Origin: an uncultured Clostridia bacterium
GTDB taxonomy: Bacteria > Bacillota > Clostridia > Christensenellales > HGM11417
Length of the DNA: 64,000 bases
Assembly: GCA_944332455.1 (NCBI GenBank)
Contig: CALVJY010000003.1
Location: 49,988 to 113,987 of the forward strand
Reading direction: 5' to 3'
The notes below the pieces were generated by a model that saw only the letters and a program-made list of their open reading frames with translations, did not search any database and was not told the DNA's origin. Numbering within the stretch: the first letter of the stretch is position 1; each line of letters opens with the position of its first letter. Positions 1-64,000 of this stretch are shown here, one piece after another. The position numbers were made by a program, and so were the translations under genes.

Positions 1-354
1 CTCCGCGGGCTGGGCCTCCGGAGCGGGCGCCGTCTGGGTGGGGGCAAAATTTTCCATACTGTTGACGGCCTGGCGGGTCAGCTCGATCAGGCAGTCGCCC
101 GACTTGATCACAAAGGAGTCCTCACGGATCTCCACGATCTCGCCCATGATGCCGCCGATGGACATGACTTTGTCGCCCGGCTTCATCTTGTCGTTGATCT
201 CCTGGGCCTTTTTCTGGCGCTTTTTGTTGCTCCAGGAGGACCAAACCATCAGGGCCACGAAGAGGGCGACAATGATTATGAGAAACCAAATACTATTGAG
301 TCCTCCCCCATTGCCGCCGGATGTGCTGTCACCGAACAAAAACATTCCGAACAT
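1..354 (-). CDS. yajC: Preprotein translocase subunit YajC (C-terminal end runs off the window)
   Basis: My own minus-strand translation from the ATG at 354: MFGMFLFGDSTSGGNGGGLNSIWFLIIIVALFVALMVWSSWSNKKRQKKAQEINDKMKPGDKVMSIGGIMGEIVEIREDSFVIKSGD... It has one TM helix followed by the KxGDxV..GG..G block typical of YajC, and it lies downstream of tgt. It is absent from the ORF track because no stop lies inside the window. Confidence 0.8.
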   Translation of the reverse strand, partial: MFGMFLFGDSTSGGNGGGLNSIWFLIIIVALFVALMVWSSWSNKKRQKKAQEINDKMKPGDKVMSIGGIMGEIVEIREDSFVIKSGDCLIELTRQAVNSMENFAPTQTAPAPEAQPAE

Positions 355-475
355 GAAAAGCTCCTTTTGTCATGACAAGAGCCGGCCCTTTGGCCCGCTC
401 TGTCTTTATTCTTTGTACTATTATAAAATATTTATGACTGAAAGGCAAGCGTTTATACCGAAAAGGGCGGGATTT

Positions 476-1612
<1,137 letters not shown>

Positions 1613-1633
1613 TTATTTTGCACTGAATAAATA

Positions 1634-1648
1634 ATTATTGAAAATTTT
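1634..1648 (+). repeat. AT-rich 15-mer motif copy, exact ATTATTGAAAATTTT
   Basis: Read directly from the sequence. Lies in the tgt/queA spacer. Confidence 0.9.
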
Positions 1649-1692
1649 GATATGGCATGGATGATTTCGGAAGATCGGTCCGGACAGCAGTT

Positions 1693-2715
1693 TTACACGA
1701 TCAGCATGGCGTCTCCGAAGCTGAAAAAGCGATAGCGCTCCCGCACGGCCAGATCATAAAGTTCCAGAATTTTTTCCCGTCCGGTCAGGGCCGCCACCAG
1801 CATGATCAGGGTGGATTCGGGGAGGTGGAAGTTGGTGATCAGCGCATCTACGCACTTGAAGCGATAGCCCGGATAGATGAAGATCGAGGTCTCGGCCCGG
1901 CAGGGCGAGACCATGCCGCGCTCGTCGGCGGCGCTCTCCAGGGTGCGGACCGAGGTGGTGCCCACGGCCACCACCCGGCGGCCGGCCGCCTTGGCCCGAT
2001 TGATCTGCTCGGCGGCTTCGGGGGAAATTTCGTAATGCTCGGAATGCATCTTGTGATCGGTGATCTCCTCCGCCTTGACCGGGCGGAAGGTCCCCAGGCC
2101 CACATGGAGCAGCACTTCGGCCCGCTCCACCCCCAGAGCCTCGATCTTTTTCAGCAGCTCGGGGGTGAAGTGCAGGCCCGCCGTGGGCGCGGCCGCGCTG
2201 CCGTCCACCTTGGCGTAGACCGTCTGGTAGCGCTCCTTGTCGGTCAGTTTTTCGTGAATGTAGTGCGGCAGCGGCATGGTCCCCACCCGGGAAAGGAGCT
2301 CCTCGAACACCCCTTCATAGCGGAATCGGACCACACGCCCCCCGAAGTCGGTGCTCTGCTCGACCACGGCAGAAAGTTGGTCGGAAAAGACAAACTCCGC
2401 CCCCGTCCTGGCCCGCCGGCCGGGCTTGACCATGACCTCCCAGCGATCCCGGTCCAGCCGCTTGAGGAGGAGAAATTCCATCCTGCCTCCGGTGTCCTTC
2501 CGGACGCCCTCCAGCCGGGCGGGCAGCACCCGGGTGTTGTTGACCACCAGCAGGTCGTCCGGGCGCAGGAAATCCGTCACCTGGGAAAACACGGTGTGCG
2601 TCACCTTGTCGAGCTTCCGGTCATAGACCATCAGCCGGGAACTGTCCCGGGGTTCAGCGGGATGCTGGGCGATGAGCTCTTCGGGCAAATGATAAAAAAA
2701 GTCGCTCGTCTTCAT
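1693..2715 (-). CDS. queA: S-adenosylmethionine:tRNA ribosyltransferase-isomerase
   Basis: 340-aa ORF. The N-terminus [30 protein letters not shown] is the classic QueA start. Adjacent to tgt. Confidence 0.95.
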
Positions 2716-2740
2716 CTGTTTTTCCTACGATCAAACCTGT

Positions 2741-2935
2741 CTCTCTTATGAGGATAAAAATTCAAAGTCCTTGCGATGGCACAAAGTTCCTGCCATGTTA
2801 AAACTTTTGAAGTCCTTATGATGATTCAAAGTGATGATCCAAAATTTTCGCAATGATACTCTGATACAAAGTTTCGCGATACAAAGTTTATATGATAAAA
2901 CTTTCAAAAATATTTTTTTGATGCGATAATGCCGG
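2741..2935. repeat. AT-rich spacer packed with CAAAGT / GATACAAAGTTT short repeats
   Basis: GATACAAAGTTT occurs at 2863-2874 and 2878-2889, and GATAAAACTTT at 2894-2904. CAAAGT occurs at 2763, 2782 and 2827. AAGTCCTT(G/A)(C/T)GATG occurs twice. A degenerate copy of the AT 15-mer (AAAATTTTCGCAATGAT) lies at 2841-2857. Confidence 0.8.
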
Positions 2936-2938
2936 ATC

Positions 2939-3973
2939 TCAGGTGTCATCCATGCGGATCTGCTGGGGTGCCGGCCGCGGGGGCTTTTCCCCCAGGTGTT
3001 CATAGGCCGCCGGCATCGCGCACCGCCCCCTGGGGGTCCGGTCGATGAATCCCAGCTGCAGCAGGTAGGGCTCGTAGACGTCCTCGATGGTGTTGCTGTC
3101 CTCGTTGATGGCGGCAGCCAGGGTGTCCAGCCCCACCGGTCCCCCGCGGAACTTTTTGACCAGGGCGGTCAGCAGCTGTTTGTCGATGTTGTCCAGCCCC
3201 AGGTGATCGATCTCCATCAGATCCAGGGCCTTGCGGGTGATCTCCTCCCCGATCTCGTCCTGGCCGGAGACCTCGGAAAAGTCCCGGACCCTTTTGAGCA
3301 GCCGGTTGGCGATGCGGGGGGTCCCGCGGGAACGCTTGGCGATCTCGCAGGCGGCGGCAAAGGAGATGGAGGTGCCCAGCTTTTTGGCCGAGCGGGAGAC
3401 GATGGTGGCCAGCTCCTCGGTGGTGTACATCTCCAGCCGGCAGATCACCCCGAAGCGATCCCGCAGGGGCGAGGTCAGCATCCCCGCCCGGGTAGTCGCC
3501 CCGATCAGGGTAAAGCGCGGCAGGTTGAGCCGCACCGATTTGGCCGACGGCCCCTTGCCGATGATGAAATCCAGCGCGAAATCCTCCATCGCGGGATAGA
3601 GGATCTCCTCCACGCTGCGGTTCAGGCGGTGGATCTCGTCGATGAACAGCACGTCCCCGTCCGCCAGATTGGTCAGGATGGCGGCCAGATCCCCCGCCCG
3701 CTCGATGGAGGGACCCGAGGTGATCTTGATCTGCCCGCCCATCTCGTTGGCGATGATGTGGGCCAGCGTCGTCTTGCCCAGACCCGGCGGGCCGTAGAGC
3801 AGACAGTGGTCCAGCGCCTCCCCCCTCTTTTTGGCGGCCGCCATAAAGACGGAGAGATTTTCCTTGACCTTGGTCTGTCCGACGTAGTCGTTCATGGTGG
3901 TCGGCCGAAGCTTGTTTTCGACCTCGGCCTCGGCCTCGCTGACCGTGCTTGTAAAAATTCTTTCTTCTTCCAT
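2939..3973 (-). CDS. ruvB: Holliday junction branch-migration helicase RuvB
   Basis: 344-aa ORF with Walker [15 protein letters not shown], the FIDEIHRL box, and the overall RuvB pattern. Confidence 0.97.
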
Positions 3974-4046
3974 ATCTCTTTCTGCGATCCGTGACTTTAA
4001 ACTTAAAATTTACGGGGAGCTTGAAATTTTGCGCTCTCTTCCCTCG

Positions 4047-4081
4047 ATCCACGCGACGGACCCAATAATCCACGCGACGGA
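4047..4081. repeat. Direct repeat ATCCACGCGACGGA x2 with 21-bp period
   Basis: Identical 14-mers at 4047-4060 and 4068-4081, 75-108 nt upstream of the ruvB ATG on the minus strand. Confidence 0.85.
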
Positions 4082-4112
4082 TCAAATTCCTGTTATTTTA
4101 CACTGAAAAATG

Positions 4113-4127
4113 ATTATTGAAAAATTA
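4113..4127 (+). repeat. AT-rich 15-mer motif copy (ATTATTGAAAAATTA)
   Basis: Read directly. Flanked by CACTGAAAAAT at 4101-4111 and 4132-4142. Confidence 0.8.
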
Positions 4128-4224
4128 GAGACACTGAAAAATTCCTTCTGGAGATGGCTCTCCGAAATCGCGGGCCACCTTTGCTCCCTTTTTTTCTGGC
4201 GGCCCTCCTGCTTTTTGCGGGCTT

Positions 4225-4812
4225 TTAAGAGAGAGATCTGAGGGCCATCGAGATGACGTCTTCCAACTTGGAGGCGCCCAGGGCCGAGGCTTTGGCCACG
4301 CTGGACTGCGCCTCCGCTCTGGAAAATCCCAGAGAGATCAGGGCCGAAACGGCCTCCTCGGATTCCGAAAGAGGGGCGGCTCCGGTCGGGATGCCGGACT
4401 GCTCCGCCTCCTCCTGCACCTTTTCCTTGAGTTCCAGAATGATGCGTTCGGCGGTCTTTTTGCCCACGCCCTTGATCCGGGTCAGGCGGGCGGCGTCCCG
4501 GGTGGCGATAGAGAGCGCCAGATCTTTGAGCGAGATGCCGGAGAGGATGGCCAGCGCGGCCTTGGGCCCCACGCCGGAGACCGCGATCAGCTTGCGGAAC
4601 ATCTCCTTTTCCTCCTTCCGGGCAAAGCCGTAGAGGGCAACGTCGTCCTCGGCGACCTTGTAGAAGGTGTACAGCTTGACCTCTCCCTTGGCCGAGGAGA
4701 GTTCGGCCGCCGTCTGGTTGGAGACGAACACTTCATATCCGATCCCCCCGCATTCGATGATCAGACTCCCCTCCGAGACTTCCTCGATCTTCCCTTTGAT
4801 GTAGGCGTACAT
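4225..4812 (-). CDS. ruvA: Holliday junction DNA helicase subunit RuvA
   Basis: 195-aa ORF beginning MYAYIKGKIEEVSEGSLIIECGGIGYEVFVS, with the helix-hairpin-helix block LIAVSGVGPKAALAILS. Confidence 0.95.
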   Translation of the reverse strand: MYAYIKGKIEEVSEGSLIIECGGIGYEVFVSNQTAAELSSAKGEVKLYTFYKVAEDDVALYGFARKEEKEMFRKLIAVSGVGPKAALAILSGISLKDLALSIATRDAARLTRIKGVGKKTAERIILELKEKVQEEAEQSGIPTGAAPLSESEEAVSALISLGFSRAEAQSSVAKASALGASKLEDVISMALRSLS

Positions 4813-4948
4813 AGGCGCTCCCTTCCGCGTTCCCGCGAGTCGTTTTGCTCTTTCCCTCCCCTTTGCCCAAACCTTTAAAGAGAGGCTTTAACGGGAAGGG
4901 TCATACAGTGCTTATGATCAAAAAGTGCTTAAAAAGAGTAAATAAAAG

Positions 4949-4963
4949 ATTATTGAAAAATTT
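4949..4963 (+). repeat. AT-rich 15-mer motif copy (ATTATTGAAAAATTT)
   Basis: Read directly. Abuts the ruvC stop codon at 4963-4965. Confidence 0.8.
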
Positions 4964-5454
4964 CAGATCCTGAAAAGCCGGGCCAGCGCATTGGTCTGAC
5001 TGTGGCAGAGGGCCACGGCCAGGGCGTCGGCGGCATCATCCGGACGGGGCACGGCCGGCAGGTTCAGGAAGGTCTTGACCATCTGCTGGATCTGACGCTT
5101 GTCCGCCCCGCCGTAGCCGGTCAGGGCCTGCTTGATCTGCATGGGGGTGTACTCGAACAGCTCGGGGCAGTGCCGCTGGGCCTCCACCAGAATGACCCCG
5201 CGGGCATGGGCCACCTGGATGCCGGTGGTCACGTTCTTGGCGAAGAAGAGCTCCTCCACCGCCACGGCGTCGGGATGAAACTGGATCATCAGCGCCTCGA
5301 TGCCCTTGCCCACCCGGACCAGACGCTTGGCCAGGTTTTCCTCCTTGGGCGTGGTGATCACGCCGTAGTCCACCGCCGTGTTTTTGTCCCCCTCCTTGCG
5401 GATCACGCCGTAGCCGACGGTCCCGTAGCCGGGGTCGATGCCCAAAATAATCAA
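4963..5454 (-). CDS. ruvC: Crossover junction endodeoxyribonuclease RuvC
   Basis: 163-aa ORF beginning (M)IILGIDPGYGTVGYGVI. It uses a TTG start preceded by GAGGTG, and carries the RNase H-like RuvC motifs. Confidence 0.92.
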   Translation of the reverse strand: MIILGIDPGYGTVGYGVIRKEGDKNTAVDYGVITTPKEENLAKRLVRVGKGIEALMIQFHPDAVAVEELFFAKNVTTGIQVAHARGVILVEAQRHCPELFEYTPMQIKQALTGYGGADKRQIQQMVKTFLNLPAVPRPDDAADALAVALCHSQTNALARLFRI

Positions 5455-5473
5455 GATGACACCTCGGTTTTTG

Positions 5474-5503
5474 TTGCAAAAAAGTCGGATTGTATATTAT
5501 AAT
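5474..5503 (+). promoter_or_regulatory. Sigma-A type promoter of argG (TTGCAA-18-TATAAT) overlapping an AT palindrome
   Basis: TTGCAA at 5474-5479 and TATAAT at 5498-5503. The -10 sits inside the near-perfect palindrome GTATATTATAATATTC. Confidence 0.55.
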
Positions 5504-5681
5504 ATTCAGAAGGGCGGCCTGCCCGAGGGCGACCGCGGCCCGTTACCTTTCATTATATAATTTATCCCGGCGTAAGTCAAGCCAATTCGCCCGAAGGGGC
5601 GGCCCCGGCGGCTTTCTTTTGTCGCCAGCCCCCTTTTCGGACCGGCGCCGGGTTCGGAGATCACAACAAGGAGAGAACACT

Positions 5682-6899
5682 ATGAGCAAAATGAAAGTGG
5701 TCCTGGCCTATTCCGGCGGACTGGACACCTCCATCATCATCCCCTGGCTGAAGGAGAACTACGACTGCGAAGTCATCGCCGTGGCCGGGGACGTGGGACA
5801 GGGCGAGGAGCTGGCCCCCTTAAAGGAAAAGGCCATCCGCACCGGCGCCTCCAAGATCTACATCGAGGATCTGCGGGAGGAGTTTGTCACCGACTTCATC
5901 TTCCCCACCGTCAAGGCCGGGGCGGTGTACGAAAACAAGTACCTGCTGGGCACCAGCTTTGCCCGTCCGGTCATCGCCAAGCGGCTGGTGGAGATCGCCG
6001 AGCGCGAGGGCGCCACGGCCATCTGCCACGGCGCCACCGGCAAAGGCAACGACCAGGTCCGCTTTGAGCTGACCATCAAGGCCCTGGCCCCCCAGATGAA
6101 GATCATCGCCCCCTGGCGGATCTGGGACATCAAGTCCCGCGAGGAGGAGATCGACTATGCCCAGGCCCGCGGCATCGAGGTGCCCGTCACCAAAAAGCGC
6201 CCCTACTCCATGGACCGGAACCTGTGGCATCTCAGCCACGAGGGGCACGACCTCGAGGACCCCAAAAACGAGCCCAAGGACGATCTACTTCTGATCTGCA
6301 ACACCCCCGAAAAGGCGCCGGACAAGCCCGAGTACGTGGAGATCGAATTTGAGCAGGGCATTCCCGTCCGCATCGACGGCAAGACCTATGATCCCGTCGC
6401 CCTCATCGAAAAGCTGAACGAGCTGGGCGCCAAGCACGCCATCGGCATCGCGGACATGGTGGAAAACCGTCTGGTGGGCATGAAGTCCCGCGGCGTGTAC
6501 GAGACCCCCGGCGGGACCATTTTGATGAACGCCCATCGGGAGCTGGAATCGCTGACCCTGGACCGCGCCACGGCCCACTACAAGGATCAGATGGCCATCA
6601 AGTTTGCCGAACTGGTCTATGACGGGCTTTGGTACACGCCCCTGCGCGAGGCCATGAGCGCCTTCGTGGACTCCACCCAGAAGACCGTGACCGGAAAGGT
6701 CCGCCTGAAGCTGTACAAGGGCAACTGCATCCCCGCCGGCATGGAGAGCCCCTACTCGCTGTACGACATGGAGATCGCCACCTTCGACAAGGACGAGGTG
6801 TACAACCAGAAAGACGCCGAGGGCTTTATCAACCTGTTCGGCCTCCCCCTCAAGGTCCGGGCCATGAAGCTGGGCAAGGACAAAGTGCTGGGGAAATAA
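5682..6899 (+). CDS. argG: Argininosuccinate synthase
   Basis: Start trimmed to ATG 5682 (RBS AAGGAGAG). [17 protein letters not shown] is the ATP-PPase motif. About 405 aa. Confidence 0.95.
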
Positions 6900-7026
6900 G
6901 ATCCCTTTTTAGACCGGAAACGGGCGGAAAAGCGCCGGAAAGTAAGAACTTAAAATTTTCAAAAATCATTTTTTTTCACAAAAGCCGGACGTTTTCCGGC
7001 TTTTTGACAAAACGAGGAGAAAGCTC

Positions 7027-8400
7027 ATGAAGATGTGGAGCGGCCGCTTTGAAAGCGACACCGACCAGCTTGCCGACCAGTTCAACGCCTCTCTGCCCTT
7101 CGATCACCGCCTCTTTCGGGAGGACATCGAGGGCAGCGTGGCGCACTGCACCATGCTGGCCGAATGCGGAATTTTGACCGAAGAAGAGAAGGATCGCATC
7201 GTCCGGGAACTGAACGTCATCCGCGGGGAGATCGAGTCCGGCGCCTTTGAGATGTCCGGCTCCGAAGACGTCCACATGTGGGTGGAGGGCGAGCTCATCC
7301 GGCGGCTGGGCGAGGTCGGCAAAAAGCTGCACACCGCCCGCTCCCGGAACGACCAGGTGGCCACGGATTTTCGCCTCTATCTGAAGAAGAGCATCGGCCG
7401 GATCCGGGAACTGCTGAAAGGGCTGATCGGGACCCTGCTGGACCTGGCCGAGGCCCACACCGAGACCGTCATGCCGGGCTACACCCACCTGCAGAAGGCC
7501 CAGCCGGTCACCCTGGCTCACCATCTGGAGGCCTATGCCGAGATGTTTTTCCGGGACGTCCTGCGTTTTTCGGACTGTCTGAAGCGGACGGACGTCCTGC
7601 CCCTGGGGTCCTGCGCCCTGGCCGGGACCACCTATCCCATCCGCCGTGAGCGCACGGCCGAGCTTCTGGGCTTCTCGTCGGTCTGCCGCAACAGCATGGA
7701 CGGGGTCTCGGACCGGGACTTCGCGCTGGAATTTCTGTTCTGCTGCGCGACGGCGGCCATGCACCTGTCCAGGCTCTCGGAGGAGATCGTGCTGTGGAGC
7801 ACGGACGAATTCCGCTTCATCACCATCGCGGACAGCTATTCCACCGGCTCCTCCATCATGCCGCAGAAAAAAAACCCGGACATGGCCGAACTCATCCGGG
7901 GCAAGTGCGGGCGGGTCTACGGCAACCTGACCGCCCTGCTGACCGTCATGAAGGGGCTTCCCCTGGCCTACAACAAGGATATGCAGGAGGACAAGGAGCC
8001 CGTCTTTGACAGCGAGGACACCCTGACGATCTGCCTTCGGGTGATGGATCAGCTGCTCCGGCACATCACCTTCCACGGGGACCGCATGCGGGCGGGAGCT
8101 TTGGGCGGCTTTACCAACGCGACGGACGTGGCCGACTATCTGGTCCGGCACGGCCTCCCCTTCCGAACCGCCCACGAGATCACCGGAAAGCTGGTACTCC
8201 GGGCCGAAAAAGAGGGAAAACGGCTGGAAGAGCTTCCCCTTTCGGTCTTCCGCGAGTACTCGGAGGCCTTCGGGGAGGATATCCTCGGCTGCCTGGATCT
8301 GGACGCCGTGGTCAACGGCCGGAAAGTGACGGGCGGCCCCGCCAAAGAGGCAGTCACGCAGAGCATCCGGGCCCTTCGGGAGGCCCTGAAGGAGGCATAG
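7027..8400 (+). CDS. argH: Argininosuccinate lyase
   Basis: 457-aa ORF beginning MWSGRFESDTD, with the SSIMPQKKNPD fumarate-lyase signature. Confidence 0.95.
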   Translation: MKMWSGRFESDTDQLADQFNASLPFDHRLFREDIEGSVAHCTMLAECGILTEEEKDRIVRELNVIRGEIESGAFEMSGSEDVHMWVEGELIRRLGEVGKKLHTARSRNDQVATDFRLYLKKSIGRIRELLKGLIGTLLDLAEAHTETVMPGYTHLQKAQPVTLAHHLEAYAEMFFRDVLRFSDCLKRTDVLPLGSCALAGTTYPIRRERTAELLGFSSVCRNSMDGVSDRDFALEFLFCCATAAMHLSRLSEEIVLWSTDEFRFITIADSYSTGSSIMPQKKNPDMAELIRGKCGRVYGNLTALLTVMKGLPLAYNKDMQEDKEPVFDSEDTLTICLRVMDQLLRHITFHGDRMRAGALGGFTNATDVADYLVRHGLPFRTAHEITGKLVLRAEKEGKRLEELPLSVFREYSEAFGEDILGCLDLDAVVNGRKVTGGPAKEAVTQSIRALREALKEA

Positions 8401-8436
8401 TACTCTGCAAAGCCCTTAAAATGCAGAGTACTATGC
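8395..8436 (+). repeat. Palindromic dispersed repeat, copy a
   Basis: GCATAGTACTCTGCA-aagcccttaaaa-TGCAGAGTACTATGC, a perfect 15-bp inverted repeat. The argH stop TAG (8398-8400) lies inside the left arm. Confidence 0.9.
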
Positions 8437-8752
8437 CATCAAAATTGATCAAAAAGTCCATAAAAGAAGCCGGAAGCGGCGAGTTTTGGCCCCTTGCGAG
8501 CCGGCTGTAAAACAGCAGGACCCTTTCCTCCTCGGCTCAGAAGAGACAGGACAGAATGGTCAGGAACGGCCTTTCCTCGTTCAATTGCCGACCTTTTTCA
8601 GCCGGGAAGAAGCAGGACAGGCCTTGAGATCGCAAAAACAGGCAAAACCTACACACCGTCACCCGGATCCTCTTGCCCCTACTCTTCCCTGAACCACACA
8701 GCTGCCCTGCCCCTACCCTCCTGACAGCCAGACAAGTAAACAAAATCAGACC

Positions 8753-8778
8753 AGACAGCCCGAGCGGCTGTCTTTTTT
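8753..8778 (+). terminator. Intrinsic terminator about 350 nt downstream of argH
   Basis: AGACAGCC-cgagc-GGCTGTCT followed by TTTTTT. Confidence 0.65.
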
Positions 8779-8951
8779 CATGTCCTCGCGGCCGTTTTAC
8801 ATGGGGAAAATAAGGTCTTTCAGCATCGAACGCCTCCCTCAAGGGCTTTGCATAAATCTCCATTCAGGTTTTTTCTGAAAAAATATGCTTTTCAACCTTT
8901 TAAATCGCTCAAGCCTTCTTTGATTCGACAACAGAGGCAACCTTCTTTTTC

Positions 8952-8978
8952 ACCCTTTCCCCCTCCGGCACATATATT
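8952..8978 (+). promoter_or_regulatory. Candidate mother-cell (sigma-K/E type) promoter of the collagen-like gene
   Basis: AC at 8952-8953, a 17-nt spacer, then CATATATT at 8971-8978. This fits AC-17-CATAnnnT. RBS AAAGGAGG and the ATG at 9020 follow. Confidence 0.35.
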
Positions 8979-9019
8979 GAAAAAGAGGCGGCACCTACAT
9001 ATCACAAAGGAGGTCTGTT

Positions 9020-10567
9020 ATGTACAACTGTTTCTGCCGTCTGTGCGGATGCAATCCCTGTCGCTGCCAGCGTTCTGTGCAATGCGGTCCCACCGGTCCT
9101 ACCGGTCCCACCGGACCGCGGGGCATTCCCGGCCCCACCGGGCCCACCGGACCGGCCTCGGAGACCATCACGATCGCCCAGACCATTACGGGCGCCCCCG
9201 GTACCGCAGCCAGTGTCACGGACACCGGCGGCCCCAATCATATTCTGACTTTTACCATTCCCCAAGGCCTCACCGGGCCTGCCGGCCCTGCCGGACCCGC
9301 GGGGGCTACCGGCGCAACCGGAGCAACCGGAGCAACCGGAGCTACGGGTGCCGCGGGAGCAACAGGTCCGACCGGACCTACCGGACCCGCGGGAGCAACC
9401 GGCGCGACGGGCGCAACAGGAGCTACCGGCCCGACCGGCCCCACCGGTCCCACAGGCCCCGCAGGAGCAACGGGAGCAACCGGAGCTACGGGTGCAACAG
9501 GCGCCACGGGTGCTACCGGGGCTACAGGCCCCACCGGACCCACCGGTCCCGCGGGAGCAACCGGCGCTACGGGCGCAACAGGCGCTGCCGGAGCAACCGG
9601 TCCGACCGGGCCCACCGGGCCTGCGGGTGCAACCGGCGCTACGGGCGCAACAGGCGCCACGGGTGCTACCGGGGCTACAGGTCCTACCGGGCCCACCGGG
9701 CCCGCGGGAGCAACGGGGGCCACAGGTGCTGCAGGAGCCGCAGGGCCTATCGGTCCAACCGGTCCTACAGGTCCCACAGGTCCTGCGGGTACAACCGGGG
9801 CTACGGGCGCCGCCGGGGCTACAGGTCCTACCGGGCCCACCGGACCCGCGGGAGCAACCGGAGCTACGGGCGCAACGGGCGCTGCGGGAGCAACAGGTCC
9901 TACCGGGCCCACCGGGCCCGCGGGAGCAACCGGAGCTACGGGCGCAACGGGCGCTGCCGGAGCAACCGGTCCGACCGGACCCACCGGACCCGCGGGAGCA
10001 ACCGGAGCTACGGGCGCAACGGGCGCCGCCGGGGCTACAGGTCCGACCGGACCCACCGGACCCGCGGGCGCTACCGGTGCCACGGGCGCAACGGGCGCTG
10101 CCGGAGCTACCGGACCTACCGGCCCAACCGGGCCGACCGGACCCACCGGACCCAGCGCTGTTACCAACGCCCTGGCTGCCATCAACGCGAGCGCCCAGAC
10201 ACCGGCCTCCGCCGACACCGAACTGACCTTTACCACGAACAATTACACCTCCGGAACCGGCATCACCCGCTCCGATCCCAACACCATCACGCTGGCTCAG
10301 CCCGGGCTTTATCTCATCTCCTACCGTACCACCGCCAGCGCCGCTTCCGGCACCCCGCTGAACGCTTCGGTCCGGTTGGAAGCCAACGCCACCCCCATCG
10401 CCAATTCGGAGAGCACCGTCAATCTGGCCACCGCCTCCACAAACTACACCTTGGAAAAGACGTTGACGACCACCGTTCAAAACGCAGACACCGAACTTTC
10501 GCTGATCGCCGAGACCCCCAACGTCTCCTATACCGACACCGAAATAACCGTCGTCAAACTGACCTGA
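9020..10567 (+). CDS. Collagen triple-helix repeat protein, BclA-like (putative spore-surface glycoprotein)
   Basis: 515 aa. Domain order: a 22-aa N-terminus with 7 Cys ([22 protein letters not shown]); 7 GXY triplets; a 37-aa insert ([37 protein letters not shown]); about 98 uninterrupted GXY triplets ([12 protein letters not shown]); and a 137-aa Thr/Ser/Asn-rich C-terminal domain. Confidence 0.85.
9266..10153 (+). repeat. 9-bp GXY codon repeat array with a 72-bp higher-order unit
   Basis: The 24-aa unit [24 protein letters not shown] is repeated at least four times consecutively near the 3' end (about 9846-10133). The copies are nearly identical at DNA level. Confidence 0.9.
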
Positions 10568-10835
10568 CGAAAAGACCTGTGCCGCGGGCTTTTGCCCGCG
10601 GCGCAGTCAAAACAGCAGTATAAATTTTATTATAAATTATTTTTGAATAATTTAATATAGAGTGAAAAATTCAAAATTGATCTTTGCACTGCCTAAGCTT
10701 CCGTATCATGAAAAACTTTTACCGCAGAGAACGGATTCTTTCTTTCTGCCATAGCTGATTTGAACCTTGCTAAGAACCTTTACCAGATGAAAGACTTTCA
10801 TCGCATGTACCCGGTCAATTTGACCTGTTTTGGAA

Positions 10836-11960
10836 ATGAAAAAAATCTGCGTCTATGCCATCTGCAAGAACGAGGAAACCTTTGCGGAATCCTGGGTGGA
10901 ATCCATGTCCGAAGCCGACGTCATCGTGGTGCTGGACACCGGCTCCACCGACCGGACCGTGGAGCTGCTGAAAAAGCATCCCAAGGTGCAGGTCTGTCAG
11001 CAGATCATCCGCCCCTGGCGGTTTGACGTCGCCCGGAACGCCTGCCTGGATCTCACGCCGGAGGACGCCGACATTCTGGTCTGCACCGATCTGGACGAGC
11101 GCTTTGAAAGGGGCTGGCGGGCCGACCTGGAGGCCCATTGGACCGACCGGACCACCCGGGCCAGCTACCGCTACACCTGGAATTTTCTGCCGGACGGCCG
11201 GGAGGGCGTGGTGTTCTGGATCGACAAGATCCACAGCCGGAAGGATCACCGCTGGGTCCATCCCGTGCACGAAGTCCTTCACTGGACCGGATCGGGCGAG
11301 GAAGTGTACTGCTATCCGCCGAATATCCGCCTTTATCACCATGCCGATCCCGCCAAATCACGGGCGCAATACCTGCCGCTGCTCGAACTTTCGGCCCGCG
11401 AGGATCCCCTGGATGACCGCAACATGCACTATCTCGGCCGGGAGTATCTGTTCCGAGGCGAATGGGAAAAGTGCATCGAAACCCTGCAAAAGCACCTGCT
11501 GCTCCCCACTGCCCGCTGGGCGGATGAGCGGGCGGCCTCCATGCGCTACATCGCCAAAAGCCTGACCCAGCTCGGAGACAACGCCTCGGCCAGATCCTGG
11601 CTGCTGCGGGCGGTGGCCGAGGCCCCTCATCTGCGCGAGCCCTACCTCGACCTGGCGCTGCTGCTGGCCCGGCAGAAGGAATGGGAGGGCTGCCTTTGGC
11701 TGTGCAAGGGCGCGCTGAAGATCGAGACCCGTTCCCAGTCCTACATCAACGAGGCCGAGTCCTGGGGCTCCCTCCCCTTTGATCTGGCGGCCTTCGCCTG
11801 CTACCATCTGGACAGACCGGAAGAGGCAGTCGCCTTTGCCTCCCGCGCCCTGGAGCAGGAACCGGACAACGAGCGGCTGAAGCGGGATCTGGACTGTTAC
11901 CGAGCCGCGCTGACCGCGCAGCAGACAAAAGAGCGCACCCCGGATCAGGGCGCGCTCTGA
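10836..11960 (+). CDS. Family-2 glycosyltransferase with C-terminal TPR domain
   Basis: N-terminal ICVYAICKNEE...VVLDTGSTDRT...CTDLDERF matches the GT-A fold with a DxD motif. The C-terminal half is TPR-like (YLGREYLFRGEWEKCIETLQKHL...). The start could be TTG 10830 or ATG 10836. Confidence 0.75.
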   Translation: MKKICVYAICKNEETFAESWVESMSEADVIVVLDTGSTDRTVELLKKHPKVQVCQQIIRPWRFDVARNACLDLTPEDADILVCTDLDERFERGWRADLEAHWTDRTTRASYRYTWNFLPDGREGVVFWIDKIHSRKDHRWVHPVHEVLHWTGSGEEVYCYPPNIRLYHHADPAKSRAQYLPLLELSAREDPLDDRNMHYLGREYLFRGEWEKCIETLQKHLLLPTARWADERAASMRYIAKSLTQLGDNASARSWLLRAVAEAPHLREPYLDLALLLARQKEWEGCLWLCKGALKIETRSQSYINEAESWGSLPFDLAAFACYHLDRPEEAVAFASRALEQEPDNERLKRDLDCYRAALTAQQTKERTPDQGAL

Positions 11961-11982
11961 GTATCGTCTTTACTCTTTCATC

Positions 11983-12028
11983 CCGCATAGTACTTCAAAA
12001 ATCTGAGGATTTGCATAGTACTATGCGG
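11983..12028 (+). repeat. Palindromic dispersed repeat, copy b (also a likely terminator of the collagen/GT unit)
   Basis: CCGCATAGTACT-22 nt-AGTACTATGCGG followed by AAATTTTTTGC. It lies 23 nt after the GT stop. Confidence 0.85.
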
Positions 12029-12261
12029 AAATTTTTTGCTGTTTTTTAAAAATTCCGGACTTTGGAAAACTCCCTTTCAGGTTTTCGGCCGTCGGCCCGC
12101 CGTATTTTTTCATCCCTGATCAAGCCCCCATCGCTTCAGGATTTCATGCGAGCCGCCGAAGTCCTGCCACAGGCAATCGTTACCTCTGCCCTCCCCTTTC
12201 GACCCCGTCATTGGGCCGAATGAAGTCCGGCATTCTCAGGCGCGGGAGCTGATTTCCGTTC

Positions 12262-13278
12262 TTATTTGTTCCGGTAGAAGTCCGCCACCGCGCCGAAGTA
12301 GGCGTCGATGTTCTCCCACTTGGAGAGCGGCGGGATGTCGCAGCCCGAGGAGATGACAAAGTTCGGCCACTTGGCGCAGCGCTCCAGCAGATCCAGCGTA
12401 GCTTTGCGGATGGACTCCGGCGTGCCGTTGCGGAACTGTCCGGCGGGGTCAATGTTGCCCATGATGACCGTCCCCTCGGGGGCCTTTTTCAGCATGTCCT
12501 CGATGTCGATGGCGTTGCCGAAGTGATAGGCGCCCGCGCCCAATCCGAACAGGGAATCCGCCATGTAGACCACTTTGTCTCCGCAGTTGTGGTAGATGAC
12601 CAGGAAATTTTCGTCCTGCACGGCGTCGATGATCTGCTTGACGTAGGGGGCGGAAAACTCCCGCTCCAGGTCGGGCGAGAGCAGGCCGGCCAGCGGTTCG
12701 GCGATGACCACGCCGTTGGCTCCCCTCTCCTTGTAGGCCCTGACATAGTCGGTCAGAAAGGCCGCGGCCTTGCCGAGCACTTCGTGCATCATGTCCGGCT
12801 CGTCGTAGCAGTAGATCATGGCCTCGGTCACGTCGACCAGGCGCCCGGTCAGCGAAAAGGGACCGATGACGCCGGCAAACACCGGACGGTCGGTGATCAG
12901 CCTGACGGCTTTTTGGATGGCGTCGAGATAGATCCCGGTCCGGCCGGCCCCCACCTCGGGCACCTTCAGCGCCTTGGCTTCCTCCTCCGAGGAGACCACA
13001 TGGCCGATCACGGTGGGCACTTCGTCTTCGGAGACCAGGATTTTGGAACCGAAGCACTCGGCCTCCACCGACAGATCCATCAGGCTGACCGAAGCCAGCG
13101 AATCCACCCGGTCGGCAATTTTTTTCATGCCTTCCGCCTGGTTGTCGCTGTCTGAGATCAGATCCTTGACCGTGATGCCCATCAGCTGCACGCTGGGGAA
13201 GGAGAGAATGGGCATGGTCTTTTTGACCGGAGACGCTTTGAGTTCGTTCAGCCACTGGGTCATGTTGCGTTTGGACAT
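12262..13278 (-). CDS. Uroporphyrinogen decarboxylase (URO-D) family protein, MtaA/CmuA-like methyltransferase
   Basis: Start trimmed to ATG 13278 (RBS GAGGT). The overall pattern (PILSFPSVQLMG...GVIGPFSLTG...VIAEPLAG...YHNCG...ISSGCDIP) fits the URO-D/MtaA fold. Confidence 0.7.
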   Translation of the reverse strand: MSKRNMTQWLNELKASPVKKTMPILSFPSVQLMGITVKDLISDSDNQAEGMKKIADRVDSLASVSLMDLSVEAECFGSKILVSEDEVPTVIGHVVSSEEEAKALKVPEVGAGRTGIYLDAIQKAVRLITDRPVFAGVIGPFSLTGRLVDVTEAMIYCYDEPDMMHEVLGKAAAFLTDYVRAYKERGANGVVIAEPLAGLLSPDLEREFSAPYVKQIIDAVQDENFLVIYHNCGDKVVYMADSLFGLGAGAYHFGNAIDIEDMLKKAPEGTVIMGNIDPAGQFRNGTPESIRKATLDLLERCAKWPNFVISSGCDIPPLSKWENIDAYFGAVADFYRNK

Positions 13279-13281
13279 AAA

Positions 13282-13315
13282 AATAACCTCGACATTTGTG
13301 TTTGTCGAGGTTATT
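13282..13315 (-). terminator. 13-bp perfect hairpin between the HD gene and the URO-D gene, enclosing the URO-D Shine-Dalgarno
   Basis: AATAACCTCGACA-tttgtgtt-TGTCGAGGTTATT. On the mRNA strand the 3' arm carries GAGGU and is followed by UUUUUAUG. Confidence 0.55.
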
Positions 13316-13419
13316 ATACACATTTTAAGGGGGTTTTACAAATGATTGGCTTTGCTTTCGGGAAAGCCGCCAAAACCTTCCCCCTCGCGCGCAACTTTTT
13401 CCCTCTTTTCCCTTCTCGC

Positions 13420-14112
13420 TCACAGCAGGACCACGTTGTTGATCTTCAGCGAAAAGGTGCAGCCCAAAAGGTCCGCCGCCTTCCGGCAGAAGCTCATCCG
13501 GGAAAAATAGATCTCGAAATAGTCCATGACCGAGCAGATGGACAGATCTACGGTGATGTCCAGGGTGATCCGGCGCTTTTCGGGATCGACGTCCAGATGA
13601 GAGCTTTCGGCGGCAAAGTTGACCCGGTCGTGGATGTCCTTGATCTCGGCGTCCACGGTCTTGATCATCCGGATCTTGCTCTTGCGCACCCGGGACTTGT
13701 GTACGTCGGCCTTGTCGGCCAGAATGAGGGCCGCCGTGATCCGGGAAACGGCGTCCCCCAGCTGCTCATCGTGGTTGCCGATGGCCAGCATGATCTCGGC
13801 GGCGTCCTCGAAGCACATCCCTCTCTTTACCAGCAGCTGATAGGCCAGCAACGCCCCGGACTGCGCGTGGTCGTGCCGGTTGACCGCGTTGCCGATGTCG
13901 TGGAGGTAGCCCGCAATGCCGGCCAGATAGACCTCGTGTTCGCTGCCTCCCAGCTTGGCCAGCACCTCCCCCGCCCACTTGGACACGATGGAGGCGTGCC
14001 GGTTGGAGTGTTCGGTGTAGCCCAGAGCCTCCAGCTCCACCTCGGTCACCCGAAGCAGGGCCTGGATCTCGGGATCGTTTTTGAGTTCCTTTACGGTGAT
14101 GATCGGATCCAT
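13420..14112 (-). CDS. HD-domain phosphohydrolase
   Basis: 230-aa ORF with H...HDIG (GYLHDIGN) and downstream metal-binding His/Asp residues. Confidence 0.75.
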   Translation of the reverse strand: MDPIITVKELKNDPEIQALLRVTEVELEALGYTEHSNRHASIVSKWAGEVLAKLGGSEHEVYLAGIAGYLHDIGNAVNRHDHAQSGALLAYQLLVKRGMCFEDAAEIMLAIGNHDEQLGDAVSRITAALILADKADVHKSRVRKSKIRMIKTVDAEIKDIHDRVNFAAESSHLDVDPEKRRITLDITVDLSICSVMDYFEIYFSRMSFCRKAADLLGCTFSLKINNVVLL

Positions 14113-14155
14113 CTTTCTCTCCCGCCCGCCAAAAAGCGGGCTTTCTCTGTCTTTT

Positions 14156-15367
14156 TTAACTCCCCTTCAGGAAGAGATCCATCAGGGTGCAGCCGGGCTC
14201 GATCAGAATTCCGGACTTCTCCCCCTCCCGCTCGCTGTAGCCCGAGACGGGGTTTTTTCTCGGGGCCGTACTTCTCCAGATCAGGAAGGGAACGGGCTCG
14301 GCGGTATGCGTCTTCCGCGCCAAGGGGGTGGCATGGTCGGGTAGCGCCATGACCGAGACCGGCCCGATTTTTTGCAGGGCCTCAGTCACCGGGCCGACCA
14401 CCAGCTCGTCGATCAGCTCGATGGCCCGGATCTTGCCGGCTGCATCGCCGTGATGGCCGCACTCGTCCGGCGCTTCCATGTGGATGTAGACGAAATCGTG
14501 ATCCCGGAGGGCCCGGACGGCGGCCTCTCCCTTGCCCCGGAAGTTGGTGTCCAGATTCCCGGTCGCCCCCTCGACCTCGATCACCTCCATGCCGGCCAGC
14601 AGGCCGATGCCCTTGACGAGGTCCACGGCCGAGATCACCGCCCCCGAAAGGCCGGTCTTTTCCCGGAAAGAGGTCAGCTTCGGCTTGGTCCCCTCCCCCC
14701 AGAACCAGCAGCAGTTGGCCGGCCGCTGTCCCCGCGCCCTCCGGGCCGCGTTGACGGGGTGATCCTTCAGCAGGTCGAAGGAGCGGCGCATCAGATCTTC
14801 CAGCACGCCGGCGTTTTCCCCTTTGGGGAGAAAGCCCCCGATGGGGCGGTCCGAAATGTCATGGGGCGGGGTGAGCTCGGTCCGGCCGGGGACCGCTCCC
14901 CGCCAACGGAGGCAGTGCCGGTAGGACACCCCGGGAAAGAGGGCCCTTTTTTCGTCGTCGAAGGCCTCGGACAGGGTTCGGATCAGGGCTTCGGCCTCGG
15001 GCGTAGAGATCTCGCCCCCGCTGTAGTCCAGCATGATCTTGTCCTCGAAGGGCAGGTCCTCGGAGAGGGTGACCAGGTTACAGCGATAGGTCACGTCCCC
15101 CTCCTGAAGTTCCACCCCCATGCTGACGGCCTCCAGCGGGGAGCGCCCGGTGTAGCAGGTCAGCGGATCGTAACCCAGGACCGAAAGGTTGGCGTTGTCG
15201 CTGCCCGGCTTCATGCCGGGCGGGACCGTCCGCACCATCCCGGTCAGCCCGGAACGGACCAGCTCGTCCAGGTGCGGCTTGCGGGCGACCTCCAGCGGCG
15301 TTCTGCCGCCCAACTGCTCGAGGGGCTGATCGGCCATGCCGTCCCCCAAAAAAACCACGTATTTCAT
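14156..15367 (-). CDS. Cofactor-independent phosphoglycerate mutase family protein (ApgM-type)
   Basis: 403-aa ORF beginning MKYVVFLGDGMADQPLEQLGGRTPLE...PGSDNANLSVLGYDP, the metalloenzyme-superfamily pattern of the archaeal-type iPGM / proposed homoserine kinase family. Confidence 0.8.
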   Translation of the reverse strand: MKYVVFLGDGMADQPLEQLGGRTPLEVARKPHLDELVRSGLTGMVRTVPPGMKPGSDNANLSVLGYDPLTCYTGRSPLEAVSMGVELQEGDVTYRCNLVTLSEDLPFEDKIMLDYSGGEISTPEAEALIRTLSEAFDDEKRALFPGVSYRHCLRWRGAVPGRTELTPPHDISDRPIGGFLPKGENAGVLEDLMRRSFDLLKDHPVNAARRARGQRPANCCWFWGEGTKPKLTSFREKTGLSGAVISAVDLVKGIGLLAGMEVIEVEGATGNLDTNFRGKGEAAVRALRDHDFVYIHMEAPDECGHHGDAAGKIRAIELIDELVVGPVTEALQKIGPVSVMALPDHATPLARKTHTAEPVPFLIWRSTAPRKNPVSGYSEREGEKSGILIEPGCTLMDLFLKGS

Positions 15368-15503
15368 AAAACCTCTGCTTCCCGGCTCTCCGCGCGCTGC
15401 GGGCCGTTCGGCTGCTTGTATTGTACGGTTTTGCCATACTCTCCCTTTTTCAGCCCTGGCACGAGTCGGAGAGCCCTGTTTTCGGGGAGATACCTATATC
15501 TTT

Positions 15504-15533
15504 ATTATACCACAAAAATCCCCGGTCAATCAA
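15504..15533 (-). promoter_or_regulatory. Sigma-A type promoter upstream of the ApgM-family gene
   Basis: On the minus strand: TTGATT-18-TGgTATAAT (extended -10). It leaves a leader of about 130 nt. Confidence 0.5.
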
Positions 15534-15794
15534 ACCGTTGGCCCTCCGGCCAGAGGAAAGTCGTTTCAAAATCCGAATACGGTTTATAAATAAAAGGAAT
15601 GACCGGATACCCAAGGTGCCTGCCGGGCAGGTTCGTCCTTTTCAGACAAGGTGCGATACCCGGAAAATTTCGCATGGCGCGCCGGACATGAGAAAAGCGG
15701 CCCGAACTTCGGCCGTCCCGGAGGGCCGGTCGCTTTTGACAGGCATCATGCGGAGATCAATCACACCGTCCCGTCGGGGACGAGGAGGGAAATC

Positions 15795-16358
15795 ATGAAC
15801 TTTAACGGACAAAACAGGGAGATCGTCATTTCGCCGGATAAGCTGGACAAGATCATCCGCCCTGATATGCGGGAGTACGCCTCCTCCCAGAAGATCCTTG
15901 CCATCGTGTGCGGGGTGGGGATCTTTGTCTTCTTTTTCGGCTTCGGCATCGCCGGATTTTCCATGGTCGGGTCGTACTTCAATCCCGGGATCCTCTTTTT
16001 GATGATGGCGGGATTCATCGGCTGCGGCATCCTTTCGGGGGTGTTCGGCGCCCGTTCCGCCCACGCCAACGCCGTGGTGCACCTCATGGACAAGGTGGAA
16101 CAGAGCGACAAAATTCCCATCCGCACCCTCTGCCCCCAGAACTGCTCGGAGAGCGACACCGTCTACCTGATCAAAAAGCTGATCGACACCGGCAACCTCC
16201 CCCATCATGTGCTGTGGGAGGACAAACTGGTGGCCAGGCGGGGACTGGAAGTCTCCCCCGAGGAGCTGGGACATCCCGCCCCCAAGCTGGGGAAATGCCC
16301 CAACTGCGGCGCCAACATGACCGAACGGGGCTGCGAATACTGCGGCTACCGGGCGTAA
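15795..16358 (+). CDS. Membrane protein with C-terminal zinc ribbon (function unknown)
   Basis: Start trimmed to ATG 15795 (RBS GAGGAGGG). Two predicted TM helices (ILAIVCGVGIFVFFFGFGIAGF, GILFLMMAGFIGCGILSGVF). The C-terminus is KCPNCGANMTERGCEYCGY. Confidence 0.5.
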   Translation: MNFNGQNREIVISPDKLDKIIRPDMREYASSQKILAIVCGVGIFVFFFGFGIAGFSMVGSYFNPGILFLMMAGFIGCGILSGVFGARSAHANAVVHLMDKVEQSDKIPIRTLCPQNCSESDTVYLIKKLIDTGNLPHHVLWEDKLVARRGLEVSPEELGHPAPKLGKCPNCGANMTERGCEYCGYRA

Positions 16359-16478
16359 CGAAATCCGAAGCCGCCCTGCCGATCTCCCTTGCCCGCTCTG
16401 TCAGGCCCCTCGGCATTCAGATCCTCTCTGCCCTGCCGGGACCTGCGGTCCGGACAAATAAATGAAACGGAACTACGT

Positions 16479-16511
16479 AAAAAGGCGAGCTCACAGCGAG
16501 TTCGCCTTTTT
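16479..16511. terminator. Bidirectional intrinsic terminator between convergent genes
   Basis: AAAAA-GGCGAGCTC-acagc-GAGTTCGCC-TTTTT. Confidence 0.7.
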
Positions 16512-16667
16512 GCTGCTGTTGATCGGCGGGATCCTGCCCTTTTTCGGTCCGAAAACCGCTCTCATCGCGCCTGACGGCCGTCCATGGCCGTCGTTTTGAC
16601 TGCGCCCCGGTCATCCCGCGCAGGGCAGGATCGCCGGGCCGGGAAGGAAACCGGACAGGAATTTGTC

Positions 16668-19052
16668 TTAATAGCGGAACTCGAAGGTGACGGCCTTGCC
16701 GGCGGGCAGGGGCACCCCGGCGATGACGCCGTTTTCCAGCTTGAGGTTGGGGCCCTTTTTGACCTGGCGGATCCCCTGGGGCGGACAGATGTCCATGGTC
16801 ACCTGACGGCGGGCCTTGAAGGTGGCGGTCAGGGACTGCCGCTTGCGGTCCTGGGAGAGCCGGACCTCCACCCCGCCTTCCACCAGGATGCCCTCGACCT
16901 CGAAGCCGGCCAGCCCCTCGATCTGTACGGGCAGCAGCTTGATGGTCTTGCCGTCCGACACCGCGAAGGAGGAAGTGACCGCCTCGGTGTAGGAGATGTT
17001 GCCCTGGATCTGGTAGGGCGCCCAATAGCTGTCGTCGGTCAGGCCGGAGCGACGCCAGTCGTTTTCGGCGGTGACCAGATTGTCCATGACCGAGCTCTTG
17101 ACCAGGTGGTTGAGGCAGTTGCGGTAGTCGTCCGTGTCCTCCAGCCGGGCGAAGACCGAAGCCAGGTAGCCGTAGGACCAGCTTTTCATGGAGGTCAGCG
17201 GGCCGGCCACCCGGTTTTTGGCCGTGCGCAGGAAGGCGGCGTTCTGCTCCCCTTCCCCGCCGAAGATCTCATGCCCCGGGAAGACCGGGTAAAGGTGGGA
17301 GGCGTAGGCGTGGCAGTTGTTGTCCTCGAACTGCTTGCCTGCGTATTCCTTGATCGAGCCGTCCGCCCCCACGGGATAGGCCGGGATCTTGGTCAGCATA
17401 TCCTTCCACTTTTCGATCTCGTCCTTGTAGACTTTGCACTCCTGGGCCCCCTCGATGAGGTTGGTCACCAGCTCCCGGGCCACCGCAAAGTCGATGGTCG
17501 AATTCATGGCGATGCCCAAAGGCTTGTTGTCCGGGGTCCGGAAGTTGGCGGGGGTGTTTTCGGGCGAATAGCTGGGGCAGGACATGTACAGGCCGTCCAT
17601 GCCCAGCTTGAAGAAGTCCTCGTAGAACAGGCAGGCCTCCTTCATGAAGGGCAGGGCCCGGTCCTTGAGGAACTTTTTGTCCCCGGTGTATGTATAGTAG
17701 CGGTAGAACAGGTTGGCGATCCAGCCCGCGCCCGCCGTAAAGTGGACGACGTCGGGCTCCACGCTGCCCAGAAGACCGGTGCCGGCCGAGATCAGCGAGG
17801 GGATCATGATGCCCCGGCAGCCGTACAGCCGGGAAGCGTTTTTCTTGAGGTCGGACAGGCAGTTTTCGTAGGACTCGAACAGCCCGTTCAGATAGCCCAG
17901 CAGATTGCCGCCGAAGCAGATGGAGTAGAGCATCTGCAAAATGCCGTTGGCCTTGGCCTGGGCCTGGGGGGCCTTGTAGTCCCCGCACCACAGCCCGTAG
18001 GGCGAGCACAGATGCCCGTCCTCCCGGGAGGAGCACAAAAAGAGATAGCGGCCGAAGTACCACATCTTTTCCACCAGGGCCAGGGGCACCTCCTCGGTGC
18101 GGGCGCGGTAGAGCAGGCTCTCCACCGAGGCGTCGCGGTCCTCGGCGTTCAGGTCCAGCTCCGCCGAATCCATCAGCTTGCTGTGGATATTGGTGTGTTC
18201 CTTCAGCAGTTTGTCATAGGTCGCCTTGTTGGCGCCGAGCAGGGTCTTTAAGGCCTTCCACTCCTTTTCCCGGGTGGACTCGCAGAACAGCTTGACGATG
18301 ACCAGGATGTCGGTGGCCCCCTTGATGCGGATGGAGTCGGCCGAGACCTCCTGGCTGCCGCCGTAGTAGGAGATCCGGGCTACGGCGCCGAATTCGGTCC
18401 CGTCGTCGGAGCGGGCCGAAAAATACATGAAAAAGTTTTCGTACTTGGTCATGACGCCGTCGGGCAGCTTGGAGGGCGCCCCGGCCGGCGTGCGGGCGTT
18501 GTTGCGGTCGTGCATCTCGAAGGAGAACTCGGCGTCGATGGTCTTCTGCCCCGAGCGGGAGATCTCGTACACGATGTAGTCGTTGGCCCGGGAGACGAAC
18601 AGCGAGCGGTCGAACTTGGCCGCGCCGTCCCGGTAGTTGACCGAGATCTCGCCGTTTTCCATGTTCAGCACCCGGGCGTACTCCTTGACCGCCTTCTCCA
18701 CCGGCATGCGCACCTTCAGGTCGCACACCGGCAGGGGCACGGCCATCTGGGGGCGGTAGTTCTTGGAGATCAGCGCGTTGGGCAGGATCTCCTCCGCCTT
18801 GCGCGGGTCCCCCTCCAGCATGGCCCGGCGGACATCCTTCAGCCGCTCGGCCACGTCGGGCAGCACCCCGATGTAGCCCTGCCAGCTGAGGTTGCCGTGG
18901 GAGAGCATGATGGTCTCGTCCTCCACGTTGCCGTAGACCGCCGCGCCGATCAGGCCGTTTCCGGCGGGCAGCGCCTCCCGCCACAGTGCGCCCCACCATC
19001 CGGCGGGCTTTTCGAACTTTAATGCCGTCTTTGGTTTTCTGATCCCTACCAT
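16668..19052 (-). CDS. Glycoside hydrolase, GH95-like (alpha-L-fucosidase-like)
   Basis: 794 aa. The N-terminal block WW..LWREALPAGNGLIGAAVYGNVEDETIML, and the later YFGRYLFLCSSR...LWCGDY, resemble the GH95 N-terminal and catalytic regions. The protein is divergent. Confidence 0.6.
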   Translation of the reverse strand: MVGIRKPKTALKFEKPAGWWGALWREALPAGNGLIGAAVYGNVEDETIMLSHGNLSWQGYIGVLPDVAERLKDVRRAMLEGDPRKAEEILPNALISKNYRPQMAVPLPVCDLKVRMPVEKAVKEYARVLNMENGEISVNYRDGAAKFDRSLFVSRANDYIVYEISRSGQKTIDAEFSFEMHDRNNARTPAGAPSKLPDGVMTKYENFFMYFSARSDDGTEFGAVARISYYGGSQEVSADSIRIKGATDILVIVKLFCESTREKEWKALKTLLGANKATYDKLLKEHTNIHSKLMDSAELDLNAEDRDASVESLLYRARTEEVPLALVEKMWYFGRYLFLCSSREDGHLCSPYGLWCGDYKAPQAQAKANGILQMLYSICFGGNLLGYLNGLFESYENCLSDLKKNASRLYGCRGIMIPSLISAGTGLLGSVEPDVVHFTAGAGWIANLFYRYYTYTGDKKFLKDRALPFMKEACLFYEDFFKLGMDGLYMSCPSYSPENTPANFRTPDNKPLGIAMNSTIDFAVARELVTNLIEGAQECKVYKDEIEKWKDMLTKIPAYPVGADGSIKEYAGKQFEDNNCHAYASHLYPVFPGHEIFGGEGEQNAAFLRTAKNRVAGPLTSMKSWSYGYLASVFARLEDTDDYRNCLNHLVKSSVMDNLVTAENDWRRSGLTDDSYWAPYQIQGNISYTEAVTSSFAVSDGKTIKLLPVQIEGLAGFEVEGILVEGGVEVRLSQDRKRQSLTATFKARRQVTMDICPPQGIRQVKKGPNLKLENGVIAGVPLPAGKAVTFEFRY

Positions 19053-19200
19053 AACTCAAATCCTCTCTTCCAAAATTTTTTTCTGTCGTACCCCAAGTTG
19101 TCTTTTGTGGATAGTATAGCATAAATTTTCGCTTCTGTAAACCCTTTTGAGCAAATTCTTTCAAGGAATTTTTTTCGCTTTTAAATCGTCTTACAGGCGT

Positions 19201-19235
19201 AAAAAAAATTTCGGAAATTTTTCCGAAATTTTTTT
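19201..19235. terminator. AT-rich bidirectional hairpin terminator after ylmC
   Basis: AAAAAAAATTTCGG-aaattttt-CCGAAATTTTTTT. Confidence 0.6.
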
Positions 19236-19339
19236 CCTCGTCTTTTAAGCCACATTCAAAGCCTTAAATTTGATTTGAAATTTTTGATTCCGATTTGTCA
19301 AAAAATTGACGGGCAGACAACCTGCCAAAAGGCCGCCTT

Positions 19340-19708
19340 TTAAGACATGCCGTTTCCGTAGGGAGCCCCGCCGTACTCGTTTCGCTCCTCCCGGGGGCCT
19401 TCCCTTGTCTCCACCTCGTAGCGGCCGGGCAGGGCGGGCCGTCCGGCGCTTTTCCCCCGGTTTCCGCAGGCGGCGTAGACCTCCACCAGGATGACGTCCT
19501 GCCCGATCCGGAGAATGTTTTCCCAGGGAATGTAGATGTCGTCCCCGCCGCGGTTGAACACCCGGAAGGAAGAATCCCCCGGCACCACCAGGCCGCATAC
19601 CTTGCCGCTTCGGGTCTCGAACACCAGATCGTTCACCCGCCCGAATCGTTTGCCGTCCGCCACATTGATGACTTCTTTTTTCCTCAGATCCCCGAAACTG
19701 GTCTCCAT
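19340..19708 (-). CDS. ylmC: YlmC/YmxH family sporulation protein (PRC barrel) with C-terminal extension
   Basis: LRKKEVINVADGKRFGRVNDLVFETRSGKVCGLVVPG...IPWENILRIGQDVILVEV matches the YlmC/YmxH family. It lies downstream of sigG, as in Bacillus. Confidence 0.75.
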   Translation of the reverse strand: METSFGDLRKKEVINVADGKRFGRVNDLVFETRSGKVCGLVVPGDSSFRVFNRGGDDIYIPWENILRIGQDVILVEVYAACGNRGKSAGRPALPGRYEVETREGPREERNEYGGAPYGNGMS

Positions 19709-19882
19709 GCCGCCCCTCCCGAATTTTGTCGTTTCCCTACCAGTATATGCGGGAGCTTCCGGAAAATGACCCGAAATTTTTTCCTCTTCCGGGGAGCATG
19801 CGGGCGGGCAAAGCGGGCAGTCTCCCTTTTGCGGACAGGCAAAACGGCCGCCCGCAAAGGGGCGGCCGCCGGAAAATCGGGG

Positions 19883-20653
19883 TCACATCAGACTTTTGAT
19901 CTGGCGCAGGGCGCTCTTTTCCAGCCGGGAGATCTGAGCCTGCGAGATCCCCACGCTGCGGGAGACCTCCATCTGGGTCTGACCCTCGAAGTAGCGGAGA
20001 TACAAAATCTCCCGTTCCCGTTCTTTCAGGGTCTCCATGGCCGCGAAGAGGGCGGCGTTTTCGGTCCAGCGCTCGTCGGTGTTTTTTTCGTCGCTGATCT
20101 GGTCCATCAGCAGAATGGCGTCGCCGTTCTTGCTGTAGACCGGCTCGTACAGCGAGACCGGCGTGCTGACCGCGTCCAGGGCGCAGGCCACCTCCTTCAG
20201 CGGCAGGTTCAGCCGCTCGGAGATCATCTCCAGGGGGACCTCCCGGTCCAGCTCCCGCTCCAGCTGCTCCCGGGCCTTGAGGGCGCGGTAGGCGGTGTCC
20301 CGGATGCTGCGGGCCACCCGCATGGAGTTGGCGTCCCGCAGATACCTGCGGATCTCCCCGATGATCATGGGGACGGCGTAGGTCGAAAAGCGCACCTTCA
20401 GGGTGACGTCGAAGTTGTCGATGGCCTTCATCAGCCCCACGCAGCCCACCTGGAAGAGATCGTCCGAGATCCCCTTGTTGGCCCAGTACTTCTGCAGGAC
20501 GGAGAGCACCAGCCGGAGATTGCCCATGATCAGATGATCCCGGGCCTCGGGGTCCCCCTCCTGCATACGGATGAGCAGCTCCTCGACCTCCCCCGCCTTG
20601 AGCTTGGGCAGGGAGGCCGTGTCGATGCCGCAGATCTCTACTTTGTTTGACAT
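19883..20653 (-). CDS. sigG: RNA polymerase sporulation sigma factor SigG
   Basis: Start trimmed to ATG 20653 (RBS AAGGAGAA). Begins MSNKVEICGIDTASLPKLK, with the blocks GNLRLVLSVLQKY and VSRSVGISQAQISRLEK. Position after sigE fits. Confidence 0.9.
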   Translation of the reverse strand: MSNKVEICGIDTASLPKLKAGEVEELLIRMQEGDPEARDHLIMGNLRLVLSVLQKYWANKGISDDLFQVGCVGLMKAIDNFDVTLKVRFSTYAVPMIIGEIRRYLRDANSMRVARSIRDTAYRALKAREQLERELDREVPLEMISERLNLPLKEVACALDAVSTPVSLYEPVYSKNGDAILLMDQISDEKNTDERWTENAALFAAMETLKEREREILYLRYFEGQTQMEVSRSVGISQAQISRLEKSALRQIKSLM

Positions 20654-20709
20654 ACCGTTCTCCTTTGCCGCAATCGAGAAAAACCCAATCCAAGCAAGGC
20701 CGGCCCTGT

Positions 20710-20739
20710 TAGTATGCCCGGCTCCCCGCCGAAACATAC
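20710..20739 (-). promoter_or_regulatory. Forespore (sigma-F/G type) promoter of sigG
   Basis: On the minus strand: GTATG-18 nt-CATACTA, about 55 nt upstream of the sigG ATG. It fits GHATR-17/18-CATnHTA. Confidence 0.55.
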
Positions 20740-20748
20740 CAGATTTTA

Positions 20749-20855
20749 CCTCTTCTTTTTCCTTCTCCTTTTTTTCCTCCCCTTCTAGCCCTCCCCCCTT
20801 CCGGATTCTTCCTTCCGACTTCTTTTCCCCCTTCCGACTTCTTTGCTCCCGCTCC
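20749..20855. repeat. Polypyrimidine (plus strand) / polypurine tract with CTTCCGACTTCTTT x2
   Basis: A pure 38-nt C/T run at 20749-20786. The tract stays about 90 percent pyrimidine to about 20855. Direct repeats at 20812-20825 and 20831-20844. Confidence 0.85.
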
Positions 20856-20900
20856 GGAGCGGAAAGGCGGCCAGGCCATCAAAAAACCTGATGATTTTGG

Positions 20901-20996
20901 GGCCGGCTGTTTTTGACTTTGCACAGATCTGAGGGCAAGGCCCCCACGAGGTCCCGTCATGCGGCCGGCTGTTTTGACCTCACAGATCCAAGGGAC
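20901..20996. repeat. Two copies of a roughly 35-bp direct repeat
   Basis: GGCCGGCTGTTTTTGACTTTGCACAGATCTGAGGGCA at 20901-20937 versus GGCCGGCTGTTTTGACCTCACAGATCCAAGGGACA at 20963-20996. Confidence 0.8.
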
Positions 20997-21018
20997 ATCG
21001 AAAAGCCGGATGACGGCA

Positions 21019-21056
21019 GCGCACCCCCGAAGGCCGGACGGCCTTCAGGGGTGCGC
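21019..21056. terminator. 17-bp GC-rich hairpin downstream of sigE
   Basis: GCGCACCCCCGAAGGCC-ggac-GGCCTTCAGGGGTGCGC, with one mismatch. The plus-strand side is T/C-rich; the minus-strand side has only a short U tract. Confidence 0.5.
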
Positions 21057-21184
21057 TTTCCCTTTCCTTTCCTTTTTTGTCTTGTCCGCAAAATGCCGGA
21101 GCCTTCAGACGCGATGAGAGCGTTTTTGAATTTTCAAAACCGGGATCTCTCCGGGAATTCCGGGGCCAAAAAACACCGCCGCCC

Positions 21185-21895
21185 TTACAGCGCGTGGCTC
21201 ATCTCCTTTTTGAGGCGGTTGATGATCTTCTTTTCCAGGCGGGATATGTAGGACTGCGAGATGCCCAGGCGGTCGGCGACTTCCTTCTGGGTCTGCTCCT
21301 GCTGGCCGTGCAGGCCGAATCTCAAGTCGATGATCTCCTGTTCCCGGCAGGACAGCTTGCCCAGGGAGGCGAACAGCAGATCTTTTTCGGCCGAGCGCTC
21401 GATGTCCTTGTAGACGATGTCGCAGTCGGTGCCCAGAATGTCGGACAGCAGCAGTTCGTTGCCCTCGTAGTCCACGTTCAGCGGCTCGTCGAAGGAGACT
21501 TCGGACTTGAGCTTGGAAATTCGGCGAAGGTGCATCAGGATCTCGTTTTCGATGCACCGGCTGGCATAGGTGGCCAGCTTAATGTTCTTTTCGGGCTTGA
21601 AGGAGTTGACCGCCTTGATCAGGCCGATGGTCCCCACCGAGATCATGTCCTCGGTCTCCACTCCGGTGTTCTCGAACTTTTTGGCCAGGTAGACCACCAG
21701 CCTTAAGTTGTGCTCGATCAGCTTGACTTTGGCGGTCTCGTCCCCCTCTCCGAAGCGCCGGACCAGGGCGGCCTCCTCCTCGGGCGCAAGGGGCTTGGGC
21801 AGGGCCTCGGAGCCGCAGATGTAAAAGAGGGCGCTTTCTCCCTCCCCGTTCATCCATTGCAGCAGTTTTTTGACCAATCTTTTGAAGGCGTCCAT
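21185..21895 (-). CDS. sigE: RNA polymerase sporulation sigma factor SigE (pro-sigma-E)
   Basis: Start trimmed to ATG 21895 (RBS GGAGGAGAG). Pro-sequence [15 protein letters not shown]...[14 protein letters not shown], then [15 protein letters not shown] and [12 protein letters not shown]. Confidence 0.9.
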
Positions 21896-21924
21896 CTCTC
21901 TCCTCCGTAATTCTTTTTTGGCGG

Positions 21925-22740
21925 TCAGCCCTCCATCACCGAGGCCGGCAGCAGGACCTCGTAGCGCTCGGCGTCCCGGAAGCGCTGCGGGGTCACCCCG
22001 AAACAGACCTGACGGCGGGAAAAAGTTTGTCCACAATCTAGTATATCCACCCGATCGGCCATAAATGACAAAATTCTCCTTTTTTTGTCATGGGCCTGGA
22101 CCAGCTCGATGTAGTCCTCCTCGCCGGCCTTCAGGCAAAGCCCCAGAAAGTCCTCCCCGAACAGCCGGGCCGCCGCGTCGCAGGTGATGATGCAGACCCC
22201 CTTTCCGTCCTTGACCACCAGATTGCCGGTATCCAGCAGGGCCGAGGTCTTTAAGGTGTGTTTGCCGCAGGTGATGACCAGCTCCTTGAGCAGGCCGCCC
22301 AGCTTTTTCCGGCGCTCCAGCCAGCGGATCAGCCGGACCCCGCCCACGCCGCCGCCCAGTGCGCCCAGCGCCAGCAGGCCGACGGGAAACCCCTGATAGC
22401 CGAATCCTGCAAAAAAGTCCGCGCTCATCTGGTAGAGGGCGGTACAGGCCCCGCCCAGCAGAAAGGTCAGGGCAAAAAAGAGGCCCAGCCCCCTGAAAAA
22501 GTGCTTCTCTCCCGCTCCCGCCCAGTAGATCAGGACCCCGCACAGGGTCTTGAGCAGGAACAGCAGGAGGCCCTCCCAACGGACCTGCGGCAGGCAGAGC
22601 GCAAAGACCGAACCCAGCAGACTGCCCGCGACCAGCCGCCAGGCGGGAACTTCGGTCCGATTGAGTTTTGAGGTCAGCCACAGCAACAGCAGATCCATGC
22701 CGAAGTTGTCCGCCAGCACGACCTCGATGTAGACATCCAT
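21925..22740 (-). CDS. spoIIGA: Sigma-E processing peptidase SpoIIGA
   Basis: 271 aa. Multi-TM N-terminal half followed by the aspartic-protease motif ALLDTGN. Lies immediately upstream of sigE. Confidence 0.85.
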
Positions 22741-22800
22741 CGCCTTTCCCTCTTGTGTCCCCTATTGTAGCAGATCGCGGACAAAAATAAGGTTCCCTTT

Positions 22801-22807
22801 TGTCGAA
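22801..22807 (+). promoter_or_regulatory. Spo0A-box-like heptamer TGTCGAA upstream of spoIIGA
   Basis: An exact match to the TGNCGAA 0A box, 61-67 nt upstream of the spoIIGA ATG. A TACAAT -10 lies on the minus strand at 22764-22769. Confidence 0.35.
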
Positions 22808-22979
22808 AGGGCCGGGCAATTTTTAAGGCCGCTCCGCAGACGCCCGTGCGCCGCCGCCAGATCTTGCCCGTCTTGCCCAAAATCGCCGCAAAATCCTGAA
22901 CTCATCTCAGGGAGATCTCGGAAAAGGGAAGGAAAACTGTGCCGGCTCTCGTGAAATTTCGCAAAGAGGGGAAAAATCC

Positions 22980-23008
22980 TTGACACGGCGGGCGGGATGG
23001 GGTACAAT
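22980..23008 (+). promoter_or_regulatory. Consensus sigma-A promoter (TTGACA-17-TACAAT) driving the THF riboswitch/folT
   Basis: TTGACA at 22980-22985, an exact 17-nt spacer, and TACAAT at 23003-23008. Confidence 0.8.
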
Positions 23009-23013
23009 AGAGA

Positions 23014-23110
23014 CAGCAGAGTAGCTTAAGGTGCGTTAAGTGTTGCGGGATGGGATGTTGCCCGCAAACGAAAGAAGAAATTCTGCGGTACCTTTTGCGC
23101 GTCCGTTGCA
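23014..23110 (+). promoter_or_regulatory. THF (tetrahydrofolate, folT-motif) riboswitch aptamer
   Basis: The conserved blocks appear in order: AGAGTAG ... GCGTTAAGTG ... hairpin TTGCGGG/CCCGCAA around ATGGGATGT ... ACGAA ... GCGGT ... GCGCGTCCGTTGC. They match my recollection of the THF-I consensus (Rfam RF01831, Eubacterium siraeum structure). An ECF S-component gene lies downstream. Confidence 0.8.
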
Positions 23111-23180
23111 ATGTCCCGGCCCGGGTGGGCGCGGGATCTCTTTCAATGGACCTCTCCGAACTCACGGGAGGTTTTTTCTT

Positions 23181-23789
23181 ATGTCCAAAAGGCTTTCACC
23201 GACTGCCAGGCTGACCTACGCCGCCGTGCTGACCGCCCTCTGCGTGGTCTGCAACTGCTTCACCGTCACCTTTCCCGGCAGTCCCCAGGCGCTCTCCTTC
23301 AACTATGTGCCCACTTTTCTGGCCGGCATCATCCTGGGTCCCTTCTGGGGACTGGCCGTCGGCCTGTTGGGCGACGTGCTGGGGGCCATCGTGCACCCGC
23401 TGGGGCCCTATCTGCCCCTCATCGGCCTGGCCTCCGCCCTCATGGGCGGCATTCCGGGCGCCGTGTTCCGCTGGGTCAAGGGAAACGACTATGTCAAACT
23501 GACCCTCAGCCTGCTGCTGGTCTTTGTGATCTGCTCCGCCGGACTGAACACCTATGCCCTGTACGCGGCTTACGCGGCCTCCGGCGGCAAGACCTTTTGG
23601 GTCTATCTGTCCGCGCGGCTCCCCATGCAGGCTCTCGTTCTGGTCATCAACGCCGCCATTCTGTTTGCTCTGCGGGCCAGCCGCCTGCTCGAGCGCCTGC
23701 GCCTGATCCCCGCCCAGGCAAAACCCCGGGATCCCGGAAGCAAGGAAGGCGCTCCCTCGGACGCCCCCTCCGACCTCCCCAAGACCTGA
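23181..23789 (+). CDS. folT: ECF transporter S component, folate family
   Basis: Start trimmed to ATG 23181 (RBS GGGAGG). About 202 aa. A multi-TM small S-component pattern, directly preceded by a THF riboswitch. Confidence 0.75.
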   Translation: MSKRLSPTARLTYAAVLTALCVVCNCFTVTFPGSPQALSFNYVPTFLAGIILGPFWGLAVGLLGDVLGAIVHPLGPYLPLIGLASALMGGIPGAVFRWVKGNDYVKLTLSLLLVFVICSAGLNTYALYAAYAASGGKTFWVYLSARLPMQALVLVINAAILFALRASRLLERLRLIPAQAKPRDPGSKEGAPSDAPSDLPKT

Positions 23790-23806
23790 CCAAAAAACAG
23801 ACCAAA

Positions 23807-23888
23807 GGCCCCGATCCATGGAGATGCACCCTAAAAGCCTGTCCAACTTTGGGAGTGCAATATCACGTGCCTGATCCGGGGCCTTTTT
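23807..23888 (+). terminator. Long-loop hairpin plus T tract after folT
   Basis: GGCCCCGATC ... GATCCGGGGCC followed by TTTTTATTTT. Confidence 0.45.
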
Positions 23889-24178
23889 ATTTTCCGCTTG
23901 TTTTCCGGGCAATGATGTCGGGAGGAGATCTCCTTTGGGGGCTTCCCTTCTTTTTTGAAAACCGATCCTGCGGGAGACGAAGCCCTTGGGCGTTCCCGAA
24001 AGGGTTATAAGAAAAAATTTAAAAAAAGAGGTCTGAATCAAAGAATTTCGACAGAGATCGGCCCTCCGGCCTGGGCCGCCCTTGAAAACAACGCGTACCT
24101 CAGCCCCTGCCCCTTTCCGGACTTGACAGGACGGCCTTTCCGTGCTATAATGTGGAAAATGGATACGGAGGTATCGTT

Positions 24179-24751
24179 ATGTTCAAAGATCTGGGCGTTC
24201 AGCCCTACACTTTTCCGATGCCCGTCCTGCTGATCGCGACCTACAACGAGGACGGCAGCGTGGACGTCATGAACATGGCCTGGGGCGGGGTGTGCGCCGA
24301 GAACATGGTGGCCCTCAACCTCGACGAGGATCACAAGACCAGCCGGAACCTCAAGGCCCGCGGCGCCTTTACCCTGAGCATTGCAGACCTTCCGCACATC
24401 AGGGAGGCCGACTTTTTCGGCATCGCCACCGGCAACAAGATGAAGGACAAATTCGAGCGCTCCGGCCTGCACGCCCAAAAGAGCGCCCGGGTGGACGCTC
24501 CCGTGGTCGAGGAATTTCCCCTCACCCTGGAATGCAAGGTCGTCGAATGTCAGCACACGGTGTACGGCTTCCGGGTCCTCGGGGAGATCGTCAACGTGCT
24601 GGCCGACGAAAAAGTGCTGGACGAAAAGGGCAAGGTGGATCCTGCCAGACTGAACGCCTTTGTGTTCGACCCCTTCCGGAGCGGCTACTATGCCATCGGC
24701 GAAAAGGTCGGACAGGCCTGGCACACCGGGGCCGAACTGGTCAAAAAGTAA
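24179..24751 (+). CDS. Flavin reductase-like FMN-binding domain protein
   Basis: Start trimmed to ATG 24179 (RBS GGAGGT). PVLLIATYNEDGSVDVMNMAWGG...FTLSI... matches the flavin reductase family. Confidence 0.75.
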   Translation: MFKDLGVQPYTFPMPVLLIATYNEDGSVDVMNMAWGGVCAENMVALNLDEDHKTSRNLKARGAFTLSIADLPHIREADFFGIATGNKMKDKFERSGLHAQKSARVDAPVVEEFPLTLECKVVECQHTVYGFRVLGEIVNVLADEKVLDEKGKVDPARLNAFVFDPFRSGYYAIGEKVGQAWHTGAELVKK

Positions 24752-24843
24752 TTCTTTTTGCCGAACGGATAAGGGAAGAGCGCGCCCTACAAGCTCCTTT
24801 CGGCAAAAGAACGGAGCTTAAAGCGGCATGGCTATGAAATAAA

Positions 24844-24858
24844 AAATCTTTCAATAAT
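24844..24858 (-). repeat. AT-rich 15-mer motif copy (reverse complement ATTATTGAAAGATTT)
   Basis: Read directly. Lies in the convergent spacer between flavin reductase and MATE. Confidence 0.8.
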
Positions 24859-24873
24859 CAAAAAAATCAAAAA

Positions 24874-24896
24874 AGGACGGCCTTTTCGGTCGTCCT
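24874..24896. terminator. Bidirectional terminator between convergent genes
   Basis: AAAAAA-GGACGGCC-tttt-cGGTCGTCC-TTTTCCC. Confidence 0.6.
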
Positions 24897-24935
24897 TTTC
24901 CCGTTCCCATTCTTTTTAGGTTTTTCAAGTCCCCC

Positions 24936-26321
24936 TCATGCCCGGCCGGCGGGCTCCACCCGAACGGCTTCTCTCTTCCGGAGGATGCGGTTGATCAGAC
25001 AAAGATAGACCGCCGTCGAGACGAGGCTTCCCGCCGCGTCCGCGATGGGTTCGGCCCAGAAGGCGGCAGAGGCCCCCGAAAAAGCCGGGAGCAGCAGGGT
25101 CAGGGGAAGCATCAGCACGATCTTTCGGAACATCGACAGGGAAATGGCGGCCGGCGCGATCCCCAGGGCCGTCAGACCGTCCACAAAGGCGTACTGAAAG
25201 GCCAGCGGGATGATCATCATGGAGTAGACGCCGATGTTTTCCGCGGTCAGCGAGATGACCTCCTCGTCCGACGTGAAGATCCTGGCAAAGGCCGAGCCGC
25301 CGAACCGCGAGACCAGAAACATGACCGAGGTAAAGATCAGGCAGGCGCAGAGGATGACGGCCTGTCCCCTCTTGACCCGGGCCGAATTCTGGGCGCCGTA
25401 GTTGAAACTGAGGATGGGTTGGGTGCCGCCGGTGATCCCGCCCAGCGGCATGGTCACCAGGGACATGAAGGAGAGCACGATGGTGGCGGCCGTGATCAGG
25501 GTGTCCCCCGCCTCTCCGCCGTAGCGCTGCAGCACGGCGTTGAGGGCCAGGATCATGACGCTGTCGGTCATGATGATCAGAAAGGGAGAGAACCCCAGAA
25601 GCAGGACTTTCCCCATGATTTTTCTGGCGTAGCCCGAGAAGGTGATGCGCACCTGAGGCCGGCGCCCGAACAGAAAGATCAGCGTAAAGGCGGCCGAACA
25701 GGCCTGCGAGATCACGGTGGCCACGGCCGCGCCCATCACGTTCCAGCCGAAGCCAAAGATGAACAGCGGATCCAGGGCAATGTTGGTGACCGCCCCGACC
25801 AGCACGGTCAGCATCCCGGCCTTGGCGTGTCCCTGGCAGACGATAAAGGAGTTCAGCCCCGTGCTCAGGATGGCAAAGATCGTCCCGGCGGCATACCAGG
25901 TCAGATATTCGTCGGCATAGGCAAAGGTGTTGGGGCCGGCCCCGAACCAGTTCAGAAAAGAGCCCTTGAAGCAGAAGACGACCGCCGTCAGCAGGACCGA
26001 AACGCCCGCCAGCAGCACAAAGCAGTTGGCCAGAATGGCCCGGGCGGCCGGAAGATTTTTTTCGCCCATGCGGATGGTCAACAAGGGGGCGCCGCCCAGT
26101 CCGATCCAGGAGGCAAAAGAGGAAATGGCGGTCACCAGAGGGCCGCACACCCCGACGCCCGCCAGCGCCATGGTCCCGATCTCCGGGATATGTCCGATGT
26201 AGATGCGGTCCACGATGCTGTAGAGCACGTTGACAAATTGCGCCAGCATGGCCGGCACCGCCAGACTGAGCACCAGTTTGGCTATGGGATCTTTTCCCAG
26301 ATCCAGAGACTTTCCCGTCAT
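24936..26321 (-). CDS. MATE family efflux transporter
   Basis: 461 aa, 12-TM pattern. The N-terminus PIAKLVLSLAVPAMLAQFVNVLYSIVDRIYIGH is typical of MATE/NorM. Confidence 0.9.
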   Translation of the reverse strand: MTGKSLDLGKDPIAKLVLSLAVPAMLAQFVNVLYSIVDRIYIGHIPEIGTMALAGVGVCGPLVTAISSFASWIGLGGAPLLTIRMGEKNLPAARAILANCFVLLAGVSVLLTAVVFCFKGSFLNWFGAGPNTFAYADEYLTWYAAGTIFAILSTGLNSFIVCQGHAKAGMLTVLVGAVTNIALDPLFIFGFGWNVMGAAVATVISQACSAAFTLIFLFGRRPQVRITFSGYARKIMGKVLLLGFSPFLIIMTDSVMILALNAVLQRYGGEAGDTLITAATIVLSFMSLVTMPLGGITGGTQPILSFNYGAQNSARVKRGQAVILCACLIFTSVMFLVSRFGGSAFARIFTSDEEVISLTAENIGVYSMMIIPLAFQYAFVDGLTALGIAPAAISLSMFRKIVLMLPLTLLLPAFSGASAAFWAEPIADAAGSLVSTAVYLCLINRILRKREAVRVEPAGRA

Positions 26322-26467
26322 GTTCTTCGGCCTTTGTAAAAAAGTTCACCGATTTTCCCAAGTCCCTATTATAATCCTTTCCCCCCAAAAAGACAAACGC
26401 TTTTTCAGGCTTTTACAAAAAAAAGACCGGAGCAAGCTTCCGATCTTTCGCGCGGGCAGGGAGATCT

Positions 26468-26617
26468 TTACCAATCCTCCTTGACCGAGACCTTGACGTC
26501 GTCGTAAAAGGCCCGATAGCGGGCCGAAAAGTCCTCCTCTTCCTCCTCGAAGTCCGAACTCTCCACGGCGTCGTCGTCCTGATTTTCGCTCAGCCGCATC
26601 AAACGGTAATCATCCAT
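26468..26617 (-). CDS. Small acidic hypothetical protein (about 49 aa)
   Basis: MDDYRLMRLSENQDDDAVESSDFEEEEEDFSARYRAFYDDVKVSVKEDW. It lies 50 nt downstream of the preceding ORF. I recognise no family. Confidence 0.35.
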   Translation of the reverse strand: MDDYRLMRLSENQDDDAVESSDFEEEEEDFSARYRAFYDDVKVSVKEDW

Positions 26618-26669
26618 CGCGTTCTCCTGTAACAATACAATTTTTGAGGCACCCGGTCCCCTCACCTTT

Positions 26670-27026
26670 TCAGTTCCTGCCCCGCTCCTTCAGAATTTTG
26701 GCCCTGGCCGCGGCATAGCGCTCGGACAGGCGGAAAATGTAGCGCTGGCGCCCCTCGTAGTCCAGCCCCTCCAGCTCGGTGTCGTCCATCAGCAGCCGGA
26801 GCGGATTGGAAATGCAGTCCTCGTTGTCCACGATCTCGGCCACTTTCCGCAGAAAGAGCGGATCCTCCTCGGCGGACGGCTCGGTCCGGACCGAAACTTG
26901 CGCGGCGGCCGCTTCGTCCACGGCCTCCGCCAGGGCGAGCTCCTCCTTGCGCTCCTGCCAAAAACCGTTGCAGAGCCGGGCCTTGGCCTCCTTGGAATAC
27001 TCCCGGATTCCCTTTTCTTGCACCAT
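26670..27026 (-). CDS. Hypothetical protein (118 aa)
   Basis: ATG start with good codon usage. MVQEKGIREYSKEAKARLCNGFWQERKEEL... I recognise no family. Confidence 0.5.
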   Translation of the reverse strand: MVQEKGIREYSKEAKARLCNGFWQERKEELALAEAVDEAAAAQVSVRTEPSAEEDPLFLRKVAEIVDNEDCISNPLRLLMDDTELEGLDYEGRQRYIFRLSERYAAARAKILKERGRN

Positions 27027-27118
27027 GATTCATCACCTTCCCTTTTGAAAAAAAGTTTGAGATTTCGACAAAATAAAAGAAAAAACGACCGGAGCAGGTC
27101 ACAGTCGTTCCATTCTTT

Positions 27119-27298
27119 TCAGGATTTGTAGCTGCGCTTTCTGGCAGCCTCAGATTTTTTCTTGCGCTTGACGCTGGGTTTTTCGTAATGCTCCCTCTTC
27201 CTCAGGTCGCTGATGATGCCGTCGCGTGCGCACTTTCTTTTGAAGCGGCGAATGGCGCTGTCGAGAGATTCATTCTCGCCCACTCTGATGGTAGACAT
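27119..27298 (-). CDS. rpsU: 30S ribosomal protein S21
   Basis: My own translation (59 aa, below the ORF-track cutoff): [70 protein letters not shown]. Confidence 0.9.
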
Positions 27299-27352
27299 GC
27301 CTTCAACCCTCCTTCCGCAATAAAAACTTTCCAGGGGAAAAATGCTGGTACT

Positions 27353-27382
27353 ATTTTACCATGTCCGAGGGGAAAAAGTCAA
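27353..27382 (-). promoter_or_regulatory. Sigma-A promoter of rpsU
   Basis: On the minus strand: TTGACT-18-TGgTAAAAT. Confidence 0.6.
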
Positions 27383-27457
27383 GCGATTTCGGCGGCCAAT
27401 CTCAACCGAAAAACAAAATTTTTCCGCCGCGGACCCAATTTGGCAGAGGCCCCGGAC

Positions 27458-27799
27458 TCAGGCCGGGTTCCAGGCCATTTTTTTGCCGGCCAGGATGTGG
27501 ACGTGCAGATGAAAGACGGTCTGCCCGGCGTCCGGCCCCTGGTTGATGATCAGGCGGTAGCCGTTTTCCAGCCCCAGCAGGCCGGTCAGGGAGGGCAGTT
27601 TTTTCAGGCACTTGCCCAAAACGGCGGCCTGCTCGTCGGTCATCTCCTCCAGGCGGGCAAAGTGCGCCTTGGGGACCATCAGGTAGTGCTTGGGCGCCTT
27701 GGGGTCGATGTCGCAGAAGATGTACATCTCCTCGTCCTCGTACATTTTTTTGGAGGGGATCTCCCCCGCGATGATCTTACAGAACAGACAATCTTCCAT
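27458..27799 (-). CDS. HIT family (histidine triad) protein
   Basis: 113 aa beginning CLFCKIIAGEIPS, with the HLHVHIL histidine triad. Confidence 0.9.
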   Translation of the reverse strand: MEDCLFCKIIAGEIPSKKMYEDEEMYIFCDIDPKAPKHYLMVPKAHFARLEEMTDEQAAVLGKCLKKLPSLTGLLGLENGYRLIINQGPDAGQTVFHLHVHILAGKKMAWNPA

Positions 27800-27933
27800 G
27801 GCGATCGTTCTCCTTTTCGTTTTTCGGCGATCGGCGGCGCTCCCCTAGGGTTCCGCCTTTTCATTTTTTTCTATTATACCACAACAGTCCCGATTTTTCA
27901 ACTCAACCGGGCGCCTGTCCGGTTGAAATTCCC

Positions 27934-27971
27934 GCATAGTACTATGCAAAACACCCTGTTTTCATAGTACT
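27934..27971 (+). repeat. Palindromic dispersed repeat, copy c
   Basis: GCATAGTACTATGCAAAACACCCTGTTTTCATAGTACT, preceded by CCC. Confidence 0.9.
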
Positions 27972-28199
27972 TACAGAAAAATCAGGGGCTTTCCTTGGAG
28001 GCGAAAATCCGAGCCTTGACAATTCCAAGTATGAAAGTTACTTTGGAAAACCTCTTGGCTATTTTCGCAAATCTGACAGATCATGTGTTGCGCAGCGGTG
28101 AATTTTGTTCTTGAAACCTCGTTTTGCTCCCCTCTGCAAAACCCCTTTTGCGTAAATGTGCGGCCAAATCAAAAACGCCCTTTCCCTTGCGCAAGACGA

Positions 28200-29438
28200 T
28201 CAGAGCAAAGAGACGGCCACGCCCTCGGGACGGATCTCCTCTGCCCGCGCACGCACCGGCAGACCGCAGGGGGCCTCCCGGATCAGGCAGGGCAGGTAGT
28301 TTCGGCTGTAGCCCGTAAGCATGCCGTCCTCCCCCCGCTCCTCGAAGATGACCTCCTGCTCCCGGCCCAGCTGGCTCTTCCAAAAGCTCGCCCGGCAGTC
28401 GGCGCGGACCGCTTCCAGACGGGCGGCGCGGTCGCGGAGCACTTCCTTGGGCAGGGGCTTTTGTTTACCTGCCGCCGTCCCCTCCCGGGAGGAATAGGGA
28501 AAGATATGCAGGTCCGAAAAGGCGGCGGCCCGGCAGACCTCCACCGTTCGGGCAAAGTCCTCCTCCCGCTCGGAGGGAAAGCCCACGATGACGTCCGTGG
28601 TCAGGCCGGCCTCCGGGAAGGCCTCCCGGATGAGCCGCACCGCCCGGAGAAATTCCTCCCCCGTGTAGTGGCGGTTCATGTCCTTCAGCACCCGATCCGA
28701 ACCCGACTGCAGGGAGAGATGAAAGTGGGGACAGAAGTTGGGCATGTCGGCCAGCGCGGCCAACAGCTCCGGCGTGACGGCGTGGACCTCCAGCGAGCCC
28801 AGCCGGATGCGGGCGGAGATCCCCTTCAGCGCCCGCATCAGTTCGGGAAGAGAACTGCCGATGTTCTTCCCGTAGTCGGACAGATTGATGCCGGTCAGGA
28901 CGATCTCGGCCGCCCCGCAGGCGTTGGCCTCGGCCAGAATGCTCGGGATCTCCCGGCTCCGGCTCCGCCCCCGCAGGTAGGGCACGATGCAGTAGGAGCA
29001 GAAATTGTCGCAGCCGTCCTGCACCTTCAGATAGGCCCGGGTGTGCACCCGGGCGGGATGAAAACAGTCCTCGTAGGCGGCGGGCGGGTCCGCCAGAAAG
29101 GCCCCGCAGCGATCCAGCATGCCCAAAAAGGCGGTCTTTCGGAAATTCCCGGTCACCAGAAGGGAAGGATCTTTGCGGAGAAAGGCCTGCGGATCCTTTT
29201 GGGAGGCACAGCCGCAGATCACGGTCTTGGCTTCCGGATTGAGCTTTTTGATCTTGGCCAGTACCTGCCTGGACTTCCGCTCGGCCTCGGCAGTCACCGC
29301 GCAGGTGTTGACCACATAGAGGTCGGCCGGCTCCAGCCCTTCCGCCACCTCATAGCCCGCCCGCTGCAGGGCGTCGATGATCCCGAAACTTTCGTATTGA
29401 TTGAGCTTGCACCCCAGAGTGTACACGCAGGCCTTCAT
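28200..29438 (-). CDS. mtaB: tRNA t6A37 methylthiotransferase MtaB (radical SAM)
   Basis: 412 aa beginning MKACVYTLGCKLNQYES, with radical-SAM motif CDNFCSYC. Position after prmA-rsmE matches Bacillus yqeT-yqeU-yqeV. Confidence 0.88.
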   Translation of the reverse strand: MKACVYTLGCKLNQYESFGIIDALQRAGYEVAEGLEPADLYVVNTCAVTAEAERKSRQVLAKIKKLNPEAKTVICGCASQKDPQAFLRKDPSLLVTGNFRKTAFLGMLDRCGAFLADPPAAYEDCFHPARVHTRAYLKVQDGCDNFCSYCIVPYLRGRSRSREIPSILAEANACGAAEIVLTGINLSDYGKNIGSSLPELMRALKGISARIRLGSLEVHAVTPELLAALADMPNFCPHFHLSLQSGSDRVLKDMNRHYTGEEFLRAVRLIREAFPEAGLTTDVIVGFPSEREEDFARTVEVCRAAAFSDLHIFPYSSREGTAAGKQKPLPKEVLRDRAARLEAVRADCRASFWKSQLGREQEVIFEERGEDGMLTGYSRNYLPCLIREAPCGLPVRARAEEIRPEGVAVSLL

Positions 29439-29511
29439 GCCGTTCTCCCGAGCCGCCCGCGGCGGCTCTTTTCAAATATGCTGAAATTAAATAAAACAGT
29501 TCAATTAAAAT

Positions 29512-29526
29512 ATTATTGAAAGATTT
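29512..29526 (+). repeat. AT-rich 15-mer motif copy (ATTATTGAAAGATTT)
   Basis: Read directly. It merges into the 33-bp tandem repeat. Confidence 0.8.
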
Positions 29527-29613
29527 TATATTACCATAAAGCCGCTCATTAAAAGATTTAATGCGTCTGTTAAACCTCTCATTGAAAGATTTTATATGAC
29601 TATAAAACCTCTG
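29515..29613. repeat. Three tandem 33-bp AT-rich repeats
   Basis: Unit 1 (29515-29547): ATTGAAAGATTTTATATTACCATAAAGCCGCTC. Unit 2 (29548-29580): ATTAAAAGATTTAATGCGTCTGTTAAACCTCTC. Unit 3 (29581-29613): ATTGAAAGATTTTATATGACTATAAAACCTCTG. Unit 3 covers the rsmE stop codon at 29600-29602. Confidence 0.85.
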
Positions 29614-30352
29614 CCGCCCCTTCCATCTCCCCGAAGCGGTACATGGCGCAGGTGCAGGCCGCCACGGCGGCCGTCTCCGCCCGCAGGATGCGGGGCCCCA
29701 GCGACACGCTGACGGCGCCGGCCCGGACGGCCTCTTCCTTTTCCTTTTCCGAAAAGCCGCCCTCCGGCCCGATGATCACGGCCAGGCGGGTCAGCCCCTC
29801 CGGAAGGGCGTTCAGCGCCTGGCGGATGCCGGTGGCGCGCTCGAACTCGCAGCAAAAAAGGGCGGCCTCGTGCAGGGGGAGTTCCCGGAGCACCCGGTCA
29901 AAGGAGAGGGTCTCCCGGATCTGCAAAATGCCGCTCCGCTCGCACTGTTTGGCGGACTCCCGGGCGATCTTGACCAGGCGGTCGGCGCGGACCCCTTTGG
30001 CCACGGTGTGTTCGCTGACAAAGGGGGTGACAGACCGCAGGCCCAGCTCGGAGAGCTTTTGCACCGCGAACTCGAGGTGGTCGCTCTTTAACAGGGCCAG
30101 ATAGGCCGACAGCTGCAGGCGGGGCTCGGCGGGATTGGGCCGCTCCTCCTCGATGCGGAAGATCACTTTGTCCTTCAGGATCTCGTGTACCCGGGCCAGC
30201 AGGTCCACGCCGTCCCCCACGCCCAGAATGGCGAGGTCCCCCACCGAAAAGCGCATGACGTTGACGATGTGGTGGAACTCGCTTCCGGAGACCACGATCC
30301 GGTCCCCCACCCGCTCCTCCGGTAAGATCAGAAATCGCTTTAATTTTGACAT
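29600..30352 (-). CDS. rsmE: 16S rRNA (uracil1498-N3)-methyltransferase RsmE
   Basis: MSKLKRFLI...GSEFHHIVNVMR...VIIGPEGGFSEKE matches RsmE. The start is taken at ATG 30352, overlapping the end of prmA. The alternative start is 30376. Confidence 0.85.
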   Translation of the reverse strand: MSKLKRFLILPEERVGDRIVVSGSEFHHIVNVMRFSVGDLAILGVGDGVDLLARVHEILKDKVIFRIEEERPNPAEPRLQLSAYLALLKSDHLEFAVQKLSELGLRSVTPFVSEHTVAKGVRADRLVKIARESAKQCERSGILQIRETLSFDRVLRELPLHEAALFCCEFERATGIRQALNALPEGLTRLAVIIGPEGGFSEKEKEEAVRAGAVSVSLGPRILRAETAAVAACTCAMYRFGEMEGAAEVL

Positions 30353-31287
30353 TGCCGCATGCGAATGGCCGCCCACTCGCCCTTTTCATAGATCCTGACC
30401 GGCTCCAGCCCGATGGCCCGATAGGCCGCCAGCACGTCCTGCTCCCGGCTTCTGATGATGCCGGACAGGATGAGTTCGCTCTTCCCGGTCATGTGCGCCG
30501 AAAGCCCCTTGGAGAGGTCGATCAGCACGTCGGCCACGATGTTGACCAGCAAGACGTCCCCCTTGATCTCCCGATCGTCCAAAAGGTTCTGACAGCGGAT
30601 CTCCAGCCGGTCAGACACCCCGTTGCGGGCGGCGTTGAGCTCGGCTGCCCGGACGGCCACGGGGTCGATGTCGGTCATGAACACCGAGCCGGCCCCCAGC
30701 AGCAGGGCGGTGATCCCCAGGATCCCGCTCCCGCAGCCCACGTCCAGCACCCGTTTGCCCTTCAGGTCGATCTCCTGCATCAGCTCGATGCACATGGAGG
30801 TGGTCTCGTGCTCGCCGGTGCCGAAGGCCATGCCGGGGTCGATCTTGACCACCACCTCGCCCGGCCGGGGAGCGTAGTCGATCCACTCCGGACAGACGGT
30901 CACGTTTTTCAGGGGAATGGGCTTGTAGTGCTTTTTCCAGACGTTGACCCAGTCCTCGTCGTCGATCTCCCGCCGGACGATCTCCAGCGAGCCGAAGTCC
31001 AGCGCCTCCCCGGCGTTTTGCCGGAGGGTCTCCAGCGCCTCCCGGATGCCGGCGTATTTTTGCTCCCAGCAGTCTGCGGGCACAAAGCCCTTGACCAGGA
31101 CCTGTTCGTCCGCCCCTTCCAGCAGGGCCTCGTCCAGATAGTCCCAGACCCGCCCGCTGTTCTGAAAGTCCAGCAGGTCCTTTTTGTCCGCGATGGCCAC
31201 CCCGTTCCCGCCCGACTCAAACAGCACGGACGCCACCAGATCGGCGGCCTCGGAGGTGGTATGTACGGTCAGTTCGATCCATTTCAT
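30340..31287 (-). CDS. prmA: Ribosomal protein L11 methyltransferase
   Basis: Start trimmed to ATG 31287 (RBS GGGAGA). MKWIELTVHTTSEAADLV...DPGMAFGTGEHETT...VLDVGCGSGIL. Confidence 0.9.
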   Translation of the reverse strand: MKWIELTVHTTSEAADLVASVLFESGGNGVAIADKKDLLDFQNSGRVWDYLDEALLEGADEQVLVKGFVPADCWEQKYAGIREALETLRQNAGEALDFGSLEIVRREIDDEDWVNVWKKHYKPIPLKNVTVCPEWIDYAPRPGEVVVKIDPGMAFGTGEHETTSMCIELMQEIDLKGKRVLDVGCGSGILGITALLLGAGSVFMTDIDPVAVRAAELNAARNGVSDRLEIRCQNLLDDREIKGDVLLVNIVADVLIDLSKGLSAHMTGKSELILSGIIRSREQDVLAAYRAIGLEPVRIYEKGEWAAIRMRQCQN

Positions 31288-31405
31288 GATTTTTCTCCCG
31301 GACGCGGCAGGCTGACGCATCCCGGATCCGGGGCGTCAGCCTGCTGCCGAATGATTTTCGACCTGTGTTTTCAAGCGCCCCGCATGATTCCATGCGGGGC
31401 CGCCT

Positions 31406-32545
31406 TTATTTTTTGTAGACGTCCTCCAAAAGGGCGCGGAATTGCTTGGCTTTGGGCAGATTTTTGTCCTCCAGGGAGCGGCAGAAGTCCTTCAGCTGAT
31501 CCTTCTGCCGGCCGGAAAGGCTCTTGGGGATCTCGACCTGCACGGTGACGTACAGATCCCCCGTTCCCTGACGGGAGCGCACCCCCTTGCCCCGGATGAA
31601 GAACATCTGCCCGCTCTGGGTCCCCTCCGGAATGGCGTAGGAGATGATGCCGTCCACCCCGGGCACCTCGATCTTGCCCCCGGTGACCGCCATGTACAGC
31701 GAGATCGGCACCTCGGTGAAGAGGTCGTTGCCCTTGCGCTTGATGAGCTTGTGCGGGGTGACCGTGATGTTGATGAGAAGATCGCCCGGCTGACCGTTCG
31801 GGGTGGGACAGGCGTTGCCCTCCCCCCGGACCCGCAGCACGTTGTTGCTGTCGATGCCGGCGGGGATGTCCACCTTGATGGTCTTTTGCTGGCGGGTCGA
31901 ACCCTTGCCGCCGCAGGCCGAACATTTTTCGGTGATGATCCGGCCGGTCCCGCCGCAGGCCTCGCAGCGCTTGATGTTGACGGTGCGGCCGAATCCGCTC
32001 TCCCGGACCACCTGATACTGCCCCTGGCCCTTGCATTTTTGGCAGGTCGTGTAGGCCTTGCCGTCCTTGGCGCCGGTGCCGTTGCAGTAGATGCAACTCT
32101 CCTCCCGGTTGACGGTGATCTCCCTGGTGACGCCCTTGACCGCTTCGGTAAAGCTGAGCGTCAGGCTGATCTGGATGTCCGAGCCCTTCTGCTGCTGCCG
32201 CTGGGCCCGGGCGCCGCCCCCGCCGAACATGTTGAAGATGTTCATCAGGTCGTCGCCGAAATCGAATCCCGAAAAGGCGCTTCCGAATCCGCCTCCGCCG
32301 CCGCCAAAGCCCCCGAATCCGCCGAATCCGCCCTCGCGCTCGGCGTCATAGGCCGCCCTCTTCTTGGCATCGGAGAGGGTCTCGTAGGCCTCGTTGACGT
32401 CCTTGAACTTGGCGGCCGCCGCCGGATCGTTGGGGTGGAGGTCCGGGTGGTACTGCTTGGCCAGCTTCCGATAGGCGGTCTTGATCTCGTCCTCGGTCGC
32501 GGTCTTGGAGACGCCCAGGATCTCGTAATAATTTTTAGTTGCCAT
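31406..32545 (-). CDS. dnaJ: Molecular chaperone DnaJ
   Basis: 379 aa with the J domain (YYEILGV...HPD), a G/F-rich region and four CxxCxGxG zinc-finger repeats. Confidence 0.97.
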
Positions 32546-32678
32546 AACTCAAATCACCTGTCCTGTGTTCCGTCCGCCGAAATACCTCGAGGCTCTGCGC
32601 GGGAAGATCCGCGCAGAGCCCGGGGTCCGGTCCTCCGACCGCCTGAGAGCGGGACGGAACCGAGTTTACATTGCTTTT

Positions 32679-34529
<1,851 letters not shown>

Positions 34530-34548
34530 TTAATAATTTTTGAATGTT

Positions 34549-35220
34549 TTACGATTGAAGTTTGTGGACGATGACCTGGGCGTGCTTGATGACCTTGTCT
34601 CCGTAGCGGTAGCCGTTGGCCACCACATTGGCTACGGTGTCGTCCTTTTCCGGCTCCGTGGTGGGCGCGGTCATGACGGCGTCGTGTTCGTTCAGATCGA
34701 AGGGCTTGCCTAGCGCCTCCATCCGTTCGACCCCGATCTCGCGCAGGGCGTCCTCGAACTGGCGGACGATCTGCTCCAGCCCCGCCCGGTCGGCGGGATC
34801 CCGGACCGAGTCCAGCGCCCTTAAAAAGCTGTCCAGCACGGGGACCACCTTCAGGGCCACCCGGCATTCGGCCTCCTCCTTGGCCTTGGCCGTGATCTCG
34901 GCGTTCCGCTTGCGGTAGTTGTCGAAATCCACCTGCAGCCTCTGGTAAAGGTTGCTGACGTCCGTGGCCTGGCTGACGATCTTTTCGGCCCGCTTGTACT
35001 TGGCCTTCTGCTCCTCCAGCTCCTTTTTCAGCTGCTCTTGTTCGGCGATCAGCTGGGAGTTTTCCTCCCGCAGGGCCTTGGAGAGCTCGACCAGGCAGTC
35101 CCGGTCCAGCTCCTCCACCTTGGGTTCGCCCCCTTCGGGGGCTCCCCCGGCGGCGGTCTCCGGCTGCTTTTTGGGGTCGGGGTTCTGCTGAAAATCTTGA
35201 TCCTGTTTATTCTCTTTCAT
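34549..35220 (-). CDS. grpE: Nucleotide exchange factor GrpE
   Basis: The C-terminal GrpE fold pattern is present (...YQRLQVDFDNYRKR...GYRYGDKVIKHAQV). ATG 35220 is preferred over 35229 because of AGGTGA spacing. Confidence 0.9.
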   Translation of the reverse strand: MKENKQDQDFQQNPDPKKQPETAAGGAPEGGEPKVEELDRDCLVELSKALREENSQLIAEQEQLKKELEEQKAKYKRAEKIVSQATDVSNLYQRLQVDFDNYRKRNAEITAKAKEEAECRVALKVVPVLDSFLRALDSVRDPADRAGLEQIVRQFEDALREIGVERMEALGKPFDLNEHDAVMTAPTTEPEKDDTVANVVANGYRYGDKVIKHAQVIVHKLQS

Positions 35221-36271
35221 CTTTGTCATTCACCTTCTTTTCGGTCATCTCCCGTCCGATCTCGTTCAGGGTCCTGCCGATGCTGTTCAGGACCTGGATG
35301 ACCCGGTTGTAGTCCATCCGCATGGGGCCGATCACGCCGGCGCTGCCCACGTTGACCCCGTTCAGCTTGTAGTTGGCGGACACCAACGCGAAATCATCGG
35401 CCAGAGAACTGTCGTCCTCCCGTCCGATCTTGACGGTGATCTCCAGATTGTTGTCCTCGGTCTTCAAGATGCTGCCCAGCTTCTCCTTGGAGTCCAGCAC
35501 CGAGAGGAAGTTTTTGGTGGTGTCGATGTCGTTGAACTCGGTGTGCTTGAAGATGTTGGTGCTGCCCTCCAGGACCAGGTTCTGTTCGGCCTTGGATTTT
35601 ACATATTCTTTTAACAACTTCACCACCTTTTCAAACAACAATTTGTAATTTTTTATTCTGTCGTTCAAAAGGGACTCGTCCAGGTCGGTGGCCTCGGAGA
35701 GTTTTTTCTCGTCGAAGACCTCGTTGAGGATCTGCTCGGCCGCGCTGATGTAGTTGTCGTCGGCGTCAAAGTCGGTGGCGATGATGCTGTCCTTGATGAT
35801 GTTGACGTCGGTCATGACGATCAGCAGGATGCTCCGCTCGTTCAGCTTGACCAGTTTGACGTTTTTGATGACGTCATTGGACACGCTGCCCAAAAAGCCC
35901 ACCGCCGTGTAGTCGGTCAGCTCGCTGATCAGCTTGGCCGCGCTCTTGACCAGAAATTCGGACTCCGGAAAGTGATCGGAAAACTTGCTGTAGATGTAGT
36001 CGATCTCCTCCTCGGTCAGATCCTCCCGCGGCATCAGCTCGTTGGTGTACAGCTTGTAGGCCTTGGCCAGCGGCACCCGGCCGGCCGACGTGTGGGGCTG
36101 GCCGAGATAGCCCAGCTCCTCCAGCTGGGCCAGCTCGCTGCGGATGGTCGCGCTGGAAAACTCGGACAGATGCCGCTCCTGAATGGTCTTGCTGGAGACC
36201 GGCTGGCCGTCCTCGATGTAGTCGTCCACCACCACTTTCAGAATTTTCTTTTTACGATCGGACAGTTCCAT
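35207..36271 (-). CDS. hrcA: Heat-inducible transcription repressor HrcA
   Basis: 354 aa beginning MELSDRKKKILKVVVDDYIEDGQPVSSKTI. First gene of the hrcA-grpE-dnaK-dnaJ cluster. Confidence 0.93.
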   Translation of the reverse strand: MELSDRKKKILKVVVDDYIEDGQPVSSKTIQERHLSEFSSATIRSELAQLEELGYLGQPHTSAGRVPLAKAYKLYTNELMPREDLTEEEIDYIYSKFSDHFPESEFLVKSAAKLISELTDYTAVGFLGSVSNDVIKNVKLVKLNERSILLIVMTDVNIIKDSIIATDFDADDNYISAAEQILNEVFDEKKLSEATDLDESLLNDRIKNYKLLFEKVVKLLKEYVKSKAEQNLVLEGSTNIFKHTEFNDIDTTKNFLSVLDSKEKLGSILKTEDNNLEITVKIGREDDSSLADDFALVSANYKLNGVNVGSAGVIGPMRMDYNRVIQVLNSIGRTLNEIGREMTEKKVNDKDERE

Positions 36272-36313
36272 GGCTCTGCCTCCAGATCTTTTAGCACTCC
36301 TTTTGCTTTACTG

Positions 36314-36340
36314 TTAGCACTCTTTAAGCCAGACTGCTAA
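36314..36340. promoter_or_regulatory. CIRCE operator (HrcA binding site)
   Basis: TTAGCACTC-tttaagcca-GACTGCTAA, one mismatch to TTAGCACTC-N9-GAGTGCTAA. An extra TTAGCACTC half-site lies at 36291-36299. Confidence 0.85.
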
Positions 36341-36350
36341 ATTTGATTAT

Positions 36351-36379
36351 AATGTACCACTTTCCGAAAGAATTGTCAA
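36351..36379 (-). promoter_or_regulatory. Sigma-A promoter of the hrcA operon
   Basis: On the minus strand: TTGACA (36379-36374)-17-TACATT (36356-36351), immediately upstream of CIRCE. Confidence 0.7.
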
Positions 36380-36548
36380 GGGTTTGAGGGCACTTTTCCC
36401 AAAAAAATTTTCCGGGGCTTCCCTGCGGCCTCTCGACCCCCGCCGCGAGGGCGGCCTCTCCCCTTCAGTATGTGAAATCTTCCGCCCTTTCATGCCCGAG
36501 AGCCTTCCGGCCGGCACACTTTGCCGCGGGCCGCTCCCGACACAGCAA

Positions 36549-36578
36549 AACCGCCGCCCGGAAGCCCGGACGGCGGTT
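36549..36578 (-). terminator. Intrinsic terminator after the acetyltransferase-like gene
   Basis: On the minus strand: AACCGCCG-tccgggcttccggg-CGGCGGTT followed by TTTTGC. Confidence 0.6.
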
Positions 36579-36654
36579 GCCCTAAAATTTGAAATCAGAA
36601 AGATGAAGGCTGCCCCAACGCTCAAATGCGCTCGCGGCGGGTCTCGCCGCCCCT

Positions 36655-37830
36655 TTACACGCTCTCTGCGGCGGCTTCGGCCTCGGAACGGACTTCGGCG
36701 CCGGGAATGGCGGCGATGTAGCAGCGGCGGCGCTTGTGCTTGACGTGCTCGAACTGCTCCCAAAGGTTGTTGATGGGGAAATTGGTCTCCAGGGTGCCGT
36801 TGGTCTCCACGCTCTTGACGCCCATGTCGATGATGTTCTGCATGATCCGGCGAACCACCAAAGCGTAGACCCCGCGGTTCTTCCACTCCGGATCCACCGA
36901 GATCAGGGCCAGCTCCACCTCGTCGAAGTGCTTGACGGCGTGCAGCAGCCGGAAGGCCCCGAAGGGGAAGAGTTTGCCTCCGCACTTGTTCATGGCGTGC
37001 CAGATGCAGGGAAAGACCACGCCGAAGCCCACCACGTTGTCCTTTTCGTCCACGATGACGCTGATCAGCCGGGGATCGAAGATCAGCCCCAGCGAGGACA
37101 GCATTTCGTCCCGCACCCGGGGGGTCAGGGGCACCCAGCCCAGAAGGTGGGCGCAGGCCTTGTTCATCAGGTCGAAGATCTTGGCGCCGTAGCGCTTGAC
37201 GATCTCCTTGGCGGGGGTATCGTTTTTGACGGCGTCCCGCAGCTTGTAGCGCTGTTCCACCAGGTCAGCCATTTTGGCCAGCTTGGGATCGACCTGCTTG
37301 GGCGGGGTGATCTTGCGCTCCAGCCAGTCCTCCTGCTTGGTAAAGCCCAGCGCCTCGAGGTGCCGGCTGTAGTACTCGTAGTTGTAGATCCCGCCGTAGC
37401 AGGCCGGCTGATCGAATCCGTAGATCAGCAGCCCCTCCTTGTCCTGATCGTTGTAGCCCAAGGGCCCCTGCAGATGGTCGATGCCGTAGCGCTTGGCGAT
37501 CTCAAAGGCCGCGGCAAACAGGGCCTTGGTGACTTCGAGGTCGTCGATGACGTCGAAGCGGGAAAAGCGGGCGTGGTGCAGCCCGGACTGCTCGATGTAG
37601 GGATAGCTGATGATCAGGGCCAGCCGGCCGGCGGGCTTGCCGTCCTTGAAGGCCAGGAAAAAGTGGGAGTCGGTGTAGTCGGAGTAGATGTTGGTCTCCT
37701 TGTCGAAGAGCTTCATCTCCTCGGCGTAAAAGCAGGGAATGTAGTTGGGGTTCCCCTTGTAGAGCTTGAGGGGAAAATTGACAAAGGTCTTCCTGTCCTT
37801 TTTGGAGGCGACCTCGCGGACTTCGATCAT
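36655..37830 (-). CDS. GNAT-like N-acetyltransferase family protein (about 391 aa, function unknown)
   Basis: Start trimmed to ATG 37830 (RBS GGAAGGAAGG). MIEVREVASKKDRKTFVNFPLKLYKGNPNYIP... and a C-terminal ISVDPEWKNRGVYALV acetyl-CoA-type block. Family assignment is from memory only. Confidence 0.5.
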   Translation of the reverse strand: MIEVREVASKKDRKTFVNFPLKLYKGNPNYIPCFYAEEMKLFDKETNIYSDYTDSHFFLAFKDGKPAGRLALIISYPYIEQSGLHHARFSRFDVIDDLEVTKALFAAAFEIAKRYGIDHLQGPLGYNDQDKEGLLIYGFDQPACYGGIYNYEYYSRHLEALGFTKQEDWLERKITPPKQVDPKLAKMADLVEQRYKLRDAVKNDTPAKEIVKRYGAKIFDLMNKACAHLLGWVPLTPRVRDEMLSSLGLIFDPRLISVIVDEKDNVVGFGVVFPCIWHAMNKCGGKLFPFGAFRLLHAVKHFDEVELALISVDPEWKNRGVYALVVRRIMQNIIDMGVKSVETNGTLETNFPINNLWEQFEHVKHKRRRCYIAAIPGAEVRSEAEAAAESV

Positions 37831-37992
37831 ATCGTACCTTCCTTCCAAAACTGCGGCCCGCCGGAATGCGCGCCGGAACCGCCCTCTGCCCTCGGGTTTC
37901 GGGCGGTCATAAGATGTATTATAGCCGATTTTCCCCGGAAAGGCAACCTTTTCTCCCCTGAAATTCGGGATCGCGCCCTGAAAAATGAGCGA

Positions 37993-38295
37993 TCAGTCAT
38001 TTTTTTCCCTCTTTTTCCCTCTCGGAAGGTAAATTTTCATGAAGGGAAAGAGAAAAGAGCCGTTGATCTCCTGCAGGCCTTCGACCGTACAGCGGGCGCG
38101 GGCGGCCAATTCGGCCCAGGTCTCGAAGGGCCGGACGGTCAGGGGGCGGCCGCACTCCTCCGGCAGCAGCAGAAGATCTCCCTCCTCGGCCTCCTCCGTC
38201 CCGTTCAGCCTGCACAAAAGATAAAAGGGCAGATCCAGTTTTCCGGCGATCCCCGGCAGGCTCTCGCCCGGCCTGACCCGATACACTTTTTCCAT
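37993..38295 (-). CDS. LysM domain protein (about 100 aa)
   Basis: Start trimmed to ATG 38295 (RBS GGAGGAAG). YRVRPGESLPGIAGKLDLPFYLLCRLNG is LysM-like. A second weaker LysM-like segment follows. Confidence 0.6.
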   Translation of the reverse strand: MEKVYRVRPGESLPGIAGKLDLPFYLLCRLNGTEEAEEGDLLLLPEECGRPLTVRPFETWAELAARARCTVEGLQEINGSFLFPFMKIYLPRGKKREKND

Positions 38296-38376
38296 GGTTC
38301 GATCTTCCTCCGGCTCCCTCCGCCTTCCCGGTCCGGGCGGTCCGGAAGAGCCCCTTCTTATGACAAACTTTTCTTT

Positions 38377-38405
38377 ACTATATGAAACGGAAAAGATAAT
38401 TATGC
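38377..38405 (-). promoter_or_regulatory. Mother-cell (sigma-E/K type) promoter candidate upstream of the LysM gene
   Basis: On the minus strand: GCATAAT-14 nt-CATATAGT. Confidence 0.45.
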
Positions 38406-38755
38406 CCGTCAAGGCCCGGCGGACGTTCGGGAGTTCCCACATCGCGTGTTATATTCAAGGGACTCCTGCGCAAAAGGAGCCGATCTCTGTCAAAATTCCC
38501 CCTGTTTAGACATCTTTACTTCAAAAAAATTTTCTCTTACACGCCTTTCGGGAACTCCCCGGACGTTCCGGACATCGGCATGAGGACGGCAGCCGGGAGG
38601 AAGGCAAGGCTCACGGCATCCGGAAAAGGCTGCAACTTATGCCCGGCGGCTCCGGAAGGAAGGCCTTCTCTCCGAAAACCCGGATGCTGCCGAAGTTTGG
38701 CGAATCGGCTCTGCCAAAGAGGAAAATCCCCCTTTGCGCGCCGGGGCCGGAATTT

Positions 38756-39877
38756 TTACAGCAGCTTTCGGATCTCCGCCAGCCAGGCCTTGTCCTCCAG
38801 TTCGAGCGGATTGCCCGAAAAGGCGTTGCCGTGGGCGGCGGCCACCAGCTGTTCGGCCTCAGCCCCGGACAGGCCCAGAAAACGCAGGTCTTCCGGGATC
38901 CCGAAGGTCCGGTTGAGCGACTCGATCCACTCGATCAGGGCCTCGGGATCAGACCGGCCGGTCAGGATGCGGGCGGCCTCCTCCAGGGCGGGACGGCAGG
39001 CGGGCAGATTGACCCGAAGAATGTGCGGAAGGAAGACAGCGCAGGCCCGGCCGTGCGGGATCCCGAAGCGCGAGCCCAGGGCGGCCGCAAACCCGTGCAC
39101 CGCGCCCAGCCCGCCGTTGGCCAAAGCCAGGCCGGAGTACAGCGCCGCCAGGGCCATCTGCCCCCGCAGCCTGAGATCGGATCCCTCCGCCCACACCCGG
39201 GGCAGGACGGCGGCATAGCGAAGACCTGCCAGGGCCAGATCCCGGGTCATGGGCGTGGACTTGCGGGAGATCAGGGCCTCCAGCAGCTGGGTCAGGGCGT
39301 CCATCCCGCTTTCTGCGGTCACCCGGGGCGGGACGCCGGTCATCAGCTCGGGATCCAGAAAGACGCCGGCGGCGTACAGGCGCTCGTCCCGGAAGGATTT
39401 TTTCCAGCCCTCCTCCGGGCAGGCGATCACCGCGTTCTTGGTGACCTCGGCTCCCGTCCCTGCCGTCGTGGGCAGGGCAACCCAGGGAAGGGGCTCGGCC
39501 TGAAGTTTTCGCCCGATGCCCACGCCCTCGAGATAGTCCCGGAGCGGAAAGGACTCTGCGGCCAGTCCGGCCGCGGCTTTGACGGTATCCAGACAGCTTC
39601 CCCCGCCCAGGGCCGCTAAAAATTCGGCCCCCGCGCAACGGGCCGCATCGGCGCAGGATTCCACCGAGGCCAAAGTGGGCTCTCCCCGCTCCGTCACAAA
39701 GAGGCTCACCTCCAGCCCCTCCCTCCGGCAATCCGAGATCAGTTCCTCCCCAAAACTCGTCAGACTGCGGGAGAGGACCAGCATGCCCCGGGTCCCCCGT
39801 TTTTTCAAGAAGGCGGGCAGTTCCCGCCGGCATCCCTCGCCGAAGCGGATCCGCGCCGGCGCATAGAAAGAAAACAT
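38756..39877 (-). CDS. Iron-containing alcohol dehydrogenase family protein
   Basis: Start trimmed to ATG 39877. LGGGSCLDTVKA (GGGSxxD), ALPTTAGTGAEVT and the His-rich metal site (GAVHGF...PHG). Confidence 0.85.
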   Translation of the reverse strand: MFSFYAPARIRFGEGCRRELPAFLKKRGTRGMLVLSRSLTSFGEELISDCRREGLEVSLFVTERGEPTLASVESCADAARCAGAEFLAALGGGSCLDTVKAAAGLAAESFPLRDYLEGVGIGRKLQAEPLPWVALPTTAGTGAEVTKNAVIACPEEGWKKSFRDERLYAAGVFLDPELMTGVPPRVTAESGMDALTQLLEALISRKSTPMTRDLALAGLRYAAVLPRVWAEGSDLRLRGQMALAALYSGLALANGGLGAVHGFAAALGSRFGIPHGRACAVFLPHILRVNLPACRPALEEAARILTGRSDPEALIEWIESLNRTFGIPEDLRFLGLSGAEAEQLVAAAHGNAFSGNPLELEDKAWLAEIRKLL

Positions 39878-40061
39878 CAGAAATTTCTCCTTTTTATTCT
39901 TTTTGAACAAATGATGATGTAAAAATTTTATTGCATTCCCTCTGTTCGATCCGGAAGAAAAGGAAACTAGAGGGACAATCTTCAAATCAAAGCCGGATCC
40001 CATCCCTCAAACAGGCGCGCTCCGGTCTCCCTTTTCGGCTACGGCGCCGGAGCCGCCCTCC

Positions 40062-40090
40062 TCATAACGGCGGGCCCCCGGACATAGAAT
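40062..40090 (+). promoter_or_regulatory. Mother-cell (sigma-E type) promoter candidate of the spoVB-like gene
   Basis: TCATAAC-14 nt-CATAGAAT. RBS GGGAGG and the ATG at 40118 follow. Confidence 0.5.
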
Positions 40091-40117
40091 AGAGGGAACT
40101 CATCCGCGGGAGGCGCT

Positions 40118-41704
40118 ATGAAACAGATCGTCAAAGCGGCATTTCTGATCACGGTCTTTTCGGTGGCCACCCGGGCCGTTGGATTTTTGTACCGCATCTT
40201 TCTCTCCCGCACGCTGGGCGCCGAAGGCATGGGCATTTTGCAGGTCGCGCTCTCGGTGTTCGGGGTGCTGGTGACCTTTACCTCCTCCGGACTGCCGGTC
40301 ACGGTCTCCCGGCTGACCGCCCGCAGCGGTCGGGATCCCGCCGAAGGGGACCGCATCGTCACCTCGGCCGCCCTGCTGGGGCTGTCCGTGGCCGGGGTCC
40401 TGGCCCTTCTGCTCTTTCTGCTCCGGAAACAGCTGGGCTTTTTGTTTTCGGACGGCCGCTGCCTGCCGGTGTTCACCGCCCTGCTCCCCGCCTTTCTGGC
40501 CTCCGCCCTCTACTCGGCCTGCCGGGGCGGGCTGTGGGGAAACAAGAGCTTTCTCAGTTACTCGCTGGTGGAATTCTGCGAGGAGGCCGCCATGGTCGCG
40601 GCCGGCGTCATCTTTCTGCAGGGCGTGGATCTGCTGGCCGACAAGACCCTGAACGCCGCCCGGGCGGTCACCGTCTCCTACCTGACGGCGGCGGTCCTGA
40701 CCGTCGTCCTCTACCTGCGGCGGGGAAAATTCCGCCGCTGCGGCAAAAAACAGTTCCTCCCCCTGCTGAAGGGCGCCGCCCCCATCACCGCCGTCCGACT
40801 GCTCGGCTGTCTGCTGGGGTCGGCCGTGGCCATCCTCATGCCCCAGCGCCTGACCGCCGCCGGCATGACCCCGGCCGAGGCCCTTTCGCTGTACGGCGTC
40901 ATGTCCGGCATGGTCATGCCCCTTTTGTTTCTGCCCGGCACAGTGACCGGATCCATCGCCCTGGTCCTGGTCCCCGAGGTCTCGGTCACCAGCCAGAAAA
41001 AGGACAAGGCCGCCCTCAATCAGAATCTCTCGGACAGTCTGAATTTTTCCCTGCTCGTGGCCTGCATCATCCTGTGCGGATATTTAAGCTGCGGCAGCTC
41101 CTTCGCCTCCGCCCTCTACGAAAACCCGGAGGCCGGCAGACTGCTGACCATCTCGGCAGGGCTGATGATCCCCATGACCCTTTCCCAGCTCTCCTCCACC
41201 ATCATGAACTCGCTGGGGCTGGAGAGCAGGGTCATGCGGCACTTCGCCCTGGGCGCGGCCTGCATGCTGGGCGCGGTCATCCTGCTGCCCTCCCTCATCG
41301 GCATCTACGCCATCGTCGTGGGCAATCTGCTCCAGCTGACCCTGTCGGCCGTCCTGAATCTGCGGGTCATCCGCAGGCAGAGCGGCCTTAGAATGGACTT
41401 TCTGAAAAACGGCCTCCGCTGTCTGCTTTTGGGGATCCCGGCAGGGTGTCTGGGGCGGATGACGGCAGAACTGCTCTCTCACTTCCTGCCCGCCCTTCTC
41501 GCCTCGGGGATCGGCCTCGGGATCGCCGTCGGCTCGCTGGCCCTGCTGTGCTGCCTGTTCGGCCTGCTGGATCTTGGCCTGCTCCTCCGCCGGGGACAGG
41601 GAAAGCCGACCGAAGAAAAGAAGCCTTCCCTTTTCCGGCGGTTGAAAACGAACGGAAAGAGAGGACTTCTCCGGAAAGCGCCCGCCCCCAAGTCCGGCTC
41701 TTAA
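40118..41704 (+). CDS. spoVB: MOP-superfamily flippase, stage V sporulation protein B-like
   Basis: 528 aa, about 14 TM. The N-terminus MKQIVKAAFLITVFSVATRAVGFLYRIFLSRTLGAEGMGI is typical of SpoVB / polysaccharide biosynthesis proteins. A sigma-E-like promoter lies upstream. Confidence 0.65.
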   Translation: MKQIVKAAFLITVFSVATRAVGFLYRIFLSRTLGAEGMGILQVALSVFGVLVTFTSSGLPVTVSRLTARSGRDPAEGDRIVTSAALLGLSVAGVLALLLFLLRKQLGFLFSDGRCLPVFTALLPAFLASALYSACRGGLWGNKSFLSYSLVEFCEEAAMVAAGVIFLQGVDLLADKTLNAARAVTVSYLTAAVLTVVLYLRRGKFRRCGKKQFLPLLKGAAPITAVRLLGCLLGSAVAILMPQRLTAAGMTPAEALSLYGVMSGMVMPLLFLPGTVTGSIALVLVPEVSVTSQKKDKAALNQNLSDSLNFSLLVACIILCGYLSCGSSFASALYENPEAGRLLTISAGLMIPMTLSQLSSTIMNSLGLESRVMRHFALGAACMLGAVILLPSLIGIYAIVVGNLLQLTLSAVLNLRVIRRQSGLRMDFLKNGLRCLLLGIPAGCLGRMTAELLSHFLPALLASGIGLGIAVGSLALLCCLFGLLDLGLLLRRGQGKPTEEKKPSLFRRLKTNGKRGLLRKAPAPKSGS

Positions 41705-41739
41705 GCCCGGTCAAATTTTGACCTCCCTTGAAAGAGCAA

Positions 41740-41950
41740 AGGTTGTCTGTCCGACTTTCTTTCCGAGCCGCAGCGCCGTCCGTCCCTTTCCTGCCCGAAC
41801 CGGCGCGACCATTCTTTCTGCTTCCCTTCCTGGCTGAGATCGGCGGTCCTCCCTTCTGAACCGCAACGCCGTCTGTCCGCCTTCCAAATCGTCATGAAGT
41901 CTTGCCTTCCTTCCAAACCGAGATCAGTCCGCTTTCTCTCTCTTCCGGCT
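41740..41950. repeat. Degenerate roughly 30-bp tandem units (GTCnGnCC - CT-rich - ACCG)
   Basis: About seven units. The best pair is CCGAGCCGCAGCGCCGTCCGTCC (41763-41785) versus CTGAACCGCAACGCCGTCTGTCC (41856-41878), matching 19 of 23. Confidence 0.6.
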
Positions 41951-41966
41951 GAAATTTTAAAATATT

Positions 41967-41981
41967 AAAATATTCAATAAT
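41967..41981 (-). repeat. AT-rich 15-mer motif copy (reverse complement ATTATTGAATATTTT)
   Basis: Read directly. One mismatch to the exact 15-mer. Confidence 0.8.
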
Positions 41982-42052
41982 ATTTATTTTTTAAAAATCA
42001 AGGCAAAAATTGAAGCCCTGCGGGAGATCCGCAGGGCTTTTGATCTCAGAGG

Positions 42053-42859
42053 TCAGCAGTGCTCGATGAAGTCGGCCAGCCCGTTGAGGTCCTCGTTTTC
42101 CATGAGCTCGATCAGACCCCTGTCGCACAGCTTGGCCAGTTCGGGATCGATGGGCAGCCGGGCCAGCACGGGCAGTCCGTACTTTTGGGCGATCTCGTCG
42201 ATGTTGGAATCGCCGAAGACCTTGATCTTCCGGCCGCAGTCCGGGCACTTCAGATAACTGTAGTTTTCCACCAGGCCGAGCAGGGGGACCTCCATCATTT
42301 TGGCCATCTGCACGGCCTTGGCCACGATCATGGAGACCAGTTCCTGGGGCGAGGTCACCATGACCACCCCGTCCAGCGGCAGGGACTGAAAGACGGTCAG
42401 GGCCACGTCCCCCGTTCCCGGAGGCATGTCCACGAACATGTAGTCCACCTCTCCCCAGACGGTATCAGTCCAGAACTGCTTGACGGCGCCGGCCACCAGG
42501 GGCCCCCGCCACAGCACGGGCTGGGTGCTGTCCTCCAGCAGCAGATTGACCGACATCACCTTGATGCCCTTTTTGCTCTCCACAGGGAAGATCCCGTTTT
42601 CAAAGCCCTTGGCGTTCTCCTTCAGGCCGAAGATCTTGGGAATGGAGGGGCCGGTGACGTCGGCGTCCAGCACCGCCGTGGAAAAGCCCCGGCGGTTGAA
42701 GAGCACGGCCAGCATGGAGGTGACCAGGGACTTGCCCACCCCTCCCTTGCCGCTGACCACGCCGATCACTTTTTTGACCGTGCTGAGGGCGTTCAGAGGT
42801 TCCTTTCCCTCCTCGCCGCAGGTGCTCTTGCAGTTTTCGCAGTCGTGCGTACAACTCAT
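42053..42859 (-). CDS. Mrp/NBP35 (ApbC) family iron-sulfur cluster carrier ATPase
   Basis: 268 aa. N-terminal Cys cluster CTHDCENCKSTC, deviant Walker A SGKGGVGKS and the CPDCG motif. Confidence 0.9.
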   Translation of the reverse strand: MSCTHDCENCKSTCGEEGKEPLNALSTVKKVIGVVSGKGGVGKSLVTSMLAVLFNRRGFSTAVLDADVTGPSIPKIFGLKENAKGFENGIFPVESKKGIKVMSVNLLLEDSTQPVLWRGPLVAGAVKQFWTDTVWGEVDYMFVDMPPGTGDVALTVFQSLPLDGVVMVTSPQELVSMIVAKAVQMAKMMEVPLLGLVENYSYLKCPDCGRKIKVFGDSNIDEIAQKYGLPVLARLPIDPELAKLCDRGLIELMENEDLNGLADFIEHC

Positions 42860-43056
42860 GATTTTTTCTCCTTCGGGATCTCTCCGCGGGTGTTTTTCTC
42901 TTCTCCGGCCGCCTTTTCGCAGCCGGCGCAGTTTCGGGATCTTTGGCAGGATCCGCAGCCGCAGCAGCCGGCGCCCCGGCGGCGGATCAGCCAGATCACC
43001 GCGCCGATCGCCGCGGCCGCAAGGACCGCGATCAGCACAATTTCCAGTGGGTTCAT
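42856..43056 (-). CDS. FeoB-associated Cys-rich membrane protein
   Basis: 66 aa. One TM (IVLIAVLAAAAIGAVIWLI) followed by GCCGCGSCQRSRNCAGC. Located after feoB, with an ATGA overlap onto mrp. Confidence 0.75.
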   Translation of the reverse strand: MNPLEIVLIAVLAAAAIGAVIWLIRRRGAGCCGCGSCQRSRNCAGCEKAAGEEKNTRGEIPKEKKS

Positions 43057-43198
43057 GGGACCTCCGTCAGTCCGCCCGGACAGCGGGCGGGAATCTCCCC
43101 TGATGATCTTTCAATTTGGTATGACCTCCCGCCGCCTTTGCCCTTCGGAAAGAGGCGCGACCTCATGCGGTGCGGACCGTCCGCACCCTTTTGCCGGA

Positions 43199-45268
43199 TC
43201 ACAGGCCGAACAGCAGGCCGACCTGGCAGACGATCAGGGTGATCAGGTAGGCGATGCCGGTCTGGACCAGCATGGCCAGCGCCGCCCAGCGCAGGGAGCG
43301 GGTCTCCCGGCGGACGGCCGCCATGGTGGCCACGCAGGGCATGTAGAGCAGGGTGAACAGCAAAAAGCAGAAGGCCGTGAAGGGGGTGAACATGGCGGCC
43401 AGTCCCCCGCTGACCAGTTCGGCGGTACTGCCCACGCCCAGCAGGATGGTCAGGGTGCTGACCACGGTCTCCTTGGCCGAAAGGCCGGTGATCAGGGCGG
43501 TCACGGCCCGCCAGTCCCCGAATCCCAGGGGCGAGAACACCGGCGCCACGAACTTGCCGATGGTCGCCAGAATGGAGCCGTCCTTGTCGGCGTCGGCGCC
43601 GATCCAGTTGAAGCGGAGATCGAAGCTCTGCAAAAACCAGATGACCAGCGAGGCCAGAAAGATGATGGTGAAGGCCCGGACCAGGAAGTCCTTGGCCTTG
43701 TCCCAGATGTGCAGCAGCACGCTCTTGGCCGAGGGCAGCCGGTAGGCCGGCAGTTCCAGCACGAAGGGAATGGGATCCCCCTTGAACACCGTCTTTTTGA
43801 GGACCAGGCCGTACAGGATCCCCACCGCCATGCCGATGACGTAGAGGGAGATCATGACCAGCGCCCGGGCCGCCGGCGGGAAAAAGGCCTGGGTGAACAC
43901 CCCGTAGATGGTCAGCTTGGCGCTGCAGGACATGAAGGGCACCAACAGGGTGGTCATCTTGCGGTCCCGCTCCGAGGTCAGGGTCCGGGTGGCCATGACC
44001 GCCGGCACCGAACAGCCGAAGCCGATCAGCATGGGCACAAAGGAGCGGCCGGAGAGGCCGATCTTGCGGAGCAGTTTGTCCATGACGAAGGCCACCCGGG
44101 CCATGTAGCCGGAGTCCTCCAGAATGGACAGGAAAAAGAACAGCAGCACGATGGTGGGCAAAAAGGACAGGACGCTGCCGATGCCGGTCAGCGCGCCGTC
44201 GCAGATCAGAGAGTGCAGCCACTCGCTGATCTGAGCCGAGGTCAGAAGCCCGTCCACCCAGCCGATAAAGGCGTCGATGAGGGCGGCGAACCCGTCGCTC
44301 AAAAAGGCCCCGATCACCCCGAAGGTCAGCCAGAAGATGACCCCCATGATGCCCAGGAAAATGGGAATGGCCCAGATCCGGTGGGTGAGCACCTTGTCGA
44401 TCTTCAGGGCCCGGGCGGCGTTTTTGTTGACCCCCTTGGTCACCACGGCCGCCTTGCACAGGGCCTCGATGAAGTCGTAGCGCATATCCACCACCGCGGC
44501 CTCGCGGTCGGTGCCCAGTTCCTGCTCCAGCTGCTCGACCAGATGGCCCACGATGTCCTGCTGGGTGTCGGTCAGGGCCAGCTTATCCCGGACCAGCTCG
44601 TCATTTTCCAGCAGCTTGACCGCGGCGAAGCGGACCGGCATTTTGATCCGTTTGGCGTTGTCCTCGATCAGGTGGGCGATGGTGTGGACGGCGGTGTGCA
44701 CGCTGCCCCGGCAGGGGTCGAAGTCCCCGCCCTCCCGGCGCAGGGTGCCGGGATCGTCCTCCACGTACTTGCGCCGGCGGAGGGGTTCCCCCACCGTCTT
44801 TTTGATCTTTTCGATCAGTTCGGCGATGCCCTCGTTCTTGCTGGCCGAGATGGGCACCACGTAAAAACCCAGCTCCTCCTCCATCCTGGCGGTGTCGATG
44901 TTGGTGCCGTTGTGACGGACTTCGTCCATCATGTTCAGCGCCAGGATCATGGGCATCTGCAGGTCCATCAGCTGGGTGGTCAGATAAAGGTTCCGCTCCA
45001 GGGTGGTGGCGTCCAGGATGTTCAGGATGCAGTCCGGCTTCTCATCGATGAGAAAATCCCGGGTCACCACTTCCTCGGCCGAGTAGGGCGTCAGGGAGTA
45101 GATGCCGGGCAGGTCCACCACCGTCATGTCCTTTTCGCCCCGGACCGGCCCCTCCTTTTTGTCCACGGTCACGCCGGGAAAGTTCCCCACGTGCTGGCGG
45201 GATCCGGTCAGCTGGTTGAACAGGGTGGTCTTGCCGCAGTTCTGGTTGCCGATCAGTGCGATCCTCAT
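43199..45268 (-). CDS. feoB: Ferrous iron transporter FeoB
   Basis: 689 aa. G-domain MRIALIGNQNCGKTTLFN followed by the multi-TM permease part. Confidence 0.95.
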   Translation of the reverse strand: MRIALIGNQNCGKTTLFNQLTGSRQHVGNFPGVTVDKKEGPVRGEKDMTVVDLPGIYSLTPYSAEEVVTRDFLIDEKPDCILNILDATTLERNLYLTTQLMDLQMPMILALNMMDEVRHNGTNIDTARMEEELGFYVVPISASKNEGIAELIEKIKKTVGEPLRRRKYVEDDPGTLRREGGDFDPCRGSVHTAVHTIAHLIEDNAKRIKMPVRFAAVKLLENDELVRDKLALTDTQQDIVGHLVEQLEQELGTDREAAVVDMRYDFIEALCKAAVVTKGVNKNAARALKIDKVLTHRIWAIPIFLGIMGVIFWLTFGVIGAFLSDGFAALIDAFIGWVDGLLTSAQISEWLHSLICDGALTGIGSVLSFLPTIVLLFFFLSILEDSGYMARVAFVMDKLLRKIGLSGRSFVPMLIGFGCSVPAVMATRTLTSERDRKMTTLLVPFMSCSAKLTIYGVFTQAFFPPAARALVMISLYVIGMAVGILYGLVLKKTVFKGDPIPFVLELPAYRLPSAKSVLLHIWDKAKDFLVRAFTIIFLASLVIWFLQSFDLRFNWIGADADKDGSILATIGKFVAPVFSPLGFGDWRAVTALITGLSAKETVVSTLTILLGVGSTAELVSGGLAAMFTPFTAFCFLLFTLLYMPCVATMAAVRRETRSLRWAALAMLVQTGIAYLITLIVCQVGLLFGL

Positions 45269-45489
45269 AGGCGCTCCACTTCCACCATGGCGCAGTCGGC
45301 CTTGCGCAGCGTCAGCTCATAGCCGCGGAGGGTGAATTCCAGCGGGTCGCCCATGGGGGCCAGCTTCTGCAAAGTCACCAGCGTCTTGGGGGTCAGCCCC
45401 ATGTCCAGCAGCCTTTTGCGGAGCGCCCCCTGGCCGTTGACCTTCAGGATCTTGGCGGTCTCGCCGACTTTGATTTCGTCCAGGGTCAT
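45265..45489 (-). CDS. feoA: Ferrous iron transport protein FeoA
   Basis: Start trimmed to ATG 45489. A 74-aa SH3-like FeoA (LDEIKVGETAKILKV...RLLDMGL). ATGA overlap with feoB. Confidence 0.85.
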   Translation of the reverse strand: MTLDEIKVGETAKILKVNGQGALRKRLLDMGLTPKTLVTLQKLAPMGDPLEFTLRGYELTLRKADCAMVEVERL

Positions 45490-45547
45490 AAAAAACAGTC
45501 CTCTTTTACCCTGCCTCATCGGGCAGCGTTCTATACGGTTCCGAAAT

Positions 45548-45576
45548 ATTTTAATGCAATTCCCCCGCTTTGTCAA
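45548..45576 (-). promoter_or_regulatory. Sigma-A promoter of feoAB
   Basis: On the minus strand: TTGACA-17-TAAAAT. Confidence 0.7.
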
Positions 45577-45658
45577 CCGTTTGAGGGGGGAAAAAGCGAA
45601 GTCCTGCGGGCGGGAAATCCTGACCTCGCGCAGGGCAAACCCCTTCGGGCAGAAAAAA

Positions 45659-45702
45659 AGAGCCGCTCTCCGACCGGCAGGGCGGGGTCGGCGGACGGCT
45701 CT
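45659..45702 (-). terminator. Intrinsic terminator of the spoIIIA operon
   Basis: On the minus strand: AGAGCCG...CGGCTCT with an inner CCGACC/GGTCGG stem, followed by TTTTTTT. Begins 17 nt after the spoIIIAH stop. Confidence 0.65.
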
Positions 45703-45718
45703 TTGCGGGCTGAAAGCC

Positions 45719-46210
45719 TTACTCGATGGGGACGATCTTGACCTCCTCGGGGGCCTTCTGGGCCTGCTCGTACACCACGTTGTAGATGATGGCGGCGTTC
45801 TCGGCGGTCAGTTCGGGCATCTTGGCCATGACGATGATCTGCTCGGTCTCGGCGCCGACCACGACCACTACGTCCTCGAAGCCCTTGGCCTTGATCAGCC
45901 CCTCCAGGGTCAGCTCCAGCTCCATGTTGGCCACCAGCGCCAGCTTTTCATCCATGGCGGTCTGGCGGGCCTCCTCGAACTCGGCTGCCGTGGTCTCGAT
46001 GATGGAATCGAGATAGAGCACTTCCTCGTTCCGGTTGGAAGTCCGCACCGACCGGAATTGGGTGAAGAAGTTGGCCGACGCCAGCACGTCCTGGCCGTCG
46101 TCGGCCGCAGGGCTCTGCTGTTGGGTGATCAGAAAATTCAGTACCGCAGTGGCGACCAGCAGGACGAACATTCCGCACAGTACCAGGATTTTCTTCTTCT
46201 TTGTCATCAT
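45719..46210 (-). CDS. spoIIIAH: Stage III sporulation protein AH
   Basis: 163 aa. An N-terminal TM, then FFTQFRSVRTSNRNEE and a YscJ/FliF-like C-terminal domain. Last gene of the spoIIIA cluster. Confidence 0.75.
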   Translation of the reverse strand: MMTKKKKILVLCGMFVLLVATAVLNFLITQQQSPAADDGQDVLASANFFTQFRSVRTSNRNEEVLYLDSIIETTAAEFEEARQTAMDEKLALVANMELELTLEGLIKAKGFEDVVVVVGAETEQIIVMAKMPELTAENAAIIYNVVYEQAQKAPEEVKIVPIE

Positions 46211-46414
46211 AGTTGCATTCCTCCGCTTTTGATTTTTTTCTCTGTGTGCCCGGCGGCCCCGCCGAACCCATTTTACGGACCCATGTGTTCGGCGGGCGCT
46301 CCCCTTTGGGGCTGTTTACCATAACTTATGACCCGCCTGTCCGGATTAGAACAGAAAAATGGGGAAAGCGCAAACTTTTCTGCTCCCCCCGGAAAGAGGA
46401 GCCACCGTCCAAGG

Positions 46415-46930
46415 TCAGCTCTTTTGCATGGTGAAGATCTCCACGTCTGCGGCGTCCACCTTCAGCAGGGCGTTGACCGCCTTCAAAAGTTCCAGCTTGA
46501 CCTTGACGTTGTCCGCTCCCTCGGCCACGATGACCACGCCGCCCACCTTGGGGGTGATCTCGGTCAGAATGACCGGCTTGCCGCCCACCAGGACCAGGGT
46601 CTTTTTTTCGGTGGTCGTGGTGCCGTTGTCGGTGACGTCCTCGGAATAGGCCGGCACGATCTCCGAGCCGCTCTCGAACCACAGCAGCACGGAGACCTTT
46701 CCCGCTCCCTCGATCTGCCCCAGCACTTCGGCCATTCTGACCTCCAGACTTTGGGCATAGCTTTGAAGATCGCCGGTCGTTGAGGTCTGATCCTCCCCGC
46801 CGGAGCCGAAATTTCCGAAGACCACCAGGGCGGCCACCGCCGCGAAGATCAGCACCACGACGATCTCGATGTGCTTGACGCCCTTCAGTTTTTCAAACCA
46901 CGCCCACTTCTTTTTTTTGGCCTCCGCCAT
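46415..46930 (-). CDS. spoIIIAG: Stage III sporulation protein AG
   Basis: 171 aa. A TM, then ...PKVGGVVIVAEGADNVKVKLELLKAVNALLKV, a typical SpoIIIAG C-terminus. Confidence 0.8.
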   Translation of the reverse strand: MAEAKKKKWAWFEKLKGVKHIEIVVVLIFAAVAALVVFGNFGSGGEDQTSTTGDLQSYAQSLEVRMAEVLGQIEGAGKVSVLLWFESGSEIVPAYSEDVTDNGTTTTEKKTLVLVGGKPVILTEITPKVGGVVIVAEGADNVKVKLELLKAVNALLKVDAADVEIFTMQKS

Positions 46931-46980
46931 GGCTGCACCTCCGCGCCGAACCTTTCGGATCGGCAGAATTTTTACATATA

Positions 46981-46995
46981 AAAATTTTCAATAAT
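46981..46995 (-). repeat. AT-rich 15-mer motif copy, exact reverse complement (AAAATTTTCAATAAT)
   Basis: Read directly. Lies in the spoIIIAF/AG spacer. Confidence 0.9.
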
Positions 46996-47053
46996 ATTTA
47001 TTTCTTTTAAATTATACTAGCTTTTATAAAAATCAGACCTTCGGCAGGCAGAC

Positions 47054-47521
47054 CTAGCCGTATCGGATCAGGCCGGACGAGACGCCCAGCTGTTCGCACA
47101 AAAAGGCGGTCACGGCCGCCTGATCTTCCGGCTCCACCCCGATGCAGGTCACCCCCTCGATGCCGAAGGTCTCTTCCCCAAGAAAGGCCCGGACCTCCAC
47201 GGCGGCCTCTTCCCCCCACCCCTTTTCCCGCACCTCGTCGGTCATCTGGGAGGAGAGCGCGGCCGCCTTTTTGGCGTTGATGTAGTCCAGATAGCCGAGA
47301 TCCTCGGAGACCGGCACGCTCTCTCCCCAGAAGAGGTCGGAAAAATTGAAATCGCCGTTCAGCAGGGAGGGCAGGGGCTGGATGATCACAAACATGCAGA
47401 TCACGGCCAGCACCCCCTTGATGTAGCGGTTCATCTCTCCCTCCGGCATCAGGATCTCGCAGGCGTGGATGAGGATGACCGTGCCCGCGATGGCCACCAC
47501 CCATCCCGAAAGAATGCTCAT
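47054..47521 (-). CDS. spoIIIAF: Stage III sporulation protein AF
   Basis: 155 aa. Two N-terminal TM helices and the position between AE and AG fit SpoIIIAF. Confidence 0.7.
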   Translation of the reverse strand: MSILSGWVVAIAGTVILIHACEILMPEGEMNRYIKGVLAVICMFVIIQPLPSLLNGDFNFSDLFWGESVPVSEDLGYLDYINAKKAAALSSQMTDEVREKGWGEEAAVEVRAFLGEETFGIEGVTCIGVEPEDQAAVTAFLCEQLGVSSGLIRYG

Positions 47522-47570
47522 GAAGTCTCCTTTCCGGGCGCAAAAGCCCCGATCTCGGTCGATTTTTCCC

Positions 47571-47608
47571 GCATAGTACTCTGCAAAACACCCATTTTGC
47601 AGAGTACT
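47571..47608 (+). repeat. Palindromic dispersed repeat, copy d
   Basis: GCATAGTACTCTGCAAAA-caccca-TTTTGCAGAGTACT, a perfect 14-bp stem, followed by TTTTTC. Lies in the spoIIIAE/AF spacer. Confidence 0.9.
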
Positions 47609-47644
47609 TTTTCTGAAAAGGCCCTTTCGGCCCTCCGCTTTCCC

Positions 47645-48853
47645 CTAGGCCAGCACGGCGTTGGAGGAGAGAATGAACAGCATGACGGTGATGAAGAACA
47701 TGAAGGCCACGCCCAGCACGGCGGCGATCAGCAGGGAGAGATTTTTGCTGACCATGGTCAGGAAGGCGGGGATCTTTTTGTCGGCCAGCGGCTCGCAGAT
47801 CCCCGCGGTCAGCTTGAGGCCCAGCGAAAAGAGCAGGATCTGCAGAAGGGGCAGGATGACGATGCTCAGGATGATCAGCAGGCCGCAGACGCCGATGGCG
47901 TTTTTCAGCAGGACGCAGCTGCCCAGGATGAGGTCGAACCCCTCCTTCAGGTAGCCTCCTACGATGGGGATGGAGTTGCCGATGGCGTACTTGGCGGCCC
48001 GGATGGAGATGCCGTCATAGCCCGCGGCGGTGATCCCCTGGACCGAGAGGAAGGCGAAAAAGACGGTAAAGCAGATGCCGTTCAGCCACAGCCCCGCGCT
48101 CTTGAAAAAGTCGATGAGCTTTTCCAGGCTGATGTTTTCCGAGAGGTTGGAGATCACCGAGAGCACAGTGACCGCCATGAACACCGGCAGCACCACCGAG
48201 GCCACCACGGCGCTGACCCCGTTGGAGAGCACCGCGGACAGCGGCTGGAACAAATTCCCGGACATGACCCCGCCCGAGGCCGTCATCAGGGTGAGGATCA
48301 GCGGAAAGAGCAGGTTCATCAGATCCCGCAGGGTCTGCACGGTGTTTCCCGCCAGGTTCATCAAGGGGATCAGTACGCTGATGACGATGAGGACGATGGA
48401 GAGATAGCAGACAAAGTGGACGATCTCCCCCGTGTTCTTGCCCAGAAATCTGGCCCGCATGCCGTTGAGCAGGCCGCCGAGCAGGGCGATCATGATCACG
48501 CTGATCAGGGAGGGCAGAAAGGCCAGCAACCGGGAAAGAAGCAGTTGGAAGATCTGATCGAAAAATTCTTCGGCGTTCCCGGCCTGTCCGGCCAGCACCT
48601 CCCCCACCAGCTCCTCCAGGGTCAGCCCGCCGTAAAGGGAGCGGGTGTTTTCGTCCAGTTGGGCCAGAAATTCCTCGAACAGCTCGGTGTCCAGGGCCGA
48701 AAACTGCTCTTCGACCTCCTGTTCCAGGGCTTCCTCCACCGAATTGTATTCCTCTCCCACGGCCGTCTGTCCCGAAAAGAGGAAGAGCACCCCCAAAAGC
48801 AGCAGGGCGAGCAGGCGTATTTTTTTCCGGCGCGGCGACATTCTCTTTTTCAT
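47645..48853 (-). CDS. spoIIIAE: Stage III sporulation protein AE
   Basis: Start trimmed to ATG 48853 (MKKRMSPRRKKIRLLALLLL signal-like N-terminus). About 402 aa, polytopic. The 579-aa track ORF is an artefactual upstream extension. Confidence 0.85.
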   Translation of the reverse strand: MKKRMSPRRKKIRLLALLLLGVLFLFSGQTAVGEEYNSVEEALEQEVEEQFSALDTELFEEFLAQLDENTRSLYGGLTLEELVGEVLAGQAGNAEEFFDQIFQLLLSRLLAFLPSLISVIMIALLGGLLNGMRARFLGKNTGEIVHFVCYLSIVLIVISVLIPLMNLAGNTVQTLRDLMNLLFPLILTLMTASGGVMSGNLFQPLSAVLSNGVSAVVASVVLPVFMAVTVLSVISNLSENISLEKLIDFFKSAGLWLNGICFTVFFAFLSVQGITAAGYDGISIRAAKYAIGNSIPIVGGYLKEGFDLILGSCVLLKNAIGVCGLLIILSIVILPLLQILLFSLGLKLTAGICEPLADKKIPAFLTMVSKNLSLLIAAVLGVAFMFFITVMLFILSSNAVLA

Positions 48854-49236
48854 GGCAGTAAACTTAGGATGATCTCGATGACCGCGCTCAGCAGCGGGAG
48901 CGAGATGATCAAAATCAGCACCTTTCCTCCGAACAGGATTTTGTCCGCGATGCCCCGGCTTCCCGAGTCCTCGCAGATGTGGGCGGCAAACTCGGTGATG
49001 TATCCGATGCCGATGATCTTCAGGACGGCCTGCAAAATTTCCAGGTCGATGCCGGACTTGTCCATCAGGGCCTGGAGGGCCGAAATGGCCTCGGTCAGGT
49101 AGTTGACCACCGAGAACAGAATGAGGATCCCGGCCGCCAGACCGATCAGCACGGCGACGTCCGGGCGGTGTTCCCGGACGAAGAGGACCAGCAGGGAGGC
49201 CGTGATGCCGATGGCGGCGATCTTGAGGATTTCCAT
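48850..49236 (-). CDS. spoIIIAD: Stage III sporulation protein AD
   Basis: 128 aa. MEILKIAAIGITASLLVLFVREHRPD... matches SpoIIIAD. Confidence 0.85.
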   Translation of the reverse strand: MEILKIAAIGITASLLVLFVREHRPDVAVLIGLAAGILILFSVVNYLTEAISALQALMDKSGIDLEILQAVLKIIGIGYITEFAAHICEDSGSRGIADKILFGGKVLILIISLPLLSAVIEIILSLLP

Positions 49237-49239
49237 GGC

Positions 49240-49437
49240 CTAGTAAAGCGAAAAGAGATTTTTCAGGGTGTCGAACAGGGTGCCGATCATGCCGATGACC
49301 ATGCTCAGCACGATGACCAGCCCCGCCAGTGTGGTCAGGGTGGCCAGCTCCTCCTTGTCCGCCTTTTTCAGGATCTGACAGCACACCGCAGTCAGGATCC
49401 CGATGGCCGCGATCTTGAAGATGACCTCAACTTCCAT
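49240..49437 (-). CDS. spoIIIAC: Stage III sporulation protein AC
   Basis: 65 aa. IFKIAAIGILTAVCCQILKKADKEE... matches SpoIIIAC. Confidence 0.85.
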   Translation of the reverse strand: MEVEVIFKIAAIGILTAVCCQILKKADKEELATLTTLAGLVIVLSMVIGMIGTLFDTLKNLFSLY

Positions 49438-49450
49438 GCCTTGTCCCCTT

Positions 49451-49924
49451 TTACAGTAAAACGATACAGATCAAAAGTCCGGCCGTGAACCCCAGCTTGA
49501 CGTACATCGCGGCAAACTTCCTGCGCTCCCGCTCGGCCTCCTGCCGCAGCCGGGAAAACTCCTCCTCCGCCCGGGCCAGGATCTCCCCGGTCCGGCCGGC
49601 GTCCGATTTTCCCAGGGCCCGCAGCAGCTCGCACAGCCGCCGGAATTCCTCCTCCTTGAGGCCTGGATTCGGAAGGGGCTTTTCCCCGCCCTCCAGTCCC
49701 GCCACAAAGGCCCCGAGCAGATCCGAAAGGGTGCCAAGCTCCTCTCCCGCCCGCAGCAGAGCCGCGGGCAGGCGCTCCCGGAAGAAACAGAGGTCGTCCT
49801 TGAGCCGTACGATCAGCCGGAGGATCTCCCCCAGGATCTCCTCCCGGCGGAAGTAGGTGCGGGAGACGGCATAGCCGCAGTAGGTGGTGCAGGCCACGAT
49901 GCAGGCGCAGAGCAGGACGATCAT
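49451..49924 (-). CDS. spoIIIAB: Stage III sporulation protein AB
   Basis: 157 aa. TM helices at both termini and a helical middle region. Position fits. Confidence 0.75.
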   Translation of the reverse strand: MIVLLCACIVACTTYCGYAVSRTYFRREEILGEILRLIVRLKDDLCFFRERLPAALLRAGEELGTLSDLLGAFVAGLEGGEKPLPNPGLKEEEFRRLCELLRALGKSDAGRTGEILARAEEEFSRLRQEAERERRKFAAMYVKLGFTAGLLICIVLL

Positions 49925-50796
49925 TGCAGGGCATAGACCAACCGGGATCCGGCGTCGAACAGCCCCTCCACCGTGCCCCGGCCCCGCGCGGAGGAGAGCA
50001 CCGCAAAGCGCTCGAAGTAGCCGGCCGGAAAACCCTTCTTTTTCAGGTCAGACAGCCCCCCGGCGTGCACGGTGGCCACCACGCCCACGCCGGCCGCCTC
50101 CGCCTCCTTCAGAAAGGGAAGGTCCTCCTCCCCCCGAAGTTCGTCGCAGAGCACAAAATCCGGCGCCATGGCCCGGATCCCCATCAAAAAGCCCTCCCGC
50201 TTGGAGCAGTTTTTCAGGACGTCCAGATCCTGGGTCCCGGGCAGGCAGAGCTCGCCCCGCTCGTCCAGGAGCAGCACGTTCTTGCCCTCCCCGCTCAAAA
50301 GCCGGGCGACGTCCCGCAAAAGGGTGGTCTTGCCTCCCCCCGGCGGGGAGAGGATGAGCAGTTTTGTGACCCCGCTCCGGAAGGTCTCCGTCAAAAAGGA
50401 GGCGCACCCCCGGACCTCATGGGGCAGGCGGATGAGCAGGGCGTTGAGGTTTTTGAGGGCGGTCACCCGGCCCCGCTCGGTCACGCATTCCCCGCACAGT
50501 CCCAGGCGGATCCCCTCGCCCACGCTCAGAAAACCCTCCCGGATCTGGTGTTCATAGGCGTGCACCGAGTGATCGCAGGCCCGCAGAAAGATCCCGTCCA
50601 GGACCTCCCGGGAGGCCCTGACGGCCTGTCCCCGGTTCAGGGTCAGTCCCACGGGCGAACAAAAATACCGCCCCTGCGCGGTCTCGGCGAAGATCGGGCA
50701 GTTCAGCCGCAGGCGGATCTCAAAGATCTTTTCCTCGGCCTGCAGGCAGGCGTGCAGCGCAGGCGGCAGGATCTTTTTGAGGACGCTTTCTTTCAT
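49921..50796 (-). CDS. spoIIIAA: Stage III sporulation protein AA (secretion-type ATPase)
   Basis: 291 aa. ILPPALHACL...EIRLRLNCP at the N-terminus and Walker A SPPGGGKTTLLRD. Confidence 0.85.
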   Translation of the reverse strand: MKESVLKKILPPALHACLQAEEKIFEIRLRLNCPIFAETAQGRYFCSPVGLTLNRGQAVRASREVLDGIFLRACDHSVHAYEHQIREGFLSVGEGIRLGLCGECVTERGRVTALKNLNALLIRLPHEVRGCASFLTETFRSGVTKLLILSPPGGGKTTLLRDVARLLSGEGKNVLLLDERGELCLPGTQDLDVLKNCSKREGFLMGIRAMAPDFVLCDELRGEEDLPFLKEAEAAGVGVVATVHAGGLSDLKKKGFPAGYFERFAVLSSARGRGTVEGLFDAGSRLVYALQ

Positions 50797-50802
50797 ACCC
50801 TT

Positions 50803-50831
50803 ACCCTATGACGGACTTGTCCCGAATATGC
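50803..50831 (-). promoter_or_regulatory. Mother-cell (sigma-E type) promoter candidate abutting the spoIIIAA ATG
   Basis: On the minus strand: GCATATT-14 nt-CATAGGGT, then only 6 nt (AAGGGT) before the ATG. Confidence 0.4.
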
Positions 50832-50912
50832 CCGCTCCAGCCCCGATCTTCCCGTTTTTTTCTCATTTAAAAAGGAGGTCCCGGCCCGCTTCTGAATAAA
50901 TTTTAAAATATA

Positions 50913-50927
50913 AAAATGTTCAATAAT
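50913..50927 (-). repeat. AT-rich 15-mer motif copy (reverse complement ATTATTGAACATTTT)
   Basis: Read directly. One mismatch to the exact 15-mer. Confidence 0.8.
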
Positions 50928-51441
50928 GATTTTATTTTTAATTTTTATATATTTTCTCTTCGTCCGGAACAGAAAACCTCAGCCCTTCCGTCTGTCGACG
51001 GTTCATGGTATGCCTGATACAGCGGAAGGGCTTGTCACTGATTGCATTTTTCCTTTGCGTTTTTCGTGTCCCGGCAGGAAACGTGGTCGCCTCAGCCCGT
51101 CTCGGTTCAGGGCCTGCCAAAACCAAAAGGTCTTGGCTATGATCCTAGTTTTCTTATGTTAGATCCCGATTCCGGGGAAATGCTCCCGCCCTGTTTTGAC
51201 CCGACCTTTCGAGGCGGAATCTTATCCACGATCTTATTTTCGTTTCCTGTCCCGGCAGGGCCCCTTTGGCCCCGGTTCCGAAATGCATGAAAAGACCGAT
51301 CTTTGAAAACCGCGAAGCGGGCGCCCCTTTGTCTCTCCCGCGCGCCGCTGCAACAAAGTCCTGCGGCGCGCGCAACCTTCGCCTCTCCCATAAGCCGCTC
51401 ACAGACAAGGTCCTGCGGCGCTCGTTTTCGTCCGGCTTTTC

Positions 51442-51470
51442 GCATAATTTCGGGCCGATCTCTCATACTA
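51442..51470 (+). promoter_or_regulatory. Forespore (sigma-G type) promoter candidate abutting the DUF421 ATG
   Basis: GCATA-17 nt-CATACTA, then 8 nt before ATG 51479. I see no Shine-Dalgarno. Confidence 0.45.
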
Positions 51471-51478
51471 AGACCGGT

Positions 51479-52183
51479 ATGTACATCGTCTTTTTCCGAA
51501 GCATTTTTATCTTCGTCATTCTGCTGATCGTCATCCGGCTGATGGGCAAGCGGCAGATCGGGGAGATGCAGCCCTTCGAGCTGACCATCACCCTGATCAT
51601 CGCCGACCTTGCCACCATTCCGATGTCGGACACCTCCATCCCCCTGCTCTACGGGGTGGTCAGCATTTTTACCCTGTTCATCCTCCATCAGGTGATCAGC
51701 CTGATCGAGCGAAAGAGCCGTTTTCTGTCCGGGATCATCTCGGGGACGCCCACCATCGTCATCAACTCCAAGGGGGTCAACTTTCGGGAGATCGAAAGGC
51801 AGAATCTGAGCATTGACGACCTGCTGGAGAGCATCAGGGGAGCGGGCTACTCCAGCTTTGACGAGATCGCCTTTGCCATTTTCGAGACCAACGGCAAGCT
51901 GAGCGTCATTCCCAAAAAATCGGGAGATAAAAAGCCGGACCAGGCCGACAAGGCCGAACTGCCCATCGTGGTGATCGAACAGGGCAAGATCTCCGAACAA
52001 CAGCTGAAGGTGATGAAGCTGACCCCCGATTGGATCCGGGCCCGCCTCCGGGAACAGTCGATCCGGGATCTGAAAAAGGTGGAACTCTGCACTTTGGACA
52101 ACCACGGCAAGATGTTCCTGCAGATCAAGGACAAGGGGTACGAAGTGCTGAAAACGGACTACGAAGGGGGTGTGATCTGGTGA
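51479..52183 (+). CDS. DUF421 domain membrane protein (YetF/YdfS-like)
   Basis: Start trimmed to ATG 51479. MYIVFFRSIFIFVILLIVIRLMGKRQIGEMQPFELTITLIIADLA is the family N-terminus. Confidence 0.8.
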   Translation: MYIVFFRSIFIFVILLIVIRLMGKRQIGEMQPFELTITLIIADLATIPMSDTSIPLLYGVVSIFTLFILHQVISLIERKSRFLSGIISGTPTIVINSKGVNFREIERQNLSIDDLLESIRGAGYSSFDEIAFAIFETNGKLSVIPKKSGDKKPDQADKAELPIVVIEQGKISEQQLKVMKLTPDWIRARLREQSIRDLKKVELCTLDNHGKMFLQIKDKGYEVLKTDYEGGVIW

Positions 52184-52554
52184 AAAACTGGCTGATCCCC
52201 CTCCTCTTTCTGGCGCTGATCGTGGGCGGCGGCGTGCTGGAACAGGTGACCCTGAGCCGGCAGTTCGAGACCTTTGACCGCGAACTGGACGCCCTGGCCC
52301 AAAAGATCGAACAAAAGACGGCCACCGAGGAGGAAATGGACGAATTGGAACGGTGGTGGGACGAGGCAAAAAAGGTCATGCACACCTACATCCCCCACAC
52401 CGAGATCCGGGAGATCGACTACTGGCTGGCCGAGGCCAAAAGCCTGGTCAGGACCGGAAACTTTGAGCTGGCGGACGCCAAACTGACCGTGCTGCGCACC
52501 ATCACCTCCGCCCTGCCCGACAACTTCCGCATCAATTTTGAAAACCTTTTGTAA
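52180..52554 (+). CDS. DUF4363 family protein
   Basis: GTG start at 52180, overlapping the DUF421 stop (GTGA). About 124 aa, with an N-terminal TM and a helical body. The DUF421/DUF4363 pairing is typical. Confidence 0.7.
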   Translation: MKNWLIPLLFLALIVGGGVLEQVTLSRQFETFDRELDALAQKIEQKTATEEEMDELERWWDEAKKVMHTYIPHTEIREIDYWLAEAKSLVRTGNFELADAKLTVLRTITSALPDNFRINFENLL

Positions 52555-52560
52555 GACAAA

Positions 52561-52589
52561 AGACCTCCCCAGAAGGAAGGTCTTTTTTT
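52561..52589 (+). terminator. Intrinsic terminator after the DUF4363 gene
   Basis: AGACCTCC-ccagaa-GGAAGGTCT followed by TTTTTTT. Confidence 0.7.
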
Positions 52590-52610
52590 GCTATTTTTTT
52601 GATATAAATT

Positions 52611-52625
52611 ATTATTGAAAATTTT
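52611..52625 (+). repeat. AT-rich 15-mer motif copy, exact ATTATTGAAAATTTT
   Basis: Read directly. Confidence 0.9.
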
Positions 52626-52646
52626 ATGATAACAAATTCTTGTGCT

Positions 52647-53273
52647 TCAGAGGAGCCAAAACAGCAGGGCGGCGCACAGCCCCCACCCCAAGAGGAGGCA
52701 CAGCGCGAAGATCAGCCAAGACGGCGCGGACAACGGCTCTTCGTCCGGTCCGCCCGCCGGCAGCACCCGTCCGGAGAGAGAATCCAGCACCCAGAAACCG
52801 CCCTGCGGACGGGAGACAGCCGCCTGCCAGACGGGGAGAAAGCACAGACACTCGACCCGCTCCTCCTGTTTGAAAAAGGAAGAGCCGGGTTCCCCGTTTT
52901 CCGCGGAGGGAAAGAGCCTCCCCTCGTCCAGGGCCACCCGGTCGATTTCCCCCGGCGCGGCCTCGCGGCGCCAGCGGCGAAGCCGGCCGGCCGGTGCGTT
53001 CAGCGCCCGGAGCTTTTTTCCCCTGCGCACAAAGATCACCGGATAGTAGGCCCTTTGGATCTCTGCCTCCCGGAAGTCCGGCATTTTCCGGCGGCAGAGG
53101 GAGAGGATCTCCTCCTCCCCCTCGGGCCGGCCGCAGACAAACACCTTTCCTTCCCGCCGGAGGCGTTCGATCTCGCAGAGGCAGTCGCTGCTCAGCCCTT
53201 CGTAGTCCAGCAGACAGAGGGGCCTGGCCCTCCCCTTCGCCCCCGACTTTTTTTCGTTTGACGCCCGCTTCAT
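52647..53273 (-). CDS. Hypothetical tail-anchored membrane protein (208 aa)
   Basis: Start trimmed to ATG 53273. Arg/Cys-rich soluble part and a single C-terminal TM (WLIFALCLLLGWGLCAALLFWLL). I recognise no family. Confidence 0.45.
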   Translation of the reverse strand: MKRASNEKKSGAKGRARPLCLLDYEGLSSDCLCEIERLRREGKVFVCGRPEGEEEILSLCRRKMPDFREAEIQRAYYPVIFVRRGKKLRALNAPAGRLRRWRREAAPGEIDRVALDEGRLFPSAENGEPGSSFFKQEERVECLCFLPVWQAAVSRPQGGFWVLDSLSGRVLPAGGPDEEPLSAPSWLIFALCLLLGWGLCAALLFWLL

Positions 53274-53375
53274 CCTTTGTCTGATCCCTCGTTTTCGTCC
53301 CTTCGCTGCCTCTATTATATACGAATATTTTTCGTAAGTCAATAATTTTACGAATATTTTTAGTAAAATCAAGGT

Positions 53376-53582
53376 ATGGAAAAAATTACTTTGCGCATCC
53401 GGGAACTTCGGAAGGAGCGGAAGATGACCCAGACCCAGCTGGCAGAACTTCTGGCCACCACCCAGGACACCGTTTCGCTGTGGGAGCTGGGCAAAAGCTA
53501 CCCCGACATCCCCTCTCTGGTCCGGCTGTGCGACATCTTCGACGTCTCGGCGGACTATCTTTTGGGACGGTCCGACTACTGA
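53376..53582 (+). CDS. XRE-family helix-turn-helix transcriptional regulator (68 aa)
   Basis: LRIRELRKERKMTQTQLAELLATTQDTVSLWELGKSYPDIPSLVRLCDIFDVSADYLLG is a canonical HTH_3 domain. Confidence 0.85.
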   Translation: MEKITLRIRELRKERKMTQTQLAELLATTQDTVSLWELGKSYPDIPSLVRLCDIFDVSADYLLGRSDY

Positions 53583-54032
53583 ACAAGTTTGCCCGTCGCC
53601 ATCCCGGAGAGAAATTTCCGGCAATTTCCTTTCCCTCCTGAAGTCCTTTTCACGGCCGCTCCCGGCCGCCCGGAAAGAACGCCCGCGGCTGCTGCCGTAC
53701 CATCTCGCAATCATTCACGGCTGCCGGCGCATCATTCCTAAAATCATTCACGGATTGGCTCGCCATCCCGGAATGGTCTTCGTCCGTCCTGCCCTCCCGG
53801 AGCCTTCCGGTTTCTTTCCTGGCCGAAGAAGTTCCCGCTTGTCCTTTCCCCGGAGGCCGACTTTTCCGCCTCCCGAAGGAAAACCCGCCCCCTCTCCCGC
53901 AGAATTTTTTCCGCTTCTGCCGATCCGGCCCGCCTTTCAGGGCCGCTTTCACGTTCTGATCGTCAAGGGACAAAAAAAGAACGCGCTCCCTCGGTTCGCG
54001 TTCTTTTTTCCATAAAATCCGGACATAAAAAG

Positions 54033-54047
54033 ATTATTGAAAATTTT
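54033..54047 (+). repeat. AT-rich 15-mer motif copy, exact ATTATTGAAAATTTT
   Basis: Read directly. Confidence 0.9.
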
Positions 54048-54216
54048 AAGGCAGCACTGCACGAAGATTGTGTGCGGATTGCGCAGTCAGATTTTTCCCA
54101 ATTCGTCCAAAATCGACGCAGGAATACTGAACGTATTTCAAGGAGATTTTGGGCCAAGTGGCGGAAAACCAAGCAAGGCGTTCAAAGCCGTCAGGCGGTC
54201 TTTGGGCGGGGATGCC

Positions 54217-55125
54217 TTAAGATCTCTGTTTGGAGCTGCGCCTGACAAAATGGACCAGCAGATCTATCGCCAGAAAGAGCAGCACGGTGCCGGCGAAGAT
54301 CCAGAGCATTTCCCCCAGGCCGATGGTGGCGCCGAAGAAGTCCATGTTCATGGAGAAGCCTTCCCGCAGGCCCTCGGCGGCAGGCGGAACGGAAGCGGCG
54401 ATCTCGCTTAAAGCGCCGTTCATGAACAGATTGCGGAAGGCCCCGGCCGAATAGGTGCCGGGGATGAAGAGCACCAGGTACTGCACCGCGGTCGGAAAGA
54501 CCGAAATGGGCATGTAGGCGCCGGTCAGAAAGCCGATGGCCGCGCTGAGGATCCCCACAAAGGCGCCGTGTGCGTTGGTGCTTTTGAAGAAGGAGCAGAC
54601 CAGCGTGCTGATCAGGGCGGCCGAGAGCACCGAGAGCAGGGTCAGGCCGAGGATGCCGAACACGTCCCCCGCCGAAAGGTACCAGCCCGAAAAGGCCAGA
54701 TAGCCGAACGAGACGGCCAGCACCACCAGGCAGATGACCGCCGTGACCACCACGTTGCTGACGAAGTAGGCAAAGGTCACGGTCTGCCTCCCCACCGGGG
54801 AAACCAGAATGTCCGAGAGCACGTTCCGCTCCCGGTCGGCGATCATGATGTTCTGGGCCGAAAAGGAGACGGTGATGCAGGAGACCGCCATGACGCCGGC
54901 CAGCATCCAGCCGTCCACAAAGGCGCGGAGCACGTTTTCCTCCACCGGAACGCCCTGCAGGGCGGCCTCGGCGCTGGACATCTGGACCTCGCCCAGAAAC
55001 AGCACGTAAAGGAGCAGCACGATGAGCGGGGCCAGCAGGGAGAAGAACACCCCCACCTTGTCCCGGAGAAAGATGCGCAGGCTGCGCCCCACCAGCCGGC
55101 CCATAGCCAGAAGTTCGCCCTTCAT
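54217..55125 (-). CDS. ABC-2 type transporter permease
   Basis: 302 aa with a 6-TM ABC-2 pattern. Its start overlaps the ATPase stop. Confidence 0.8.
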   Translation of the reverse strand: MKGELLAMGRLVGRSLRIFLRDKVGVFFSLLAPLIVLLLYVLFLGEVQMSSAEAALQGVPVEENVLRAFVDGWMLAGVMAVSCITVSFSAQNIMIADRERNVLSDILVSPVGRQTVTFAYFVSNVVVTAVICLVVLAVSFGYLAFSGWYLSAGDVFGILGLTLLSVLSAALISTLVCSFFKSTNAHGAFVGILSAAIGFLTGAYMPISVFPTAVQYLVLFIPGTYSAGAFRNLFMNGALSEIAASVPPAAEGLREGFSMNMDFFGATIGLGEMLWIFAGTVLLFLAIDLLVHFVRRSSKQRS

Positions 55126-56054
55126 TCCGCATCCTCCTTCAGCTGTTTTCCGGTTACCTTCAAAAAGACGTCGTCCATGTCTCCCTTGACCACCTCGAAG
55201 TCGTCGATCTCCCGGTCGAAGCGCCGCAGCACCTCCTTGGCCGCCCGGCTGTCCGCCACCGGAAGCAGGTAGCAGTTCTGCTCGTAGACGGGTGCAAAGG
55301 GGGAAAAGGCGGCGTCCAGCTGAGGCGATCTGGGGGCGTAGACCCGGACATAGTCCGAACAGAAGCGCTCCTTCAGCCGCACCGGCGAATCCTGGGCCGC
55401 GATCCGGCCGGCGTCCAGAATGACCACATTGTCGGCCCGGTTGGCCTCCTCCATGTAGTGGGTGGTCAGAAACACGGTCATCCCCCGCTGTTTCCGCAGC
55501 CCCTCCAGCACCGACCAGACCGTCTTGCGGGTCTGCGGGTCCAGCCCGGTGGTCGGCTCGTCCAGAATGAGCAGGGAGGGCTGATGCAGCAGCGCCCGGG
55601 CAATGTCCGCCCGCCGGCGCTGGCCGCCCGAAAGAGTCCCGTAACGCCGGTCCAGAATGTCGGAGAGCGCAAGTTCCTCGGACAGCTCCTTCAGCCTTTC
55701 GGACCAGGCCCTGCCGGACAGGCCGTACAGGCCGGCCCGCACGGAAAGATTGTCCCGGATCGACAGGGCGTTGTCCAACACCGAGCCCTGAAAGACCACA
55801 CCGATCTCCCGCCGGATCTTTTCCGGCTCGCGGTCCAGGTCGAACCCGGCCGCCGACACCCTGCCCTCGTCCTTGGGAAGCAGGGTGCAGACGATGTTGA
55901 TGGTGGTGCTCTTGCCCGCCCCGTTCAGTCCCAGAAAGGCGAACAGGCTGCCCTGCTCCACCGAGAAGGAGATCCCGTCCACGGCGCGGACCTCCCCGAA
56001 ATGTTTTTTTAATCCCTCGATCTCCAGGATCTTCAATTGCCTTCCTCCAACCAT
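55122..56054 (-). CDS. ABC transporter ATP-binding protein (DrrA-like)
   Basis: Walker A GLNGAGKST, signature LSGGQRRR and Walker B LLILDEPT. An alternative TTG start at 56036 follows GGAGGAAGG. Confidence 0.9.
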   Translation of the reverse strand: MVGGRQLKILEIEGLKKHFGEVRAVDGISFSVEQGSLFAFLGLNGAGKSTTINIVCTLLPKDEGRVSAAGFDLDREPEKIRREIGVVFQGSVLDNALSIRDNLSVRAGLYGLSGRAWSERLKELSEELALSDILDRRYGTLSGGQRRRADIARALLHQPSLLILDEPTTGLDPQTRKTVWSVLEGLRKQRGMTVFLTTHYMEEANRADNVVILDAGRIAAQDSPVRLKERFCSDYVRVYAPRSPQLDAAFSPFAPVYEQNCYLLPVADSRAAKEVLRRFDREIDDFEVVKGDMDDVFLKVTGKQLKEDAE

Positions 56055-56097
56055 CGCGATTTTGGGGACTTTTCCTGAAAATCCCGCGTTTATCCTT

Positions 56098-56135
56098 GCA
56101 TAGTACTATGCAAAACCCCGGTTTTTCACAGTACT
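56098..56135 (+). repeat. Palindromic dispersed repeat, copy e (degenerate right arm)
   Basis: GCATAGTACTATGCAAAACCCCGGTTTTTCACAGTACT, followed by TTTTCC. Lies 44 nt upstream of the ABC ATPase ATG. Confidence 0.85.
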
Positions 56136-56557
56136 TTTCCCGGCTTTTGTGCTTTTATCCCTATTTATTTCCTGCTGCGGGGGCTGCGGATCCTCCCGCA
56201 ACGAGAGGCTCCGATCCGCCGGACACCCGGCCCGGAAAGGAGACCAGCGGAGGAGAACGTTTCCGGCAAAGTGCTTGCTGCGGCTTTTCCTCTCGTTTGT
56301 GCTCTTTGGGGGCTTACCCTTACCCGCTGAAGAGGCGGATCCTCTCCGAGCGGGGGCATCTTTCCAACCGGGAGGCCGCCCTTTTGTGCCGGATCTTGGC
56401 TCCGCGGACGGAGATCCCGGCGGCACCTTTGGAGACCCCCGTAGCTATTATAACCTTCGTCTCCCCCCTCTGTCAAGAAAAGGGCGGTCATCTGACAAAT
56501 TTTACCCAAAACGGACAAGATCCTGACACAACCTTTACATTTTGTTTCCGAGAAGGT

Positions 56558-56586
56558 TTGACAGGCCCTCCCTTTTTTGTTATAAT
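56558..56586 (+). promoter_or_regulatory. Perfect consensus sigma-A promoter (TTGACA-17-TATAAT)
   Basis: TTGACA at 56558-56563 and TATAAT at 56581-56586. RBS GGGAGG and the ATG at 56613 follow. Confidence 0.8.
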
Positions 56587-56612
56587 AGGAGAAAAGATAG
56601 GGAGGAAACTTT

Positions 56613-57107
56613 ATGATCTTTCAGAAAAACGTCAACGGCGTCGATTACACCTACGAGGAAAGCTTTTGGACCGGCAAAAAGAAGCTGTCCATGAACGGCG
56701 TTCCCCTCACCCCCGTCTCCCGGCGGGAGTTCCGCTACCTGGATCAGGGCGGCGCCGAGCGGAGGATCTCCGTCAAGGGAAACTTTCTGGGCGGCATCAC
56801 GCTGCTGTACGAGGGCGGAAGCGTGGAACTGCTGAAAAACAAATGGTACGAGTGGGTGCTGATCTTTGTTCCCCTGCTCGGCTTCCTCGTCGGCATCTTC
56901 GGCGGGGCCATCGGCGGAGGGCTGAGCGCGGTCTTCTGTCTGGGCGCCGCCTTCATCAACGCCACGATCCTGCGGAGCAAACTGAATCTTGTTTTAAAAA
57001 TTTTGTTCACCGTTCTGGTGACTGTCGGCATGAATGTGGCCTGGTTTTTGATCCTGGGCCTGATCGCGGGCGGACTGGCCCTGGCCTTTCCCGGCCTCTT
57101 CGCCTGA
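56613..57107 (+). CDS. Hypothetical membrane protein (164 aa)
   Basis: Strong promoter and RBS. A soluble N-terminal roughly 75 aa followed by three Gly-rich TM helices. I recognise no family. Confidence 0.5.
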   Translation: MIFQKNVNGVDYTYEESFWTGKKKLSMNGVPLTPVSRREFRYLDQGGAERRISVKGNFLGGITLLYEGGSVELLKNKWYEWVLIFVPLLGFLVGIFGGAIGGGLSAVFCLGAAFINATILRSKLNLVLKILFTVLVTVGMNVAWFLILGLIAGGLALAFPGLFA

Positions 57108-57346
57108 ACATTCCCAAGGGCGAGGCCGAAGCGGACCGAACTTGTGAGCGGATCTTTGCTTGAAACTTCTTTGCGAGAGACGAAAGGTCCTTTCCGTTTT
57201 TGTCCCTTTTTCACCCGGTTTTCATTTTTGCGACCTGACCGACCTTCGGAATCTTCCGAAGGTCGATTTTTTTCACCCTTTCTTCACAATAAAACGCGGG
57301 GCCGGACGGTATAGTAGGCGGAGGGAATCGGAAAGGAGCAAAGATC

Positions 57347-58132
57347 ATGAAAAAACCCCCTTTGCAGGCCGCGAGCCTGCCAAACCCCGTCCTCTGTTCC
57401 AACAGCTACGCCGGAATGCGGGCCGGCGCGCTTCCTCTGCCCACCGCGGCGCAGGAGCGGAGGGAAAAGAAGCTGGCCCGGAAGCGGTTCGCCCTGGAAA
57501 TGTCCCTGATGATGATCCTGGTCTCCTTCTTGGGCTGGTGCATGGAGACGGTGTATTGCAGCCTGCTGGCCGGCAAGTTTACCGACCGCGGCTTTCTGAC
57601 CCTGCCTTTTTGCACCATCTACGGGACCTCGGTGGTGGGCATCTACCTCCTGCTGGGCACCCCGGTCAAGGGCAGGCTGGTCGATCTGCTGCGGCGGACC
57701 CGGATGCCGAAATGGCTGAGCGTGACCCTGAGCGTGCTGGTCTACTTTGTGGCCGCCGCCCTCATCCCCACCCTGGTCGAACTGGCCACCGGCTGGTTCT
57801 TCGACGAGTTTTTCGGGGTCCGGCTGTGGAGCTACACCGGATACAAGTACAACTTCAAGGGCTACATCTGTCTGGAATTTACCCTGTTGTGGGGGGTGCT
57901 GATCACCGCTGCCATGGCCACGGCCTGGCACCTGCTGCACTGGCTGATCCACAAGATCCCCTCCCGCCCCCTGTTCTGGCTGAGCGCCGTGTTCCGGGTG
58001 GTTTTGACCATGGACTTCCTCTTTAATTTCGGCTATCTGTTAAAAACCGGCAAGCACTTCAGTTTGGAAAAACTGGCCCTGGGGCTGGGCAAGCTGTTCT
58101 CCCTGCGAAAACCGCTCGGAGGCTGTTTCTGA
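57347..58132 (+). CDS. Putative ABC-transporter type IV / DUF1113 family membrane protein
   Basis: LVSFLGWCMETVYCSLLAGKFTDRGFLTLPFCTIYG matches the family core (GW..E......G....RGFL.GP..PIYG) as I recall it. Confidence 0.6.
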   Translation: MKKPPLQAASLPNPVLCSNSYAGMRAGALPLPTAAQERREKKLARKRFALEMSLMMILVSFLGWCMETVYCSLLAGKFTDRGFLTLPFCTIYGTSVVGIYLLLGTPVKGRLVDLLRRTRMPKWLSVTLSVLVYFVAAALIPTLVELATGWFFDEFFGVRLWSYTGYKYNFKGYICLEFTLLWGVLITAAMATAWHLLHWLIHKIPSRPLFWLSAVFRVVLTMDFLFNFGYLLKTGKHFSLEKLALGLGKLFSLRKPLGGCF

Positions 58133-58259
58133 CCTTCCCCCTCGCAAAACAACGGGCTGCTGCGGGGACGAACAGGATCAAGCCCGAACACAGCCCCCGC
58201 AGGCCGGCGCCGGTTTTCCCCTCAAATTTGCGCGCCGGCGTGAGGATAAGTAAAAGCAA

Positions 58260-58289
58260 AGAACGTTCCCCCGAAAGGCGGAACGTTCT
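58260..58289. terminator. Bidirectional terminator between convergent genes
   Basis: AGAACGTTCC-cccgaaaggc-GGAACGTTCT, a perfect 10-bp stem flanked by A-rich and T-rich runs. Confidence 0.7.
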
Positions 58290-58307
58290 TTCTTGTTTTC
58301 AGCCTGC

Positions 58308-59174
58308 TCAGTAAAACAGTCGGTCCCACAGCCGGTCCGGGTCGAAGCCGAACACCTGCACGAGTTCCATCTGACTGCTGTTTGCGAGGTCAAAGGGCAG
58401 CACGAGGGCGCCGCCGTTCCCGTCCAGATCGAGGCCGAACTGCCGGTAGGCATACCAGACGAGATGGGCGCACTGCGTCTTTTGAATGGAATCCTTGGCC
58501 GTAAAGATGCCCGCAAAGGCGCTGTACGGGATCCCCTTCAGGTTTTCCTCGGCATACACCGCCGCCTGTTCGAGGACCTCTTGTTCGGCTTTCGGGCGCA
58601 GGATCATAAAATTGACCCGATCGGTAAAGTAGTCCGCTCCGGTCTCCGAGCTCGGCTCCCCGTAATTTTTCGCCTGCAAAATCCTTTCCCTTCTCCCGTC
58701 CACGACGATGCCGGCATGGCCGACGCGGAAGCAGGAGATGTGCGTGGAGGAGGTCACGATGACGTCGCCCTCCTCCAAAAAGATGTTGACGCCGGGTTGG
58801 TCGGCGTGGTCCGTGCAGGTCCAGGGCGCAAAGGGATCCCGGACCGTCGTGCTCTCGGTGAAAAACCGATCCTGGATGGCTTCGATCCTGGCGATCCCGG
58901 CCGCTCCCCTGGCCAGGGCGCGGTCTATGCCCAGCCTGGTCAGCCCCGTCTGCCGGTAAAGCAGTTCATAATCGCTTTCGGACAGAGTCTCCTGCGCCAG
59001 GGCTGCGGAAAGATCCGCCTTTTCGTAGTCCGGATGCCAGCATTCGATGCCGTCGGAGACCCAGAGTCCGATCTGCAGCGCGGAGACAAGCAAAAAGGCC
59101 GCACCCAAAAAACCGCCGCAGACGGCGGCCAGGATGCGCACCCCTTTTCGTTTGATGGGCTTTTCTTTTTTCAT
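58308..59174 (-). CDS. YiiX/YaeF-like permuted papain-fold (NlpC/P60 clan) hydrolase with N-terminal TM
   Basis: Start trimmed to ATG 59174. EEGDVIVTSSTHISCFRVGHAGIVV comes before TQCAHLVWYAYRQFG, i.e. His before Cys, the permuted order. Confidence 0.55.
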   Translation of the reverse strand: MKKEKPIKRKGVRILAAVCGGFLGAAFLLVSALQIGLWVSDGIECWHPDYEKADLSAALAQETLSESDYELLYRQTGLTRLGIDRALARGAAGIARIEAIQDRFFTESTTVRDPFAPWTCTDHADQPGVNIFLEEGDVIVTSSTHISCFRVGHAGIVVDGRRERILQAKNYGEPSSETGADYFTDRVNFMILRPKAEQEVLEQAAVYAEENLKGIPYSAFAGIFTAKDSIQKTQCAHLVWYAYRQFGLDLDGNGGALVLPFDLANSSQMELVQVFGFDPDRLWDRLFY

Positions 59175-59340
59175 GTACGGCACAGGGCGGGCTCGGCTCC
59201 TTTCAAAGCTCGATTCCCAAGACACCCCTTGGGCCCAGGTGCCGGCCTCTTTTTTGGCCTTTGCCTGAACCGCCTCCCCATCGGAAAGACCGCGGACGGC
59301 CTGAAACAGCGCTCGATCCCGCTCCCATCGGATCCGGGCT

Positions 59341-59736
59341 TCAGCCCTCCGAGGCGGGGAACTCCCGCTCGATCTTCCTCAAAATGGCGAGATCTGCCGG
59401 GCAGAAGCGGTAAGAAGGGATCTCGGCCGGGGTGATCCAGCGAAGGTCCTCGTGCTCCGACAGCTGGGGCTCCTCCTCGGTCTGCGCCCAGAACAGGGTC
59501 AGCCGCACGGTCATGTCGGGATAGCGATGCTCCACCCGCATGAACACCTCCCCCACGGCAATGCGGATCTTCAGTTCCTCCCGGCACTCCCGGATCAGGG
59601 CCTGCTCGAGGGACTCGCCCGGCTCCACCTTGCCGCCCGGGAACTCCCAAAGCAGTCCCTGCGACTTGTGGGCCGGCCTTTGACAGATCAAAAAACGATT
59701 CCCCCGCCGGATCAGCGCTGCAACGACATCCAACAT
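59341..59736 (-). CDS. NUDIX hydrolase (MutT-like)
   Basis: Start trimmed to ATG 59736. Nudix box GGKVEPGESLEQALIRECREELKI. Confidence 0.85.
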   Translation of the reverse strand: MLDVVAALIRRGNRFLICQRPAHKSQGLLWEFPGGKVEPGESLEQALIRECREELKIRIAVGEVFMRVEHRYPDMTVRLTLFWAQTEEEPQLSEHEDLRWITPAEIPSYRFCPADLAILRKIEREFPASEG

Positions 59737-59913
59737 AACGATCACTCCGATTTTCCGAAACGGAACCCCTCGGCGGACAACCCTGCCGGGAGGTCCCGGA
59801 GACTTTTGGAAAAGTATAGCACATTTGGCGCAAAAACACAAATCTTTTGGGGGGCTCTTTTCCCTTTCGTCAAAAAGAAAAGGGAGCAAAACTCCCTCTT
59901 CAGAATCCGCTTT

Positions 59914-61269
59914 TTAATGCGCCAGGGAATCCCAGTAGTCGTCCAGATCCCCCAGCGAGTCCAGGTAGGCGCGGTAGTCCTCCTCGGAAATGGGCTGGCG
60001 CTCCTGACGGTTGAAGGCCTCGGCGGCTTCGGCCCTCATTCCGGCCTCCTGCTTCAGCATCTGCCGGCTCTGATCGGCATAGTCCTCCACCGTTTGGGGC
60101 GGTTCGGCCAGCCCCTCGAACAGGCCGGAGATCCAGTCGGTCAGGCTGCCGTCCCCGTTCAGGAAGGACAGCAGAAGATCCAGCTGCAGACCGAAGGCCA
60201 GATCGGCGATGCTGTTGATGAGATCGGTGAACAGCTGCGCGAGCTGATCGGGATCCAGGGTCTGATAGAACTGATCCAGGAAGAACAGGGAAGCCTCCGA
60301 GTCGATCTCCTGCTCGTAATCGGCCTCAAAGTCGGCCAGGCGGTCGGTCATTTCCGCCATCAGGGCGGAGATCCCCTCTCCCAAAGGCTCTTCGCTCTCC
60401 GACAGTTCCCAGTAATCCTGCGGGATCAGTCCGAACAGCTTTCCGGGGTTTTCCTCGTGGGCCAGGATGCGGTCGGACAGCTCCTGCAATTCGGCAAGAT
60501 CGGCCTTTTTGTCTTTGATGGTCTGCCCGATGCTTTGAACCACTTCCAGCGCGTAGGACCGGAAACGCTCCACATAGCTCTGGTTCAGGTTGTCCTCGGT
60601 CACCAGCTGATCCTGCGCCTCCTGCACCCGGACCGGGCTGTCGCTCAAGGCCTGGGCGATCTGGTCCACGCTCTGCCCGGCCAGACCGGCTCCCGACAGA
60701 TCGGCGGCGGAGACCTGCCGGCTCAGCACGGCGGTCATGACGCCCTTCCGGCAGAAGTAATCGGTCAGCGAGCGGGACAGATCCCGGCGCAGATTGTTGG
60801 CGCGGAATCCGACCTCGTTGGCCACCGACACCCGGACGGCGTTGTCGGTCTCCTCAAAGTAGCCCAATGTCATGGCGCGGTCGGCCAGCAGCACGGCGGC
60901 CTCGGCGGAGCTTTTGCCGATCAGCGAGTCGACAAAGTCCTGATCGGCCAGCATCAGATCGCCGTCCCCGTTCCGGCTGACCACGGCCGTCACCACGTCC
61001 GACAAATCGGTGGAGAGGGCGACGGCGGGGTTGATCTCCAGCAAAACGACGCTGGGGTGGCGGACCGTCCCGAAGTAGAGGGCGGGCGCGGCCACGATCA
61101 GCACCAGCACGGCGGCCGCCGCGAGGGCGACCCAACGGCGGAAGGCCGGGCGGCGGGTCTTTTGTTCCGGACCGCCCTGGGGCAGCGGATGGGACCGGAC
61201 CTCCTCGGACATGGGGGGAGCCAGCCGATCCAGTTCTTCGGAAAGCATTTTTTTGATGTTTCGCTTCAT
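59914..61269 (-). CDS. Putative anti-sigma factor (single-pass membrane protein, 451 aa)
   Basis: ATG 61269 overlaps the sigma-factor stop (ATGA). A short cytoplasmic N-terminus, a TM (WVALAAAAVLVLIVAAPALYF) and a large acidic extracytoplasmic domain. The call rests on position only. Confidence 0.55.
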   Translation of the reverse strand: MKRNIKKMLSEELDRLAPPMSEEVRSHPLPQGGPEQKTRRPAFRRWVALAAAAVLVLIVAAPALYFGTVRHPSVVLLEINPAVALSTDLSDVVTAVVSRNGDGDLMLADQDFVDSLIGKSSAEAAVLLADRAMTLGYFEETDNAVRVSVANEVGFRANNLRRDLSRSLTDYFCRKGVMTAVLSRQVSAADLSGAGLAGQSVDQIAQALSDSPVRVQEAQDQLVTEDNLNQSYVERFRSYALEVVQSIGQTIKDKKADLAELQELSDRILAHEENPGKLFGLIPQDYWELSESEEPLGEGISALMAEMTDRLADFEADYEQEIDSEASLFFLDQFYQTLDPDQLAQLFTDLINSIADLAFGLQLDLLLSFLNGDGSLTDWISGLFEGLAEPPQTVEDYADQSRQMLKQEAGMRAEAAEAFNRQERQPISEEDYRAYLDSLGDLDDYWDSLAH

Positions 61270-61790
61270 ACCGACTCCTCCTCCAGAAATTCCCGCATCT
61301 TGCGGATGGCGGTCTTGTACTTGCTGGTGACGGTGCCGAGAGGCAGCCCCAGCAGCGCGGCGGTCTCCCGATGTTTGTAGCCCCACAAGACGTGCAGGAT
61401 CACCACCTCCCGCTCGTCCGGCTTCAAAGCCCGGTTCAGGGCCTCGAAAGCCGTTCCCTCCTCCGGCCCCTCGGATCCCGCAAAGCGGTCCAGCGCGTCG
61501 TCTCCGGGCGCGCTCTCCCTCTTTCTCTTGCGGAGCTCGTTGAGGGCGGCGTTTTTGGCGATCTGGAGCAGCCAGGCCCGGGCGTCCAGCCCCGAGCGGT
61601 ACTGTAAGATGCGCTCCTTGACCCTGATGTAGACGTTCTGCACCGCGTCTTCGGTGGCCGCCTGTTCCCCGTAGTAGGGATACAGAAAGGCAAAGACGCC
61701 CTTTCGGGTCCCTTCGTAAAGTTCTGCGAAAGCCTGTTGATCGCCGGTCTGCATCTTTTTGAAACAGCGATCTATCTCATGTTTATTCAA
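61266..61790 (-). CDS. ECF-type RNA polymerase sigma-70 family factor
   Basis: 174 aa with a TTG start after GGAGAGGGA. Region 2 (FAELYEGTRKGVFAFLYPYY...DAVQNVYIRV) and region 4 (REVVILHVLWGYKHRETAALLGLPLGTVTSKY). Confidence 0.85.
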   Translation of the reverse strand: MNKHEIDRCFKKMQTGDQQAFAELYEGTRKGVFAFLYPYYGEQAATEDAVQNVYIRVKERILQYRSGLDARAWLLQIAKNAALNELRKRKRESAPGDDALDRFAGSEGPEEGTAFEALNRALKPDEREVVILHVLWGYKHRETAALLGLPLGTVTSKYKTAIRKMREFLEEESV

Positions 61791-62208
61791 GCGGTTCCCT
61801 CTCCGGCAATCAGTCTTTCGAATACTTTAGCACACATTAAACAGTTTTGCAACCACTTTTTATTGTCCCGGGAAAAATTTTTTTGAAAATTTTTTTTTGC
61901 ATTTCCTTCAAAATTTCCCAAAAGGAGGAAGTCGGGTCTCAAACCGTGAGACAAACCGTACACCGAGGAGCCTCCCCCGGGAGGCGAAAAGGCCACTCCA
62001 CACAAAGAACCGCAAAAAAGGAAAGGGCCGCCTTCCCTCCGCAGAAGCTGAAAAATGAAAGAACCTTCCCGAAAAGTTCCCCGAAAGACCGCAGTTTCCG
62101 GTCCCAAAAACTGAAAAAGAGTGTGTGCCTCCAGAAAAGCTCCCCGGAAAAAAAGAGCGCCCTCCCCGAACGCAGGGAAAACGCTCTTTCAGACCGGTAT
62201 ACTTGGGG

Positions 62209-62448
62209 TCAGATCCGGCTGAGGCGGACCTTTCCGCAGAGGACGTCGGAGTAGGAACAGGTCAGGTTTTTGCTGCCGGCCTTATCCCGGACGTCGAGGG
62301 TGAACAGGGAGGGATAGGTCCCGGAGATGACCCCCTCGTACTCAAAAATTTTGTTGCGGCCGGGATTTAAGATGATCTTCAGGGTCTGGCCGATCAACTC
62401 CTTGACGCCGTCCTGAACGCGGCGGATATCTCCTGTGACTTTGCGCAT
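62209..62448 (-). CDS. veg: Veg family protein
   Basis: Start trimmed to ATG 62448 (RBS AAGGAG). ...GRNKIFEYEGVISGTYPSLFTLDV...LTCSYSDVLCGKVRL aligns with B. subtilis Veg (SGILAETYPSVFVI...VSYSYADILT). Confidence 0.8.
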   Translation of the reverse strand: MRKVTGDIRRVQDGVKELIGQTLKIILNPGRNKIFEYEGVISGTYPSLFTLDVRDKAGSKNLTCSYSDVLCGKVRLSRI

Positions 62449-62698
62449 GCGGGAACTCCTTTTTCGGCAACACTTCAAAGACCGCCTGACGGCGCGATCC
62501 GTACGCGATCTTCATGCGGTGTCGCCTTGATTTTTTATGTAGCAATTTATTGATGTCCCGATTTTTCCGCAACCCCGGACTGTCTGAACTTTTTCCCTCT
62601 CCTTTTGACTGATCTTTATCTCCGCCTCCGCAGCGCCCTGACCGCTCACGCCCTTTGTTCCCCTTTGGGTCGAGCTTCTGCCTTTTCCGCTAAACGGC

Positions 62699-62728
62699 AA
62701 AAAAAAGAGGACGGAAGTTCCTGTCCTC
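62699..62728 (-). terminator. Strong orphan intrinsic terminator (minus strand)
   Basis: On the minus strand: GAGGACAG-gaactt-CCGTCCTC followed by eight U. No CDS ends nearby. Confidence 0.65.
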
Positions 62729-63045
62729 AGTATGCCCAAATTTTGCCGTTTTATGCGAAAGATCCGCACTGTGCGCTCGGCGCGGAGTGCAAAAGCGCAC
62801 GCTACGCACAGGCGCGGGGCCCGCATAAGCGACCTGTCACCCCGGCATTCCGGGCGTGAACGGGTCCGTGAGACCCGCCTGTGGGCCCACTCGTCACCCT
62901 TCCGGGCTGACTAACCTTCCGCCCCTTTGCCGGGACGGCGCGAAAGAGGCTGCCGGGATCCGCAAAAAGCGATGAACCCGACCTGACGTTCCGCAGTATG
63001 ATCACACCGGAAAGCAGCCTGAGCCTTTGGCCGGCGCAAAATTTG

Positions 63046-63074
63046 CCGGGGCCGGCTTTTCAAGCCGGCCCCGG
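63046..63074 (-). terminator. Intrinsic terminator after the acidic zinc-ribbon gene
   Basis: On the minus strand: CCGGGGCCGGC-ttgaaaa-GCCGGCCCCGG, followed by CAAATTTTG. Confidence 0.6.
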
Positions 63075-63092
63075 GTCAGACGCGAGGGAAGA

Positions 63093-63587
63093 TCAGTCGT
63101 CCTCGTCCTCGTCGTCTTCGTCATCTTCGTCGTCTTCGTCCAGATCGTCTTCGTCGCCGAAGACATCCTCGTCGAGATCGTCCAGAAAAATGTCGTGATC
63201 CACGGGCTCTTCCTCCTCCTCTTCTTCTTCGTCTCCCTTTTCCTCCTCCTCAAGGTCGGCCAGGGAGAGATCGCCCATTTCGTCGGGCACGATCTCCTTT
63301 TCGTCATCCAGGAAGACCCGCCAGGAGTCGTCCTCGTCCTCGTCCAGCACCGAGGCGTGGTCGTCGTCGTACTTGAGGCGCTCGGCGCACTGGTAGCACA
63401 TTTCCTCTTCGGGACTGATGTAGTTCATCTTGCAGATGGGGCAGAGAATGGAATCGTCGTCGTACCCGTCGTCGAGCAGAGGCGAGGAGGGTACCAGGCG
63501 GAGTTCCGCCTTGCAGACCTCGCAGAGTTCTTCATCCTCTGGGATGTAGTTCAGATCGCATCTGGGGCATTTTTTGTAGTTCGGCAT
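63093..63587 (-). CDS. Double zinc-ribbon protein with poly-acidic tail (164 aa)
   Basis: Start trimmed to ATG 63587. CPRC...CEVC and CPIC...CYQC pairs. The C-terminal third is almost entirely D/E and ends DEDDEDDEDDEDEDD. Confidence 0.5.
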   Translation of the reverse strand: MPNYKKCPRCDLNYIPEDEELCEVCKAELRLVPSSPLLDDGYDDDSILCPICKMNYISPEEEMCYQCAERLKYDDDHASVLDEDEDDSWRVFLDDEKEIVPDEMGDLSLADLEEEEKGDEEEEEEEEPVDHDIFLDDLDEDVFGDEDDLDEDDEDDEDDEDEDD

Positions 63588-63780
63588 AGCGCTTGATTTT
63601 CCTCCGGGGCGGAGCCCGCTTTTCTGACTTTTGTCTGCGCCGGATCCCCCTCGGAGGGCCGTTGAGGCCGGCAAGGGAAAGCGACTGCATAAAGTATATT
63701 CATTTCTCGTTCTTTTGTAAACTATTTTTCGGCCGTTAATCAAAAATTTTTCAAATTTTTCCCGAATTTTTTTTCGCCGG

Positions 63781-63809
63781 TCATAATCCCCCCGTCTTTC
63801 CCATAAGTT
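63781..63809 (+). promoter_or_regulatory. Mother-cell (sigma-E type) promoter candidate of yabP
   Basis: TCATAAT-14 nt-CATAAGTT. RBS AAAAGGAGGG and the ATG at 63843 follow. Confidence 0.55.
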
Positions 63810-63842
63810 AAGGTAGCGAACCAAACCAAAAGGAGGGCTGTC

Positions 63843-64000
63843 ATGGCCGAAGAAAAGAGCACGACCGCCGCCGGGATCCACAATCTGACCCTCTCCTGCC
63901 GCAAGATCCTGCACTTGGACGGCGTGCAGCGGGTGGAGAACTTCAACGAGACCGGCATTCTGCTGCAGACCGAATGCGGGCTTTTGAGCGTGACCGGAAA
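63843..64000 (+). CDS. yabP: Sporulation protein YabP (N-terminal part; runs off the window)
   Basis: My own translation: MAEEKSTTAAGIHNLTLSCRKILHLDGVQRVENFNETGILLQTECGLLSVTG. It matches the YabP pattern (H.L.L..R..L.L.GV..V..F.E..I.L.T..G.L...G). Confidence 0.75.
   Translation, partial: MAEEKSTTAAGIHNLTLSCRKILHLDGVQRVENFNETGILLQTECGLLSVTG

Follow-up and report, generated by a model that had tools for sequence, protein, structure and literature searches.

We have found a short, all-A/T repeat family that is non-random and lineage-restricted in the 64,000-nucleotide stretch of Clostridia DNA analysed here (the window). Its core, ATTATTGAA, is non-palindromic and is set in a block of approximately 22-28 bp. 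It is neither a promoter nor a terminator hairpin, and it serves as neither an RNA element nor a CodY operator. From sequence comparison, our preferred and still tentative reading is that it is a genus-level dispersed repeat that spread by copying and may now be kept as an orientation-independent duplex-DNA site for a putative protein. As would be expected of a constrained site, the core is conserved at orthologous positions while its flanks diverge. A first-pass annotation had described the motif as non-random, situated in AT islands near the 3' ends of genes, mixed in orientation and not a simple promoter, all of which stands; its CodY lead is not supported.

The sequence ATTATTGAAAATTTT occurs in four exact copies in the whole window. 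When up to two mismatches were allowed, 14 sites were found against 0.05 expected from whole-window shuffles, in line with the earlier rough estimate that chance would supply well below one copy. Two of these sites, at 46-60 (inside yajC) and 61879, are probably due to chance. The enrichment also holds beyond AT-rich composition. When only the AT islands were considered (6.7 kb in total; dinucleotide shuffles, n = 1000), there were 15 copies with up to two mismatches against 0.39 expected, and 18 occurrences of ATTWTTGAA against 1.05 expected; none of the 1000 island shuffles reached the observed count for either pattern. By a wide margin, ATTATTGA(A) is the top over-represented 8-/9-mer of the islands, being present in 12-13 of 57 against 0.2-0.4 expected. 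Only one of 19 ATTWTTGAA sites falls outside the AT islands, and none or one of the 19 is in coding DNA. Overall, the motif has a density of about one per 4 kb. The flanking agreement noted previously (A-rich upstream, (T)ATAT downstream) was detected, although it is weaker than the core, and the most constrained part of the motif is ATTATTGAA and not the GAAAATT half. Some copies extend to approximately 43 bp, and three paralog subfamilies (A, B and C) have 25-44 bp in common at 88-93% identity.

Among the genomes compared, the motif is restricted to the source organism and a single sister species, whose RuvA is 82% identical; approximately 74 kb and 41 kb of their sequence were sampled, respectively. 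The first-pass annotation had proposed inspecting orthologous spacers in relatives, with lack of conservation there as its refutation. It withstands this test: in the closest relative the core is kept in the same orientation in nine of the nine spacers compared, with randomised flanks. Anchored identity between source and sister is 0.91 at the core, 0.5-0.6 within 10 nt on each side and 0.35 (random level) beyond that; since the core served as the anchor, its own value in this profile is inflated. The sister genome carries seven copies against 1.0 expected, and the outgroups carry one against 1.2 expected. One copy, in the argG 5' region, is present in the sister only. GTDB representatives were retrieved via RuvB; none has more than 74% identity, so they were used as negative controls only, and zero copies were found in the GC-rich RuvB relatives. 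The junctions that separate genes by 100-250 bp in the source and its sister are 21-55 bp or overlapping at the same places in the outgroups, which agrees with the annotated inflation of tight housekeeping junctions. In a second strain, the core block is invariant although identity across the whole ruvA>ruvB spacer is only 86%, and no presence/absence polymorphism was seen between strains among the compared copies.

The copies are confined to AT-rich intergenic islands and mostly lie directly past stop codons (0-100 nt), as had been described. Using spacer classes curated by hand, the motif was found to occupy four of six convergent, nine of 30 co-directional and one of seven divergent spacers, and the motif and strong sigma-A promoters are never found in one spacer (P ~ 0.002). 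Six copies are on the plus strand and six on the minus strand of a single replichore; orientation is approximately even with respect to both replication and transcription, and the variability described earlier is confirmed. A separate terminator hairpin is located 16-31 nt from five or six of the copies. Because promoter spacers are avoided while operon junctions and convergent 3' ends are favoured, a conventional global-regulator operator is a poor fit.

All exact copies listed by the first-pass annotation were confirmed, and its named variants and degenerate copies were all present. In the ruv-queA-tgt region, the queA>tgt spacer holds an exact copy of subfamily A (1634..1648, plus strand) that is antisense to the two genes and reads TTCAATAATtATTTaTTCAGTGcAAAATAAaC in the gene direction. 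A degenerate copy at 2841..2857 (minus strand) reads AAAATTTTC-GC-AATGAT on the plus strand. The ruvA>ruvB spacer contains a copy of subfamily A with two ungapped mismatches (4113..4127, plus strand); its core is retained in the sister, and its block TAATTTTTCAATAAT-ATTTTT is invariant in the second strain. In the ruvC>ruvA spacer, a one-mismatch copy (4949..4963, plus strand) abuts the ruvC stop codon, and its core is retained in both the second strain and the sister. The spoIIIAF>spoIIIAG spacer holds an exact, sense-oriented copy of subfamily B (46981..46995, minus strand), and the sister ortholog retains AAATAAATTATTATTGAAAATT. A one-mismatch copy of the same subfamily (50913..50927, minus strand) is located about 115 nt upstream of spoIIIAA, with a block of approximately 32 bp conserved in the sister; it lies about 80 nt upstream of a sigma-E-like promoter that is itself conserved and is separate from the motif. 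The rsmE>mtaB spacer holds a subfamily C copy with two ungapped mismatches (29512..29526, plus strand), where the sister retains TTTTCAATAATAA, and a partial second copy, ATTGAAAGATTTTATATGAC, 69 nt downstream on the same strand (29581..29600).

Between convergent genes, four copies occur in the window and one more in a 9.5-kb extension of it. The first of the four (24844..24858, minus strand; two ungapped mismatches), between a flavin-reductase gene and a MatE gene, is 16 nt from the MatE terminator, belongs to subfamily C (GAAAGATTTT) and is intact in strain L095. The second, a one-mismatch copy of subfamily B that extends to approximately 43 bp (41967..41981, minus strand), separates a polysaccharide-synthase gene from mrp/parA and is 31 nt beyond a terminator at 42039-42013. 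The remaining two are exact: one (52611..52625, plus strand) lies between a DUF4363 gene and a gene for a 208-aa product, 28 nt beyond a terminator hairpin, and the other (54033..54047, plus strand) lies between an HTH gene and an ABC-2 gene, flanked 5' by a hairpin and abutted at the 3' end by a 175-bp MITE-like element. Four further copies were absent from the earlier list. The ruvB>queA spacer holds a sense-oriented two-mismatch copy, ATTTTTGAAAGTTTT (2897..2911, minus strand), for which the sister ortholog retains ATTATTGAAAATTTA. A hairpin with a T-run lies 18 nt from a one-mismatch copy (6952..6966, minus strand) in the argG>argH spacer, and the layout is identical in the sister. Weaker copies are ATTTTTGAATAATTT (10632..10660, plus strand; E=0.23) and one in the grpE>dnaK spacer (34531..34557, plus strand), where the sister carries ATTATTTAA in the matching place.

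It is hypothesized that the copies spread by copy-and-paste or gene conversion in the common ancestor of the source and its sister, and that they were kept because a putative lineage-encoded, trans-acting protein recognises the duplex DNA in either orientation. The likeliest candidate would be a nucleoid-associated protein or a 3'-end boundary or roadblock protein, and the motif would be tolerated only where promoters are not disturbed. A regulator with hundreds of 3'-end sites is unusual, which counts against a protein site. The family shares its genomic niche with REP elements and uptake sequences, yet it is A/T-only and unstructured and occurs in an uncultured, GC-rich, spore-forming lineage of gut Clostridia; it is clearly constrained, and across the clade its presence goes together with expanded operon junctions. 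Short dispersed repeats of these two kinds have led to the discovery of dedicated machineries, namely domesticated transposases and DNA-uptake receptors. A reader protein, once found, would explain the respacing of the ruvCAB-queA-tgt, his, arg, dnaK and spoIIIA operons, and the motif is usable as a practical clade marker in metagenomes.

The conservation could instead result from selfish maintenance or biased DNA uptake and not from host function. It is possible, if somewhat unlikely, that the motif is a selfish mini-repeat in the REP/MITE niche with no host function, homogenised by a transposase or recombinase acting in trans or by gene conversion, in which case it would be an ordinary entry in the catalogue of bacterial repeats. 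The paralog subfamilies imply duplication, the spacers are expanded relative to the outgroups, and the same AT islands have demonstrably received insertions of a mobile 175-bp MITE, while a second family of hairpin repeats has entered them too. The distribution is also that of the REP/BIME elements of Proteobacteria, which are likewise high-copy, short, lineage-specific and extragenic, lie at 3' ends and within operons in both orientations, avoid promoter regions, are rare in divergent spacers and often have terminators adjacent. However, REPs are palindromes of 20-40 bp, fold into stem-loops and bear GTAG or CGTC tags (PMC3733652), whereas the motif is all A/T, lacks any palindrome or hairpin and shows no more structure than shuffled sequence does. 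The source is also not known to encode a RAYT-type transposase. MITEs resemble the family in their copy-derived subfamilies and expanded intergenic spacers, but no terminal inverted repeats, target-site duplications or strain-level insertion polymorphism were seen at the motif copies compared, nearly all of which are ancestral and in place. The 175-bp element at 54046-54220 has all three of these features and folds with z=-6, while motif-bearing spacers range from z +0.8 to -3 and are mostly not MITE-like as whole spacers.

It seems rather improbable that the genus carries the motif as a genome signature with its own dedicated reader protein, whether as the first uptake-like signal in a Firmicute or as the site of a new 3'-end boundary or insulator-type nucleoid protein that turned once-tight operons into spaced gene arrays.

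We regard as distinctly improbable a role as part of an internal promoter, in which an UP element and a TTGAAA -35 hexamer (or, for longer copies, an extended -10) would supply weak promoters to genes that were once co-transcribed. TTGAAA does lie within the motif behind an A/T-rich tract, as in a sigma-A -35 with an UP element, and canonical promoters are missing from the motif spacers. TAAAAT-like hexamers also occur near some copies, examples being TTTTCA-17-TAAAAT at 4123-4095, TATGTAAAAAT after 46981 and, in the sister, TATGATAAAAT upstream of spoIIIAA. However, a -10 was sought at 16-18 nt beyond TTGAAA, both in all copies and in their sister orthologs, and none was consistent. Only one of 12 copies was flagged, weakly: at 1638-1665, TTGAAA is paired with a weak hexamer that brings the match to 9/12 positions, against 10-12/12 for canonical promoters elsewhere. 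On the reverse complement, TTTTCA-17-TAAAAT is limited to subfamily A and does not persist in the second strain, in which the TAAAAT beside 4113 is not conserved despite 99% RuvA identity. In strain L095, a MITE splits the strongest promoter candidate of the rsmE>mtaB spacer. The even orientation relative to downstream genes and the copies between convergent genes also argue against a promoter, a role that the first-pass annotation had doubted on grounds of orientation, and the genuine promoters of this organism are canonical and conserved. The motif fits none of the sigma-H, sigma-E or sigma-K consensus sequences. As an intrinsic terminator it was likewise rejected, since the motif itself has no hairpin and the nearby terminator hairpins are separate.

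An uptake-signal-like sequence whose abundance is maintained by biased uptake and recombination of same-species DNA would match several features of the family and is nonetheless highly unlikely. Like the USS of Pasteurellaceae and the DUS of Neisseriaceae, the motif has a highly over-represented, short asymmetric core (9-12 bp in USS/DUS) with a weaker flanking consensus of A/T tracts, occurs in both orientations, and is restricted to close relatives with retention at orthologous sites; it shows no tie to gene function. In those two families, uptake sequences number from hundreds to thousands of copies (PMC2346458), and they form genus-level 'dialects' (PMC3630211); terminators have been described as related to DNA uptake (PMC1852404), and terminators are frequent beside the motif copies too. 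They are also found inside genes (PMC2817400), unlike the motif, which is nearly all intergenic. The motif occurs, moreover, in a Firmicute, and its density is below that of established uptake sequences. USS and DUS occur at about one per kb, in hosts that are demonstrably competent. We know of no uptake specificity in any Firmicute.

It is extremely unlikely that a global transcription factor of the conventional type, for example CodY, Spo0A, AbrB or ScoC, uses the motif as its operator: the motif does share A/T-richness and the 7-8 nt half-site (W)GAAAATT with the 15-bp CodY box AATTTTCWGAAAATT, and the his, arg and spoIIIA loci do contain copies, but no copy comes within three mismatches of that box, the motif has no dyad symmetry and is constrained at ATTATTGAA and not at the GAAAATT on which the CodY lead was based, it lies in 3'-end, non-promoter spacers, and it is missing in relatives expected to share such conserved regulators. 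The Spo0A box, TGTCGAA, has G and C positions that are missing from the motif core. The sites of Fur/PerR, IHF, Fis, H-NS and Rex, as well as the ARG box, Spo0A box, dif/XerD arm, RTP Ter site and boxA, when compared by eye, gave only the partial matches expected in A/T-rich DNA.

Predicted folding of 55-nt contexts did not exceed that of shuffled sequence on either strand (MFE z -1.5 to +2), and hidden dyad symmetry and three-frame stop codons were absent from the motif by inspection. A literature search with motif sequence strings returned primers and unrelated sites only. Scanning viral contigs with a 20-mer gave 21 single matches, one per contig and several in giant-virus contigs, which were judged to be chance. 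Within the window, no motif copy had an Rfam match or a tRNA-scan result; the sole Rfam match of the window at the gathering score is a THF riboswitch at 23015-23110.

In the metagenomic scaffold ENA ERZ28613748 (192 kb), the stretch occupies bases 12476-76475. Exact copies of the AT-rich 15-mer ATTATTGAAAATTTT were re-found in the window at 1634+, 46981-, 52611+ and 54033+ (signs denote strand), as listed in the first-pass annotation, whose gene names (tgt, queA, ruvB, ruvA, ruvC, argG, argH, rsmE, mtaB, spoIIIAA-AH, dnaK/grpE and others) were upheld by Pfam. A profile search of 73.5 kb, including a 9.5-kb extension of the contig in which the his operon sits, yielded a small number of weak matches in addition to approximately 16 clear copies; the copies at 2897- and 6952-, along with two weak ones, had been missed. 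The column consensus, aAAaAAAa.ATTATTGAAAATTTT.AtAT, agrees with the flanks originally described, and information content peaks at ATT-TTGAA. Sites with at most two mismatches numbered 14 against 0.05 expected from whole-window shuffles. Since G+C of the window is ~60%, enrichment was re-tested within AT-rich islands alone (57 islands, 6.7 kb, including the 9.5 kb of extra contig). Here, 15 copies with at most two mismatches were found versus 0.39 expected, and the 9-mer ATTWTTGAA occurred 18 times versus 1.05 expected, neither count being reached in 1000 dinucleotide shuffles; the motif is thus enriched beyond AT-rich composition, as had been proposed. By far the most over-represented island words were ATTATTGA and ATTATTGAA, present in 12-13 islands versus 0.2-0.4 expected under a second-order Markov model.

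Motif copies are mostly found within 0-100 nt of the stop codon of the upstream gene, a placement correctly recognized at first reading. The ruvC stop codon is directly adjoined by the motif, as was that of an ABC-2 gene until a MITE inserted there, and a terminator hairpin is located 16-31 nt from the ATTATT side in five copies. Among 43 hand-curated spacers (gene and spacer classes were partly curated by hand), 15 contained a strong promoter-like site and 12 the motif (14 counting weak copies), with no spacer containing both (0/43; P=0.002). Occupancy was 4/6 for convergent, 9/30 for co-directional and 1/7 for divergent spacers. The suggestion that the motif accompanies enlargement of otherwise tight junctions was borne out by more distant relatives, where ruvC-ruvA measures 27-55 bp, ruvA-ruvB 21-37 bp and rsmE/mtaB overlap, versus A/T-rich junctions of 100-250 bp in the source genome and its sister species.

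By RuvB, identity to the nearest GTDB representatives, which are uncultured Clostridia and genomes of Christensenellales type, does not exceed 74%. Protein searches found one sister species (RuvA 82%, MtaB 77% and SpoIIIAE 92% identity), for which 41 kb of syntenic DNA from its contigs (54% G+C) was set beside ~74 kb of the source genome. ATTWTTGAA is enriched in the sister's AT islands (7 versus 1.0 expected) and at expectation in four distant relatives of 54-59% identity (1 versus 1.2), and GC-rich RuvB relatives had no motif copies. The expectation that the motif recurs at orthologous spacers of close relatives held throughout: position and orientation of the core were both retained in 9/9 comparable sister spacers, namely argG>argH, ruvC>ruvA, ruvA>ruvB, ruvB>queA, queA>tgt (decayed there to ATTATTTAA), rsmE>mtaB, grpE>dnaK, spoIIIAF>AG and the upstream region of spoIIIAA. 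Core-anchored identity was 0.91 in the core (inflated, as the core itself served as anchor), 0.5-0.6 in the 10-12 nt on each side, and 0.35 beyond, the random level for A/T-rich DNA. Despite anchoring, nine of nine spacers with a correctly oriented core (at most one mismatch) is far beyond chance. In a second strain (RuvA 99%), the ruvA>ruvB spacer is only 86% identical overall with the block TAATTTTTCAATAAT-ATTTTT unchanged, so that the core is under constraint rather than a decaying relic.

Paralogous copies form subfamilies with 25-44 bp in common at 88-93% identity: A (1634, 4113), B (41967, 46981 and 50913; ~43 bp long) and C (24844, 29512, 29581). The subfamily-B extension is also carried by the sister orthologs, so that the subfamilies are older than the split of the two species, which favours dissemination through duplication, with long retention thereafter, over independent convergence. 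Folding of 55-nt contexts on both strands was no better than that of shuffles and no Rfam family matched any copy; a structured element was therefore rejected. There was no replication bias, with copies in the window split 6+/6- on one replichore as judged by cumulative GC skew.

The motif is classified as a short dispersed intergenic repeat, a known kind of element. It is truly enriched and restricted to one small clade, expands junctions that are tight in outgroups, forms duplicative subfamilies, keeps its place and orientation amid randomised flanks, lacks secondary structure, is independent of orientation and is mutually exclusive with promoters. From these properties we infer that it may be read as duplex DNA by a putative trans-acting protein of the lineage; our favoured, though tentative, candidate would be a nucleoid-associated or 3'-end boundary-type protein. 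The main rival, which we consider unlikely, is a selfish repeat maintained by transposase or gene conversion in the niche of REPs and MITEs. The motif has a REP-like distribution, occupying the niche of REP/BIME elements, and its islands have demonstrably been invaded by other elements. However, REPs are defined by a palindrome, and the motif has neither palindrome, terminal repeats nor target-site duplications and displays no strain polymorphism. A promoter role is weak and improbable: canonical sigma-A promoters (TTGACA-17-TATAAT, 10-12 of 12 positions) are present in the organism and kept in the sister, and the motif as a sigma-A promoter was rejected on the basis that no consistent -10 box partners its TTGAAA, its orientation relative to flanking genes is roughly even, and convergent-gene spacers hold four copies in the window and one in the extension. 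Uptake signals (USS/DUS) resemble the motif in architecture and fit its overall pattern well (PMC2346458, PMC3630211, PMC1852404), but they are defined by coding-region copies and known competence, whereas the motif fails on both, with hardly any copies within coding DNA; with a low prior in Firmicutes as well, this reading is very improbable. The CodY-box likeness initially noted did not hold and was rejected, no copy lying within three mismatches of AATTTTCWGAAAATT; comparison with the consensus sites known for further DNA-binding proteins provides leads only, and an operator of a conventional regulator is very unlikely. The motif also fails tests for promoter, CodY box, MITE and terminator.

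Adjoining the motif copy at 54033 is a MITE-like element of 175 bp (54046-54220) with a duplicated TTAA target, ~18-bp imperfect terminal inverted repeats GGCAGCACYGCACGAAGA and a fold z-score of -6. In a strain of 97.7% identity (L095), the rsmE>mtaB spacer contains a 92%-identical copy (~822-1000) at a site that is empty in the window. Each of the two insertions is at TTAA just 3' of TTGAA..TTTT, a context shared by only ~2% of island TTAA sites. The ruvA>ruvB spacer contains a tandem duplication of TCCGTCGCGTGGAT (4040-4085) with an 18-bp indel in the second strain, indicating that spacers evolve by slippage too.

A second repeat family, TTGCAKAGTACTATGC, built on the palindrome GCATAGTACTATGC, had 11 matches versus 0.11 expected (8395-8438, 12011-12028, 27932-27949, 47571-47612 and 56096-56113). 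Paired copies at two loci make 14-bp stems around CAAAA..TTTTG, and the family is kept at the orthologous sister spacers mtaB-hit and spoIIIAE-AF. It can be placed immediately upstream of promoters, which the main motif is not, and for this reason looks like an operator.

Other regulatory features were also observed. A conserved sigma-E-like promoter, GCATATTC-N13-CATAGGGTA (50797-50831, minus strand; L094 counterpart at ~205-241), includes a SpoIIID-like GGACAAG box and ends ~6 nt short of the start codon called for spoIIIAA; a clear ribosome-binding site is lacking, and either a leaderless transcript or a miscalled start is possible. A THF riboswitch (23015-23110, plus strand; Rfam RF01831, 80 bits) lies 3' of a TTGACA-17-TACAAT promoter. 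A CIRCE element, TTAGCACTC-N9-GACTGCTAA (36314-36380; one mismatch versus consensus), adjoins the hrcA promoter TTGACA-17-TACATT, both being kept in the sister. Also kept there is a terminator-like hairpin, AAAAGCCGGA..TCCGGCTTTTT, in the argG>argH junction (6975-7005), only ~20 nt ahead of the argH start codon, with no space for a promoter between hairpin and ribosome-binding site. Two operator-like TACGAATATTTTTNGTAA repeats (53305-53399) overlap a TTGACT-17-TATAAT promoter that adjoins a gene for a 63-aa Xre-type HTH protein and whose -35 context, ATTATTGACT, resembles the motif core. Finally, a 34-bp A/T-rich perfect-type palindrome, AAAAAAATTTCGGAAATTTTTCCGAAATTTTTTT, is located at 19202-19235, with a related sequence at ~63740.

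Follow-up and report, generated by a model that had tools for sequence, protein, structure and literature searches.

The locus raises the question of whether the short palindromic sequences scattered between the genes of a 64-kb stretch of Clostridia DNA (the window, meaning the whole stretch that was analysed) form a genuine family, and, if they do, whether they are REP-like mobile hairpins, protein binding sites, or ordinary terminators.

A paired palindromic box in the window

The repeat family in the window is real. A preliminary description had placed five copies in the window, and all five are found where it put them (Table 1). The pattern GCATAGTACT-N19-CANAGTACT fits five of five copies in the 64-kb window, with no matches in shuffled sequences and none expected by chance. 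The half-pattern GCATAGTACT, allowing at most one mismatch, is matched 16 times in the window (0.33 expected). The hexamer AGTACT occurs 13 times in the window compared to 1.85 times expected, and 10 of these 13 occurrences fall in the elements, where they are invariably paired at exactly 28 bp, the distance between the two cores in every one of the five copies.

The unit is composed of an invariant GCAT followed by a 34-nt inverted repeat of the form AGTACT-n-TGCAAAA / loop / TTTTGCA-n-AGTACT. It can alternatively be described as the box TTGCAnAGTACTnTGCAA occurring twice in inverted orientation with centres 28 bp apart, and the AGTACT core belongs to an 18-bp palindrome, TTGCATAGTACTATGCAA. 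All five copies are intergenic, with copy a sharing 6 nt with argH. A covariance model derived from eight copies yields no further ones in the window, and the 3 kb adjoining its left end contain none, compared to five per 64 kb in the window itself.

An Rfam search at the gathering threshold, and another allowing E-values up to 5, showed nothing overlapping the copies, and the search of the literature for the literal strings gave unrelated matches only, without a described family. This agrees with the preliminary description, which had not recognised the repeat as a described family. On our best reading, which is a REP/REPIN-like family with a GCAT tag, the family is new.

Table 1. Repeat copies, their counterparts in the sister species, and transcription signals nearby (window positions, except where a sister-species locus is named)
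Feature	Position	Strand	Description
Copy a	8395..8436	.	GCATAGTACTCTGCA-loop-TGCAGAGTACTATGC
Terminator downstream of argH	8753..8779	+	Canonical intrinsic; ~320 nt past copy a
Terminator-like hairpin for the URO-D transcript	11930..11958	-	Beyond copy b
Copy b	11985..12026	.	Full GCAT/ATGC box ends on both sides; inner left arm degenerate
HIT/rpsU promoter	27873..27901	-	Sigma-A type; TTGAAA-17-TATAAT, extended -10
Copy c	27934..27971	+	GCAT tag and hairpin
Copy d	47571..47608	+	GCAT tag and perfect 14-bp stem
Copy e	56098..56135	+	Left box is a perfect 18-bp palindrome, TTGCATAGTACTATGCAA, at 56096-56113
Consensus promoter of the ABC operon	56447..56476	-	TTGACA-18-TATAAT; a transcript from here would include copy e
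Copy b ortholog (b')	L278 11738-11775		Sister species
Copy c ortholog (c')	L258 9330-9367		Sister species
Copy d ortholog (d')	L279 3452-3489; L287 15604-15641		Sister species

Transcriptional context of the copies

Every copy lies inside a transcription unit, in a 3' UTR, at an intercistronic junction, or in a 5' leader. Copies a, b, c, and d are found downstream of a stop codon, and copy e is located in a 5' leader. Copy a sits in the argH 3' UTR, where its GCA-TAG, as already described, provides the final Ala codon and the stop of argH; its stem is fully symmetric and reaches 16 bp if the pair G8394-C8437 is counted. Copy b is located in the gap between the convergent GT-TPR (plus-strand) and URO-D (minus-strand) genes, within the URO-D 3' UTR. 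Copy c follows the final gene of the dnaK operon and lies between a MiaB-like gene (28200-29438, minus strand) and the HIT/rpsU promoter, which begins about 33 bp downstream of the copy in gene orientation. The arms of copy c are unequal by one base, with an additional C in the left arm, and no terminator was found in the stretch from the MiaB-like gene to the copy.

The minus-strand genes spoIIIAE and spoIIIAF are separated by 123 bp, and copy d resides in this gap, which confirms its earlier placement inside the spoIIIA operon; its stem of 14 bp is indeed perfect. Copy e is part of the approximately 400-nt 5' leader of a minus-strand ABC transporter operon, about 340 nt downstream of the operon promoter. 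The distance of 44 nt from copy e to the ABC ATPase, which was given previously, is correct for the ATG at 56054, and the distance to the start as called in the source record is 62 nt.

The position of each copy inside a transcription unit argues that the copies are not ordinary terminators, and it is highly improbable that they are intrinsic terminators, possibly bidirectional, which share their sequence by chance. The hairpins are strong, the plus strand of copy d is flagged as terminator-like, and AAATTTTTT comes right after copy b on the plus strand, all of which would suit a terminator. However, no sense-strand U-tract follows the hairpin at a, c, d, or e, canonical terminators are found further downstream of a and b, and the stems contain a conserved sequence for which terminators have no need. 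The preliminary description had named ordinary plus-strand terminators as one outcome that would overturn its proposal. This outcome does not hold, as none of the copies c, d, and e has the end of a plus-strand gene upstream of it, copy d is intra-operonic, and copy e belongs to a 5' leader. The class of intrinsic terminators, characterised by a GC-rich stem and a U-tract on the gene strand, was also considered for the repeat and rejected, the stems being AT-rich.

Sister species, folding, and orientation

The sister species (ArgH 86% identical; 54% versus 60% GC) carries copies b, c, and d at the same sites, with the core and the spacing unchanged and the centre diverged. Comparison of b with b', c with c', and d with d' gave identity at 48 of 48 core positions versus 11 to 15 of 22 central positions, and the flanks are unalignable. 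Polymorphisms within the species are confined to the loop, the flanks, or arm column 35, with none in the core. The alignments indicate that 16 core positions and the spacing stay fixed in resident copies while the centre and the flanks diverge, and, judged by this pattern, individual copies are held under sequence constraint at orthologous sites.

The preliminary description had proposed comparing orthologous loci with and without the insert. The sister species has empty sites where copies a and e would be, and the outgroups L280 and L284 lack copy d. The spoIIIAE-spoIIIAF gap with the element measures 123 and 166 bp, compared to 13 and 10 bp in two outgroups. The empty sites for a and e are not alignable base for base, and their junctions are not exactly definable; about 310 bp of unrelated extra DNA accompanies each of these two copies. 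The equivalent of the argH terminator is located about 35 nt past the argH stop in the sister species. The covariance model search of approximately 90 kb of outgroup loci gave no copies. Copies have been gained or lost between related species.

We give about an even chance to the reading that the copies form a family of small palindromic repeats of the REP/REPIN-like type, specific to this lineage, which were gained by insertion and then retained by selection. Copies enter intergenic DNA within transcription units, in the 3' UTRs ahead of the true terminator, and existing copies would serve as templates for new ones, with copy a resembling the d-type and copy e the c-type. The copying agent would probably be an enzyme that recognises a tagged single-stranded DNA hairpin, similar to RAYT or IS200-type Y1 enzymes. 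Host mRNA would carry the transcribed copies, where the hairpin may act in a REP-like manner, either as a barrier to 3'-to-5' decay or as a partial block between cistrons, and the conserved core is a candidate recognition site of a sequence-specific protein. The sequence conservation at individual loci across species counts against the REP/REPIN-like reading, being unusual for purely selfish REPs, as do the tag, which is GCAT rather than GTAG or CGTC, the statistical absence of covariation, the absence of a RAYT or Y1 transposase from the gene tables up to about 59.4 kb, the empty sites that resist alignment base for base, and the direct repeats of the core word in other Clostridia.

The fold z-scores compared to shuffles range from -4.7 to -7.4 for all copies except copy e on the plus strand. 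The GCAT end tetramer is invariant in eight of eight copies and is fully paired in two of them, copies a and b. The single variable column pair is C-G in three copies, A-T in two, and unpaired in three. Covariation and pairing over 20 pairs and eight copies are the same as in the shuffle controls, and the compensatory change that had been proposed for copy c is not supported. The G.U-compatible cells number 9 on the minus (sense) strand versus 3 on the plus strand, a weak hint towards the sense strand.

The preliminary description also stated that all five copies share one orientation, which holds clearly only for c, d, and e. The pattern fits copy a on either strand, and a model built without a and b scores copy a at 33.1 bits on the minus and 31.9 on the plus strand, and copy b better inverted (41.0 versus 29.1 bits). 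The orientation was further claimed to be independent of the neighbouring genes, which failed, since b, c, d, and e are all located in minus-strand transcription units. The clearly oriented copies c, d, and e and the sister copies b', c', and d' have one orientation relative to the local transcript. Since these genes share one strand and the GC skew is uniform along the window, orientation to transcription is inseparable from orientation to replication. The earlier idea of a REP/BIME-like element or miniature mobile hairpin retains its REP-like layout and the gain and loss between species, and loses the covariation argument and, outside c, d, and e, the uniform orientation.

The common orientation to the transcript, together with the lean of the G.U-compatible changes to the sense strand and the retention of the 3' arm and AUGCRRG even where unpaired, would be expected of a protein-bound regulatory RNA hairpin, that is, the site of an RNA-binding protein or nuclease which sets mRNA processing or stability and whose origin or recruitment is independent of transposition. 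We consider this improbable, as the orientation may equally follow replication, an Rfam match and covariation are both lacking, and the direct-repeat arrays of other lineages are not hairpins.

The core word in other Clostridia and comparison with known repeats

In other Clostridia (27-58% GC), intergenic arrays contain the core 10-mer in excess. Contigs of 27-57% GC with Clostridia in the title contain 10 extra clusters in 175 kb versus 0.38 expected, and the control loci contain one cluster in 204 kb. The full 16-mer palindrome is found at at least 14 independent loci. In other Clostridia, the word is commonly arranged in direct repeats with periods of 11, 12, and 21-24 bp. The arrays show an enrichment towards gene 3' ends, with 16 in convergent, 22 in tandem, and 4 in divergent settings, and the Borkfalkia array (L201) is located in a divergent promoter region. 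The genes adjoining the arrays have no functional theme that we could find and include no transposase. The commonness of the core word in many Clostridia suggests sequence-specific recognition, beyond the hairpin alone. Direct repeats with these periods cannot form a hairpin, making a duplex-binding protein the simpler explanation of the arrays.

The window copies themselves might be arrays of duplex sites for a conserved Clostridial DNA-binding protein, with a dimer on each 18-bp TTGCATAGTACTATGCAA and two sites 28 bp apart. Such a protein could act as a regulator, as a roadblock, or in organising the chromosome, and the potential to form a hairpin would be a by-product of the sites being inverted palindromes. 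The core and spacing that persist at orthologous sites while the centre diverges, covariation no greater than sequence conservation gives, the over-represented 10-mer, the recurrent 16-mer, the frequent direct repeats, and the Borkfalkia array point in this direction. However, no window copy overlaps a promoter, with b in a convergent gap, a at a stop codon, and d within an operon; the distance of copy c from the -35 of the HIT promoter varies from about 33 bp in the source to about 100 bp in the sister species; and the arrays elsewhere favour gene 3' ends next to genes without a common theme. The inner half-sites of copies a and d have changed jointly (CTCTG/CAGAG), which is expected of a hairpin and counts against duplex sites. 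Overall, duplex sites are a possible but rather unlikely explanation. A transcription-factor operator in the strict sense was rejected, considering the inconstant distance of c, the convergent gap of b, and the position of e well past its promoter.

With regard to the REP/REPIN-like reading, PMC3733652 describes REPs as having an unpaired GTAG or CGTC tag at one end and as found for the most part after genes and between unidirectional or convergent ORFs, with many plausibly transcribed. RAYT-associated REPs and REP doublets (REPINs) are systems of Proteobacteria (PMC3733652, PMC3337134, PMC5581495). The 2013 REP survey mentions neither Firmicutes nor Clostridia, and Clostridia contain Group 1 RAYTs (PMC5581495). 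The window repeat resembles REPs in being a small extragenic imperfect palindrome of 20-40 bp (the 34-nt inverted repeat plus the tag), in which one end carries a conserved tetramer that is mostly unpaired. A larger hairpin is made by two inverted units, the copies are located downstream of genes, between cistrons, in convergent gaps, and inside transcripts, and the family is lineage-restricted with a presence that varies between related species.

The repeat differs from REPs and REPINs in the sequence of its tag, in the entire doublet spanning just about 40-46 bp, and in its host, a spore-forming Clostridia lineage. The gene tables, spanning about -3 kb to 59.4 kb of the window, contain no RAYT or Y1 transposase and no PF01797. 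Furthermore, the window copies are conserved in sequence singly at orthologous sites, and the core word spans lineages of 27% to 60% GC, in contrast to the many REP families that are confined to one species.

BIMEs are enterobacterial REP clusters to which IHF and gyrase bind and which stabilise the mRNA upstream of them. The window units are likewise palindromic, alternate in orientation, and are found in 3' UTRs and between cistrons, and the repeat plausibly affects mRNA stability or partial attenuation. It lacks, however, conserved motifs of the L and S kind between the units, and its unit is far shorter. MITEs, examples being Correia/NEMIS and RUP, are comparable in that the repeat is short, non-coding, intergenic, built as an inverted repeat, and co-transcribed with neighbouring genes. 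In contrast to MITEs, there is no target-site duplication, direct repeats being found in the flank sequences of none of the copies; no related IS is known, a transposase is absent beside the arrays, plasmids, phages, and IMG/VR gave no match, and the repeat is smaller than typical MITEs.

The DNA uptake sequences of Neisseria and Pasteurellaceae are words of 10-12 nt, often in inverted pairs near gene 3' ends. The word of the window repeat is similarly over-represented across a clade regardless of the local sequence and forms inverted pairs near gene 3' ends, but it is much sparser, at about 1 box per 6 kb, and to our knowledge there is no sequence-specific DNA uptake in Firmicutes. Uptake sequences, or the sites of nucleoid-occlusion and gyrase-type factors, would be the nearest analogies if TTGCATAGTACTATGCAA were the recognition word of a conserved Clostridia nucleic-acid-binding protein, marking transcription units at their ends and internal junctions in genomes of 27% to 60% GC. 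On this reading, which we regard as rather unlikely, the window hairpins would not be selfish DNA but one lineage's arrangement of the word, as an inverted pair spaced 28 bp apart.

Both the constraint at orthologous sites and the occurrence of the core word in other Clostridia are additions to the preliminary description.

Anatomy of the repeat family

The five palindromic repeats of about 45 bp reported in the preliminary description (copies a to e) were all recovered in the window at their coordinates. The pattern GCATAGTACT-N19-CANAGTACT matches 5/5 copies and nothing in shuffled window sequences, and the window has 16 matches to the 10-mer GCATAGTACT when up to one mismatch is allowed (0.33 expected). 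AGTACT occurs 13 times (1.85 expected), with 10 of the 13 lying inside elements, where they are invariably paired at exactly 28 bp. The family is genuine and non-random. A covariance model of eight copies (a to e and the orthologous copies b', c', and d' of a sister species) found a to e and no sixth copy across the window.

The element can also be described as one box that is present twice in inverted orientation. The perfect box is the 18-bp palindrome TTGCATAGTACTATGCAA, which c' and the left box of copy e display. The minus strand reads, as a consensus, RAAAAGTACTnTG(C)AAAA-loop-TTTTGCAnAGTACTATGCRRGRA. The tetramer tag GCAT invariably precedes the plus-strand hairpin (8/8 copies), and only copies a and b also have its partner ATGC. 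The copies fold into hairpins much more stable than those of shuffled sequences (z of -4.7 to -7.4), with the exception of copy e on the plus strand.

No Rfam match at gathering or E-value thresholds overlaps any element, and a literature search for the literal repeat string returned, judged by titles and abstracts, unrelated matches only, in line with the earlier remark that no described family was recognized. This is a previously undescribed small palindromic repeat family from an uncultured, spore-forming Clostridia lineage.

The five copies had been said to share one orientation, which stands for c, d, and e, all clearly oriented, and falls for a and b. Copy a is symmetric and matches the pattern on both strands; once a and b are left out of its training set, the model shows no strand preference for copy a (33.1 versus 31.9 bits) and scores copy b better when inverted (41.0 versus 29.1 bits). 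As c, d, and e all lie in minus-strand transcripts on one replichore, their orientations relative to replication and to transcription are inseparable.

A compensatory change in the hairpin arms, also claimed earlier, was not borne out, as the paired fraction and the covariation equal those of shuffle controls on both strands (eight copies, 20 pairs). The variable pair is C-G in a, d, and d', A-T in c, e, and c', and T.T in b and b'; the difference between C-G and A-T marks subfamilies and goes back to no more than one or two independent events. The G.U-compatible cells (9 on the minus strand, 3 on the plus strand) give a weak hint in favor of the sense RNA strand. A hairpin bound by a protein purely at the RNA level seems improbable to us.

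Setting of the copies

The window, part of the 192-kb ENA metagenome scaffold ERZ28613748 scaffold_117, has 60% GC and a negative GC skew throughout. According to a GC3-based map and gene tables, its real genes are mostly on the minus strand; close to the copies, several long ORFs on the plus strand are spurious.

Features of the window and of comparison loci (L-numbers; L278 and L259 under sister-species or strain comparison)
Feature	Position	Strand	Setting
Copy a	8395-8436		Covers an Ala codon and the stop codon of argH (+)
Species-specific DNA	8437-8752		~316 bp between copy a and the argH terminator; absent in the sister species
108-aa ORF	8537-8863	minus	In the preceding segment; no Pfam match
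Canonical terminator	8753-8779		~320 nt past copy a
Collagen-repeat protein gene and GT2-TPR glycosyltransferase gene	9020-11960; L278 8395-11660		Exosporium-like pair
Terminator hairpin	11958-11930	minus	Beyond copy b
Copy b	11985-12026		Between GT-TPR gene (+) and URO-D gene (-)
THF riboswitch	23015-23110	plus	Rfam RF01831, 80 bits; upstream of ECF-type transporter gene 23181-23789
HIT/rpsU promoter	27901-27873		
Copy c	27934-27971		Between last gene of hrcA-grpE-dnaK-dnaJ-prmA-rsmE-miaB-like operon and HIT/rpsU promoter
~160-bp segment	27972-28199 versus L259 9229-9320		Between MiaB-like stop and copy c
Copy d	47571-47608		123-bp gap between spoIIIAE and spoIIIAF
Copy e	56098-56135		44-62 nt upstream of ABC ATPase start; ~340 nt downstream of consensus promoter
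Leader segment at e	56136-56446		Extra 311 bp; not unusually structured (z = -0.36)
Consensus promoter for ABC transporter	56476-56447	minus	TTGACA-18-TATAAT
Second consensus promoter	56558-56586	plus	Back to back with the preceding one; both perfect
Example GCATAGTACT arrays (L013-L254)	L041 1909-1978; L022 5470-5501; L085 (four clusters); L030, L117, L083/L201		Other Clostridia
GCATAGTACTCAATGGCACTTGA arrays	L016, L037, L054, L064, L075, L076, L080, L081		Prevotella UMGS903
GCATAGTACTCAATGGCACTTGA arrays	L139, L145, L168, others		Metagenome contigs

The minus-strand terminator hairpin beyond copy b places this copy in the URO-D 3' UTR, and copy e, lying downstream of the promoter and upstream of the ABC ATPase, is in a long 5' leader. 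No terminator was found around copy c, between the last gene of the miaB-like operon and the HIT/rpsU promoter. The preliminary description had raised the option that the copies are ordinary terminators; the sense-strand hairpins of c, d, and e are followed by no U-tract. The copies are accordingly not ordinary terminators, a reading that we consider highly improbable.

A larger mobile unit was rejected, the ~310-bp species-specific segments at a and e being mutually unrelated and each having no second occurrence among the compared loci. Sites of the integron attC or Xer type on either side of the collagen/GT unit were likewise rejected because the unit is also found in the sister species, which lacks copy a. 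The motif GGCACATATATTGAAAAAGAGGCGGCA upstream of the pair, similar to a mother-cell sigma -10 element (CATAnnnT), is retained in the sister species, on whose contig the collagen-like gene has no gene call.

Sigma-A, sigma-E/K, sigma-F/G, and sigma-54 promoter readings were rejected for the window family after comparison by eye with the consensus sequences, the 28-bp period giving a 24-nt spacer, and the Rex (7-4-7), ARG box, FapR, NrdR, and AraR operators misfit in geometry or sequence. Next to two copies, TTTTCTGAAAA (47609-47622, directly right of d) and TTTTCCTGAAAAT (56065-56078, left of e) are similar to AATTTTCWGAAAATT, the CodY box core; the resemblance may be due to chance.

Conservation in strains and in the sister species

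Relatives were gathered via exact-protein-sequence look-ups, including more than 10 same-species strains, across which copies c, d, and e are fixed; the few within-species polymorphisms are confined to loop, flanks, and arm column 35. In the sister species (54% GC; ArgH 86% identical; SpoIIIAE within a 90%-identity cluster, with the identical sequence in L279 and L287), the comparison of orthologous loci proposed earlier showed the element at sites b, c, and d and its absence at a and e. Site a is empty, with a canonical terminator 35 nt after the argH stop, and site e is empty, with the promoter followed by a leader of ~55 nt, compared with the ~400-nt ABC transporter leader produced by the minus-strand promoter of the window.

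The pairs b/b', c/c', and d/d' each agree at 16/16 core positions and in the 28-bp register, with just 11-15 of 22 central positions matching and flanks that cannot be aligned; every retained copy is thus under sequence constraint. Two outgroups (SpoIIIAE 59% and 67% identical) have spoIIIAE-spoIIIAF spacings of 13 and 10 bp, and outgroup loci amounting to ~90 kb gave no copy in the covariance-model search. The sister orthologous sites and the outgroups without copies indicate that the family arose in or entered the clade of the window species and its sister. The operon-junction insertion goes back to the common ancestor of the two species, and copies have been gained or lost since.

At a distance of 21 bp from b', the sister species has a third box, CTTGCATAGTCCTT, in degenerate form (L278 11717-11737); the element end seems to have been duplicated there in a local 21-bp tandem. 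Most strains of the species carry the ~160-bp segment beside copy c, which strain GCA_964327385.1 and the sister species lack.

The core word in other Clostridia and the REP/REPIN likeness

Loci of other Clostridia were drawn by scans of GTDB genomes (gap N{12,18}) and metagenomes (N{13,17}), gaps which exclude N19, and the results inform on the core word, not on the distribution of the window family. GCATAGTACT, often as the full 16-18-bp palindrome (TGCATAGTACTATGCA), recurs in intergenic arrays on many other Clostridia contigs of 27-58% GC, with periods of 11, 12, and 21-24 bp. Apart from the match by which each was selected, these loci have 10 more clusters (175 kb; 0.38 expected), and control loci from other phyla have 1 cluster in 204 kb. 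The arrays, which often adjoin terminators, lie mainly by the 3' ends of genes (16 convergent, 22 tandem, 4 divergent settings), the search pattern having favored direct repeats and thus biased the arrangement statistics. Neither transposase genes nor a shared functional theme was found among the neighboring genes. The L041 array is inside the spoIIIA operon at the spoIIIAB/spoIIIAC junction, and those of L018 and L096 adjoin the dnaJ-to-miaB-like gene cluster that bears copy c in the window. The core word is absent from plasmid, phage, and IMG/VR collections, and viral contigs scanned with the correct spacing, and also with the 18-mer, gave nothing relevant.

The per-locus conservation and a core word common to very different genomes argue that a sequence-specific protein would read the core. 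In the main alternative, the copies would be arrays of duplex binding sites for a putative conserved protein and the hairpin would be incidental; we regard this as possible, if rather unlikely.

PMC3733652 outlines REPs as small palindromes outside genes that carry an unpaired tag at one end, often come in inverted pairs, lie mainly downstream of genes, and are plausibly transcribed. REPINs are REP doublets thought to be mobilized by RAYTs, the REP-associated Y1/HUH transposases (PMC3337134), and Clostridia have group 1 RAYTs (PMC5581495). The layout, position, and turnover of the window family match, as the REP/BIME-like reading of the preliminary description had it, whereas the tag is GCAT and fails the GTAG/CGTC test. 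The family is therefore filed as working like a REP/REPIN, and as a new family among such elements, but not as a proven RAYT system; we give this REP-like reading about even chances. Its copies, REP-like in character, sit inside transcription units and are conserved at orthologous sites.

Proteobacterial REP-type repeats have been studied well, but we found none described for Clostridia; neither Firmicutes nor Clostridia are named in a 2013 survey of tagged REPs. With insertions in sporulation and heat-shock operons and a core constant across species, the family offers a way into the post-transcriptional control or genome structuring of uncultured gut Clostridia and a marker for strain and species typing. 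The 18-bp palindrome could serve as bait for finding its reader protein, and if a conserved host factor does read the word across Clostridia, it would be a new genome-wide signal.

The scans also brought up a 23-bp tandem repeat, GCATAGTACTCAATGGCACTTGA, whose arrays in an uncultured Prevotella genome (UMGS903) are often found at the ends of contigs. It has no relation to the window family and came up solely through the common 10-mer.
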